From Prorocentrum cordatum (Eukaryota), in contig CAUYUJ010000002.1 in the NCBI GenBank assembly GCA_963575745.1, forward strand, positions 434,001-498,000: a DNA stretch of 64,000 nucleotides, given 5' to 3'. Shown here in pieces: positions 1 to 64,000 of this stretch. The notes beneath the pieces were generated by a model that worked only from the letters and a program-made list of their open reading frames with translations, searched no databases and was not told the origin of the DNA. How positions within the stretch are numbered: the stretch's first letter is position 1; every line of letters begins with the position of its first letter. The translations under genes and the position numbers were made by a program.

Positions 1-1339
1 GGGCACGGATGCCCCTCCTCTTTGTGGATTCCTCCTGATGTTCGTCTTCACGGACTCCACTTCTCCTTCTGCTCCTGTCCCTCCTTCCCGTTCAGCCCTC
101 GTCTTCGCCGCCGTCATGCTCCTGGGCTGGTGCCAGGAACCAACCTCGGATCGACACGACGCGAACCCGCGGTACGGTCAGGAATTCTGCTGCTTCAGAT
201 TCTGAGCCCAGGCTCGGTGTGTTCGCCTTCCTGGCCAGGCCAGGTGGGGCATTCAGCGGCGCGCCAATTGGGGGGGAGACGGAGGGGACGGGCCTTCCCA
301 GAAGGCTCAGGAGACCTTCTGAGAAGCTTCCGGAGCTCCCCTTCGGGTAGGACTTCTTCGAAGCCCCGCCGCCTCCCGGGGAGGCCTGCCCCCGCTTCCT
401 TCCCCCCCTCTTGGCGCCCTAGCCGAGCGCAGCCACCGGTCCCAGGCCCAGGGTGGAGGCGGTGAGGATCGGGGCAAACTCCGGCGCCCCTCGAGGAGTG
501 GAGCCCGGGGCCGGAGTGATCGACCGGCGGTCCTTCTTGCAGTTCCCCCCGCTTCTGATCCTGCTCCTCCTCTTGCGCCTCTGGAGCGCTTGCTGCTCCT
601 CCCTCCGCCTGCTCTTCCTGCTCCTCCCGCCCCTGCACTTCCTTCGCCTGCTTCGCCTCCTGCTCCTCGTGCCCACAGTGCTCCTCCTCGTGCGCATCTT
701 GCTCCTGCTCTTCCTCCTCCCCCCTCCTCCCCCCCCTACTCCTTCTCCTCCCCCCTCTTCTTTCTGCCTTCTTTTTCCGCGCGCTCCCCCTCCTTCCTTC
801 TCCTCGGCGTCCTCACCCCGCTCGCTGTGGGCCTGGGCTCCTTTGTCCCCCTCCTCCCTCTCCCTCCCGACCCTGCCGTGCTGCTGGCTCCTCGGCTCTG
901 GCAGCGCCGCAACCCGCCTCGCCCTGCCGCCCCCACCCCCCCGGCCCCTCCTGGCGGAGCACACGGCTCGCGCGCTCCCCGTGCCGCCGCGTGGAGCTTC
1001 CCCGGCGGCCCCCGGTTACCCATCTCGGCTCGCCTTGTGGACGACGATCCGTGGAGAGGACGCACGTTGCCAAGTAAGTCCCAGATGTCTGAAGCATGCT
1101 CAAAACATGTCTTGAGCATGCTAAGCATCATGTCTTCAGACAGTGTCAGCGCATTTTCTGACATGTTTTTAATCCACATTCTCAACTCAATGATCGGATC
1201 GTTACGGTGTCCATTGTCAAGGGTGCCCTCGAGGGCGCGAAGTTCTTCGCGCTTCGCGGTTCGGCTCCGATTCCTCCTCATCTTCCTCTTCTCCCCTAGA
1301 AGGCGGCGCGAGAGCGCGAAGTTATTCGCATTTCGGGCT

Positions 1340-2690
1340 TCGCGCGGGAGCCCTTGCTGCCCTCGCATGCCGCCCCCCGCCCACGACGTCTCACCGCTCA
1401 CACGTTTCGTGCACCCTCAGCGGGAGCTCCACTTACGGCCCAAGCGGCAACCTTCGCATGAAGCCCCCCGCCCGTTTTGGCACACTCCTCACATGGATCG
1501 TGCCCCATAGGGAGCTCCACAGCGTTCGCATGCCGCCCCCTCGTTCATTTTGTCACACCCCTCGCACGGGTCGTGCCCCACAGGAAGCTCCGCCCACGCG
1601 GTCCCGCAGGAAGCGTTCGCATGCCGCCCCCGCCGACGTCGATCTTCCCTTCACGTTCCGCGCGCCGTCACAGGAAGCTCCACAAGTAGCCCCAGCGACA
1701 ACTTCCCCGTGCAGCCCTCCGCCCGCTTCGGCACTCGGAGTTTGATGGACCTCCTACCCTGGCGTCGATTATTGAATTGGCCGTTTTCGGTTCACGAGAT
1801 TGCGTCGCGACCGTCATTTTTGCGGGTCCAGGTCCGTAGATCTCGGTCCTAGGCCGTTTTCATGAAAGGGAGGTTGCCAAAGGGAGGTTTGTCCCCGCCG
1901 AAGCACACCTCGCACGGCGGCTCGTGTCCCGCAGGGAGCCCCGCCCACGGCGCTAGAGACAATACAGTGCCGTTTTTAATACATGCTCCGCGTGCGGAGC
2001 ATGTATTAAAATTCAGGGATTTAGTGCTAAAAACAACGATGAGTTCATGCATCAATTCATTCATACATTAATCATGTCTCAAACATCCTATAGTTTTGAA
2101 AATCCCATGTATTAATAACTGCCCTGTAGTCACACGAGTCGCACCGGGGCCTCGGAGACATCGCGCTCTCACGCCATCTCGGCACGCCCACGGGCAGCGC
2201 CGCCCGCGCGCCGCCCCCCCGCCGAGGGTGGCGCACCTCTCGCGTGGTGCGTGCCGCACGGGGAGCTCCGCCTGCGGCTCCAGGGACGACACATTCGACT
2301 GCGCCCCATGGGGTCGTCGTTTCGACGCACCCCTCGCGGCTCGTGCCCCGCAGGGGCTTCATTTGCGGCCTCGAGATCAGCGTTCGCATGCCGCCCCCCG
2401 TCCGTTTGGGCACCCCTCGCGGGTGTCGCGCCACCCCCTCCAGGGAGCTCCACCTGCGGCCCCACGGGCAGCGCTCACATGCCGCTCCCCTGCCCGTGCC
2501 GGCGCACACCTCGCACGGATCGCGCGTCACGGGGAGCTCCAATTGTGGCACGAGTGGCCGCGTTCGCGCGAGGGGGATGGTTCGGCCCGATTCAGGAGAC
2601 CCCCATCCACGCGGATCGCGCCCCGCACGAAGTGCTGCGGAGTTCTCTTCGCGCTTGTGTTGCAGCTCCCTGTCCATTTTGCCCCGCGGC
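1340..2690. repeat. Degenerate ~75-bp GC-rich tandem repeat interrupted by MITEs
   Basis: Recurrent CGTTCGCATGCCGCCCCC...CTCGCACGGATCGTGCCCC...GGGAGCTCC. Confidence 0.7.
1965..2126. mobile_element. Tc1/mariner-type MITE
   Basis: TA|CAGTGCCGTTTTTAATACATG ... CATGTATTAATAACTGCCCTG|TA. AT-rich and inserted in a GC-rich tandem repeat. Confidence 0.75.
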
Positions 2691-3751
2691 GCGCAGTAAG
2701 AACAAGAGAGGTGCTTATCCTGCGCTACATGCAGCTGCATAGGGTTGGGACCCTCGCCAGGCTCATTTCTGGTCGCTGCTCGTTCGTGTTGCCTTCTCCT
2801 CCCTCCTCTCTCTTCTTCGCATCCTCCTCGTCCGTTCCCTCATCTTCCCCCATGTTTCTCGCTCCTTCGTCCCTCCTCTTCGATACTCCTCCACCAACCC
2901 TGCCCACCTTCCTTCCTCCCCACCTCGTCCTCATCCGTTCCCCCTCCCTCCTCATCCATCGCACTCCGTTCTCCTCCTCCCCCTCCTCCTCTTGTGGGGG
3001 GAAGCCTCCTCCTCCTGCCCCTTCCTCCTCCTTTTCCTCTCCCTCCTCCCTCCTTCCCCCCCCGTCTGCGAGCACGACCGATCGCAACCACTTCGGACCG
3101 ATCGTAAACCACTTCGGACGGATCGCAACCAGTTGCGATCGGTCCGAAGTGGTTGCGATGTTTCTGGGTCGTTTCAATAAGGTTTTATGGAGGAAGAGAT
3201 CATAAGAGCGCTTCTTGGTTCAATGGGTTCCCTTAAGTCGACCAATGGGAATCTGACAAAGACGGTTTTGATCGGTCCGATCACAGACGGCCGATCATGA
3301 TTTCAGTTAAACGCATGTATTGGAGCTCGATCATGGCCATGATCCGTATACGATTCCTATGTGATTCGAATACGGTTGAAACCGAAACTGTGCGACAACG
3401 CCTGGCGTGAATCGAATTGCATCTCAGGAGGGGGAGGAGGAGGAGGAGGAGGAGGAGGAGGAGGAGGAGGAGGAGGAGGGAGGAGGAGAGGGAGGAGAGA
3501 GGAGGAGGAGGAGGAGGAGGAGGAGGAGGAGGAGGGGGGAGGAGGAAGGGAGAAGGAGGAGGGGAGGGAGGCAGGACAGGAGCAGGAGGACCAGGAGCAG
3601 GAGCAGGAGGAGGAGGAGGAGGAAAAGGAGGAGGAGGGGGGGGAAACGGAAGAGGACAGGATGGCAAAGCGGGTAGACGCGGCGGCCCAAACCCCCAACG
3701 TCATGACTTTTCCAGGACGTCGTCCCCCAGAAGTCTGGACGAATTCCCCTA

Positions 3752-3961
3752 CGGTAGGTTCGTGCGGCGTCGGCACCCGCAAGGTTTTTGGCACCGCGTG
3801 GACCGTTCAACCTTGAATCGATCGCGGCCCCGATCGTTCAATGTTGAATTTCGTCGGGTACATCGGGCCCAACGTGTCCCTCGGTGCTTCCGCGTCGCAG
3901 AAAGCAGCCTTGAACGCCTTCGCCAACGTCGCCGGCGCGCCAACGCCGCATGAACCTACAG
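3752..3961. mobile_element. TA-flanked MITE (second copy ~44877-45066)
   Basis: TA|CGGTAGGTTCGTGCGGCGTCGGC ... GCCAACGCCGCATGAACCTACAG|TA. Confidence 0.75.
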
Positions 3962-4629
3962 TAGACCAGCATTGCATAATGAGTCATTTTTGGACGGCCC
4001 CTGGGCCCGGCGATGGCCCCCCGAGCCCGAAACAAAAACATATGTTTTCACGACGCCAGGCGGTCTGGGCCTGTGGTGGTTGCGGGAACCATGGCTGGGG
4101 GACGTGTGCGCCCTGCGCGGCCTGCGAGACCTTTTGGCGCCCGGCGACACGCAGGACCTGTGGGACCTGCGGGGCCTGCGGGGCAGACAGAACGGCGGGT
4201 TCCTTGGGATTTTTGCGACCTGTGGGAACTGTGGAAATGTGCGACCTGTGGGGCGTGTGGGGCCTTTTGAAACTATTGGGGCCCTTCGCTACCACGATTA
4301 GAACCCTCTAGCGCAACGCAACCAGGAACAAGCACATCTCAGGATGAAAAGACTTCTCGGAGGGATAGGTGGACGAGGAGCCGTTGGACGAATGATAAAA
4401 AATGCCCAGATGACTGCGATCTGGGCGGGCGCGGCACACTGCCCCATTCCCAGAGACCACACTCTCATCCTGAATCCCCCTCCTCCTCCTCCTCCTCCTC
4501 CTCCTCCCTCCCTCCCTCCCTCCCTCCCTCCCTCCCTCCTCCTCTTCCTCCCTCCTCCCTCCTCCTCCTCCTCCTCCCTCCTCCTCCCTCCCTCCTCCTC
4601 CTCCTCCTCCTCCTTCTCCTCCTCCTCCT

Positions 4630-6633
4630 GGCAGCGGGGCCCCGGAGACCCCGAGTCCGGGGGGATCTCCGGGGCGCTCGGCGCGCGGCGCGGGCCCTTT
4701 CCCGCAGGCCGCCGCCCGCCCCGCCCCCATGTGCGTGGCCGCGAACGCGGCGGAGAGGTTGGGCACCGTCTCGACACCTCCCGGCCGGGTGCCAGACCGC
4801 CCAGAAGGTCTGGGAGGCGTGGCCCCCGGCCAGATAGCCGCCCTGCCCCTCCAGCTCGGGCGGCAGTTCGGCGCCTGCCTGCGCGCAGTCAGTCGCCGCC
4901 GCCCAGCGCCGGCGCCGCCGCCCGGCTCCCCGCCGCAGCAGCCCGGCCAGCTCCCGCAAGCGCCCGGCGCCCTCCTCCGCCGGCAGCGTCGCCGCCCCGC
5001 GCAGCGTCCCCGGCGGCCGCCGGCGCCAGCGCCGCCCGCGCCGCCCGCGCCGCCGCCGCCTGGCCCGCCTAGCGGGTCCTCGCCGTGCTCCGCGCCGGCG
5101 CCGCAGGCCGGCGGGCGCACGCCTAGCTAGCGCGCGGGCGGCGCGCCGCCGGCTCGCCGCCGCCAGCCCCGCGGCGCACCGCCCCGCGTGCAGCGAAGCA
5201 TGCGGAGCGGAGCGCCTCGGCGTTGCCCCGCTGAAGGGTCGCCGCGAGGCTCTGGCGCGCCGCCGCGAGCGCCTCCGCGTCTCCGCGCACCCAGGTGCGC
5301 AAGAGCGCCTGCGCCTCCTTCCCAGCGCGCCCGAGGGCCTCCAGCGCGAAAGCCGTCAGCGCTGGGCCCGGGTAGCGCGCGTGCTTGCGCTCCTCCCAGG
5401 CAGCGGCAGCGGCGCCGTCCCGGGCGGCGCGGCCCCGGCCCGCCGGCGCGTTCGCGCCGAGAGAGGCGTCAGTAACCACCACGTCGACGTAGGCAACGCC
5501 GACCGTGGGGTCTGTGAAGGCCACGTCGAGGCGAGCGGCCTCCACGGTGCCGTCAGGGCGCGCGCGGTCCCAAGCGGGCACGAATTGCTCCGTGGCCACG
5601 CCTGTCGCGCCGCGGGCGCCGAGCCAGCGGGCGAGCCAATCCCGGACGCCGTCGTGGCGCTGGATCGTGCCGCCGCCGACGTGGCAACCCAGGCAGTGCC
5701 CCACCGTCAGGTCGGCCCCGCAGCGCGTGCCGTCCTCCCTGCACCGGCAGCAGGTGGCGCTGGCGGTCGCTGGCAGCGGCAGCTGGAGGCGCAGCGCGAG
5801 GGCTGGGAGGAAGTGCGCGTCCGCCAGCACGTGGTCCTCCGCAGCTGGCGGCTGGAGCCAGCTCCCCGCTCCCTTCCCGCTGGCCGAGCGTAGCTGCGCT
5901 GCCCGGTCTGGTGGCAAGGAGCCCAGGAGCCGCTGCCGGCGCGCGTGCTGCTACAGCGCCGCGAGGGCGCGCTGTGCTTTCGCCTGCGGCTCCGCGGCGG
6001 CGCACAGCCAGGTCGCGCCGCGCACCTGGAGAGCGCGGCCCGCCCCCTCGGCCGCCCCCCACGCAGCCGGGCAGGCGAGCTGGAAAGCCTCGAGGCTGGA
6101 GAGTCCGAGCTCACTGCAGACGCCCGCCAGGCACGCCTGCCAAGCCCCCACGAAGGCGGGCAGGCGGCGGTGCGCGAGGCCCTGCAGCCCGAGCCCGCCG
6201 CCAGCGCAGGGCAGGAGGGCCAGGTCGCGCGCGTCGTCTGGCAGAGTCTGGTGCCCAGTGAGCGGCCGCAGGATCTCGTGCACGTGGCCGAGAACCGCCG
6301 CGTCGTACGCCTGGAACCATGCCTCGTCCAGGAGGTGCGCTCGCGCGTGGTGCAAGGCCGCGCCGTTGGCGAAGGTGCGGAGCAGGACGAGCTCGTCCTG
6401 GGCGCGCAGCCCGTGCCCTCGGAGCCGGCGGAGGGCCGCGAGGTAGGCGTCGAGGTGGTCTCGGGCCGCCTGCGGAGCGGCCGTCGGCGAGAAGCTCGCC
6501 CTCGCGGGGTCGGCGCCCGGGCCTGCCCCCGCCGCGTTGCGTACGTAGGGCAGCGTGCTTCCCACGCACGTGAGGTCGGGCACTGCTGCCCTCGCCAGCG
6601 GCCCTGGGAGAGGCAAGTCTCGAGGGTTCCACA
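4630..6633 (-). mobile_element. 5'-truncated CRE-clade (RLE-type) non-LTR retrotransposon
   Basis: ORFs 5951-6634 and 5123-5917 share a frame and are separated by a single TAG (5951-5953). The product shows the RT C-terminus/thumb (VWNP...VGS; LALLPCAGGGLGL), GAGSWL, a CCHC knuckle (CxC...HCLGC), RHD, and RLE motifs (RLDV..YVDV..EERKHARY..FALEALGR..LQRGNA). A GC-rich 3' UTR runs to 4630. CCTCCTCCTCCT flanks both ends (4618-4629, 6634-6645). Confidence 0.85.
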
Positions 6634-6634
6634 C
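5123..6634 (-). pseudogene. C-terminal half of CRE-type RT/zinc-knuckle/restriction-like endonuclease ORF, one premature stop
   Basis: Reads ...QRALAAL*QHARRQRLLGSLPPDRAAQLRSASGKGAGSWL... in one frame, with the motifs listed for the element. Confidence 0.85.
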
Positions 6635-6909
6635 CTCCTCCTCCTATTGGAGCAAGTTTGACTGAGACCGCCTTGTGGTTTGATGCGGCCGCGCTTTGTT
6701 ATAAAAAGATCGTGTAGGTTCTTGCAACAGCTCCGCGTTCCAAGAATATGTCGCGGCAGGCCTATAGGGATGCCAGAACGGTCGGTCCCTGCTCACGCCT
6801 TCAGGCAGCGCCAGACGCGCCCCCCTGGGAGGCCCGAGGAGCCCAGGAGTCCAGACGCGCTCGCACCCCGATCATGATCGGGCCGCAGGGTGTTTTCGTC
6901 CTGGTCGGC

Positions 6910-7130
6910 CTGAAGCCTTTCAGAGGCCCCAGAGAAGCCTTTTCAGAGGCCTCGAGGAAGCCTTTCAGAGGCCTCTCAGAAGCCTTGCAGAGGCCTCTCA
7001 GAAGCCTTTCAGAGGCCTCAGAGAAGCCTCCCACAAGCCTCAGAGAGCCCTTTTAGAGGCCTCTCGAAAGCCTTTCAGAGGCCTCTCAGAAGCCTCGCAG
7101 AGGCCTCAGAGAAGCCTTTCAGAGGCCTCA
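6910..7130. repeat. ~21-bp minisatellite (AGAAGCCTTTCAGAGGCCTC)
   Basis: Direct inspection. Confidence 0.85.
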
Positions 7131-7300
7131 GCAGGAGCTCTTGGATCGGTTGCAATCCGGAGTTCTCCTGACAGGTTTGTATAGGAATCCTTCAGGTTGC
7201 GATCAGTCCGTATCCAGGGGTTGCAATCCGACCGAAGTGGTTTATGATCGGTCCGAAGTGGTTGTGATCGGTCTTATTCCCTCCCGTCTCCCCCTCCCTA

Positions 7301-7501
7301 AGGGGAACGACCAATGACATATATAAACATAGAAACTCGGAGGTCCGCGCGGAGTTCTCGGATCGGCGTTGGGACCCCCGCTGGCGGCGCCTCCGGCGCC
7401 GCCCCTGGCGCGCGGAGCGCGCCAGGGAGGGTGTCCAGCGCCCATCCGAGAACTCTGCGCGGACCTCCGAGTTCTTATGTTTATGTCATTCTTCGTTTCC
7501 C
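7301..7501. mobile_element. Fold-back MITE family (related copies ~11635-11780, 22350-22600, 36030-36150, 42145-42340)
   Basis: About 60-bp imperfect TIRs (GGGAACGA..ATGACAT..AACTCGGAGGTCCGCGCGGAGTTCTCGGAT) around the core GGCGGCGCCTCCGGCGCCGCCCCTGGCGCG. Confidence 0.75.
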
Positions 7502-8388
7502 TATTTTCCTCTCCATCCTCCCTACTTCCCCCCTCTCCCCCTCTTTCCCCTGCCTCCTCGCCTCCGCCGCGTGACCGCAGTAGCGAGCGGCAAACAGTGC
7601 CTGCTGGCGCGGCGAGCCTGCGCAAGTGACGCGGCGCTCGGCCTGACAGGGAAAAAAAGGCTTGGCTTGCCGCGTGATTTTCGGGGGGGGGGGGGGGGGG
7701 GGCGCGCCCCGCATCCCCCCCTTGTTCCTCTCCTTCTTACCCTGTTATCTTCGCCCCTTCCCCCCTCCCTGTGCTCCGCCTTCGTCGCCCACCCCCCTCG
7801 TCCCCCTAGTATTCGTCTTATCCTTCTTATTATTCTGCATATTTTGCTTCTTCTCAGTGTTATCCATATGTTTTCTTGTTGCTGTTAGTCGGGTGTGTCT
7901 TATTCGTCCTATCCTTCTTCTCCTTATCAAAATGGTTGTACTTAGTGTTACCATGTGTGTGATACTGATAATGGTGTTATCCTCGCGGTTTTCTTTTTTA
8001 CCATTATTTCTCCCCCTTCTCCCTCCTCATTCCCCCCTCCTCTTCCTCCTCTTTCTGCTGCTCGTCCTTCCAATCCTCCTTTCTCGACGACCCCCTCTCC
8101 TCCTCCTCGCCGCCCTTCATCGTCACATTCCGCGGGCCCCGCCGTGCTCTCGCTGCTGACGATCCGTAGCGTAGCATTAATTCGCTTCTTCGTTACGTCT
8201 CCGATTGCCTGGGTGTAAGTAGGTATCAGTGTTCTGATAGTTCATGTGTTTTGTCTCTGCTCGTTCATTCCTTCGCCCTCGCCGTGTTCGTCCTCTTCTT
8301 CTCCCTCCTTCCGAGCCCGTCGTTGCCACCGTCGTCGTCATAGTGGTCTTTGCGTTGGCCGTTCTCTTCGTCGTGGTCTCGTCGTCGT

Positions 8389-8420
<32 letters not shown>

Positions 8421-8694
8421 CCGCCGTCGTCGACGTCGTCGCTTCCGTCGCCGTCGTCGTCGCCGCCGTCGCCGCCGTCGTCGCCGTCGTTGTCGTCGTC
8501 GCGCCGCGGCCGTCGCGTCGTCGTCGTCGTCGCGGTCGCGGCCGCCGCCCCCCTCCCCTTGGGAGCGAACGACATGTCCGTGCCCACCACCCCGCGGGCT
8601 GGGCCCCTGGGACGCGACCCCGCTGATATCGGCCACGCGCAGAGGAGGCGGAGGAGGAGGAGCAGAAGCAGGAGGAGGAGGAGGAGGAGGAGGG

Positions 8695-8716
8695 TCCGTA
8701 GCCATTTTGGCTCAAG
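8695..8716 (+). other. Exact dinoflagellate spliced leader (DinoSL) integrated in genomic DNA
   Basis: TCCGTAGCCATTTTGGCTCAAG, 22/22 to consensus DCCGTAGCCATTTTGGCTCAAG. It is followed directly by a degenerate relict SL, CCATTTGGCTCTGG (8717-8730). Confidence 0.95.
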
Positions 8717-9070
8717 CCATTTGGCTCTGGCCTGTCCGTTGGCCCCCTGCTCCCGGACCTTGTCCCCGGGCGTACCTTGCGACCCCAGCTTCACGGGGCA
8801 ACGCGGCGTGCGTGGGGGACTTGGGGGAGTAGGGCTCTTGGCTCGCGGGCAACTGGTGCGGGAGGGCGATGGTGTTGATCGCCCAGATCGGCGGACTCCT
8901 GCCGCACGGCGTGCGGCCAGGCAGTGGGCTCGCCGTTCCGCTGACAGAGCAGTCATCAAACTCTCAGGGGAGCTGGCGAGGGTGCGCGGCGCCCACGGGC
9001 AGCTGGTGCACCGTGTCGGAGCCATCGTCGACGATTCGGCACCGGCGGATCGCGTCCTCGCCCTTGTTTA

Positions 9071-9222
9071 CCAGCCTCGAACGTATCCCTATCCCTAAGA
9101 TTGACACGCCAAAAGGCGATGACAATCTTAGGGATTCGCCCTCGAAAAATAAGGGAATCCCTAAGATTGGCATCGGGATGAGGCGATGCCGAACATAGGG
9201 ATAAGGATATGTTCCAGGCTGG
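9071..9222. mobile_element. TA-flanked MITE inserted in the SL-headed retrocopy
   Basis: TA|CCAGCCTCGAACGTATCCCTATCCCTA ... TAGGGATAAGGATATGTTCCAGGCTGG|TA. Confidence 0.85.
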
Positions 9223-11117
9223 TAACTTGTTCCCCATCTCCTGTCTCTCCTTCGCGGAGAGGTCCCGCTGCTGGCCGACGTGCGGAGGCGCAGCGTGGCC
9301 CTCCACGCAGACGCGGGCGGCGCCAGCGTGGCGGCAGCGTCAGACAAGCAGGTGGAAAGGTTTCCAGAAGGGGCCTAGGCTGGAGTGCAGGCGGCTGGGA
9401 TGCGCTGCTCCGGAACCTCCCCACCCATTCATGCTTAACCCCCAGGCCGAGCGTTTCGTTCCCATGGCTGGTGGCGGCGAGCAGCCCGCGGCGGCCACTG
9501 GTGGTACGGGCGTACACAAAGAGTGCGATTCGGAGGGAGAGCTTGCCAGAGACATACCTACTGCTGATGTGCAAGAGGAGCCGTCATCAGAGCGGTCCGG
9601 TTCGGAGGCAGCGGATGATACAGATCGTTTGGCCCCTCCTGCCCTTGAGTTTCCTGCGGATGTCTGCGAGCCGCGGGACAGCTCTGACACGATCGAGGCG
9701 GAGCCTGTCGGTGGTGGGGGTAGTCACTGCCGCGCGCGTCGACGGCACGGAGGAGTCGGTCCCAGGCGGGACGGGCGCCTTCCAGCCACTTTATGCTGCA
9801 GAGTTGGAGTTTGTGATGGCCTCGGATTCTAGCTCGGACTCGGACGTCAGGACCCCGTGGTACGGGACAAGCGAGGCCGACCTATGGGCAGAGAGCAGGT
9901 GTGGGAGGAGTACCTCGCCATGGACTCCCGCGGCTCTCGGCTGCCTGGCTGGCTGCGCCCGCAGTTCGAGGAGCTGGAGGAGTTCTTTGGCATCGTCCAG
10001 GACTGATCTTCCTTGTTTTTCCTGTCTCATCGCAGGCTTTACTAGCGGTGACTGTAGTAGATGAACCAACGGGAGCCAACAGGAGGATGAGTAGGATGAG
10101 GAGGCGGAGGAGGCGGAGGAGGCGGGGGAGGGGGCGGGGGAGATGAAGGGGGAGAGGGAGGGGAAGAGGGAGGCGGAGGAGGAGGCGGAGGAGGAGGAGG
10201 AGGAGACGGGGGAGGAGGAGGCGGAGGAGGAGGAGGAGGAGGAGCGGGGAAAGCTTCTTGGAAGGAGGTCTGTTTCTCAGACGGCGCGAGTCGTTCGAAA
10301 GCTAAAGCCGGCGCGCGGCTGCGGCGGCACATAACAACGGCAACGGCTCTGTCATGCACACGGCTTCTGTGGCGTGCGCGTGCCATGTGGTCTACACAGG
10401 CGCTGTGGTGCACGTGGGCCCTGCGACGCAGGCGCTCAGGCGCTCCATCTTTTGGTACACGCAGGAACTGTGGAGCACGCAGGCACTGCGGTGTACACAG
10501 GCGCTGTGTTGCACACGGCTGTTGTGGTCCACGCAGGCGCTGCGGGTGTACAGGCGCTGCGCTGCACGCGTGCCCCCCCCCCCGCCCCCACCCCGCGCAC
10601 CCACCCCAATCGTTACCGTTACCCCGCCCCGGCCCCCCCCCCGCCCCTCCCCCGTAACAGACGTTACGGGCCCAGAATAAAACAACGCGTTCATGAAACA
10701 TCGTAGCAGATCAGGACTGGAGCCCTAGGTTATGCGCCATTTGTTCAGCCAGTTCGATCCGTGATGGCCCTGGGGCCTGGAGCTCAGCGAAAACGCTTGC
10801 CTCAAACTTTCTGCGCCGTTTTTCTGAGCCGGTTCAATCCGTGATGGCCCCAGGGCCCGAAACTCTGCGCAAACGCTGGGCTCGAGACGTGGGGGCGTCA
10901 GGGTCTCAGAGCGGGTAGCAGTGGTTACGGTGGGGACCCATGCCACGAAACACCCCTGCATGCCTCCAGGGTGCCCTGGGCTTCCTGGGCTTCGATGCTT
11001 TTGTGATGGAAAGCGTGACGCTCCCACACCAGAAATCAATGGACGTCCTGGGATGGGCTTCTTGTCGAAGGTTCCTTGTGGCCTGGCCTCCACTGTGCGT
11101 TTGCCGCTCCGGCACAG

Positions 11118-12943
11118 GCGCGGGCTCCTCCGCGGGCCTCCCCGAGCTGGGCGGCGCCCGCGCGGCCACCGAGCTGGCCGCCGTGCTGCGGCTGCCGCAG
11201 GGCGCCGTGCGCGCCGCGGGTGCCGCCCAGCCGCCCACCGAGCCGCGCAGACGCCGCGCCGCCGTGCCGTCACGCCTTCCGTCGGGCACGTCCCTCTACA
11301 GGAGGAATGTTCAAGAATGATCAAGACATAGTCTGGGGACGATTTTTCGATTTTGGGGTATGCTTTTATTCCTTGAGGGTATGTTAGTGTAGTTTTCAGG
11401 TATGTTTGAGTAGTTTTTTTTTGTAGTTTGGGGGATGTTCTTGTTGTGGGGTATGTTGCGTAGCTTTGAGTAGTTTTGGGGTATGTTTTGGAAGTATGTT
11501 TTGAGGGTGTGATTTTTCGATTTTGGGGCATGTTTAAGTAGTTTTGAACTTTTTGGGGGTAAGCTTTTATCCCTTTCGTCCAAAATCCGCCTGTAGGGGG
11601 ACATGCACGCCGCCTCCGCGCCGCCCCCGCGCCTAGGGGAACGAAGAATGACACAAACATAAAAACTCGGAGGTCCGCGCGGAGTTCTCGGATCCGCGCT
11701 GGGACCCCCCTGGCGGCGTCTCCGGCGCCGCCCCTAGCGCTCCGCGCGCCAAGGAGGGGGGGTCCAGCGCGGATCCGAGAAGCATCTGTCAGAATCGCCA
11801 GATCTCAGAGGTTACCGATCTGTCCCGATCCTGACTTCGTTTCATGCTCCCCCCTCCCCACCCCTCCCCGAAGACCGCCGCGCCTCAGGCATCCGTCAGA
11901 ACCGCCGGATCTCAGAGATATCCTGGCTTCGTTTTATGCCCCCCCTTCCCCTCCTCCCCGAAGACCGCCGCGCCCCAGGCATCCGTCAGAACCGCCAGAT
12001 CTCGGAGATTCCCGATCTGTCCCGATCCTGGCTTCGTGTTATGCTCCCTTTCCCTCCCCCCGTCGCCCCTGCCCCCTCTTCAAGATCCCCAGAGGTCCAG
12101 ATCCGCTCCCAGGGACCAGCTCCTCCTCCCGAGTGGTGTTTTTGTCGCCGGCCCTCGGGCCTCGGGCGAGGGGCCCCTGGGGGGCGGAGAAGTGCCCCAA
12201 AACTTCTTGTCGTTGTCTTTTCGCCACGAGAGGAGGTCGGGGACTCCGAGGAGGCGGAGGAGGAGGAGGAGGAGGAGGAGGAGGAGGAGGAGGAAGGGGA
12301 GGAGGAGGAGGAGATGGAGGAGGAAGAGGAGGAGGAGGAGGCGGAGGAGGAGGAGGGGGAGGGGACTCCGAGCGATGAAACGCTGCCCCGAGCTGACGAA
12401 GCCCCGCAAGCGTGGAGAAAGGGAAGCAACGCAGAGAGCGCATCTGAGTTTTTAACGATTGATGAGGATGAGGATGATGCTGATGCTAATGGTGTTGATG
12501 ATGCTGATCATGATGATGCTGCTGATGATGATGCTGATGATGATGATGATGGTGGTGGAGGGGGTTTTGATGATTATGATGATGCTCCTGATGATGATGC
12601 TGATGATGCTGATGATGCTGCTGAGGATAATGGCGCCGCCGACGACGACGGCGATGACGAGGATGTTGATGATGTTGCTGATGGTGATGCTGCTGCTGCT
12701 GACTGGTGGTGGTGATGGTGATGATGAGGATGATGCTGATGATAATGGTGATGAGGATGATGATGATGATGATGCTGAGGATAATGGCGCCGACGACGAC
12801 GACAATGCTGATGCTGATGATGATGTTGACACTGATGATTGTGACGATGATGGTGATAATGATGATAGCGGAGAAGATGATGGTGATGGTGTTGGTGGTG
12901 GTGGTGGGGTGATGGTGATGGTGATGGTGATGGTGATGATGAC

Positions 12944-12977
<34 letters not shown>

Positions 12978-13333
12978 CTGTTGATGATTATGACGGTGAT
13001 TTTGATGATGATGGTGTTGATGATGAACATGATGCTGGTGATGTTGATGCTGGTTAAGATGATGCTGATGCTGATGATGGTGGTGATTATGATTATGATG
13101 ATAATGATGGCGACGACGATGATGATGTTGATGATGATGATGATCGTGATGCTGATTATGCTGATGATGATGATGATGATGCTGATTTTGATCGTGACAA
13201 GGATGCTGATGATGCTGCTGATGATGCTGCTGCTGCTGATTTTGGTGATGACGATGATGATGAGGAGGAGGATGCTGATGCTGATGCTGATGCTGACGAT
13301 GATGGTACTGATGATGATGGTGGTGGTGGTGAC

Positions 13334-13388
<55 letters not shown>

Positions 13389-16300
13389 GTGATGATGGTG
13401 ATGGTGTCGGTGATGGTGATGGTGATGGTGATGGTGATGGTGGTGATGATGATGAGGAGGAGGAGGAGGAGGATGAGGAGGAGGAAAGGAGGATGAGGAG
13501 GAGGAGGAGGAGGAGGAGGAGGAGGAGGAGAAAGAAGGAGGGAGCAGAGAGGGGAGAAGGGAAGAGGGAGGCGAGAGGAGGGAGGAGGAGGAGGAGGAGG
13601 AGGAGGAGGAGGGAGAAGGAGGAGGACGAGGAGGAGGAGGAGGAGGAGTAGGAGGAGGAGAAGGAGGAGGAGGAGGAGGAGGAGGAGGACTCCCTCCCCC
13701 TAGAGGCGCCCGCTGGGCCCCGCCGCACGAGCCCGCCCCCAGCGGCTGCGCTGCGGCTGGCCTCGACGTGGACCTTGATCTGCTGGCCGAGGCGCCGCCG
13801 CTTGCCACCGCCGCAGCCGCCGCAGCTCCAGGGCAACGCCGGGGGGGACAAGCTGGGCCTGGTGCCAGCCGGGGTCGACTACACGCAAGAGTGACCTATC
13901 GCAGAGTGACCCTTTGTGCGGACCCGTTGGGGTCCTGATCGCCGTACGCGATGCGGTAGTAGCGTCTTGCGCGCTTGTGTTTGGTCCCCCGATTAGCCCA
14001 GGAAAAGCCGCGCACCAAAAATCACTCTTGCCCAGGGTCACTCTTGCGTGTAGTCAATGGGGGTCTCTGGTGACCCAGCACTGGTTCAGGTTCTGGGTTG
14101 GGGCAAGTTTTTGTTGTTGCCTCTTGCGGGCTCTGGGAGCCGCTTTCGGGCCCCGGGGCCGTCAACAACGGATCCGGAGTGAAAGACTGCACATGATGGA
14201 CCCCAGGAGGGGTCTAGGGATCGATTTTGAACTTGGATCGCCCCGCTCGATCTGCTGCCAGCCATCACCTTGAACCCCCCAGCCTAAATGCCTACGCATC
14301 ACCGTGGCATGCCTAGGCATGGCCGTGTCGATGCCTCGGATGCACAGGTATCCGCATGGGTATGCCTACGCATGCACAGAGGGATGCGTCCATGGACGTA
14401 GCTGAACGTAGCTGGGCGTAGCCGATGTCTAGGCATCGGCTTGGTGATGCCTAGGCATCGAGCTGGCGATGCCTCGGCATCGGCAAGGGGGTGCGCAAGA
14501 TAGGCATCAATGGTTCGCGGTAACAGAGCCGCTGGGCCGCGCCAATCTTGAACGGAATCGCATTTTGTCGTCCCGTTTTGACCGGTTTTCTCGGACCCCT
14601 CCAGCTCAGACCCTCCCGCCGCCTCCAAGCCTGTAAGGAGGATCGCGCCGCGTCGCGAACGCATCGGCGATGCGGCTCGACGTGGAGCCCGATTCTCTCC
14701 ACGCCGACGGCGCCGATGCATCGCCGACGTCGCCGATGTATCGGCGATGCGGCGCGATCCTCCAACCCCATCTGCTCGGACGCTATCTGAGCGACCAACA
14801 GCACACGGGGCCGTCTGCGCCGACATTGGCGCGTGAGCTGCCCGCGTAAGGTCGCGCGTGAGCACCCTCGCTTCCAATGTGGCGTGTCGCGCTGGCGGCC
14901 CGCGTAGGCCGCCCCGTAAGTCCGCCGCGCCATCTCGCGTAAGACCCGTTTTGGATCGTCGCTCGTGTGAGAGGCCTCCAGATGTGCTCAGGGGGGAAGG
15001 GTCGACCCCCAGTCGCCCGTTCGCCGCCGAGGGGGACCCGATGGCCCACCTCGCCCAGGGCCGTGCGAATATTCGCGACTAGGGGCCTATCACCGACCTA
15101 TCGGCGATGAATCTGTCGCCGATTCAACGTCAGTGTTTGCCCGCTCGAGCCGATCCCCCGCTAATGTTGCTTCTTGTCGTCGTCGTTATCGTCGCGGCGT
15201 CGTCAGCGTCGGCGGCGGCAGCGTCAGCGTCGTCGTCGTCGTCGTCGCCGTCGCCGTTGCCGTCGTCGTGGGAGGAGGATTGGGAAGAGCACGGTGTGGC
15301 GGAGCATGGTCAGGAGCAAGAGGAGGCGGTGGAGCACGCGTGGGAGAGATCCCCTTCCCTCCCTCTGCGCCTCCTGGCTCCCTCCCTGCCCTCCCCCTCT
15401 CCTTTCCCTCCTGCCCGCTCTCCCCCCCTCCCTCTCGCACCCCAGCGTCGCCGGCATGCAGGCCCTGCGGGTTGCTGGCGCACGGTGTGCGGGGGGAGGG
15501 CTTCGACTCTGGCAGGGAAGAGCCGCATGCGCGCGTGGCCCAACGTACAAACGAGCTGCTACCACAAGGGACGCGAAAGGAAGAGCGAAGCTCCTTCCTG
15601 GGGGGGCTTCGACTCTGGCAGGGAAGAGCCGCATGGGCGCGTGGCCTAACGTGCAAACGAGCTGCTGCCTCAAGGAGCGCGACAGAAAGAGCGAAAACCC
15701 TCCCTGCCCCGCCCCCCCAAACGCGCCCGGGCGCACGGCAGCGCCAAGGGAGCAACCATGAAGGGGACGCGGGGAGCGGCGAATCCCTTGCGAGACGAGG
15801 CGTTTCGTCATTTCAGCGTCTGGACAGCGCCCGCTCATTCTCTGCCTCCTCGTCCTCCTCTCCTCTCCTCTCCTCTCCTCTCCTCTCCTCACTAGTTACT
15901 CCCTCCTCCCTCCTCCTCCTCCTCCTCCTCCTCCTCCTCCTCCTCCTCCTCCTCCTCCTCCTCCTCCTCCTCCTCCTCCTCCTCCTCCTCTCCGGGGACT
16001 TGCCGGAAAAAGGCGGACAGCGACCCAAAACCGCTTGCGCCACGTTCGGGGCACGTGCAGGGAATGCCAGGTGCGCCTGCGCACGTGACAGCACACATCG
16101 GGAAGCACTGCCTGCACACGTGACAGCACCATCTTTGTCGAAAGCCACTGCCCGTCGGTGTGTCCAGTGGGCCTGCGCACAGCAGGCGACGGGCCACCAC
16201 CCCCGCCGTCAAAAACCACTTGGCAGTGATTGCGGGGTGGCCGCGCACGATCCAGATTTCGCCGCGATGTGCATTTTATGCTGATTTTGTCAAGGAGGGT

Positions 16301-18854
16301 AGCCCTGCGCACAGCAAGGAATATGCTGACACTCCCGCCGTCCCTGTCCAAAACCTTAACAAGGTGCTCGCGGGCCCCACGAACATGACTCCAGACTTTG
16401 CCCCAAAGTGTACCCTGTATGTTTTTTTGACAGGGATGGTGGGGGGAGGGGAGGCGCATCGGGTTGGCCGCGCATGCTCCAAATGTGGAGACAAAGTGCT
16501 TTTTGTGTATTTTGCTTACAGGGATGGTGGGGGGGGGCCCCATGGGGTTGGCATGGTTCCGGGTTCGCCGCCGGCCGGGTGGGGGAGCAGGTGTATACGA
16601 ATAGGGAACAACGATCAAGACACGTACCTAGAACCTAGATGGTAAGCCGTCTAGCTCACTGCCACCCGCCTCGCAACACATGAGTAACACCCGAGCCCGA
16701 GCATGTTCATCGGTCGTCTCTGGGTGGGCAGCTACTGGGAACCAACCAACACCGAGCCCATGACCGCGACGCTGGTGCGAGGTGCGCCACGCGTGCCGGG
16801 CGCGCCACGTGCGCCAGGCACCACTGCAGCCCGAGCGTGCCAGACACGTTTGGTGCGCCAGATGCGCCTCGTGCCTCCGCGTCCGCCAGGTGCGCCGCAG
16901 ACTCGAGCCGCGCCAGGTGCGCGACGTTCGGGGCACGTGCAGAGTGTGTCAGGTGCGCCTGCGCACGTGACAGCACACATCGGGAAACATGTCGGCCACC
17001 ACCGTCTTCGTCGGAAACCAATGCGCATTATTGTGTTTGGTGGGCCTGCGCAGCAGGCCACGCGCCACCGTCCCCGCCGTCCCTGTCAAAAACCACTTGG
17101 CAGTGATCGCGGGGTGGACGCGTGATCAAGATTTCGCCGCGGTGTACATTTTGTATTGTTTTTTGCCACGGATGGTAGCCCTGCCCATATCGGACAATAT
17201 GTTGACACCCCCGCCGTCGTTGTCAAAACAGAACAATACAAAGTGCTTGCGGGCCTCACGAACATGACTCCAGACTTTGCCCCAAAGTTTACTTTGCATT
17301 ATTTTGTTGACAGGGATGGTGGGGGGCCCGCATCGGGTTGGTTGCGCATGCATCGAATTTGGGGGCAGGAGTTTTTCGTATTGTTTTTTGACAAGGGTGG
17401 CTGGGGGGATGCGATCATGGGGTCCTCTTTGTTCCTGGTTGGCTGCGGGTCGCCTTGAGGAGGGGTGTATGTATTAATAGGGAGCACTGATCAACTCCTC
17501 CGCGAAGGATAACAATGGGGTTGGATGAGACAGCTCTCTACACCACCTACACCCAGAGGGCTGGTGAGATTAGACCGGCCATAGCAGCAAATTTGCCCAA
17601 CAGCGGATGATGGGCCGTTCCTCTTGAAAACGGAATTACTGCGGGAAGGTTTTTGGAATATGATTTTGATTTGTCAAGTACTGTACAATTGGCTAGAAGG
17701 ATGCAGGGCATCTCCTTTTCAATGTGGGATTCTTGCCTGAAAAGCAAGCCCGTGCGGTCGTCTTTTAAGGGGGCGTCTCTCGCAGTGCGCAGAAATGCTT
17801 GCAGGGACTTCCGAGGAGGGAACTTGGGGGAGGGGAGGGTGTGTCGCAGCATCGGTGATACATCTTGGGTCTCCTCTTCCTCCCTCTCCTTCATCACTCG
17901 TCCTCAGACCAGTCGCCTCTCCTCCCACCTTCCCCTCCTCCCTCCTCTCCGGAAGCCCGATAATGCGGACCCGCGGAGGTCTCGACCCTTTCCCCTTGGA
18001 TTGGCGTGTCATTTGCGGTCGTTGTTTGACGGTCCGGAGGGCCGCTGGGGCCCGGAGGCCGACCAGCATTTTCCGTAGGTTTTTGTTGGTGTTGATGGAC
18101 ATAGGGGATTTTTCTTCCCATTGTGGTTTGCTTCGTGACCCCAATCTGCGTCGATTAGGGTCGGGGCTGCAGGCATAACGTGCAAAGGACAACTCGGGAA
18201 CCGACCACGGAAGACAGAGTGCAGCACAAACGTGCAACACAGCAAATTCACTGACCAGCTCAGACGCAGCAGCGAAGCTGGAAGGTGCCGCTCTCTGTTC
18301 CGTTGCCTCCGAGGTTCGAGGCGTAGGCGTGTTGCACGGGTGCTCTGACATCTCCGGATGGCCCCATCGTCGAGCGAGGCTAGCGACAACCTCCTTCCCT
18401 ATCTCGTGGTGTCGCTGTGATGCTTGCTACCAGTGCACGTGCCAGCGACTACCACATAGACCAACACCTGATGGGTCGACGATATGCTAGAGTTCATCCG
18501 CACAACATGTGGAGGAGATTTGATAAGCAGTGGCGGAGATGTGTGAGAGCTGGAATATGGCTACGTATACACCAGAGCAACGAAGCGATCGCCGGTGATC
18601 GGATGAGCGGCGCCCTGGAGCCACCCCCCAGCCCCCGTGCGGCTGCCCATTTGGGCGGAGTGGGAGTCGCCTCGCCTCGCCTCGCCTCCTCCCTCCTCAG
18701 GCCGGCCGCGGGGAGAGCTGAGGCCCGAGGCGACGGGCAGCGGGGCAGCGGGCGGTTTGCGTGCCGCTGCCTCGCGCCGCCTCCGCCGAGGCGCTGCCGC
18801 CCCTGCAGGGCCTCGAGCAGCTGCTGCAGCCTCTCTGGCGCCCGCCGCAGTCAT

Positions 18855-18896
<42 letters not shown>

Positions 18897-18904
18897 GCCG
18901 TCGC

Positions 18905-18936
<32 letters not shown>

Positions 18937-19029
18937 TCGTCGTCGTCGTCGATGTCGTCGTCGTTGCCGTCGCAGTCGCAGTCGCCGTCGCCGTCGCCGT
19001 CGCCATCCCCGCCGTCGCCGTTGCTGCCG

Positions 19030-19061
<32 letters not shown>

Positions 19062-22000
19062 ATCGTCATCGCGGTCGTCGGCAGCGGTTGCGTCGTCGTC
19101 GGCGTTGTCGGCGGCGGCGCCGCCGCCGCGGAGGTGGAGGACCGGAGGAGAGGGAGGAGGAGAGGGAGGAGGAGGAGGAGGAGGAGGAGGAGGAGGAGGA
19201 AGAGGAGGAGGAGGAGGAGGAGGAGGAAGAGGAGGAGGAGGAGGAGTAAGAGTAAGAGTAAGAGTCCCAGGACGTTGTCCTAAACGAAACCTCTCGCCTC
19301 CCCGAGATCAGTGGACGATGACCACGGAGACCTGAAGCGACGACGCCTGCGGGAAAGACAACCTCGAACAATATTTCACCACATTGCAGGTACATCATCA
19401 AGCCGTCTGGTAGTTTCCCCCGAGAGCGAAGCAATGCAGACCGAAGGCAATGTTGACGCCGCCTGTCTCACCAAGAACTGAATCCAGAAGGCTGCGGCCG
19501 TCACACCAACACTCCCACCAACATACAAAGCTGAAGCGAACATTGAACTACACTGACAGGGGAATACGTGTGCCGAAGAGGGCATTGAAAACGAAACCGA
19601 AGGATAGACATGGCCGCGCTCTTCACCATCATTGAGTAACAGGCCAGCACCGTAAAGACGATGACGCGATACCCAGCACCCTCAGGTTCCTCGAAATTGA
19701 ACCCACGATGCATTTGCCGCTGAACCCCAGGCGGTGTGCCGCTAGGGAACAAAAAGCCCTTGGCACGCCGACCGCCTGGGAGGGCACCACCACTGACCAG
19801 AGTAGCAAGCCGCTGAACCTCAGGCGGTGTGCCACAAGGGAAACCATCCCCTACCACGCCGACCGCCTGGGAAGGCAACCACCAGAAAGTCCCAGAGCCA
19901 ACAACAGCTGGAATAAGAACAAACGTAACTACCTTCTCCGCTTTCGCCTTGAAGAAGCCCACAAACAGCAAGACAGCACCCTGCCAGAATAACATACAAA
20001 TCTGCGTAGCCTGACCCTGGAACCGTCCCTCTTCGCCAACCGGTTGAGCGTCGCAAAGACGAGGATGCCGCTCGGGTACCACCCAAGTGCCACGTTGAGG
20101 CTGAGACGAGGCTGGGGCTCCCAGCACAAATCGACTACGGAAATGGCTGCGAACCTGCGCCGCACTTGAGAGGAGGAGGAGGAGGAGGAGGAGGAGGAGG
20201 AGGAGGAGGAGGAGGAGGAGGAGGAGGAGGAGGAGGAGGAGGAGGAGAGGAGGAGGAGGAGGAGGAGGAGGAGGAGGAGGAAGAGGACCAGTGCAAACCC
20301 GAGACTCATCAACGATGTCGGAATACATTTTCCCTCCAAGCTTTCTTTTGATAGGCCCCACACCACGGCTCATTTCCACTGCGGGAACTGCCTCGTTGGA
20401 AGACAACCGTTTTAAGACCCTGAAGCATACTAAAACAATGCTCTCGGGATTTCAACGCCACGGATCAACCTGACTGTTGCGTCTTGACGATCTTGAATCG
20501 CGAACACCACCCCTGAGATTTCAACACAGCGAATCAACGAAACTGTTGCGCCCTCAAAATCCGGAATCCGTTCAGAAACATTATGGTTGGCATGCTGATC
20601 ATGGGAACCCGTGCAATTCTTGCAATTTGTTGAACATAATGTTCGCGGCGCTAAGACGAGAGCCACATTCTGACAAGGAACCGTCCTCAATCCGTGAAAC
20701 CCTTACAACTTTTGAAATCCAATGTGCGCCGCGCTAAGGCGAAAGCCACATTTTGAAAACCACCCGCCCTCAATCCGTGAAACTCTTGCCAATGTTGACA
20801 AGAAGACGCGAGGCGCTAAGGCGAGAGCCTCATTTTGTAAACCACCCGCCCTCGATTTGTGAAGCTGTTGTCATGTTTCAAGCTTCAGGGTCATACATGG
20901 TGAATAAGTCTCAGGCGAAGCGCCCGGCCCGCTCTAAAAACTGGCCTCGGGATGCGACAGGATGAAGTTGCTTATAAGGAAAAGGGATGGAGGAGGAGCA
21001 GGAGGAGCAGGAAGAGGAGGAGGAGGAGGAGGAGGAGGAGAAGGAGGAGGAGGGGGAGGAGGAGGAGGAGGAAGAGGAGGAGGAGGAGGAGGAGGAGGAG
21101 GAGAGGGAGGAGGGTGCGCCCCCCTTTCCGCGGGTGACGTGCCCCACGCGGCGCCCGTGGAGCGGCGCGGGGGCTGTGAGATCGGGGCTCGAGAGTCAGG
21201 CGATCGCAAACATGGATTAAGGGGGCGTGGATTAGCGAAGGGTCCCGTTTCCATGGGCAACCGCTGATTTCGGCCGCCGAGCGAGGCGTCACCGGCCGCA
21301 TTTTGGGGAGGGCACCTCCCGCGATCCATGGATTTGGCGACCCGCGCCAAATCCATGGATCGCTAATCCTAGATGGGGTCGGAGTAGATGGGGTCGCAGG
21401 ATCGTGCCGCATCGCCGATGCATCGGCGACGCATCGGCGATGCATCGGCGATGCATCGGCGACGCGGCTCGATGTGGGACCCACTTTTCTCCACGCCGAC
21501 GTCGCCGATGCATCGCCGATGTATCAGCGATGCGGCGCGATCCTCCGACCCCACCTGCTCCGACCTCATCTAGGCGGCCTCTAGAGATGGGGGTCGACGC
21601 AGGCGGGGGTCAGCCAGAAGAGCGCCGGATCTTACAGGATGCTGCAGGGCCAGGGTCGCACAAACAGGGGTCTGGGCACAGGATCCTGCAGGACCCCGCG
21701 CCTTGACCCGGGTGTGGGTGCAGGATCTTTCAGGATTCTGCAAGGCCCGACTGACCCGGGTTTGGGTTGACCCGGGTCAGAGGATCCCCGATGAGGTCTG
21801 GCTTTCCCTCCTTCCCTGGGGCCGGTGGGGTGCAGGGCTGGACTGGCAGGCAGGTGGCCGCTCAGGAGGCTCCCTTTCCAGACCCCTTCGCGCTGCGAAC
21901 AAAAATCACGACGGGAGGTTTTTCGCTACGTTCGGGCTCCGGGAGCCCTCACCAGGCCTCGGGACTGTCAAACCACGACTCAGGATGAAAAGCCGGTCCC

Positions 22001-25000
22001 GGTGAAGGGGTCCAGACATTTGGGGGTCGGCGTTGCGAAAACATTCGCGACTTTGTAACAAAATTCACGGCGCTGAGGGTCGAAGTTGCGGCTGTATAGT
22101 GGCCGGTGGGGAGGCTCCCTGGGGCGCTTCGGCAGGGGAAGGGCCACTGCAGGAACTCGGGGGGGGGGCCAAAGGTATCCTCGTCCCAAGGTGTCCCCAG
22201 GATTCCCGGAGAGGCCCAGGTGGCCTCCAGAGCACCCCTCACGAGGCCCAGAGGTCCCATGCAGGGGTCCCAAAATGGCGCGAGAAGCCGGGGACACCTC
22301 GGATCGGGGACACCTCTGGCAGCACCCGGAGGGACACAACTTGTCGTAGCTCCGCGCGGAGTTCTTGGTTCGGCGCTGGACCCCCTTGGCGGCGCCTCTG
22401 GCCCCGCCCCTGGCGCCCTCCGCGCGCCAGGGAGGGGTCAGAGACGGGGGCACCTCCGATCAGGGACACCTCTGGCAGCACCCGGCGTAACACAATTCGT
22501 CGTAGCTCCGCGCGGATGTTTTGGATCGGCGCTGGACCCCCTTGGCGGCGCCTTTGGCGCCGCCCCCTGGCGCGCTCCGCGCGCCAGGGAGGGGGTTCCA
22601 GTGCCGATCCAAGAAAGCAAGGGAGGAAAAACCACGCTGAACGGCCCTGGGCGTTGACTAAACAGCCCTGCCCTGTTTAATTCCTTCTTTGCGTGCGTTT
22701 ACCAAACGGCTTCGCGTGTCGGGGTGGTTACTACCAGGGTAGATTTTCTGCCCTCTAAGAAATCCACGCGGACCTCCGAATGTTGTTCTTTATGCAGCGC
22801 TTGCTTTTTGATTCGGTCCCTGGGCCCTCAATCTCGAAGGCGGACGAGGCTCCGTCTGGCTGCGCATCCATGGGGGCCGGCGTGCTCGAGGGCTTCACCT
22901 GGTGCCGAGGGCACGGGCGTCTCGCCGGGCCCCGCCCCAGGGATGAGGAGGGCGGATAGACGCGAGAAGGTGTGGGGAGAGCGTGTTGCTGCGGTAGCAG
23001 ATCATAGGAGCCTCATATTCTGCCCTCGAAGTTTCCGTCTATCGATTGCATTCGCGTCGACGAGCGTCTGGCAGTCGATCCGGTAGCGCCGAGTTGGCGC
23101 CGAGCAGAGTCGATCCGCAAGAGCCAACAGGATGGCATGGGAGGCTCCCATGCATTGCCGTTGGGGGATCCCCCTTCCCCCCCTCCCTCGCGCTCGTGCC
23201 CCTTCGGGAGAGGCTCCCCTTCCTCCTCCTCCGCCTCCTCTTCCTCCTCCTTTTCCTCCTCCTCCTCCTCCTCCTTGTCCTCCGTCCCCCGCCCACAGCC
23301 CTCGCGCTCGTGCCCCCGTCGGGAGAGGAGGGCGAGGTCCGGGGCGACGATGGCGCTGGGGGGGCAGGCCCAGACGGGGATGCACCGACCCCCCCCCGAT
23401 CGCCCCAGCCCAGGCCTCGGCGGTGGGGGCCCGATGCAGTCAGAGTCCTTACTGAGCGACGTTCCAAGGCTTGCCCTTGCACCCTTTGCCTGAAATCGGG
23501 GGCGTCCCTCTACAGGAGGAAAATTTGAAAAACGATCGAAAGATAAGATGGGGACAATTTTTACCTAACAGCTTTTGCTGATAGGTTTCTAGTGGTGTCA
23601 AGAGAGAGCATCATGACTCCTCAGGGGGGTCTGGGCGGGTGCCGGGGAGGAGAACCGGGAATCGTTTTTCGCCAACAGTCACGCACTTCGTGCTCTTCGA
23701 CCTCCCAGAACTCCATTCCCGGGCCACATTCTGGAGAACCGGGAACAGAGCCGGGCTCGCTTTTCGCCAACAGTCACACACTTCGTGCTCTTCGACCTCC
23801 CAGAACTCCATTCCCGGGCCACATTCTGGAGAACCGGGAACAGAGCCGGGCTCGTTTTTCGTCAACAGTCACACACTTCGTGCTCTTCGACCTCCCAGAA
23901 CTCCATTCCCGGGCTACATTTTGAGTGCCCGGAGCCAACTGTAGGCCACTTCGTGCTCTTCGAGTTCCCAGAACTCCATTCCCGGGCCACATTTTGGATG
24001 CCCGGAGCCAACTGTAGGCCACTTCGTGCTCTTCGATTTCCCAGAACTCCATTCCCGGGCCACATTTTGGATGCCCGGAGCCAACTGTAGGCCACTTCGT
24101 GCTCTTCAAGTTCCCAGAACTCCATTCCTGGGCATGATTTTGAATGCCCGGAGCCAACTGTAGGCCACTTCGTGTTCTTCTAGTTCCCAGAACTCCATTC
24201 CTGGGCCACATTTTGAATGCTGAGGCAGGCTGATGCTGCGGCCGAGGCAGGCTGAGGCTGAGGCAGGCTGAGGCTGAGGCCGAGGCTGAAGGCAGACTGA
24301 GGCTGAGGCTGAAGCAGACTGAGGCTGAGGCTGAAGCAGGCTGATGCTGAGGCAGGCTGCAGCTGAGGCTTAGGCTGAGATGCAGGCTGAGGCTGAGGCA
24401 GGCTGAGGCTGAGGCCGAGGCTGAAGGCAGCTGAGGCTGAGGCTGAGCAGGCTGAGGCTGAGGCTGAGGGCAGGCTGAGGCTGAGGCAGGCTGAGGCTGA
24501 GGCTGAGGCAGGCTGGGGCTGAGGCTGTGACTGCGACTGCCGTTGCCGCTGCGACTGTCATCGCGAATGCGACTACGACTGCGAGAACAGCAGAATTCTA
24601 CAACTGGATTTTCATCTGAATATTAAGAGGAATGCTTTCAGATATGCTTCTACATATCGCTGTTAGGTTGCTTTGCCTGGATAATTTGAGTATGTTTGAG
24701 TATGTTTGATTATTGTTTGATTGCTTTATTGTTCCTCCAAAGTCAGCCTGTAGGAGGACACGCCGACCTAACCTTTGCCCTTCGTCCTAGCCTTGGCCAG
24801 CCCCTCGGGGTACCCCTAGCATGGCCTTCCAAGGCCCTTGCATCTGTACCGCGCATCTTTACTACCGAATTTGACTATCTCCCACCCCGCCCAGGAACGT
24901 GCGGGTTCGCTATTGGGGGCCTAACGCCGATCTCTCGGCGACGTATCGCCGAGTCCAGCTCGTTGCCCCTCAATGGGAGGAAGAGAGGGGGGGGACGAGA

Positions 25001-25218
25001 GGGAGGAGGAGGAGGAGGAGGAGGAGGAGGAGGAGGAGGAGGAGGAGGAGGCCTTCCCCTTTTCCTCTGACCAGGGGCAGCAGCAGGAATCAAGTTCGCA
25101 CCGTTAGCGTTGGGAGGAGGAGGAAGAGGAGGAGGAGGATCAGGAGGAGCAGGAGGAGGATAATCCCCTCCCCCATAAGGGGAGGAGCAGTAGAATAGAT
25201 TGACAGGAGGAGATGGAG

Positions 25219-25285
<67 letters not shown>

Positions 25286-25287
25286 GG

Positions 25288-25357
<70 letters not shown>

Positions 25358-28300
25358 CTGATGTTGATGATGCTGATGATGATGATGATGATAATTTTTT
25401 GCTGATGCTGATGCTGATGCTGATGCTGATGCTGATGATGCTGCTGGCTCTGCGATGATGACTGATGACGACGACTATGATTTGATGATGAAGGGTGATG
25501 ATGACGGTGCTGAAGCTGATGATGTTGATGACCATTTATTGTTATGATGATGATGATAATGATATGATGGTTTTAAATGATGCTGATGCTGATGCTGATG
25601 ATGACGACGATGATGAGATAAGGATGGTTGATGATGATGATGGAATGAGATGATGAGGATGCTGTTCTGATGATTATGATCATAGACTGTATGATGATGC
25701 TGATGATGATGAATGGTGGATGATGATGATGCTGATGATATGATGTGCTGATTATGATGATTGATGATGATGATGATGGTGATGGTGCTGTGATGGTGAT
25801 GGTGATGGTGATGGTGATGGTGATGGTGATGATGAGGTTGCTGCTGCTGCTGATGATGATGATGATGAAGATGATGAGGATGACGATGATGATGACGAGG
25901 AGGAGGAGGGAAGGAGGAGGAGGGGGAGGAGGAGGAGGAGGAGGAGGACGAGGAGGAGGACGAGGAGAGGACGAAGGAGCATGAGGAGGCGGACGAGAGC
26001 AGGAGGAGGGGGGCGATCCTCCTCCTCCTCCTCCCCCAGTTCCTCCTCCTCCTCCTCCTCCTCCTCCTTCTCCTGGCCCTCCCAGCTGTCCCCACGCCGA
26101 GCGGCGGCGGCGCCCCTCGGCGAGGTACCCCGCGTCGCCCGACCTCCTCGGCGAGGCGCTGCGGCTGCTGGACCGCTCGCGCGGCGTGCGCGGCGCGCTG
26201 GGCGCGGCGGCGTGCCCGCCGTGCGACGGCTGCTGCAGGAGCCCGCCGGCGGGCCCCGGCTGCGGCGTCGTCGGCGGCGCGGCGGCCGGCGGCCGCGGCC
26301 TCCCGAGACATGCCCACACGTCGCGATCGCGGTGGTCGCCGTCGGCTTCGCTGTGGTCGTCGTGGTCGTGGTGTCGTGAGCAGTCGCCGGCATCGCCGTC
26401 GTCGTCGTGATTCGTCCTTGTCGCCGCCGTCGCCCTCGCCGTGGTCGTCGTTGTCGTGGTCGCAGGCCACGCTGCGAGGAGGGGCGCGGGCCGACGGGCG
26501 CGCGCCCTGCGCCGCAGCCCGGCATCGCAGCCCAACCCACAGACGCTGGGCGGCTAGGCCCGAGGACCAAGCAGGTCAACGCTGGGCAGACTGCGCATCG
26601 AGTGCCCACCAATCCGCCCCTCAAGCCGACGCCTCCCACGCGCGAGGGCAGCCCTTGTCCGCGCGACCCAACCACGGGGCCACGCGCCCACGGACCCTAC
26701 AAACTGACCCCACAGAGTGCCACCAGGCCCATGGCCACCTCACGCATGTCGAACGCGCGCGAGGGAGCCCAGACGCCCTTCGAGAGGCCACCTCTCGGCA
26801 TTCGCTCGGGTTCCACGACAACTGACGCCAGCGTGACTCGATCGCCAGTCTAGTCGACACTTACGGTGGCAGCAGCAGCTGGCTCACCATGTTCCAACAC
26901 GGCACGCGACAGTACCTCACTTTTTTCTCTCTCAGACGATAGTAGCGCCAGTCACGGCAATTGCGACCACGCCAACAGGCGCGGAGACAGGGCCCCAAAA
27001 CCCGCGGTGGCTTTCTTACCCACCGAGTAACCATCTGACGTGCCGCGAAACATCGCCCCAGCGGGTACAGTAAAACAGGCCGTGGCATTCAGTGGGTCCA
27101 CGGTAACTTGGGGCTGCGAAACCCGCTGTGGCTTGCTCACCCGCATATGCGAATCAACCGACGCAATTCTGGCCGGGACACACTTCATCTGACGTGCACG
27201 TGTAAGTTTGCGGCACTATCAGACCCTTAAGCCCGCGGTAGATTTGTCGCCCACAATAAACAGGGTCATCACCAATTGATGGGGCCCTCTCAAGCGCCTC
27301 CTTGGTGTTACCGTGACCCTGTCGCCGTGGGGCCTCGAAGGCATGCGACACGAAGGACCCGCCATCAGGTCGGCCATTTAGAGCTTTCGTCCAACCTCCC
27401 ACTCCCCACTGGCTGCCCACTTTTTTCATGTTTCGCCTGCGCCCCCCATCGCCCCGCCCGCGCACGCGCAACCTACACCTTCACCACCCCTGCGGGGCGG
27501 AAAGGGCAGGTTACTGGGGAGGGAGGAGTATCTTGCCGGTGGCCGCCCTGGCGAAGGTCTGGGCGGCTTCGGCCGCAGCGCCGTAAGCCAGCCCACCTTT
27601 GTGCAACCTTGGCAGACCAGCCCGCAAACCAGCCAATTTTTCTTCACCTCTTGGCAGCCCGCGGCAAGCGCAGCACGCCGCCCGCGAGCTCAGTGGCAAC
27701 TCGGCGCAGGCCGCTACCCTGGCGCCGGCCAGGGTGGCCCCGCNNNNNNNNNNNNNNNNNNNNNNNNNNNNNNNNNNNNNNNNNNNNNNNNNNNNNNNNN
27801 NNNNNNNNNNNNNNNNNNNNNNNNNNNNNNNNNNNNNNNNNNNGAGGAGGAGGAGGAGGAGGAGGAGGAGGAGGAAAAGGAGGAGGAGTCGGGCGACGAC
27901 GATGACGACGACGACGACGACGACGACGGTGATCCACGCAAGACGACGACACTGGGATGCGTCTTCCACACGCCGACAGGTTCGGCTGATTTTTTTCGCC
28001 CCAAAATCCGCCTGTGGGGCGACATGCCCGACCTAACATTCGCCCTTGCCGCCGTGCAGTCCGGCTCGCAGTGGAGCAGGGGCCGTGGTCAACTTGCCCA
28101 GCGGGAGGGGGTGTGCAGACCACTGGCCACGGCCTCAGGACGGCGCGCCCGAGGAAAACCTAGGAAAACCGAACCTGGCCGAGGAAAACCAAGGAAAGCC
28201 GCGGAAAAAAACGAGGAACACCGAACCTGGCCGAGGAAAACCACTCCACGCCCGAGGAAGACCCAAGCTGGCCTGCAGCCCCCCCCCCTGGGAGCTCTTC

Positions 28301-28858
28301 GCTTTCCCCGGCGGGTGAGGATCCCCTCGGTTGGGCCGGGGGCCACGACGTGGGGCCCCCCAGTGGCAGGGCACAAAGGCCCTTGCGCCATCCCGTCTTG
28401 GGCGAGGGTGGCCACATCCACACGCTCAGCTTGGACAGCCGTCGTCGCTACAACTGTCCGCCAACCGCCATTGCCGCCTGCGTTTCCACCTCCCCTACGT
28501 ACTCCCCACCCATATCCGAGGTGATATTTTCGGGTGCCTCCCCTCGCCCCCCCCAATGCAGGGGGGCACGGTTACCCCGCCCATGGGGGGTCGCTTGTCA
28601 CATTCCTTCTTTTCTCTTCTGCAGAAAGTTAGCTCGATCAGCCCCGACCAGGGTCGAACGACCTTGGGGGGGGGAATGGCTGCGTCGGAATGATCCCGTA
28701 GCCGCCAAAACCCAGTGCCCAGCAGGAGCATCTGAGAGCCCACCCCGACGCAGCCTCTGAAGTCCGGCCACGCGCGCGCGCGCCCCGCCAGGGGCCCCAG
28801 CGAGCTTTGCGGCGGCCGCAAGGGTGCCTGGGGCAGCTCGGAGGCCAGCGTGCTGGAG
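11118..28858 (+). CDS. Further candidate upstream exons (~11118-11220, ~13743-13830, ~18750-18838, ~26085-26310, ~28791-28858)
   Basis: GC-rich islands after CAG with protein-like frames (LPELGGARAATELAAVLRLP; GLDVDLDLLAEAPP; EALPPLQGLEQLLQPL; PDLLGEALRLLDRSRG). Phases not resolved. Confidence 0.3.
11281..11610. mobile_element. TIR element (same termini as 23495-24770; right-end copy ~28000-28045)
   Basis: GTCCCTCTACAGGAGGAA ... ATCCGCCTGTAGGGGGAC inverted termini with a T/G-rich interior. Confidence 0.6.
12250..13690. repeat. Compound (GAG)n/(GAT)n microsatellite field; similar fields at 3427-3640, 4480-4629, 20170-20283, 25220-26070, 37485-37830, 39168-39560 and elsewhere
   Basis: Direct inspection. 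Confidence 0.95.
13882..14050. mobile_element. TA-flanked MITE (copies 46114-46282 and ~44617-44788)
   Basis: TA|CACGCAAGAGTGACC ... GGTCACTCTTGCGTG|TA. Confidence 0.8.
16030..17490. repeat. Local duplication of a ~570-bp repeat (16030-16620 / 16920-17490)
   Basis: Shared blocks CGTTCGGGGCACGTGCAG, AAAAACCACTTGGCAGTGAT and CACGAACATGACTCCAGACTTTGCCCCAAAGT. Confidence 0.8.
17500..18600 (-). pseudogene. Possible decayed LINE ORF1/endonuclease start
   Basis: Non-repetitive, lower-GC block. LLFRQESH resembles the APE LQETH motif. Weak. Confidence 0.3.
21210..21367. repeat. Dispersed repeat (copy ~41064-41250)
   Basis: Shared CATGGAT.AAGGGGGCGTGGATTAGCGA.GGGTCCCGTTTCCATGG...CCATGGATCGCTAA. Confidence 0.75.
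21372..21570. mobile_element. Palindromic MITE (copies ~14637-14788, ~45410-45686)
   Basis: TA|GATGGGGTCGGAGTAGATGGGGTCG... with about 60-bp TIRs and internal GCATCGCCGATGCATCGGCGA palindromes. Confidence 0.8.
23495..24770. mobile_element. TIR element carrying minisatellites
   Basis: GTCCCTCTACAGGAGGAA left end and GCCTGTAGGAGGACAC right end. Encloses the arrays at 23650-24220 and (GCTGAG)n at 24220-24530. Confidence 0.5.
23650..24220. repeat. Two-tier minisatellite (~95-bp unit x3 then ~72-bp unit x4)
   Basis: Common core CACTTCGTGCTCTTCGA..TCCCAGAACTCCATTCCCGGGCCACATT. Confidence 0.9.
27744..27843. other. Assembly gap (100 N)
   Basis: Run of exactly 100 N. The true distance between the two sides is unknown. 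Confidence 1.
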
Positions 28859-29559
28859 GCCCGGCCCGGGCACGGGGGGGGGGGGAAATGGTCCTCCCCT
28901 TTCTCTCCCTCCCCTTCCTCCTCCTCCTCCTCCTCCTCCTCCTCTTCTCCTCCTCCTCCTCCTCCTCCTTCTCCTCCTCCTCCTTCTCCTAACCTCGTGG
29001 CCCCTGATTCCTGATGTCAGCAATGTCCGCATACCGTAGTTGTTTGTCCCAGTCTCTACAGCGGGAGGCGGTTTTGAAAATCAGGTGCTCTAGCCGGGGG
29101 GGCTCCCCCAAGGGAGGAGTGAGCACGACGGTCGGGGAAAACCCGAGAGGGCAAGCAGCAGAGGAAGAGGAGCGGGGAAGGCGGTGAGGAGCGGAAGGGC
29201 AGCGGGCACGACGACCGACGAGGAGGAGAGGAAGAGGGAGGGGGAGGTCACGACAAATCAGGGAGCTTTCTTAAGCGCCCCCCTCCGTGCCTTCGGTCTG
29301 TCGCCAGGTTGGAGGCGGAAGGAGGAGGGATGACGACGGCGTGAGAGGAGGAGGAGGAGGAGGAGGAGGAGGAGGAGGAGGAGGAGGAGGAGGAGGAGAA
29401 GTCTGCTCCCTGCGCTGGCCGCAGCGTTCTGCGGTCAACAGGAGGGCGGCCTTCGACTCTGGCCTGTCGAGGCTGGAGTGACTCCTCGGGGGGGTGTCCT
29501 CACCAGCCGTCGGAGCTGCTGAGAAAAGGCGGGTGCAGGTGGGTCGCGGGTGGGACGGC

Positions 29560-30720
29560 GACAACACATAACGCAACAGTGCAACAAGCAGGATCCTCAC
29601 CACGGATCCCCACTTCAGCCACGCCTTCAGCCACGCCCCCAGGGACAATGAATGACCGTTCTGCCCCCTTAGTCTGACAAATGCGGCAACCGTTGGGCTG
29701 CGACCGTCCCAGGACCCGTGTGCCTTTCGCCAATCATCCAGGGGGTGAGCACGAGCCAAGAATCCCTGGCAGTTTGTGCGCTGCCTCAGATGCAGGACAT
29801 CGAGGCTGGCCGCCCTCGATCGCAAGAACTGCCGACTCGAAGATCGGCCCCCCAGTTCGGCTGTTTTGCAAACGGTGGTCCATGTACGTCACCAGCAAGC
29901 CTGCTGGGCTTGGGAGCCCGTGTCCTGCGCCCCTCCCTGGATGGGAGATGAACGCTGCAGCGCGGCACAGGCGGAGGCGTTACTTTAGGGATGTGCATCC
30001 CAGGTGCGGCCAAGATGTTGTGATACTCGCTTGCTGTTGGCACACAGGCCAGTGGGTAGCGTTTTGTTGCCAGCCGATTGCGCTGCAGTCACCACGCACA
30101 GAATGAACAACTCATTGGCCCAGCGGTGCAATTGCGCAACACGTGCGGGATGGCCAAGGTGCACTTGCCGTAACGGTGCAAAGGGGAGGGCGGGAGGCGA
30201 GCGATAGGCAGGCAGTGTTGAGGAGGGGCAGTGTGGTCTGCTCATCGCAGGCTGCCCTCATCGAAGGTCGAGGCATTAGTAACTCCTCCGCCTCCGCCGC
30301 CGAACCTCCCGGGCGGTCCCCACCACCTCCTCTTGTCACCGGAGGAGAAAGAACCATCACCACCATTTGCTAGGAGGGCTGCCTGCTCCCCCCCGAGCTG
30401 GTGCCCGAAACGGTGTGCCAGCAGCTTGGGGGTGGCCTTTTGGGGAGGGAATTCTATGGAGTTTTGGTGGTAGTGGCTCGTTTTGTTGTCATGATCTAGG
30501 ACAAGGGCCCTCCTCGTGGGCACCACGATTGGTAAAATATGCGGCTGGTTCCCTAGGGGTGCCCGGTGACGAGTCCGCCGCAGGACAATCCTCCGCGTTG
30601 CTCGCATGGCACTGTCGAGTGAAGTGTGCGGTAATTAAACAGACAAGAATTGTTTTTCGGTTGACACTGTGATCACCGAGCGCGGTCCACTATTCGCAAA
30701 GTGCCTACTCGCAAAAGTCT
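29560..30720 (+). pseudogene. Highly degenerate LINE RT remnant
   Basis: Motif-like pieces in order across frameshifts: HAPRDNE*P (APGxDG), RP/SIARTADSKI (RPISxxNxDxKI), IC*EGCLLPPEL (RQGCxLSP), FCCHDLG (YADD). Confidence 0.5.
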
Positions 30721-31019
30721 GAAACACACATGCGTGCCTCGATGTAATGAATCGTAAATCCCCCGCGCGGGATCCAGGCCATTTGCGAGTAGTTACTGTG
30801 CGAGTAGTGGAACGTGCCCTACTATGTGAAATCGGAGTGCTGTGCAAGCTTCTCCCCACCACCCACCCCCACTGCCACCTTCTCCGATACAGAAGTCAGC
30901 GCGCAGCAAGTGGTGCCCTTTAGGGCTTCATTTGATGGTGCCGAGATGGAGGAATACGACGCAAGGTTCAGGAGTGGGGGAGGGGAGGGACGGTCATAGG
31001 CTGTCTGTGGGACTTCGGG

Positions 31020-31200
31020 GGCGGAAAAGAGGGGGGTGATGACTGGGGGGGGTGGATATCATGGCGTGGGCCATGATATTTCCCCAGATTTCATGGCGCC
31101 CCTTCTTATCTCATTACGTCCCTGGCCCCCCCGCTGGGCCGCGCACATGCCGCCGGTCATGATTTGCACCCCCCCCTCTTGGACACCCCCCTCTTGGCCG
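31020..31200. repeat. Dispersed repeat (copies ~31580-31760, ~36575-36730)
   Basis: GGGGGGTGGATATCATGGCGTGGGCCATGATAT..CCCCAGATTTCATG...CCCCCCTCTTGG. Confidence 0.75.
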
Positions 31201-31325
31201 CTCCCGAGGACTGCTGGTGCGGTCCAAGGGGTCCACGACCGTGATGGCCGTACAGCCAGGGTCCCTTTGGGCAGGTGTCGAGGACCAGCTTGAGGTGCCC
31301 CATATACCTGCCGCTTGCGCCGCAG

Positions 31326-34300
31326 GCGCGCGCCAGGACTCGCCGTGCGGCGTCCTCGATTGCGACGTGCACGAAGCCGCGCCGGGGGGCATCCGATTAA
31401 AGTCGGCGTCGATCCTGGCACCGACGATCTCCAAGAAGAGGCCGAACGTGGCGTGGAGAGCCTTTTCCGTCGATGTCGCTGCAGAGATGCTTGAGATAAG
31501 TGTAGCTTCGGAGGAAGCCTCCTTAGGTTCGAGGTGGCGATCTTCATCTGCAACTTCTGGGCCCGAGGCCTCCTGTCGGGGGCGGCAAAGAGGGGGATGA
31601 TGACCAGGGGGGTGGGTATCATGGCGTGGGCAATGATATCCCCCCAGGTTTCACGGCGCCTCTTCTTGTTTCACTACGTCCTTGGCCCCCCCCTGGGCCG
31701 CGCGCGTGCCGCTGGCCATGACTTGCGCCCCCCCTCTTCGACGCCCCCCTCTTGGCCGACCCCGATCCTGGCGCTCAGGCTCGGGAAGCCGCGGGGAGAC
31801 GCCGCCTCGGCGATGGCGGAGGCCTGGGGCTCGGCGCCACCGCGCTCGCCCACGGCCGCCGCTGCGGGGTTGGCCCCTCGGCCTGGCGCCCGGCCGCCGC
31901 CCCTCTCGGAGAGGCGCTCCGGTGGCGGCGGCGCAGCGCTCGGCCGCTGCGGCCTGGCCCTCGACCTCGCCTCGGCGTTCGTGGCCGCAGCAGTCGGGAT
32001 GCTCGGAAGCCGCCCTGGGGAGGAGCGGCGGCAGCTGGAGGTCGACGTGTGGGGCATCCACGACGATGCGCGGCTCGCCCCCGCGGGCCCGCATGGCCCT
32101 GCGCAGCACCGTGGTCAAGTCGGCACCACGGCGGCCCTGCACGCCGGCGGCAGGGGCCCAGCCGCGGCGGCGCCACGCCGCCGCATCGGGCGCAGCCAGG
32201 AACCGTCGCCGTGCGGCGCGCCGGGCTGCGGTGGCGCCCAGCGCCGCCACCTCGCGAGCTCGCAGCGAGGGCCGCCCATGAGGCGGGCAGCCCCCCGTAT
32301 TGCACCGCGGCAGGGGGAAAGGGCGAAGGACGGGAGTACGATATGAAGAGGTTGGGAAGTGAGAGGTGCCACAGTCGTGGGTGACCTGCCGCTGTGCCGG
32401 CCAGGTCGGCGCACTTGGCCACTAGCTGCCTGAGCAGCCAATGGTTTTCTCCTCATCCTCCTCCCTGTCCTCCTCCTTCCCCTCCCTCTTCGCCTCCTCG
32501 TTGTCCTCCTCCTCCTTCCTCCTGCTCTTCCTCCTCCTCCTCCTCCTCCTAACACATACCCCCTCCTCCTCCTCCTCCTCCTCCTCCTCCTTTTCCTTTT
32601 CCTCCTGCTCTTCCTTTTTCTCATTTTCCTCCTTTTCCTCCTCCTGACGCGTACCCCCTCCTCCTTTTCCTCCTCTTTTTCCTTTTCCTCCTCCTTTTGT
32701 TTCTCCTTCTCCTTCTCCTCCGCTTTCTCCTACTCCTCTTTCTCCTCATCCTCGCCCTCCCTCCTCCTCTCCTCTTTCTCCTCCTTCCTCCCCCTCCTCC
32801 TCCTCCTCCTCTCCTCCTCCTCCTCCTCCTCCTCCTCCTCCACTCTCTCATCTTCCCACCCCTCCTCCGATGCGGCCCGATGCTTGCACGGCGCTGTTGT
32901 TACTCTGGCGCAGCCGATCCGGTCTGATTGCGACTCCATGCCGGCGCGGGCAGATCCGACGCACGTGCCGATCCGATCCGATTTCCCGATTCGATGCTGC
33001 CCGATCTCGGGGGGGAATCGGGTCCGGCGCGAAGGCAGTGGCGCTTCGCACCTCGCGGCTTGGGCTGAGGAGTGGCCCCTCGCCGGGGCGGGGGGGGGCG
33101 GGGGCTGCGCGCCGCGAGAGCGCGACGGCAGCCTCGCCATCGCGCTGCCTGCTCATCGGGAGCCCCGCGGGGGGGGGATGGGCTTTTGGGGGGGGGGACG
33201 CGCGGGCCCCATATCGCCCGCTCATCGCCGACGGGGGCCCGGTGGCCCACCCCGCCCGGGAACGTGCGGCTTCGCGATCGGGGGGCCCGTCGCCGATCTG
33301 TCGGCGCTGTGTCCCCGATGCCAGGGCGATGTTGCCCTCCCGAACCAGTGCCCCCCTGTCGTTGCCCCTTCGGCCTAGGCCCTAGGCCTGGGGTGGAAGG
33401 GGAGTCGGATCGGACGAAAGGGTCGCGGACACGAACACATGGATTCATTTCCACCTCCTCTCGTTGCGACAGAAATCAGGACGGGCGGTCTGTTTGCCCA
33501 CTATCGGCCAACGGGGGCCCTCATTGGGGCACGGGATTTAATTCAAAACGACTCGGGATGTCAAACGCGGTCCCTGGGCGGGATCTCGGGGGGATATCCG
33601 ATCGTCGCCGCCTCGCCGCCGCGCACCACGTAGATCGCGCCCCATAGCTTACACCGCATAGCTCACAGATCATAGCTCATACCACGTAGGTTGCATCACA
33701 TACCTTACACCACATAACTCAGACCACATAATATTCATTACAATGCATAGCTTCCACGCCTTAGACTGCACCACATACCTTGCACCGTATAGATCGCACC
33801 ACGTGGGTTGCACCACATATATTGCACCACGTAGCTCACCCCCCATATATTGGACCACATAGATTGCGCCACATAGTTTACACCACATTGCTCACACCAC
33901 CTAGATGAACACGTTGGCTCCACATATGTTGCTCCACATATCTTGAACCACATAGCTAACACCACACATACATTGCACTACATAGGTTGCACCACCTGGA
34001 TTGCACACTATAGCTTGCACTAGATAGATCGCACCACGTGCATTGCCTCGGGGAAAGGAAAGCTCCGAACTCCCCAAGACGGCCAAAGTTGTGTTGCATC
34101 GACCTTGCTCCCCTCTCGTTGCGCAGGGCTCCCCTTGGCACACCACGGACCACGGACCACGACGGCAACGAGGACGCGGACGTGGACGGCGATGACGACG
34201 CGGACGACGACCGACTAGGAAGCGGACGCGGACGCGAACAACGACGACGACGACGGCGTCGACGACACCGACGACGGAGGCGGCGTCAACGACACCGACG

Positions 34301-34803
34301 ACGGCGGCGGCGACGACAACGACGTCGGCGGCGGCGACGACGACGACGACGATGACGACGACGACAACTGTGACGATGGCGGCGACGGCGGCGGCGAGCG
34401 GCGGCGGCGGCGAGCGGCGAGCGGCGAGCGCGGCGAGCGGCGAGCGGCGGCGGCGGCGGCGACGACGTCCACGACGACATTGCCGAGGTGTCCGGCGCCG
34501 CGGAGGCGGCGGCAGTGGCCACGGCGCTGCGGCCGGGGCGGGCGGCGGCCCACTTGTGCCGCCATGGCGTCTCGGCCGAGGCTCGACGCGCGGCGTCTCG
34601 GCGACGGCGACGAAGACTGCGACTTGACCACGACGAGGACAACGACGACGACGACGTCGGCGACGCGGACGGCGTGGGCGGCGGCGACGGCGACATCGAC
34701 GACGACGACGACGACGTCGGCGACGACCACGACGCCGTCGACGACGACGACGCAGACGACGACGACTTCGGCGGCGTGGGCGGCGGCGACGGTGACATCG
34801 ACG

Positions 34804-34839
<36 letters not shown>

Positions 34840-37800
34840 GCGAGGAGGACGCAGATGATGACGAGGCTCGTATGAGGGAACAAACCAACGCCACAACTCG
34901 TGCTGGTGATTCCTCGCCGCCACGGTTGGGCTCTCCGCGAAAATCTTGTCAGAACGCACCCCAGCAGTGGTTCGGGGAGTAGCGGTACCCGTGTCTGTTC
35001 CCACAGACGACGAGGAGAAGGGTGACGAAACGACGACGCTGCTGAGCCCAGGCGGTGGAGGATGAGGAGGAGAGGCTTGGGGCGGGAGGAGGGGGAGGGG
35101 GGAGGGCAGGAGAGAGGGGGAGAGGGGAGGGGGGAGGGGAGGAGGGGGAGGTCCCGAGGAGGACCAGCAGGAGGAGGAGGAGGAGGAGGAGGAGGTCAGA
35201 GGACTGCTGGGAGGAGAGGGGGGAGACGCCTGAGGAACGAGTATGAGCAGGGGTAGGAGCCAGAGGGACAGGAGGAGGAAGACCAGGAGGACGAGGATGA
35301 GTGGTAGGGGGACGAGCGCGGCAGGATTTCATCAGTGGCAGTGGAGGCTGTGGAGGAAGGGATGGGAACAGGAGAGGAATGGAGATGGGCAGTGGAAGGA
35401 TGTGGGCCTTGAGGACGAAGCAGTGCAGGGGGAGTTCTCCTCCACCGCCTCCCTTCTTCCCGTCCTCCCCCCATGCACCTCCTTGCCCTGCCCCCCTGCC
35501 GCTCCTCCTCCCCTGCTGCCGCCACTCCCCGCTCCTCCTGCCCCTCCTCCTGCTCCTCCTGATCCTCCACCTGCTCCTCGTCGTCCTCCTGCTCCCCCTG
35601 CGACGCCGCTCGCATCGAGTCGCTACGCACGCCCCTTGCTTCCTCCTCCTCTTCCTCCTCCTCTTCTTCCTCTTCTTCCTCTTCTTCTTCTCCTCCTCCT
35701 CCTCCTCCTCATCATCATCATCATCATCATCATCATCCCTCTCCTTCTCATCCTCCCCAGATCTCTCACGTCGTATTTTTTTGGGCCACGTGGCGTCGTG
35801 TTGTTTTCGCCACGTGGATCCCCAGAGGTCCAGACCCGTTCCCTGGAAAGAAGCTCTCTCGTTCGCCTTCCGGGGAGAGGGATGAGGAGGATATCCTCCC
35901 TCCCAGCACCCGAGGAGGAGGAGGAATGGTATTTTGACCGCTACGCCTGCAAGGCCCGCTCTGCTGGGGCTCTTACAACCATCGAACACTGCGATACCAT
36001 GTCCGAGCAGCAGAGTCAAGTGAAGTCAAGGACCGCGCTGGGCCCCCCCGGCGGCGCCTCCGGCGCCGCCCCTGGCGCGCGGAGCGCGCCAGGGAGGGGG
36101 GTGGAGCGCGGATCCAAGAAATCCGTGCAGACCTCCAAAAGTTTATGTTTATGCCGTTTTTGTTCCTGTACTCCTCCCGCCCGCTTCCGCTCCTCCCTGG
36201 GATCTGGGATCTGACGCCTCGAAGACACGGCAACATCGCTAAACATCGCGACCAGAGCCCCAGACCCCATCTTTCGGGGGCGGCCAAGAGGGGGGTGAGA
36301 TCTAACCGCAGACGGTCTTTAATGATGCCCCCCCCTAAGCTCTCGGCGGGGAATAGAAACTCGTCCCTCCTCCTCGTCCTCCTCCTTCCCCTCCCTCCTC
36401 CTTCCCCTCCGTCCTCCTTTTTTGAGCACTTCTCCTGACCTCGCATGCGTCCGCCGACGAGAATAATTCATTTCCAACTATTGTCGGGGTCCCAATCCGT
36501 CAATAAGCCGGCGGACAAAAATATTAATTTTCCAATTATTGCCCGGGGGTTTATTGGAAACCCTTTGGGGTTAGGGGGGGGTGGATGTCATGGCGGGGGC
36601 CACGATACCTCCCCAGATTTCATGACACCTCTCCTTATTTCAATACGTTCCCTGGCCCCCCCTGATCCGTGCACATGCCTCGGGCCATGATTTGCACCCC
36701 CCCCTTCTTGGACACCCCCCTCTTGGACGCCCCCGAGCATTTTTGCACCATTTTTCGAGCCGTATCGATATGTGAGGGTCCCAGGGCCCGAAGCGGGGCG
36801 AACGTGCCCGTTGTGAACAAATAGCAAAGCCAGGATCTCCAGTCTCCTTGCCGCCGCCCGCGCTCAGGTCGACGTCGTCGTCGAGCCAGTGGCCGAGCTC
36901 CACCTGGAGGCCATCGGCGGGGCTTCGCGAGGGGTGCTCCTTTGCTTGCTGTCGTGGGCCCCCAATCGGCGTGGTGACCTCATCGCGTGTCCGTGGGGAC
37001 TCTGTGTCTCCGGACGGTTTTGGGACTCGGGTGGTTCTACCAGGACGTCTCGGGCGAATGGGGACGTGAGTTCGTTGGGGATTCCGAGGTCACCATCTTG
37101 TCCGACACTACACAGCTGTGGTGTGCCTAAACCCTTTTCGTCTGCTTGTTTGAGTATATTGCCTTTGCCCTTGATGTTTACTGTCGCTTCTCCTCCCTCT
37201 CCTCCTCGTGCTTGTGCCCCTCCAGAGCTTCCTCCTCCTCCTCCTCCTTCTCCTCTTCCTGCTTTCTCCCTTCTCCTCCTGGGTCTCCTCGTCCTCGGCA
37301 TCTTGCAGACTTTCCTGCTCCCTCTGTTCTTCCTCCACAGCCGTCCTTTCGCCCTTATGTGGCCTACCTTCGTACTCCTCATATGTAGTTCTCCTGCACG
37401 GTCCAGTTTTTCATATTGAGATGGCGCATGTTCTCTTCTTCGCTTTCACGTAAGTCACCGTCTTCTTCATCTTGGTTATGGGACATCATTGTCATCATCA
37501 ACACAATCGTCAGTATCATCATAGTTGTCATCACCACCATCATCAGCATCATCATCATCATGATTCGACTGCTCAGTATCATCAGCAACAACAGCATCAT
37601 CTTCATCAGCATAATCATCGCCTTTTTCATGTTGGTCACCACCATCAGCATCGCGATCATCATTCTCACCATGATCATCAGCATCATCATCGCCAGGAGC
37701 ATCACCATCATCGGCATCACCATCATCGTTATGCCATCATCATCAGCATCAGCATCATCAACATCGCTTGCATCCTCATTTTCCCCAGCATCATCATCAT

Positions 37801-40800
37801 CATCGTCATCAGCATCACCATCATCACCATCCATTTTGGCTCATTCGGCGGCTGGACGTTGTTCACGTCTTCGCCTCCCTGGGCCGGCCGCGTGCGCCAC
37901 CGCCTTCGCAGGCGAGACATGGGTAACAACACGGGCGAGAATGTGGTGATCCGCAGGCTCGCACAGCGCGTGCGACACCTCGATTTCAAGCTGAAGGAGC
38001 TGGAGCGTTACTCCCAGGAGAGGGGAAGGATCGCGAAGGTGCCGCAGGCAGAGTACATCGAGAAGGTCGTCGAGGCGCCGAAGGTCGTGACCCGAGAGGT
38101 CGAGCAGATCGTGGAGGTGCCGCAGGAGGAGTACATCGAGACGGTCGTCCACGTGCCGAAGTTCGTGAAGGAAGAGGTCGAGAAGTTCGTGAAGATGCCG
38201 CAGGTTGAGCACGTCGGGTAGATCGTCGAGATGCCACAGGTTGAGTACGCCGAGAAGATCGTCGATATGTCCATGGGTGTGACCGAGAAAATCGAGAATA
38301 TCGTGAAGGCGCCGAAGATTCAGAAGAAGGGCGCTGGGAAGATCGTGGAGGTGCCGCAGGCAGAGTGCGCCGAGAAGATCGTCGAGGTGCCGATGGCTGT
38401 GGCCGGGATCGAGGACGTGATCATGCCGCAGGTAGAGTCCGTCAAGAAGACCGTCTGCGTGCCACAAGACATGACCCACGGGATCGTGAAGGTCGTGGAA
38501 GCGCCGCAGGAAGAGTACGTCGAGCAGATCAGCAGGATGCCGAAGGTCGTGACAGAAGAGGCCGAGAAGGTCTTGGAGGCGCCGCGGGTAGAGCACGTCG
38601 CGAAGATTGTCGAGGCGTCGAAGGCTGTGACCGTAGAGGTCGAGAAGGTCGTGGGGGTGCCGCAGGTGGGGCACATCGAGACGATCGTCCACGTGCCGAA
38701 GGTCGTGGCCCATGAGGGCGTGAAGGGCGTGGAGGTGCCGCAGGTAGAGTGCGTCGAGAAGATCGCCGAGGCGCCGAAGGTCGTGACCGAAGAGGCCGAG
38801 ATGAGGTCGAGCAGACCGAGGAGGCGCCGCAGGCAGAGTACGTCGAGAAGATCGTCGAGGTACCGAAGGTCGAGTCCCGCTTGGACGCTGCGGGGGGGGG
38901 GCTTTTTGGATGGCTTCATCCCGATGCAGGATATGGTCAAGCCTCTGACCGCCAGGGTCCAGGCCTGCAGAACAGAGACCGGGGACGTGGGAAACTAGTT
39001 CACCAGCTTGGTGCGCGAGCTGGAGCGGGAGGCATGCGGCCTCTGCAGGAAACTCGAGCACGTAGGCTACGAGACATGAGGAGTTCACCTGAGTTCCGTA
39101 TGGTTATGCTTGGCTGGTCGTGCGCCGCCGTAGCGGGAGCTGAGAGCCAAAGGCAAGAGGCAATAGGCATCATCACCATCGTTATCGTCATCGTCATGGT
39201 CATCGTCGTCATCCGTAGCCCCAGCATCATCAGCAGCAGCGTAAACATCAACATCATCATTTCTCTCGTCAGCATAACCGTCATCATCATCATCATCGTC
39301 GACCTCGCCGTTGGCGTCGTAATCATCTTCGTCGTCATGACCCACATCGACATCGCCATCACCACCATCACCGTCGTCAGCGGCATTATGATCGTGAGTC
39401 TCTTTGTCGTCATCATCAGCATCCTCAGCATTTTCATCACTATCAACAGAATCAGTATCAATATCATCATCATAAACATCACCATCCTCACCATCACCAT
39501 AATCAGCATTGACACCATCACCATCCGCATCATCATCGTCATCATCAATATGATGTCATCATGTCCTTCCTCCTCATCCTGCTCCTCCTCCGTTTCCTCG
39601 TCCTCTGTTTCTTCTTATTTCCATCAGTCGTTCTCTCTTTCTCTCTATACGTATCTCTCCCTCCTCCTCCTTCTCGTACACTTCGTCCTGCGCACCCCGT
39701 TCTCCTGAGCCTGCTTGTGCTCCATGTCCTCCCCATATGATGATTATCCTCCTCCCTCCTTTTTCTCCTTCTCTTCATCTCGAGCCCCTGCCTTCTCGTT
39801 ATCCATCCTTTGTCCTTCTCTCCTCGACCTTGTTCCTCCCTTTCGTTTCCTGTGCTTCGCCCCTCCGCTTCGATCCCCTCTTCTTCGCACCTCCTCCCCC
39901 TCCTCGCCTCTCGCTGCCCCTCGCTCCTCCCCGCTCCTCGCTCCGCCTCATCGCCTCCTTCGTTCCTCCTCGGGCAGGCCGCGGGCGTGGGAGGCGTGCG
40001 TCGCGAGCCTCCTCGCCCCGCCCGCCGCCGCCGCACGTGGCCTGCTCCCGCGCGGGCCTTCCCGGTAGCCCCAGGGGAAGTGTTGGGCGGTCGACCGCAC
40101 ACGCCGCAAGCGCCTCGCCCCGTTTTTCGGTAGCGAATCCCGGGGGCCTGCTAGACCCTCCTCCTCCTCCTCCTCCTTTCCCGCCTCCTCCTCCTCCTTT
40201 TCTTCCTCCTCCTCCTCCTCCTCCTCCTCAGCCTCCTTTTCCTCCTCATTCAATCTCTAACGTCGATTAGCGTCTGGGAGTCGATGAGATGTGCCGATCT
40301 AGCATCGATGAGCGTGGATCTAGCGTCGATGTAACGTCGACTGGCGTCGATTCGCAAGAGCCGACAAGATGGTATGGGAGGTTCCCATGAGTTGCCACCG
40401 AACCCTTCTTCCCCCCCCCCACCCCTTGGGGGCTCGGCCCCCCCCCCACCCACCTTCAGAGGAGGAAGAGGTACCCATTTCTCGCCTTTTTTACCCTTTT
40501 TCCGGCCTCCTGGGAGGCCCTCGTCGCCACCGCTGGATTCGCTTCGAAATCCTGGAGAGGTCCAAGGAGTGGCGGTCTGTGTGCCTTTCGTTTTCTGCAC
40601 TCACCCTGGAGTGTCTCGGAAGCGCCGGGGGGGGAGGGGGAGGTGGAGGTGCGCGACTCCAGAAGGAGGAGGAGGAGGAGGAGGAGGAGGAGGAGGAGGA
40701 GGAGGGGGAGGTCCACGACAGCAAAGTACCCCTCCTCGTTGGCACGCGCGACAGCGAGCCGGCTTGCCCGCTCGGCGGCCAGACGCTGCGCCTCGCGGCC

Positions 40801-40868
40801 AAGCTGCTCAGCCTGGCCGCGCGTGCTAAGTCCCAGTGCCGGGGAGGCATCGTGCAGCGCCACTCTTG
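31326..40868 (+). CDS. Six phase-compatible exons of an uncharacterised host gene: 31326-31440, 31779-32086, 35907-35953, 36868-36909, 39978-40055, 40783-40868
   Basis: Each exon follows CAG and precedes a GC donor, and the phases chain (2,1,0,0,0) with no stop: ARQDSPCGVLDCDVHE...TISKKR/LGKPRGD...LEVDVWGIHDDARLAPA/APEEEEEWYFDRYACK/VDVVVEPVAELHLE/AAGVGGVRREPP...PAR/TLRLAAKLLSLAARAKSQCRGGIVQRHS. No recognised domain. Confidence 0.5.
33630..34040. repeat. Degenerate short tandem repeat (TGCACCACATA core)
   Basis: Direct inspection. Confidence 0.75.
37831..37843 (+). other. Relict DinoSL
   Basis: CCATTTTGGCTCA (13/13 of the SL core) directly after a (CAT)n tract and 75 nt before the ATG at 37919. 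Confidence 0.75.
37919..39079 (+). pseudogene. Intronless alveolin/articulin-like (IMCp-type EKIVEVPQV repeat) processed pseudogene
   Basis: MGNNTGENVVIRRLAQRVRHLDFKLKELERY followed by many VPQxEYxEKIVEVPK repeats. In-frame TAG at 38219-38221, frameshifts near 38800 and at the G-run ~38895, stop at 38996, coiled-coil-like tail. Relict SL upstream. Confidence 0.8.
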
Positions 40869-41437
40869 GCGCGTCGCGCCCCGCCGAACGTCCTCACGGC
40901 CGAAGCTTGAACCGCCATTGGTTCGCTCGAACCGGAGCCCCCCTCCCTCTTCTTCCCTCCGTCAACAATCTTCCTCCCTCCGCCCTGTTCCTCCCTCTTC
41001 CTCCATCCTCCCTCCCCCCTCCCTTCCTCCCTCCCTCCCTCCTCCCTCCTCCCTCTTCGCAATCATGGATCAAGGGGGCGTGGATTAGCGACGGGTCCCG
41101 TTTCCATGGGAGATCGCGGATTTCCGCCGCCGAGCCAGGCGGCACCCGCCGCATTTTGGGGAGGGCACCTCCCTCGATCCATGGACTTGGCGACCGCTCG
41201 ATCCATGGATTTGGCGACCGCTCGCCAAACCCATGGATCGCTAACCCATGCTTGCGCGCCCCCGACCTGCGGCACCGGTGCCGCCCCGTTCCTGGTGTGG
41301 CCTCCCCCCCCCCGCCTGGTGGCGGTGGGGGGAGGAGGCGACGGGCCACGCGTCGCGGGCACCCTGCGTGACAGCAGACGCGCGGCACCCAGGCCTGCGT
41401 CTCGCCTCCTGTCTCCCTGCCTCTCCCTCCCTCCCTC

Positions 41438-41476
<39 letters not shown>

Positions 41477-44400
41477 TGTTTGTTCTCTCTCCCTCTCTCT
41501 CTCTCTCTCTCCCTCCCTCCCTCTTTTACTCTATAGCTTTCTCTCACGCTCTCTCTCACGCTCTCCCGCTCTCACTCTGTATCTCTGCCTCTCACACACA
41601 TTCTCTCACTCTATCTATCTCTCACTCGCTTCATACGTCGTTCTCTCTTCCAGCGCGCAGTTCTTGCCAACACGTTCTAACACGTTCCTCATCCCTCTTT
41701 CCTCTTCTCCTCCCTGCCCCCTCCTACCCCCTTCCCCCGCCAACCTCCTGCCTGTTCCCCCCCGACGCGGGGGCGAAGATGAGAGTCGCCAAGGCACCGC
41801 CAACACTCGACGAGTGGTTGTACGGCCCTGACGGGTGACGCTGGTGTGGGCGCGGGAGTACGGCGCGCACACGACCAGCAGCGCTGCCGCGCGCGCCCCG
41901 AGAGCGCGCGTGGGCGGCGAGAGCGACATAATCGCAGCTCGACATGTCGCGAAAGGGCTCCTCCCTCCCTCTTTGTCCTTGCCTTACCAGTTTGAAACAT
42001 ATCCCTATCCAGTGTTTGGCATCACTTGACCTCGATGCCGATCTTGAGGATCTCTCGGAGCTTTGAGGGCACATCCCTGATATTGTCATCGCTTTTTGCT
42101 CGCCAATTCATGGGATAGGGATAAGCTCGAGGCTGTTTTTTTTGGGGGGGGGAACGAACACCGACGTAAACATACAACTCGGTCCGCGCGGACTTTTCGG
42201 ATCGGCGCTGGGGGCCCTTGGCGGCGCCTCCGGCGCCGCCCCTGGCACGCTCCGCGCGCCAGGGAGGGGGGTCGAGCGCGGATCCAAGAAACCCGCGCGG
42301 ACCTCCGCGTTTTCATGTTTATGTCATTCTTCGTTTCCCTATTTTCCTCTCCATCCTCCCTCCTTCCCCCCTCTCCCCCTCCCCCTGCCTCCTCGCCTCC
42401 GCCGTGTGACCGCAGTAGCGAGCGGCAAACAGTGCCTGCTGGCGCGGCGAGCCTGCGCAAGTGTTTCTGTCATGTTACACGTTCCCCTATGACTGCCCCC
42501 CTCCCGCCCTCTCCCCGTCTGCCCCCGCGCCCCGCTGGCCCAGGCCCCTCTGGGCGACGCCCTCGTGCCGGTCCGCAGGGGCCGCGCCCTCGGAAGAGCC
42601 GGCCCCCTCCAGCCCGGGCGGGGGCGAGGCGACGACGGCGCACCCAGCGGGCGTGCCGAGGGGGGGGAAGTGAGAGATTGGACGGGGCCAGGGCTCGGAG
42701 GAGGAAAAGGTACCCAAGCCTGTACCCTTCCCTCGTTTTTCTCTTTTTTGGAGCCTCTTGGGAGGCCTCGTCGCCACCACTGGATTCGCCTCGAAATCCT
42801 GGTCAGAACGCGCCCCAGGAGAGGGCCGTGGGGTAGCGGTATCGGATCCCTTCCGTTTCTCCAAGGACGAGGAGAAATCCGTTCCAGAGTGTTGCGGAAC
42901 GCTCTCAAAGCGTTCTGGAACGTTCTGAGGAGGCCGCGGCTCCCGAGACATCCTCGAGACCCACCAGATCTCAGAGACTCTTGCCTTATCCTCACCCGAT
43001 GTTGTTCTCGTCCTGGCTTCGTCTTGAGTGAGAGGGGGCTAGGTCTCTCGATGAGGCATCAGGTGTCAGGGGGAGGGAGAGGGAGCGGGCCTTCTCAGAA
43101 GGCCACTGGGCTTTTCAGATGGCGTCGCGGCGTGTCAAAACCCCCCCGGTCTTCAGAGAGGCCATGCGTGGATTCGGAAAAGGTTCCGAAGGCGCCCCCA
43201 TTTGCCCCCCCCCCCCCGTGTGGGCGCGCCCCAGGCACACTTTTCCGTCGGCGGCCGGTCGACTGCCTTCGCAACGAGTACCAGTGCGGGCCGCACCCAG
43301 TTCAGCTATCACCTGGCGTTGCAAATGGGGGGTCAGGACGTGGCTGACGCGCCTGGAAGACAGAAGAGAAGGGCGGCGGAGCGGGTGCATGTGGAAGACA
43401 GACATGCAGACAGGTGAGCGGTGCCTCCCGAGCAGTGCAGAAGGGAGACTCACTCGCGCGACCATCGCGGCCCGTAGCCCACTGAATGGCACGGGGCGGC
43501 GGTCGGCGGTGCGGAGTGGCAGCAGCGCAGCAGGCCCAACTGCGAGGGCGAGCAGCGTGGACTGCCCCTCGTGACCCGCTGACGGGGGATCGGGAGGGCG
43601 CCCGAGAAGACTGGGGAGAGGGCCCAACGAAATACGAGGCGTGGACGGCGGTAACGCGGGCGTGAACGCGGGCGTGAGGCAGAGACCCACGCGCCAGAGT
43701 GCAGACCGGGGACACCCACGGCTCACCGGGCCAGTCGGGAAGAAGCAGCGGGCGCCGGCAGCCGCCCCCTCCCGCCAGAGGCGAGAGTGGCGTGCGCAGG
43801 CCGGGCAGGACGTCGGCGCCTCTGCCAAGCGAGGAGGCCACGTGGACGCGCGGCCCTCGGATCCCGGGCGTGGGTGGCCGTCGCGTGGCGGTGCGGAGCG
43901 GGGCGAGCCGCGGAGAGGTGCCACGATGCGGAGAGGGCGCCCAAAGGCGAGTCCGGCCCCAGAGGCCCGAATGTCAAGCAGTGGCGAAGCGTCCTGGCGT
44001 GCCCTAGAGGCCTACCAGCCGATGTTCTAAGAACCTTCTGTGGTCCGCACGAGCTGTTCGGAGACCACTTCTGGCCGGCGCTGACTTGTTTTCAGAACCT
44101 TGTTCTAAGAACCTTGTTTTTGTTCTTGGAGCATGTTCGGGTTCTAAGAAAATTTCATGGTGGGCCTATAGAAATGAGAAATGCCGGAACGGTCGGTCTC
44201 TGCTCAAGCGTGGGTGGTCCCGCACAGGCACCCTGACCGCACGGGGGGCAGGTAGACTTATGCCGCCGACGCGCAAATGCTTGGGCGGTCGCGGCCTTGC
44301 GCGCGGCGACGAGGCGGGAAGTCCCCAAGCGGCTGGAGCGCGTGCGCCGCGGGCCCCTCAGAAGATGGGGCGGGGCTCCAAAGGTATCGACCTCACCAAG

Positions 44401-46773
44401 TGCATACCCAGGCGTGGGCAGCGCAGGCGCAGGAGGTGCAGGAGGTCGGCGGCGGGCGAGGGGGGGAAATGAGAAGGAGAAGGCCGTCTCAAAAGGCAGC
44501 TGGGCTCGCGCCTTCTGAGAAGTGTTCTGTGCCTCCGGGGGAAGCCCTGAACACTTCTCAGAAGGCCGGGGGACGTCTGAGCCTTCTGTGAAGGCCCGCC
44601 CCCTCTCACTCGACTAGACGTGAGTGCGACCTTTCGCCGGAGTGGCCTTTGGTGCGGGCTCATCGGGAGCCCCCCGACCGCTGAGCGCGATGCGCGATGG
44701 CGGCTGCTTGCACGCTTGGATTTGGCCACCTTGCGCCCCCTTCATCCGCGCACCACAGGTCACTCTTACCCAGGGTCACTCTTGCGCGTAGCCGCCTCAC
44801 TTCCCCCTGGGGCTGGCCGCCGAACACACACGCGCACATACACACACACACACGCACACACACACACACACACTTACGGTAGGTTCGTGTCGTGTCGACC
44901 GGCGGCGACCCCGCCAGCGGCGTTCAACGTTGCACGCCGCGGTCGACCCAGAGTCGTTCGATGTGGAACGATTTGGACGTTTCGGAAACGGCCCATCGTT
45001 CAAGGTTGAACGGTCCCCGCGGTGTCGGAAACCGACGCCGAAGTCGGCACGGCACGAACCTGACGTACAGGCACACACTCACACCTCCGACGCTCGTGTC
45101 GGTACCCAGGGCTGGACCTAAACGGTGTGTTTGGTGATTTCGTGGGCCGTTCTCGTTTCGACTTCGTTTTTTGCGGTAAAGGCGGGCGGATTCGAGACAC
45201 GAGCACAGAACGAAAACGAAAAACACCGTTCATGTTCGGCCCTGTCGGCACCAAGCGCCGACGGCGTGTCCAGGGCTCCAGGGCCACGCCGCGCCTGGAG
45301 CGTGCTCGAGGGCCGGAGGCCCCCCCCCCCGGCGCTGCGGCCAGGCGCAGCTTCAGAGGCTGCAGGCCTCCTCGGCCCTGGGCCATTGGGGTCTGGGCCT
45401 CCCAGAGGGGGTCGGAGTAGATGGGGTCGGAGGGTCCCGGATGGGGCCGGAGTAGATGGGGTCTAGGCCTCCTGGATGGGGTCGGAGTAGATGCATCGCC
45501 GATGCATCGGCGATGCATCGGCGATGCGGTTCGATGTGGGGCCCATTTTCTCCACGCCGACGTCGCGGATGTATCGCCGACGTCGCCAGGTGCATGGTGG
45601 ATGCATCCCCGATGCATTGGCGATGCATCGCCAATGTATCGGCGATGCGGCGAGATCCTCCGACCCCATCTACTCGGACCCCATCTAAGAGGCCTCCACG
45701 GGGGGAGGAGGCGGCGAGGGAGCAGTCCTCTACCCTTCTCTATCCCGTTTTTCCTCCTTCCCCTCCTCGTTCTTCTGTTTTATTCTCATCTTAGCTGTGC
45801 CAGCATGGTGGATTTTTGTTGTTTCCGTGCTTCCGAGGGTCCATAGGCGCCGCCTTGTCTTTTGGGTGCATTTTGCCCCTTGAGTGGACTTGGGACTCAA
45901 GTGTGCAGCCGTGCGACAAAAGCGCAATGGGGGGGGCATAACTGATGGGGCAGCGAGGGCTGCAGAAATGGTGCTCTTGTAGAGCCCCTAACGGGGCCCT
46001 TTAGGGCCCCAAAGGGGACCTTTAGTGCCCGAGAAGTGCACCTTTCTCCCCCCCCCCCGCATGTATCGCCCTCCCATTCAGCGACGTCCAAGGGAGGCAG
46101 GCTTTTTCGGCTACGCGCAAGAGTGACCTTTCGCCAGAGTGACTTTTGGTGCGGGCTGACTGGGATCCCCATTGCTGAATTCGATTCGATTGTATCAGCT
46201 TTTGCGCTTGGATGTTGCCCCCGTCGCGGCCCCCCAATTCCGCGCGCCAAATGTCAATCTTGCCCAGGGTCACCGTTGCGTGTAGCCGAGTTTTATTATG
46301 TGGATCCCATCGGCGTTCTCCTTCACTTCCTCGTCGTCGTCAGGTCGCCGTCGTCGTCAAGACGTCGTCGTGGTCGAGTTATCGTCGACCCGACCCGAGC
46401 CAAGTCGCCAAGCCGTCCTCGCCATCGTGCTGTGCAGTTGTTGCTTTTGTGTAGGCTCCGGCGGCCTCGAGCACAGCAGGCCTCCCGATGAGCGGCAAGC
46501 CCAGGGCTCGTTTCGATTCCTCCGATTCGATTCGATTTCGATGGCTTCCGATTCCGATTCGATTCGATTTCGGATTCCGATTTGGGCTCCGATGTTTTTA
46601 TTGGACGCGTACCAGCCTGCCGATTTCCGCTGATCCGATTCATTTCGACCTCCGATCGACTTCTCGATTCGATCCCGGGCTCTCCTCCAGGCCGCCACGG
46701 GCCTCTCGAGGCCGCTCGACGGGGCAGGGGCAGGCACGGGCGCCTCCCCGTCCGTGCCCTCGTGCCCCCCTGC

Positions 46774-46800
<27 letters not shown>

Positions 46801-46807
<7 letters not shown>

Positions 46808-46927
46808 TGTTGGCTCAAGAATCTTCAGGGAGCAGGACCCTGCCGAGACTTTCGTCGTCGCCGTCGTCGTCGTCGCCATTTTGACCTCGCGTCGTCGTCG
46901 TCGTCGTCGTTGCCATTTTGGCCGAAG
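46801..46927 (+). other. Cluster of three degenerate DinoSL copies, each preceded by (GTC)n
   Basis: GCCATGTTGGCTCAAG (46804-46819, 15/16), GCCATTTTGACCTC (46875-46888) and GCCATTTTGGCCGAAG (46912-46927, 14/16). Confidence 0.7.
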
Positions 46928-48188
46928 CTTTCTAGTCCGTCCGCCCGCACTGACCGCCAGCATTTTGTTCGGCCAGCCTCACCCCTGAGGCATTCGCACC
47001 CACAGGTTCCTTCATGTTCGCTGGGCTGCCATCCGCCGCTTCTTCGGGCTTCCCTACCGCAGCTGCCGCCGCGACACCACCCGCCGCAGGTGCAGCTCCC
47101 GCTTCTCATGTCATGCTGCTGATATAAACGTAGATGGCACCAAGAAGGCGCGTGTGGACGCCCGCATCTTCCCGAGGGCCTCGACCCTGGTGAGGCGCGC
47201 CTTTTCCGAGCCCTGACCGCAGACTTTCGTGCCACCCTGGCGGTTTCGGTTTCGCCCCCTCCAAAGTAAGTATGACCGCTGCATCGGGAATATCAACAAC
47301 ACATCCAAGACGGTGACTGACTTGAATAATGATTTCATCGACTTGACTGCCAGAGTGAGTGTGCTAGAGAACGGCGGAGTCAATGCACCCCCTCTGCACC
47401 ACCATCCTTTCGCCCTGTCTGCTCCTTCGCCTTGCGCGCACTGCCCGACGTACTGACTGCTTCTGCTTCCGCAGCTATACCATTTTGGTTCTAGGGAAAC
47501 GGAAAAGGAGCGAGCCTGCGGCGCGCGCGCGTGCGTCGGCCGGCGGACCGGCCTCCTCCCTTCAGTGCTACCTTCGTGTATGCTTGACGGAATTATCCCT
47601 TCTTGTCCATGTCATCGGCGGAGCCCACTGACCATGATACATTACCAGAACATTTCGCAGGGATTGTGAAGATCCCGGCAAAAGAGTGGTTACCAGCCGG
47701 AACGACGGCACAGCCGTTAGGTTCGCAGAGCATGGGATCACAAGAAGGAGCGTTCCGACGAACAGAAGATCGCTACCCTTCCGAGCGCAACGAAGGTCTA
47801 GGCTTTCCAACGAGGCGACAAACTCTTCTTAACCTCCCCAGGAAGCAAGCATCATATATTGTGTTTGACTGGACAGAAGGGGATTCATCGGTTAATTCGG
47901 CGACAAGGCCCAGAGCACAGTCATCTGGCGGAAGGTGTGGCACAGCCAAAACTTCGGCCGAGGGACCATCTGACTTGGTATCGGTACGCCCTGGCTTTCA
48001 GCCATCGATTGACATAGATCTTGAAATGGAACAGTTGTTGGACCACGTCCCCATTGGAATTTCGGTCGCCGAAAGTCTCGGCGCAGGACATGCGGCGCAG
48101 TTTGCGATGCATGGACAGGGCGAGGATTCGAGCGACTTGAAATAGGATGGGGATTGTTCTCGTTCGATTGAACAGACCGAAGAATATA

Positions 48189-49852
48189 ACCTCATGCCCG
48201 TGCGAATAAACACTAGGGGATAATAAAGTTCGGGGTTCAGGGAGAGATAATAAAAGTAGCCCAGCCGACCTCAGCATAGTCTCGAAGTAAGAGATGATCA
48301 AGAGGAGACCAAGTCGAGCACGTTTTGAGACATCATTGGCGTTTAGTTTTCATAGAAATATCCTCAACAATGGCTTATCTCGCTGGAGACATCCTCGACA
48401 AATCCCTTGTTTCGCTTGAGACATCCGCAAACTATTGCTTATTTCGCTTGAGACACAGTCGAACTATTGCTTATTTCGCTTGAGACATCCTCGAAATAAT
48501 TGTGGTTTTCGCTTGTAACGTCCTCAACTTATTGCTGATTTCGCCTGAAACATCCTGAAACTATTGCGTATTTCGCTTGAGACATTCTTAAGAAACGCAT
48601 CGCTTCGCTTCAGACATCTATATGCTGGTTTCGCTTCGGGCATTCTCGAGTATATGCTTGTTTCGCTTGAGACATCCTCGGAATAGTTCATCCGCCTCGG
48701 CGTCCCTAGATAATCAACGGCGGCGATAATAAAGTTCAGGCGGGCGGAGGAATGGAGGAAACTGTATATAAAAAAAGAAAAATAAAAATAATAAAGAAGA
48801 AAATAAAAGAAATGATCGGAGGAGGAGAAGGACGAAGCGAAGAACAAATCTCGAGTTTCAAATCTATTAGATTTTATTACAAGCGCTTTATGAAAATTGT
48901 GTTTTGTAAGTGCTCGTGTAGGGTAGCTCACGTGCCTCAATTTCCATGGATAATCAACCCCAGAGACAAAAAAAGTTCAGGCGTGCGTGGGAACAGAGAG
49001 AAATATAAAAGAAGAAAAATACAGTAGAATAATATTCAGAAAGAAGAAGAATAATAGGATAATAAGAAGAGGACGAAGAAAGGAAAAATCCAAAGTTCCA
49101 AACCTATCAATTTTAATTTACAAACGCTTTATAAAAATTGATTTGTTTAAGTGCTCGTGTAGGGTAGCTCATGTGCTTCATTTTCCATGGATAATCAACC
49201 CCAGGGATAAACACGTTCAGGCGAACGTGAGGACACATAGAAATATACAAGAAGAAGAGGAACATATAATAATAATAGGAAGAGAAGAAGAAGAGAAGAA
49301 GAATAAGAGAAGAATAACGGAAAAATGGAAAGTTCCAAATCTACCAATGTTAATTTACAGGCGCTTTATGAAAATTGATTTTTTAAAGTGCTCATGTAGG
49401 GTAGCTCATGTGCTCCTCTTTCCATGGATAATCAACCCCAGAGATAAAAACAAGTTCAGGCGCGCGCGGGGGCAGATACATATATAAAAAGGAAGATAAT
49501 AAAACATATAAATAAAAAAGAAAAAACTTGCTGGTTTGGCTTGAAACATCCTTGAGACATCCTCACATAATGCTGGTTTCGCTTGAGACATCCTTGAAAC
49601 ATTGCTCGTTTCGTTTGAGTCTGCCTCCCAAAATTATTGGTTTCGCTTGACACATCCTGAAAAGTGTGATCGCTTCGCTTGATGTTGCTATATCAACATC
49701 GCTTGATGTTGCTATCTCAACATAGCGTTTCGAGGTGATAATGAAATTCGGCCGCAGCGCTCGCCGCCCAATTTGGATTTTTTATAGGGCGACGATAATC
49801 AACTCTAAACACTGAAGGGGGGGGGGTCCCTTCATTATCATCGGCATGCGGT
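48189..49852. mobile_element. AT-rich non-autonomous DNA-transposon-like insertion with subterminal repeats
   Basis: TA|ACCTCATGCC ... GGCATGCGGT|TA. About 32-bp repeats TTTCGCTTGAGACATCC near both ends and a ~240-bp unit x3 in the centre. Confidence 0.55.
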
Positions 49853-50529
49853 TACCCGATTCCACACCTCGCCTGGTCCATTGCATCATCTCGACCCTCT
49901 CCCCGATCGGAATGTCGGGCTCGCCTCGGGCTCAGACCCGTTAGTGAGCACGGCGGTTGACCATGTAACGGTTGAGTCCAGTCATAAGGCCATCTTTTGA
50001 TTCGGACGACGATCTCGAAGACGGAGGAAACCCAGACCGAGGTGGATGCCAGTAGGCACAGGCGATGTCGATCTACCCCGACGTCATGCGCGCAACGATG
50101 AATACGCGAGAAAGTACAAGCGTGGCTCCCCGTCCATTGACGAAGAAGCCGAAGGGTGAGAACGATGACTAAAATACCTCGCCCTTACTGCAGGGTTTCT
50201 ACAGACCAGACTTCTCATTACCCAGGACTAACAGTGACAGGGTACCAGAACTCGGTGAGCGCGTAATGCAGGACGAAAGAGATGATTTAGCACAGAGCAT
50301 GGACGTTGATATCATCAAGAGGAGTGCGAGAACAAGTGAAGAACACTTTTTTTAACCATCCATCGGAGCCCTGTGGCAGAGGAGCAAGAAGGAGGGGATG
50401 GGGGGGAGGACCAGTTAGGTGCGTTCGCGTCAACATCTGACATCCTACCCCTCCCTCCCATCCCTCACCATGGCGCTGAGTTTCTCTATCCGCGGACGCG
50501 TGTCGTAGCGGACCTGTGGCTCCGCGCGC

Positions 50530-50990
50530 GTGTGCGTAGTGGGTGGTGGTGCGCGTGCGTGCGTGCGTGTGTGCGCGGTTGTGGTTGTTGTGGTGGTGGT
50601 GGTGGTGTGTATGTGTGTGTGTGCGTGTGTGCGCGTGTGCTGTGGTGTGACGTGGTGTGGCGTCTTGGTGGTGTGGTGGTGGGCCAGGCGCGTACGTGCG
50701 TGATGGTGGTGGTGGTGGTGGCGGTGGTGGTGGTGTGTGTGTGTGTGTCTGTGTGTGTGTGCGTGTGTATGTGTGTGTGTGCGTGCGTGCGTGCGTGCGT
50801 GTGTGTCTGTGTGTGCGTGCGTGTGATGTGGTGTGACGCGGTGTAACGTGGTGGTGGTGGGTGGGGTAGTGCGGTGGTGGTGGCGTTGCGCGGTGGTGGT
50901 GCGCGTGCGTGCGTGCGTGCGTTGGTGGGTGGAAGTGGCGGTGGGTGTGCGTGCGGCGGGGCGGGGCGTGGTGCGGCGCGGTGGTGGCGG
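50530..50990. repeat. (GT)n/(GTG)n/(GCGT)n compound microsatellite
   Basis: Direct inspection. Confidence 0.9.
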
Positions 50991-51904
50991 GCGGATGGGC
51001 GCGTGAGAAAGAGGCCCGCGCTGGGGCAAGAACGCCATCCTGAACGACGGAAGCAAAACACCCATCCGAAAATGAGGCCCACGCTGCAGCGGGAGCACGA
51101 TTCGGAACTATTCGGGAACAGAAATGAGGCCGGCGCCCCAGCGAAAACAGCATTTTGAAGAAAGAAAAAACGCAGGCGAAAACCCAATTCCCGGGAATCC
51201 TGTGTGTAAAAAACAGTACGCGGGGGGGGGTCGAATATTCCCAGGACGCCATCAGGGGATGAGGGAGAGTAGTATCCATATTGAGTAATTGTGGAGGGAG
51301 GGGGGGAAGGGCCGGGCCCGCGGCTCGCTACCCGGCCGCCTGCACCTAATTAGTCAGGTGCGCCTGGGCGGGCGTCAAAGCGCGCCTGGAGGGCGGCCCG
51401 CCGCGCCGCCTCCGCGCCGCCCTCGCGCGCTGCCGGGGGCAGCAGCAGGCCCGCGGCCCGCGGCGGCAGCGCTGGCGCCCAGCCTCCTCACGGGCGCGCC
51501 TCATGCAGGCCGCCCACCCTGGCCCCTGCGATGCGACGTGCGCCCGCCAGGCGCGCCCGGCGAAGAGCGCGCGGGCCGCGGCGGCGGGGCTCGGGCGCGG
51601 CGCTGCCGGCAGCGCCCGCCGCGCGGCAGCTGCCGCGACGGCAGCGTCGTCGCCCACGCGGGGTTCGCGGCGCCGCTGTCCTGGCGCGGCCCACCGGCGC
51701 CGGACGCGCGGCGGCGCATGGCCGGAGCTGCCGTGGTTGGCCTTCAGCGCCTCCAGCTCGACCGCGGCCAGCATCGCCTGCAGTGTCCGGAGGGCGCGCA
51801 GCGTGACCCCTCGGGCTTGCACCGGGGCCGCCGTCGGCCGCCGCGCGGCAGCCGCTTCCCCTGCCAGCCGGTCCGCGGCGGCGTTGCCTTGCGGACATAC
51901 CCTT

Positions 51905-53623
51905 CTAGATTGAAACCGGGAAAAACTTGTTCGAGGGATGCTTGTATCGCCGTGGAAATTTTCCAGGGCCTGAGCACGGAATCCTTGGACATCCTTGCCG
52001 AGCTTTTTGCGCTATGCCTGCCGAGTCGTCCCAGCGCAACCCAGGACCATATTTTCAACAGGCATCAGGTCACCTTTCTTGCGAAGTTCTTCGGGGCTTG
52101 CCGCATGGCGGGTTTCGGGCTGATCGCGCTGCTGTCCAGTTTGCTGAAACTGCGATCGATGTGCCTGAGTGAGCTCATCGATCTTAGCTCGATGCCACCA
52201 TCGCGTTAGCAGTTTGCCCTCCGACGAGACTTTCAAGCGCGCGAGGTGGTGGCTACCACCCTTTCATTGTTCGAGAGGGCTTTGGAGTCTCGTGAACCAC
52301 AATACCTTGTGGAGGGATACCTACACAAAGCTTATGCTCATGTTAGACGCACTCACAGCGCACGCAATCATGAGAGGAGAGAAATACCCCGTGCCTCGAC
52401 TGCTGCATGGCTCCGAGAGCTTCGAGCCGCTCGGTCTGAGCTTCTTTCTCCCAGCGCGGCCCCGACTAGACCTTTTTCGAGAGTCGGACTTTTCTTTCAA
52501 GGATATCCTGAATCACCTACGCGGTTTAACTTTTTTCCTGGGCGATCCGATAACTGAGTTCAGTGATTTACGCGAGAAACAGAACTGGGGATGCCCTTTG
52601 GGGCCCGAGGGCCTGGCCATTGTGCGGCAACCGTCTAAGCGACGAAAACAGGATCTAGAGATCGAGCGACTGCCACTTTTTGTTGCCGCTGCCAATTTTT
52701 ACCTGTTCGCCAGTTCGCCCGCGATGTTGGTCGCGACGTGGGAGTCCCGGCATCGGACCTTGCAGGAGTTTCGATGCGCGGTCCAGCTCCAGGACTTGAA
52801 GTAGACAACAACCGCCGCTGATACCGCAGCTACGATGCATATCGGGCTGGGGCTGGTGTCGAGAATCCCGCGGGCAGAGGGTTTCAGAATGCTAGGAGCT
52901 TGGGTAACGATGGACAGCTGTGCGTCAACGGCTGTCCGCCGAGGTATTTGCAGGGCCTGGGCTGCTTGGGCCAAACACAGCGGTGTTGTGCAATGAGAAG
53001 ACCAACCTGGGGAAACGCCTGGGTCTCTTGGATTCCGCTGTCGCCAAGCTGCGTTAAATTATTGCGGGGCCGGAACTTGACGAGACAGCACTTGAGCGTG
53101 TTGACAGCAGCCCAGACCAGGAAGCTTCGGCACATGATCGGCCTGCGGAAGCACGGTGGCGAGCCGATGCGATCTGATATGTTCCGTTCACACCGTTCAC
53201 TTCGCAAACAGGTGATAAAAAAGTGACCACGTGGGATGATCACGTCCTGGTGTTGGGTCATCGTTGTGCTGGGCACGTCGCTAGGATGCAAACTTAAGAC
53301 CCGAAGATAATTTCTAACCTCGCTCTGAAGTGCAACTACTATTCGTACTTACAGCTCTGAGGAGGACCTTGGGGATCCAAAGGCACCATGATAATTTTCA
53401 TATGTGGAGATGGGAGAAACAGTTTTACCAGCATTATGGGACTGAGTGGGCAGTCGCCTGGGATTCCAAACGATGGCGCGAATCCCAAGAACATTGGCTC
53501 TACGGGGTAAAATCATATTTCGGAGGTTTCACCAAGAAGGCAAAAAAGGATCCCGACCACAATTGGACCATGTTGAGTTTCAAGCACTACGCACTGCTGG
53601 CTTCTGAGATGAGTTTCCTTTAG
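51905..53623 (+). pseudogene. Degenerate non-LTR reverse transcriptase and C-terminal region
   Basis: RT motifs in the correct order across frameshifts: LKPGKTCSRDACIAVE; FLAK...FGLIALLSSLLKL; LHKAYAHV; WGCPLGP; FVAAANFYLFASS; FRMLGAWVT; C-terminal WAVAWDSKRW. Confidence 0.75.
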
Positions 53624-53806
53624 TAGATGCAACAGAATTGTCTCATGGATCGACCCGGTGGTGAGTTTTGATTTTTGGTCCGTCCCCGACGCCCCCACTA
53701 CGCCTGTGCAGCCACAGGCAACCCCTTTCGCTTAGCATGATATAGGATATAGACGGCCAGGACTTCAGCGTCACTCAGAGGCTGCGTGATGATGCTGATG
53801 ATGTCG

Positions 53807-53883
<77 letters not shown>

Positions 53884-54741
53884 TCGGTCGTCTCAGTTGT
53901 CTCAGTCGTCGGCTTAGTCGTCGTCTCAGTCGGCGTCGTCGTAGTTGTGTTCGTCGTCGCCGTGGAGTCGCCAAGTCGTCGGCAAATCGTCGTCAAGCAA
54001 GGCGTCGTTCTCGTCGAGCCGAGCCGAGCCGATCCAATTCCAGATCTGGCCGTCGGGTCGTCCTCGCCCTCGTTCCCCCCCCACTTCCCCCCCCCTCCCT
54101 TCTTCCCCCTTCTCCGCGCGCCCCCCCCCGCTCCTTCTTAATCCCACTCCCGCCCGCATCTGCCCCGGGAGGGGCCATCGTCCCGCTGGGCTCGGCCGGC
54201 CCAATCCCCAACCATAACCCCTTTTCGTCGTGGTGCTCGCCCTCGCCCCCCCCCCTCTCTTCGTCGAAGGCTTCTCCCCCTCCATTGCCTTGTCCACTTG
54301 TCCGCCGCCTTCCCCTCGCCCTTGCGCCCCCGTTTGCACGGCTCCAGGAACTGCGTTCGCGCCGCGATCCAGAAGATGGGGGGGGAAAAAGGAGAGAGCA
54401 CGACGAAGACGACGACCACGATCCTTTCCTTCCTTCCTTGCCAGCTCCTGCAGTTGTTCCTCGTCCTTCCGCCTGCTGGTTCGTCCTTCTCTTGCTGCCT
54501 CCCCCGCCAAGTCTTCGTTCTGCCAGTCTATCCCCATGCAACAAGAACGAGGCCTGTTCAGATCAGGAGAGGAGGGGAAGCAAAACGTTTCCTCCTCCTC
54601 GTATGCTCCTTCTCCCCACCAGGTCCTCCTCTTCCTCCTCCTCCTCCTCCTCCTCCTCCTCCTCCTCCTCCTCCTCCTCCTCCTGTTCGTCACCCTCGTC
54701 CTCTCCCTCTTCCCCTCGTCCTCAGCACCTCCTTTTCCTAG

Positions 54742-54893
54742 GCGACGGTGGCGTCGTGCTGTCCAACCGACCCGGCACCGTGCTGGTGCTGCCGCTGCGG
54801 CTGCTTGCCGGCGCGGCGGGCGCGCTCGTGGGGGAGCTGCGGTCGGGTCCGTTCCACGACCAGGAGTGCCCCGCGCTTTGCTCGCACCTCGCG
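54742..54893 (+). CDS. Candidate exon (DGGVVLSNRPGTVLVLPLRLLAGAAGALVGELRSGPFHDQECPALCSHLA)
   Basis: Pyrimidine tract plus TAG acceptor, GC3-rich codons, island between repeats. Confidence 0.4.
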
Positions 54894-56246
54894 GCTGTGG
54901 AGAGGAGGAGGGATCACCGAGCGCATTCCACTACTCGCAAGGTGCCCTGTTTAATTTCATCTGACACACATGCTCGCCCCGATGTCGTGGATCTTGAATC
55001 CACCGCGGCGGATCGGGGCCATTCGCGAGCAGGTGCTCTGCGAGTGGTGGAACGTGCTTGTCTGAAGGAGAGAGGTGGACGACGAGCGTCGTGGTCGTCT
55101 TGGTCTTTGTCGTCGAGATTGTCGCCATTTGAGGGGGAGGGAGGAGGAATGAGGGGTAAGTGGGTAGGAGGGAGAGGGAAAGGGAGTAAAACCGGCGCAG
55201 GAGAGGGAGATGGTAGAGAAGCAAGCTAGGCGCGCTCTCGCCACATCCGGTCTCCTACCCCTCCCACTCATCCCGTCCCATTGCGTAATTGTTTCGTTTC
55301 TATCCGTGGACTAGTGTCATAGTGGATCTGGGACTCCCAGAGATCCCATCGTGCTGTGCGCAATCGGAAAATCGAGTTGAGCAGGAGGAAATGACAAAGG
55401 ATGAGGAGAAGGAGGAGGACGAGGACGAACAGCAGCAGCAGGAATTTGAGTGGAAGGAGCGGGAGGAACAGGAGAACCATGGGAAAGTGGGGGATTCGAA
55501 AGGAGTGGAGCGAAAACGATGAGGAAGGATTCAGATGCAGAAAAGTGCCCCGTGCTTTGACAAGAGCGCCAGTCTGAAGGACGCGAGCAAAGCGCCGATC
55601 CGAAAATGAGGCTAGCGCTGAAGTGGGAAAACCAATTGTATACACGGCAAACAGTCGGTGTGAAACAATGCCAATGCCAGAAGAGAAACAACACCACAGT
55701 TGCTCAATCCTGTGTCTGAAAACAGTGCGCAGAGAGGGCGAGATATCTTCTGGACAGAGTCAGGAGGGAGAGGACAGTAGTATTCATAATGTGTAATTGT
55801 AGAAGGAGGAGGCCGGAGCGAGGAAAAGGAAAGAGAGTCGGAGGAGGACGGAGGATGAGTAGGAGGAGGAGGAGGAAGAGGGAGGGGGGTGGGGGACACA
55901 GGGGCGAAGGAATCATAACAGGGAAAAACACATAACCCCCCCGCGGCATCGGCCGCCCACCGAGTTTGTCAAGTTTCTTTGCTTTTGCCTTTTTTTCCTT
56001 GTCCTTGTCCTTCTCCTCGCCCAGCCTTACCTTGTCCTCGGTCCTGGGGAGACCGGCCAGGGAAACAGGCCTTGCAGAACGTACAGGTCCTGCGGGGGCT
56101 GGAGATGTATCCAAGAGACGGTACCAGCATCGCAGCAGGCAGAGCACACAAGATATGGAGGAATTCGCACGCGGGGCCGCGCGTCGCCCCAACTTGGCCG
56201 CTTGGCCGCTTTTTGAGCAGAGGTTGGGAAGTTAAAGAGCAGGCCC

Positions 56247-56268
56247 CTTGAGCCGAAATGGCTACGGA
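56247..56268 (-). other. Near-exact DinoSL (21/22)
   Basis: Reverse complement reads TCCGTAGCCATTTCGGCTCAAG. It abuts a (CTC)n tract upstream (56269-56313) and heads about 340 bp of non-repetitive sequence ending near another GAG/CTC tract (~55860-55890). Confidence 0.9.
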
Positions 56269-56779
56269 AGAGGAGGATAAGGACGAGGAGGAGGAGGAGG
56301 AGGAGGAGGAGGAGTCTTCGATTTGCATCGGTGTCCTTGTCCAGCTAACTAAAGCCGACTGCTCGTGGACACCGCAGAGCCTGGAACTGTCCAGGGGGCC
56401 TTTGGAACCAGTGGGAACGCATGGCCAGGTGCCGCTGCCAGTGCGCGCGCAGGCCTGGCTGTGGCACCATGGCGCGGGAGTAGCTCAAAACCTGTTGCGA
56501 GATTCTTCCCGCGACCTAATGTGCCTGTGCAAGGCCTCAAGCCTTTCTTCCCAGGTTTGTGTGCTCAAGGAACGGAGGAAGGACAAGGAGTGAACCGAGG
56601 ACGAGCGAGGAGGAGACAAGGAGGAGGGGATTAAAACCTGGTCTAAACTATTTGCTGCTCTTCTGGAAGCCATTCTACTATTACTATTCATTTGCTGCTG
56701 CTGCATCTGCTGCGGCTCACTGTCAGTGCTTCTGCTCTGCCTGCTGTCGCTCACTCCGCTCACTTCTTCCGCTCCATCG

Positions 56780-57660
56780 AGTGCGCTTACCCCCCGATCG
56801 GGTCATTGCTTGGCTCCTTCTGAAGCCCCATGTCCCCGGGAAACACGACGAGGCGAGTGATGGCGACTAGCGTGAACTCGAGGGGGTGATACTTGTGCTG
56901 GTCGACCTCTGGCTCCCGCTCCATGAATACTGCTACTGGCCAGTGTCCCTCGACCTGACAGGAGAGGCGAGCTGTGGGGGCGTTGCGTGCCTTGGATCTT
57001 CCCTCGCACGTGATGCACCAGTTCTCGAGATCTGCGGGACTGAGCTCCTGCCTTGAGGCGTCCTGGCGCTTGTTGGCGGCGAATATGCACTGTATCAGAT
57101 TGTTTGTTTTGTCCCTCAACATGGTGGCCTGGCTGGTCATCAGCGATTCCGCGGCGTGCAGATGTGGGGATCCGTACTCGTGTCCTGCGCTCTCGGCCTT
57201 GACAAGCCCCTCGTGCGTGGTGGTGGCCCCTCTCATGCCCCCAAAAAACAGGTTGGCCCGATGGGCCTTTGGAGCCCGACGCCTCTCTCTCCCTCATGCG
57301 AGCTTCTAATTGCAGTTGATATTCATGACTGCCTCCTGCGTTGCCAGATCCATTGTCCTTCTTGGTGCTCTGGGTTTGTCCTCCTCGATCTGTTGAGCTG
57401 ATGCCAGCTACTGCAACATCTATCGTAATAGCATGATTATCAACGTTTGGCAAACTATGCGTGTTTGTCAGATGGTCATCCAGCAGCTCTGGTGTCTGAG
57501 CAATGAAAGGGCAAAGCGGACATGCAACTACGTTGTGCTCTATTCTGCGCGGGGCACAGACTGAACAATCTGTCACACACCTGCGATGCAACGTGGCTGC
57601 TGCTAAGTGCCACCGTGCCACCGTGCCGTGTCTCTGCCTGCAAACGTGCTGTGACATAAA
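56780..57660 (-). pseudogene. Decayed retroelement-like coding remnants incl. C2H2 zinc finger
   Basis: CPLCPFIAQTPELLDDHLTNTH (C2H2) at ~57460-57530, and a protein-like ORF 56787-57236 (HEYGSPHLH). Confidence 0.35.
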
Positions 57661-58668
57661 ATACAGTGATCAGAGATGGCGGCAGCAAACGGAATTCTAC
57701 TCGTGGCGCACACGCTCTGCGGGGTGGCTTCTGCGTCATCTCTGTCTCCCGCACACACTCGAAGGAGGATGAGCAGGAAGAGGAAGAGGAGGTGGAGGAG
57801 GAGGAAGTGAGTGAGGAATTTGTTGTGGAGGAGGAAGAAGAGGAGGCACGAGGAGGAAGAGGAAGCGAATGCGGGAGAGAAGGAGGAGGGTGAGGAGGAG
57901 GAGGATAATAAGAAGCAGGAGGAGGGGAAAACAGGGGTGAGGAAGAGTAAGTGGAGGAAGGAGGACGACGACGAGACGAGGACGTGCTGCCCATGATGCT
58001 ATCTCACAGGGCTCCTCTTGGGAGCGGCTCCGCGTGACGTCCGCGCGCACATCCTCCCCCTCTTCCGCCCTTGTGGTCGCAATAGTCGTCGTCGTCCTCC
58101 TGCAGCTCCTCTTCCTCTAATCTCCTCCTTCCTCCCTCTCCTCCGCTTCCACGCTTCTTCTCTCTCTTCCTCATCCCGCCTCCTTCCTCTTCCTTTTCCC
58201 CTCCCTTCATCCTCCTCTTCCGTCCTCGACGTCCTCCTCCTCCAGGCCTCACAGACAGTGAGGAGGCCAATCCATAAGTTCCCGCAGGGGTCTCACAAGC
58301 GATCTAGTTGAGAGGAGCTTTGACCCCCCAGCGCCTGCCTTGCCTTGCCTTGCCTTGCCTCCTCCTCCTCCTCCTCCTCCTCCTCCTTCTGTTCCTCTTT
58401 TCTCATCCGTGCTTAGTTTGCCGTCAGGCCAGAGTACTGTAAAAGTCCTTGCTGCCGCGGCCAATCGGTGCAGCCTTGGCACCCTGTTGCACCTCCAGGG
58501 GTCCGCAGAGGGTGGCCCGTCCGCCCCTGCCGTTTGTCCCTCTTCCCCGCTGGGGGAGATCACAAAGTGCAGCTTGGGGTGCTGCGGTGCTGCTGGACAG
58601 GCCCGCCCGGTTTCAGCAGCACTTCAGCGCGGGGGCCGTTCTCGCGGCGATTTGCGAGGTGTACCGCC

Positions 58669-58896
58669 AAGGACCGACCACAACGCTGTTTAGCTTGGTT
58701 TGGGCCCTTGTTGTGTTGTTCGTTTCGTTTTTCATTGTTGTTTCGTTTCGTTATTCGTTGTTGTTTTAATCGCCCCCGTTCGTCGTTTGTTTTCGTTTGG
58801 CTCCAGCTTCGTTTTGAACGTTTTGAACGTTGGGCCTCGTTTCGTCGTCCGTCGTAAACGCAATTTCGTTTTAAACATCGTTGTGGTCGGTTCCTT
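58669..58896. mobile_element. MITE with 9-bp TSD (Mutator-like)
   Basis: TGTACCGCC duplicated at 58660-58668 and 58897-58905. TIR AAGGACCGACCACAACG ... CGTTGTGGTCGGTTCCTT. Confidence 0.85.
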
Positions 58897-59696
58897 TGTA
58901 CCGCCGGTGACCTTCCGGAGGCGAGTTTTGACCCCCGGCTCTCGCCTTGCCCCCTCCTGACAGCAGCGCCCATCGCCGCGGGCACATGGTCGCTGTGCTT
59001 AGGGGCTGTTTGGCGCTGGGCAACGCTCCGTGTCCTCTTCGTCCCAGGCGTGACGTTCCCGAAGCTTCTTGCGCCGTTCTGGCGCATGCTGTAGGGGCGG
59101 TCCCTGGCTGTTTGCTCCTTTCACTTGGCTTCCTCCGTAAGGCACAGCGTTGCCTGCGCGATCGGGAGTTAGCCAGGGAAAGAACGCCGGAGGTCAGGTC
59201 CCAGCCTGTGCCTGCGTCACCCCTTTGAGTTCGTGGTCCATGTTGTTGGCCAATTGGTTTGGGCATGGTTGATTTCCAAGCTTCTGGCTTGCCAAGTGTA
59301 GCCCAAGGGTTGCAATTTTGTTGGGCAGCTCGTTGAGCGCTACGTTATGCTCTGCCTTTTTGAGCCTGTGGCATGTACCCTTATTGATTGTTATTCCCCC
59401 CTCCACCCACCGCCTTTCGTTCCGACAGAATCGCATGACGGGCTGTTTTCGGCAGTTCTTCGTCAGGCAGCAATTCGAGATCAAAAACGGGTCTTGGTGA
59501 GGGGGTCTACGTATAGTATACGTTCGGGGGGTCGACGTTGTGGAAACAAGAAAACATGAGATCGGAGATCTGGGATTCCCCCGTATTCCGCCTCCTTTCT
59601 TATCCGTCTTCCCCTCCCTTCGCCCTCCTTCTCCCCTCGTTTTCGTCGATATCGTTGTAATCCCCCTGTGCCTTCTCCTCCTCCTCCTCCTCCTCC

Positions 59697-59741
<45 letters not shown>

Positions 59742-60185
59742 CCCTTGTCCATTCCTCTCTCCCTCTCTTTCCTCTCCCCATGTCTTCCCTCCCTACTTCA
59801 TCGCCCCTCCTTCCCCTCGCGCTCCTCTCCCTCCCCCCCCCCCACTCCCGCCCTCCCTCCCTCCTCCCCCCCCCCGTCCTCCCTCCTCCCCCCTCCCCTC
59901 CCCTCCCCCCTCCTTCGCCTCCTCCCTCCATCACGCCATTTGCGCCTAGGCGGCCTGGCGCTGGCCGCGCCGACAGCCAGCGCAGCCGGCCCGCGGGGCC
60001 AGGCGCTGCGCGCACAGAACCAGCCTGGCATCGTCGACAACGACTTCGGCGAGGACCCTCCTAAGGGCCGCAGCTGCTGTACGCCTCCTTCGTCTGCATC
60101 ACAGCTCGATGTCGACGCAGGGCGGCCGAGGCCGCGGGCGTGGAGGAGGGAGGCACCAAGGCTTCGGCGGCGGGCATCGTCCCCC

Positions 60186-63100
60186 ATGGGTGCCTCCGCC
60201 ACCCCCTAGCTGGTGGCGTGACCACTGTGAGCAGCTGAGCCCGCCCGGCGCACTGTTGTGCCAGCGCTGCTATCTTGGTCCAGTCGGAGGTGGGCCGCGA
60301 TCCCATGACCAGCAGCAGCAGCAGCAGCAACGGCAGCAGCAGCAGCGGCCGCCACGACGTGCCAGATCGTTGCAGGACGAGCGAGCTGAGGCGCCCCACA
60401 GGCGGCGCTCGAGCTCGCGCCGCCGTCGCCGCGAGGCAGATGATCGAGACAGCCCACGGCCCCGCTCAACTTCGAGGGCGCGCTTCGAGGACGAACCCGA
60501 CGGTGAGCCGACGGCGTCTGACGGCGACGACGACATCAGGCACCCCGCCCTCGGCATCCTCCCCGCGCTGCCTCAGGATGCGCGTGCTCGCCCCTCGTGC
60601 GTCGAGCCGCCGTCCGACGCGGGCGACCGCGACCTGGCCGCCCACCGCAAGACGTTGCGTGAGATGGCGGCTGCGACGGGTCGCAGACTCCAGGCCGCCA
60701 TCAACCTCGGAATGGACGAGGCGCGGCTAGCCGCTCGAGTCTGCGGTCCAGCTATGCATGATCATCATTGCGAAAGCCCCAGGTGATCGGTGTGACCGAC
60801 AACGGGCGCACGTCCAGCATGCTCAGACGAAGGCTGGACAAAGCCAAGGATGCTCGCGAGAAGACCCGCGTACACTTCGAGGAGACCGACCGCGAGTGCA
60901 TTCAACGGGAGCGGGAGCCTGCCCATGCACAGGTGCTGCTCGACCAGCCAGAGGGGTTGCGGCCGCCACCCAGCACGTCCGACGACGTTGGCATGGGCAG
61001 CAGCGGTCCGCCAACCCCACCAGCGGATGGCGGCACCGCGACTCCCACGGCGCCAGGGGCGCCGCAGGTAGGGGCACAGACGCAGCCGCAGCTGGCCGCC
61101 ATCGCCGAGCTGCGGAGCGGACAGGCCGCGCTGACGCAGCAGTTCTCGCCCCTGACGGCGATGCTGGCGACGCTGCAGTCGGCGATGACGACAGCGCGCT
61201 CGCCCCCTGCGCCGCCGACGGCCGCCGCGGGCGGGGCGCCGCTGCCGCTCGCATGCCAGCCGCAGCGGGTAGCGCCCGAGCAGGCGGCAGGCGCCCCCAC
61301 CACCGCAGGCGCGCCAGTAGGAACAGGGGGCGGAGCCGCAGCGGAGGCGACAGCGGCCGGAGGTGCCCCAGCCCATGACGTTCCCGTGGGCGCTGGCGAT
61401 CCTGCCGCGAAGGCGCTGCGCAGGCGCTGCGCAGGCGCGCGGCCGAGGCTCGGCGAGCCGAGTAGGAGCAGGACCGCGCGCGACGGCCTGCCAGCCAGCC
61501 TCGCCCCGCCGAGGCCATCGCCCGCCAGCGGGCAGTCAGCCATCGCGGTCGCGGCGCCGAACCACCTGAACCAGCGGGCCGCGCGCGCGTCGCAGAAGAA
61601 GTTGGCGGCGAGGCGGCTGCGGCGGCCGCCAGGCGCACCAGGCGCAGCCGCGACCGCAGCCCGAGGAGGCCGGGCGGCTTCGAGGTGGTCGGTGGAGGCG
61701 ACGCTTGCGAGTCCACAGATGATGCACCGGCGCCGTCGATGCTGGGGTGACGTTTCGCGACGGGCAAGCTGAGGTGGGTGAGATGCCAGCGCTATCTCGC
61801 AGCTTGCCCGAAGCTGACAGCACAGCCGACGCGAACGCGCCACCCTCTGCTCACAGTGCCGATGAGCCCAGCTGCCCTGTCTGCCTTTTGCCAGACTGCA
61901 GTTCTCTGGCCAGGCGTATTTGCCAGCCCTGGCCCAGCAGTCACACCCCCGCTCCACTCTTCCTTGGGCCTCATCAGGGCCCAGAGCATCGCATATTCCA
62001 GCCCTGCCTTCAGTAGTGCGGTCAAGTTTTCGAAACCCACGGAGCCCCCCTCCCCGAGGATTTTCAGCCAGCCCGGTTCGATATTCATACGGATGGTTCT
62101 GGAGGTTCCCGCTCCAAGGACGCAGGTGGACCACCGTCTGGGGCATGGGTTTTATTTTCAGTTACACGTAACGAATACCATGCAATCCATGGGTACATAT
62201 GCGAACTAGATCCTACTCGTTCCGGCGCAGTTGCCAGTATACATGGTAGTCGCGTCATCAGCAGATGCACGTGGCATGGGTTGCGTGGCTCTGCGGGTGC
62301 ATGGTCGGCATGAGCACGCGCGTGGGCACGTACTTGCACGACAGCATATACGTGTTATCAACTATTCGGCACGACACCTACTGGTGGCGATCTGCGCGCC
62401 GCACCTGTGCGTTGATGTGCTTGATGCAGCGCGCTCACGACGAACACTAGACGAGATCCACTCATGGCGGGGTGAAATCGAGAGGGGCGTCCGTCAGCGA
62501 GCCCAGCCAGCCCCCCGATGCTGTCTCTTGGATGCAACCGCGTCAGTGGGCTCACCAGTTTCAGAGCACGTTGGCGATGTTGCTGCCGAGCCCGAGACCC
62601 CAGCAGGTCAGAGATTGCACGGCTTCTTCCGGAGCACCGAACAGTGCGCGCAAACGACGTTCTTGCCGTCCACTGCTGGGGTCCACGGTACATGGCTGGC
62701 TCCAAATCAACAAGGACTTGATCCTCATCACCGCATAGACTACACCTCGATGCCAGCAGGGCAGCTCGATGCCGTTGCGCAGCAGAGCGCTGCGGTAGAC
62801 ATGGATTTGTCTTTACGCTCAGACGACCACTTCGTGGTCACGGCGCATGCAATCATCCCTGGGATGGCGCGCAGTACGAACGTGCACACACATTCGACAA
62901 AGCTTAAGCTCGATGAGGCCAAGCTCGTCGACCCCACCCGCCAGGGGGGCTTCTGTGGATGCCCTACGGGTGGTGCCCCAACCCCATTTCACCACCCATC
63001 CCGACGAACGCGCAGAGCATCTCAATGCTCATCTCCTGCAGGCGGCCAAGTGCGCCCTCCCGCCGGCCGAGTCTGCCAGCGGTCGCACGTCGCGAAACAC

Positions 63101-63250
63101 TTGGATTGCCCGGGGATCCCTGGACCTCATGGACGACGGCGCCACGGGACGCTGGGCCCTACGGGTTCTCCGATCGCTGGCACTACGGTTGCTATTGGTA
63201 TGCGTCTTCGCGGCTTGGGCCTCGGATGGGGACTTGGAAGGTGAATCCTA
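60186..63250 (+). mobile_element. Decayed LINE 5' half: ORF1-like region with RanBP2-like Zn finger, then APE endonuclease
   Basis: SWWRDHCEQLSPPGALLCQRC (degenerate W-x-C-x2-C...C-x2-C), coiled and low-complexity segments, then APE motifs in ORF 62231-63244. Confidence 0.65.
62140..62850 (+). pseudogene. Apurinic-like (APE/EEP) endonuclease domain of a LINE
   Basis: LLDATASVG (GDxN-equivalent), TTF...GTW, HRIDY and SDDHFVV in canonical order. Confidence 0.75.
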
Positions 63251-63399
63251 TTATTATCGTACATGGCGTTGACGACGCGCGTGCCGCAACGGTCCTATAC
63301 ATTTCCCCATCCAACAGGCATGTCGACAGAAGATAGCAACAGTGGCTGGTTAACTAATGGGCTCCGCACTACCGTTCGCGCGTCCGCTACAGACCCCCA

Positions 63400-64000
63400 T
63401 CTAATAGGACTACGTTTCCTAAGCCGACCTCCGACTGCCTGGGAGCTGGGGATGGCACCATTCGGTTACCTTTTTTGTTTGCCTACGATTCTGGAGCACT
63501 ACCATGCGTGGAGGGTTGTTTCTCTGGGCATGGCGTTTTCCCGAGAGCCGCGACCTATGTTGCGCAGCAATCCATGGGGCAAGATTCGGCGTGGCACTGT
63601 GCCAGCGTTTCCAAGGGAGTTAACTCAGCCTGGGACCGACGACATTTTGCAGAAGCCCACGCCACTTTGCGCCGGATCGGTGCAGGATTTACACGACGCA
63701 TGACGCGCGCTCTCCCTGCCCTGCGAGATGTCAGCGGCCAGGCCTTGGTCTCTGAACAGGCTGTGGCACAGCGGTGGCGACGCCATTCTGCCGACCTGGA
63801 GCTCGCCGCTACAATGCCCATGGACGATATTCCACACGTTGCTGCGTACTTCGGCCGACAGCCCTGCCAGGGCATGCACAGCCAGCCAGTGCAGTTGTCC
63901 TCTGCGCCCTCTCTTGCTGACTTTCAGTGGTCCTGCCGACAGGCCCGACGGTCCGCTCCTGGGTGCGATGGGATCCCTGGCCGCCTCCTAAAAACACGTC
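63400..64000 (-). pseudogene. Highly degenerate RT fragment, opposite orientation
   Basis: HALAGLSAEVRSNVWNIV, AADISQGRESARH (D-x-x-KAFD-like) and NIGRGSREN (RGxRQG-like) in order. Weak. Confidence 0.35.

Follow-up and report, generated by a model that had tools for sequence, protein, structure and literature searches.

Spliced-leader retrocopies beside tandem repeats in Prorocentrum cordatum: a possible preference for pre-existing repeat tracts

Introduction

In the portions of the literature available to us, retrogenes tagged with the dinoflagellate spliced leader (DinoSL) are described as carrying a DNA-encoded leader at the 5' end, upstream of the coding sequence (Song et al. 2017, PMC5585692; PMC7245778), and a truncated relict may directly follow the full leader. 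Leader relicts are reported there in about one-fifth of the gene models of two Symbiodiniaceae genomes (PMC5585692), and LINEs are named merely as a presumption for DinoSL retroposition in the consulted sections of published dinoflagellate work. No instance of 'microsatellite', 'simple repeat', 'flank' or 'insertion site' is found in the accessible part of PMC5585692, 'repeat' and 'insertion' are both absent from a 2018 retrogene review (PMC6050394), and in a further review (PMC11453091) 'microsatellite' is confined to the reference list. In the literature, supplements aside, we found nothing that links DinoSL retrocopies to microsatellites. The retrocopies described here share with the published ones the encoded leader and, at one site, the full leader followed by a relict. 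They differ from what the available portions describe in that the leader adjoins a tandem repeat, and in that poly(A) is absent at two sites. This suggests that microsatellite adjacency is a variant of the known process of SL retroposition, and one that is apparently new to the literature.

Insertion into microsatellites is itself known from retrotransposons. Among the microsatellite-specific non-LTR elements covered by the accessible text of PMC3812793 are Waldo on ACAY, Mino on AC, Kibi on TC and Koshi on TTC, and such LINEs, including those of the restriction-like-endonuclease type, likewise interrupt an existing microsatellite, which then lies to either side of the insert (PMC3812793; PMC4640811, both in excerpt). 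As presented in those excerpts, these LINEs are autonomous and each is specific for one motif, whereas the cargo here is host mRNA, with no RT or endonuclease nearby and with a dozen motifs. A different kind of association is the birth of microsatellites from the poly(A) tails of Alu and L1 elements, which likewise places repeat and retro-insert in physical contact (PMC3812793, same excerpt). Repeats born in this way are described as 3', A-rich and derived from the element; in contrast, the repeats considered here lie at the 5' cap end, can be of any motif and are apparently older than the insert.

Results

An exhaustive search of a 64-kb stretch of Prorocentrum cordatum DNA (hereafter the window), decayed copies included, recovered five DNA-encoded SL heads. 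Leader matches with 0, 1 and 3 mismatches are present where shuffles predict none, and a chance origin of the heads themselves is ruled out. All four heads reported by a first-pass annotation of the window proved genuine (8695, matching at 22/22 positions; 56268, with one mismatch; 37831, a relict of 13/15; and 46798–46927, decayed), and to these we add a decayed leader at about 47469–47495 on the plus strand. In an SL RNA gene, generally one of an array, the leader exon leads into a GT intron that bears an Sm site. At sites 1 and 2 it is a relict or cargo, not GT, that lies directly 3' of the head, and Rfam gave no match at the gathering score across the entire window. The complete leader at site 1 with its relict, and the continuous, apparently intron-free alveolin frame in the cargo of site 3, support the proposal that these loci are retrocopies of SL-capped mRNAs. 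Of the 78 ORFs of at least 150 aa in the window, 68 were compared with Pfam; IMCp gave the sole match above its family's cut-off, and neither an RT nor an EN domain was detected. Cargo paralogues able to delimit the inserts are absent from the window. A candidate sixth head on the minus strand (20169–20164), situated between two (CCT)n tracts, was dropped, its match of 5–6 nt being at chance level.

At site 1 (8642–10244, plus strand), a (GAG)n tract at 8642–8693 (TRF period 3, 17.3 copies) ends 1 nt before a full DinoSL at 8695–8716, which matches at 22/22 positions with T as its first base; its exact 21-mer (8696–8716) is not predicted by shuffles. This head is the youngest, and its tract is already 52 nt long, which means that no great length of time was needed for the tract to grow. 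A relict SL at 8717–8727, in a region where TRF reports a period-14 repeat (8700–8727), abuts the full leader and marks a previous round of retroposition. The cargo that follows (8728–10080) has no family match, with Pfam finding none for the ORFs at 9186–10064 and 9209–9832 or for the stretch 9465–10007. Downstream of it lies an (AGGAGG)n tract (10081–10244; TRF periods 6 and 9) of the same motif and strand as the upstream tract, and the sequence at site 1 has no A-run ahead of it.

Site 2 (55840–56314) is read on the minus strand, where a (CTC)n tract (56266–56314; TRF period 3) leads into a DinoSL at 56247–56268 that, by leader search and sequence, carries one mismatch, a T to C within the T-run. 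About 365 nt of cargo without a family match (55882–56246) separate this head from a (CTC)n-type tract (55840–55881; TRF period 3) that agrees with the upstream one in motif and strand. Within the cargo, about 90 nt ahead of the downstream tract, an A-rich stretch at 56000–55974 could be a decayed poly(A); if so, the downstream tract is not the insertion boundary.

The IMCp match belongs to site 3 (37484–39301, plus strand). Here a long, imperfect (CAT)n tract at 37484–37830 (a TRF period-3 row at 37484–37831 with 61% matches; periodicity 0.83 upstream of the head) precedes a 5'-truncated or relict SL at 37831–37845, found by leader search at 13/15. The cargo (37846–39167) is an apparently intron-free copy of an alveolin, or inner membrane complex protein (PF12314, IMCp), with E=6.7e-16 for 38231–38998 and E=2.4e-6 for 37478–38221. 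Its two IMCp ORFs lie in one common frame with a single in-frame TAG at 38219–38221. An imperfect (CAT)n tract follows at 39168–39301, with a perfect core at 39281–39297, again repeating the upstream motif and strand, and no A-run stands ahead of it in the sequence of site 3. Both tracts belong to the rare ATC class, which accounts for 4 of the 78 repeat zones in the window. We dropped the 9-mer TCCGTAGCC at 39212–39220, in the downstream tract, as evidence; the 8-mer CCGTAGCC is found at three sites outside the two true leaders, 39212–39220 among them.

Site 4 (46775–46927, plus strand) holds three SL heads in a decayed state, whose ends lie at 46819, about 46889 and 46927; a separate (GTC)n tract precedes every one of them (leader search, TRF). 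In its 5' part each head carries GTCGTCG or GTCGTTG, sequences in phase with the repeat. In contrast to the leader and relict of site 1, these serial heads are spaced by (GTC)n and do not abut one another. The DNA of this region is A-rich and of low complexity at 48760–48820. The fifth head, at 47469–47495, is a decayed SL with an insertion of 4–5 nt; an upstream repeat is absent (periodicity 0.50–0.61), making it the sole head in the window to break the rule of adjacency.

A head was scored as adjoining a repeat when a tract with at least 80% periodicity over 24 nt ended no more than 5 nt upstream. The first-pass annotation had placed its four heads at the edges of trinucleotide tracts, and they do begin 0–5 nt after (GAG)n, (CTC)n, (CAT)n and (GTC)n. 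Adjacency is found for four of the five heads against a window background of 6.7% (P=9.6e-5), or of 11.6% under a looser threshold (P=8e-4), and an assumed background of 20% gives P=0.0067; these P-values are optimistic, since the window was picked for showing the pattern, and the heads number only five. As a control, we took 20 other copies of dispersed repeats in the window, of whose 40 ends one adjoins a tract (Fisher P=1.6e-4 versus the SL heads). Viewed from the repeats, an SL suffix match score of at least 8 occurs at 4 of 192 repeat-zone boundaries compared with 0.08% of random positions; the head of site 2 is missing from those four because the stricter zone definition ends 13 nt from it.

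Each insert had also been proposed to split a tract, leaving the same motif downstream of a cargo without poly(A). The downstream motif recurs at sites 1 to 3 (10081–10244, 55840–55881 and about 39168–39301), but the tract near 53800 is not tied to the cargo of site 4, lying 6.9 kb from its heads, beyond intervening (AAG)n and (GGT)n repeats. Neighbouring tract pairs without an SL head agree in motif and strand in 8 of 30 cases, and the three concordant SL sites of four exceed this baseline only at P=0.06. Splitting is plausible, on three of four window sites and two of nine informative environmental contigs, but is not statistically established. Poly(A) is lacking at sites 1 and 3; its absence is not secure at site 2, given the A-rich stretch noted above, and the region of site 4 is likewise A-rich.

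We also sampled 118 metagenome loci from environmental dinoflagellate contigs, which yielded 116 distinct SL+relict heads, 69 of them with at least 30 nt upstream. Seventeen of the 69 adjoin a simple repeat, compared with a background of 1.0% across these loci and 1.23% in the upstream flanks, a measured background in which repeats are under-represented because short-read contigs break at them; the remaining 52 have no upstream repeat by the same criterion. Where the assembled upstream sequence exceeds 160 nt, 3 of 35 heads adjoin a repeat (P=0.009), a 7-fold excess over 1.23%. If 20% of permissive DNA were simple repeat, 17 of 69 would have P=0.21, and at 25% P=0.57. Published simple-repeat shares are 24–25% in Polarella glacialis (PMC7245778, in the part available), 13% in Alexandrium ostenfeldii and 1.9% in a long-read assembly of Amphidinium carterae. 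The non-random association proposed earlier is supported in the window (4/5) and is seen as well in the environmental contigs (17/69), but the window was selected post hoc and the environmental excess disappears if simple repeats make up 17–20% or more of the source genomes.

The 13 positive environmental heads listed derive from 10 different record sets. Two contigs resemble the window sites in that a single repeat type flanks the cargo at either end: in L125 a cargo of 0.8 kb is surrounded by an 11-mer minisatellite that exceeds 600 nt, and in L170 the flanking repeat is (AT)n. The other seven of the nine contigs with an ORF end inside have no same-motif tract downstream in the available 110–1058 nt. 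At one locus, L156, the element behind the SL+relict head encodes an endonuclease domain of the APE type (PF14529, E=4.4e-7). No further leader copies occur elsewhere in the 118 loci.

The adjoining repeats are diverse. Their units are AGG, CCT, ATC and CGT in the window; the environmental heads show periods of 2 to 6 as well as an 11-mer, the shorter units including AT, GT, CT, CCCT, AAC, ACAT, GACA and CCACA. The 5' junctions are direct, showing either 0–4 filler bases (1–4 nt in L162, L164, L177 and L213) or an overlap of 1–3 bases between the repeat and the first bases of the leader. In eight of the nine heads reached by a perfect tract, the first base of the leader extends the repeat (P=0.0098).

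Discussion

The reading we favour, with a probability of roughly 45%, is that these are ordinary SL-tagged retrocopies joined preferentially into repeat tracts that already existed. An mRNA with a trans-spliced leader would be reverse transcribed to the cap-proximal base, and the resulting cDNA would be joined into the chromosome preferentially inside a tandem repeat, which may be a microsatellite of any motif and in at least one case a minisatellite. The tract would thus come to abut the leader on its 5' side and, where visible, to continue 3' of the cargo. Repeats may be preferred as DNA that is prone to breaks or nicks and structurally accessible, rather than through an enzyme that reads their motif. 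The source of RT would most likely be LINE-type elements, which are themselves SL-capped in dinoflagellates, with a repair polymerase as the alternative. Filler or short overlap at the junction is a hallmark of endonuclease-independent L1 insertion. The form of the junctions seen here would fit end joining or template jumping. An alternative pathway of L1 insertion has been described (PMC1920257, in the part available), and endonuclease-independent LINE-1 insertion, or cDNA capture at breaks, may be analogous in acting at lesions rather than at an enzyme consensus. Unlike in break capture, a TSD, deletion or break is invisible inside a tandem repeat, and we infer the link to dinoflagellate repeats. 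The heads, their closeness to repeats, the range of motifs and the structure of the junctions are direct observations, whereas the prior presence of the tract, a genuine bias in integration and the identity of the enzyme are inferences. Taken as a whole, the observations hint that repeats attract insertions of SL retrocopies. A real bias would offer a first handle on the cDNA integration step, would account for the build-up of retrogenes without damage to genes and would tie repeat content to the growth of gene families; a bias that mirrors the genomic share of repeats would be an ordinary finding.

It is possible, though we consider it rather unlikely, that there is no targeting at all, and that integration is random in a genome rich in simple repeats that serve as harmless landing places. 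Repeats form 6.7–11.6% of the window by the adjacency criterion and the window was chosen post hoc, yet four of five heads would be improbable even at 20% (P=0.0067) and the other dispersed repeats of the window rarely adjoin tracts (1 of 40 ends). Among the environmental heads, a count of 17 in 69 would be no surprise in genomes with about 20% or more of simple repeats, and published shares reach 13% and 24–25% in two dinoflagellates; against this stand the share of just 1.9% in one long-read assembly and the 7-fold excess in the subset that is fair with respect to assembly (3/35 versus 1.23%). Concordance of the flanks would come free, since neighbouring tracts are often alike in motif, as 8 of 30 ordinary pairs are in motif and strand. 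The non-random phase of the junctions (8/9) speaks against this reading.

The first-pass annotation had instead proposed a dedicated, repeat-primed retroposition, in which a retroelement enzyme nicks the microsatellite, or the RNA pairs with a repeat strand that then primes reverse transcription. We regard this as improbable, and the claim is not supported by our results. The repeats hit comprise at least 12 distinct units, one of them that of an 11-mer minisatellite, and so give no indication of a motif-specific enzyme, whereas the animal precedents, the APE-type LINEs Waldo, Mino, Kibi and Koshi (PMC3812793, in excerpt), target one motif each. Same-motif flanks at three window sites, L125 and L170 would fit such a pathway, as would the lack of poly(A) at sites 1 and 3, but sites 1 and 2 use opposite strands of one motif relative to the sense of the cargo. 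An SL-headed LINE is indeed present among the environmental loci (L156); however, the 68 scanned window ORFs of at least 150 aa are without an RT or endonuclease domain, and 52 of the 69 environmental heads are without a repeat by the criterion used.

We think it very improbable that the repeats grew after integration from the ends of the retrocopies, for example (GTC)n from the leader 5' end GTCGT(A/C)G, or as tail-born tracts, a course to which the three heads of site 4 in register with their own (GTC)n tracts, a leader variant starting ATCGTAG, with ATGTTGG, 1–2 changes from (GTC)2 (PMC7245778, in part), and the well-documented birth of mammalian microsatellites from retroelement ends (PMC3812793, in part) lend some colour, but against which the remaining motifs are unrelated to the leader, one repeat encloses the cargo at three window sites, as the minisatellite does in L125, and young heads with a perfect leader already adjoin long tracts.

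Preferential joining into existing repeats can be extended, tentatively and with some doubt, to dinoflagellates in general: SL-capped LINEs and retroposed mRNAs alike might land by preference in tandem repeats, with breaks or single strands in the tracts capturing or priming cDNA. Were this true, the rampant retroposition and the abundant simple repeats of these giant genomes would be mechanistically coupled, and new gene copies would be continually seeded into gene-poor repeat DNA.

Beyond the dinoflagellate contigs, the SL+relict pattern is found in no viral contig and at one locus in prokaryote genome contigs. In the window, cargo 1 also contains a foldback, MITE-like insert at 9072–9225, which matches 41984–42135 at 76% in inverted orientation.

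Spliced-leader heads and their cargo

The window has a G+C content of 61.4% and a single gap of 100 N (27744-27843), and it is dense in tandem repeats, with 342 TRF rows, 62 of them of period 3 (chiefly AGG/CCT, ATG/ATC and CGT/ACG). Three places carry the 21-mer core of the spliced leader (SL) of dinoflagellates, which gave 0 matches in 100 shuffles: 8696-8716 (+) with no mismatches (site 1), 56267-56247 (-) with one (site 2) and 46799-46819 (+) with three (site 4). The exact leader match identifies the window as dinoflagellate nuclear DNA. A looser search of both strands with the 15-nt relict, a truncated leader copy, and with shorter cores yielded three further heads: 37831-37845 (13/15 matching; site 3), 46913-46927 (site 4) and 47480-47494, the last of which is, in context, a decayed full leader with an insertion of 4-5 nt (~47469-47495). 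Site 4 has a third head at ~46875-46889, between its other two. The independent head loci number five: all four proposed in the first-pass annotation were found, and the one at ~47469-47495 had been missed.

Site 1, where a full leader (22/22) is immediately followed by a truncated relict, is a textbook recycled retrogene. We rejected the identity of the heads as SL RNA genes, as no GT intron lies behind any of them; Rfam at gathering score gave no match in the whole window. When 68 of the 78 window ORFs of at least 150 aa were scanned against Pfam, the only family match among the cargos (the sequences behind the heads) came from site 3 (37846-39167, +), where two ORFs in the same frame, split by a TAG at 38219-38221, match PF12314, a repeat of alveolate inner-membrane-complex proteins (E=6.7e-16 and 2.4e-6). 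Judging from these matches, this cargo is probably an intron-free alveolin copy, now or nearly a pseudogene. Reverse transcriptase and endonuclease domains were absent among the 68 scanned ORFs. A foldback or MITE-like element (9072-9225), which has terminal inverted repeats, lies within the site 1 cargo (8728-10080, +); a copy of it in inverted orientation, 76% identical, is at 41984-42135.

Repeat adjacency in the window

The head of site 1 begins 1-2 nt beyond a (GAG)n tract (8642-8693), and those of sites 2 and 3 begin where an imperfect (CTC)n tract (56314-56266, -) and a long imperfect (CAT)n tract (37484-37831) end; at site 4, a separate (GTC)n tract stands ahead of each of the three heads. 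We scored a head as adjacent to a repeat where a 24-nt stretch with a periodicity of at least 80%, at a period of 1-6, ended within 5 nt upstream of it, and the same criterion applied to every second position on both strands gave the background. By this measure 4/5 window heads adjoin a repeat, compared with 6.7% of positions (P=9.6e-5), which bears out the proposed adjacency to trinucleotide tracts, with the main caution that the window was selected for showing the pattern and its internal statistics must be read accordingly. Lowering the threshold to 0.7 (background 11.6%) gives P=8e-4, and widening the tolerance to 15 nt (background 9.1%) gives P=3e-4. Seen from the repeats, a leader suffix score of at least 8 is found at 4/192 repeat-zone boundaries versus 0.08% of random positions. 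As a control within the window, we scored 20 copies of other dispersed repeats, and 1/40 of their ends abuts a repeat (Fisher P=1.6e-4 against the heads), bearing in mind that the limits of BLAST matches do not coincide exactly with those of the elements.

Several other repeat arrangements are present. A composite of (GAG)n, 0.7-1.0 kb of (TGA)n or (GAT)n, and (GAG)n again occurs twice (12248-13689 and 24976-26009). At 19130-21113, three (GGA)n tracts enclose two lower-GC unique segments (0.9 and 0.7 kb), and on the minus strand TCAAG stands at the end of the first segment, directly after the repeat, either as a head that may have lost most of its length or by chance. Tandem units of ~240 nt with very A-rich low-complexity stretches lie at 48703-49496, 1.8-2.5 kb past the site 4 heads.

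Environmental heads and the repeat background

In metagenome contigs, a scan for a relict fused to the 3' part of the leader, a pattern blind to upstream sequence, found at least 119 such loci with at least 116 distinct heads. Among those listed, 47 heads lie within 30 nt of where the contig begins (transcript-like or truncated), and for the other 69 upstream sequence is present. Scored with the criterion used for the window, a simple repeat adjoins 17 of these 69, against a background of 1.0% over the same loci (P=6e-19) and of 1.23% in their upstream flanks, although such contig backgrounds understate the true repeat share because short-read contigs break at long repeats. The periods at the 17 positives are 2 (ten), 3 (three), 4 (two), 5 (one) and 6 (one), and the 13 named positives among the listed loci come from 10 record sets. 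By eye, about 12 more listed heads, outside this count, have an imperfect or slightly farther repeat or a minisatellite. Upstream DNA amounts to just 30-160 nt in 14 of the 17 positives; where more than 160 nt is assembled, 3/35 listed heads abut a repeat (P=0.009), a comparison that is fair for short tracts. We conclude that the adjacency is truly replicated in environmental heads, with an uncertain effect size.

How much this says about targeting depends on the repeat share of the genomes concerned. Simple repeats are given as 1.94% of an Amphidinium carterae nanopore assembly (PMC12584245), 13% of Alexandrium ostenfeldii clone ends (PMC3229502) and 24-25% in Polarella glacialis (PMC7245778). 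Against an assumed whole-genome share of 10% or 13%, 17/69 remains an excess (P=0.0004 and 0.006), while at 20% or 25% it is unremarkable (P=0.21 and 0.57). Given published shares as high as those of Polarella, the environmental data alone are compatible with SL-tagged copies landing at random in repeat-rich DNA. The window heads speak against such untargeted landing even at an assumed 20% background (P=0.0067), and we regard it as rather unlikely. That integration favors repeats is likely, though not proven.

Flanking motifs and 3' ends

The first-pass annotation further held that each cargo ends, without poly(A), near a tract of the motif found ahead of its head. The repeat zone ahead of the head does share motif and strand with the first one past the cargo at three sites (1, 2 and 3). 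Yet 8/30 neighbouring zone pairs (300-3000 nt apart, no SL head bracketed) also agree in both, and because same-motif neighbours are this common in the window, concordance at 3/4 sites yields only P=0.06. The most telling flank pair is that of site 3, ATC zones being scarce (4/78 in the window). The claim fails at site 4, where we rejected the tract at ~53800 as the downstream partner: it lies 6.9 kb away, beyond (AAG)n and (GGT)n, with no tie to the cargo. Sites 1 and 3 show no A-run ahead of their downstream tracts, as had been stated, and the claim is insecure at site 2 (cargo 55882-56246, -), where an A-rich stretch (56000-55974) ~90 nt ahead of the tract could be a decayed tail; if so, the tract is not the insert boundary.

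Both flanks were also checked in the 17 repeat-associated listed environmental loci, 8 of which are uninformative as the main ORF leaves the contig end. In 7 of the 9 informative loci a same-motif downstream tract is absent within the 110-1058 nt available. Of the other two, L125 has an 11-mer minisatellite that occupies ~100 nt ahead of the head and, past a 0.8-kb cargo, over 600 nt more, and L170 has (AT)n ahead of the head and, past the stop codon, 42 nt, an A6 run and (AT)n again. Both patterns could also be produced by units arranged in tandem.

Two minor sequence matches lie in the downstream tracts. The doubly variant repeat word GGATGAGTAGGA has exactly two window copies, 10085-10096 and 55853-55864 (+), both within the tract 3' of a cargo (site 1 sense, site 2 antisense); single-variant forms number 9 in the window. 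The (CAT)n-type tract that follows the site 3 cargo contains, at 39212-39220 (+), the leader's first 9 nt (TCCGTAGCC). This may be chance, since the 8-mer CCGTAGCC is found at three window sites besides the two true leaders, 39212-39220 among them.

Junctions and mechanism

Full-length heads meet the repeat at leader base 1, at times with 1-4 extra bases (environmental loci L162, L164, L177 and L213). Where a perfect tract reaches the head, the leader's first base continues the repeat in 8/9 cases (P=0.0098 under random phase), and at site 2 the TCC with which the leader opens keeps the phase of (CCT)n. Such junctions bear the mark of joining through short overlaps and not of an enzyme that reads sequence.

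The best-supported reading is ordinary retroposition combined with preferential joining into pre-existing repeats. SL-bearing capped mRNAs would be retroposed in the usual way, and their cDNA would be joined preferentially into existing tandem repeats of any unit, the preference being structural and arising from breaks, nicks or accessible single strands. SL-capped dinoflagellate LINEs would be the obvious candidate for the enzyme source. On the environmental contig L156 (3-2432, -), a leader-plus-relict head is followed by a first ORF of 458 aa and then by one that encodes an endonuclease domain of APE type (PF14529, 'endonuclease-reverse transcriptase', E=4.4e-7; PF03372, E=1.6e-4). This is a LINE-like element with a spliced leader at its 5' end, and its head indicates that dinoflagellate LINE RNAs are SL-capped and retrotranspose together with the leader.

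The dedicated pathway of repeat-primed retroposition that had been proposed is unlikely: with so many motifs hit, on either strand, and with short overlaps at the junctions, a structural cause is indicated rather than a motif-specific nuclease. That the repeats were born after insertion is highly improbable, even with the site 4 heads in its favor, the three of which read GTCGTCG or GTCGTTG in place of the leader's DCCGTAG, in register with the preceding (GTC)n. At site 4 itself, either the 5' end of the leader may have expanded into the repeat, or its overlap with (GTC)n may have guided three successive insertions. A leader variant starting ATCGTAG, with ATGTTGG inside, is quoted in the Polarella genome paper (PMC7245778).

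SL-tagged retrogenes of dinoflagellates are well described (PMC6050394, PMC5585692, PMC7245778), and joining next to repeats is a new aspect of this known process. The literature searched made no mention of repeats at their insertion sites; in a DinoSL review (PMC11453091), 'microsatellite' appears in the reference list only. Animals and plants are known to have LINEs, helitrons and MITEs that are specific for microsatellites (PMC3812793); these are autonomous, with one motif each. The window case, neither autonomous nor single-motif, is somewhat alike in its working but not a member of this group.

Leaders in giant-virus bins

AT-rich giant-virus bins (viral contigs L001-L119) also carry the exact leader 21-mer, at 134 distinct sites, with no repeats upstream of the leader there. 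A AAAATTGA-like octamer starts 48-50 nt ahead of the 21-mer at 124/134 sites, 113 of them at 49-50 nt. Our literature search returned no paper pairing AAAATTGA with 'spliced leader'. The virus genes thus have a host leader encoded in their DNA, set a fixed distance behind a promoter-like motif.
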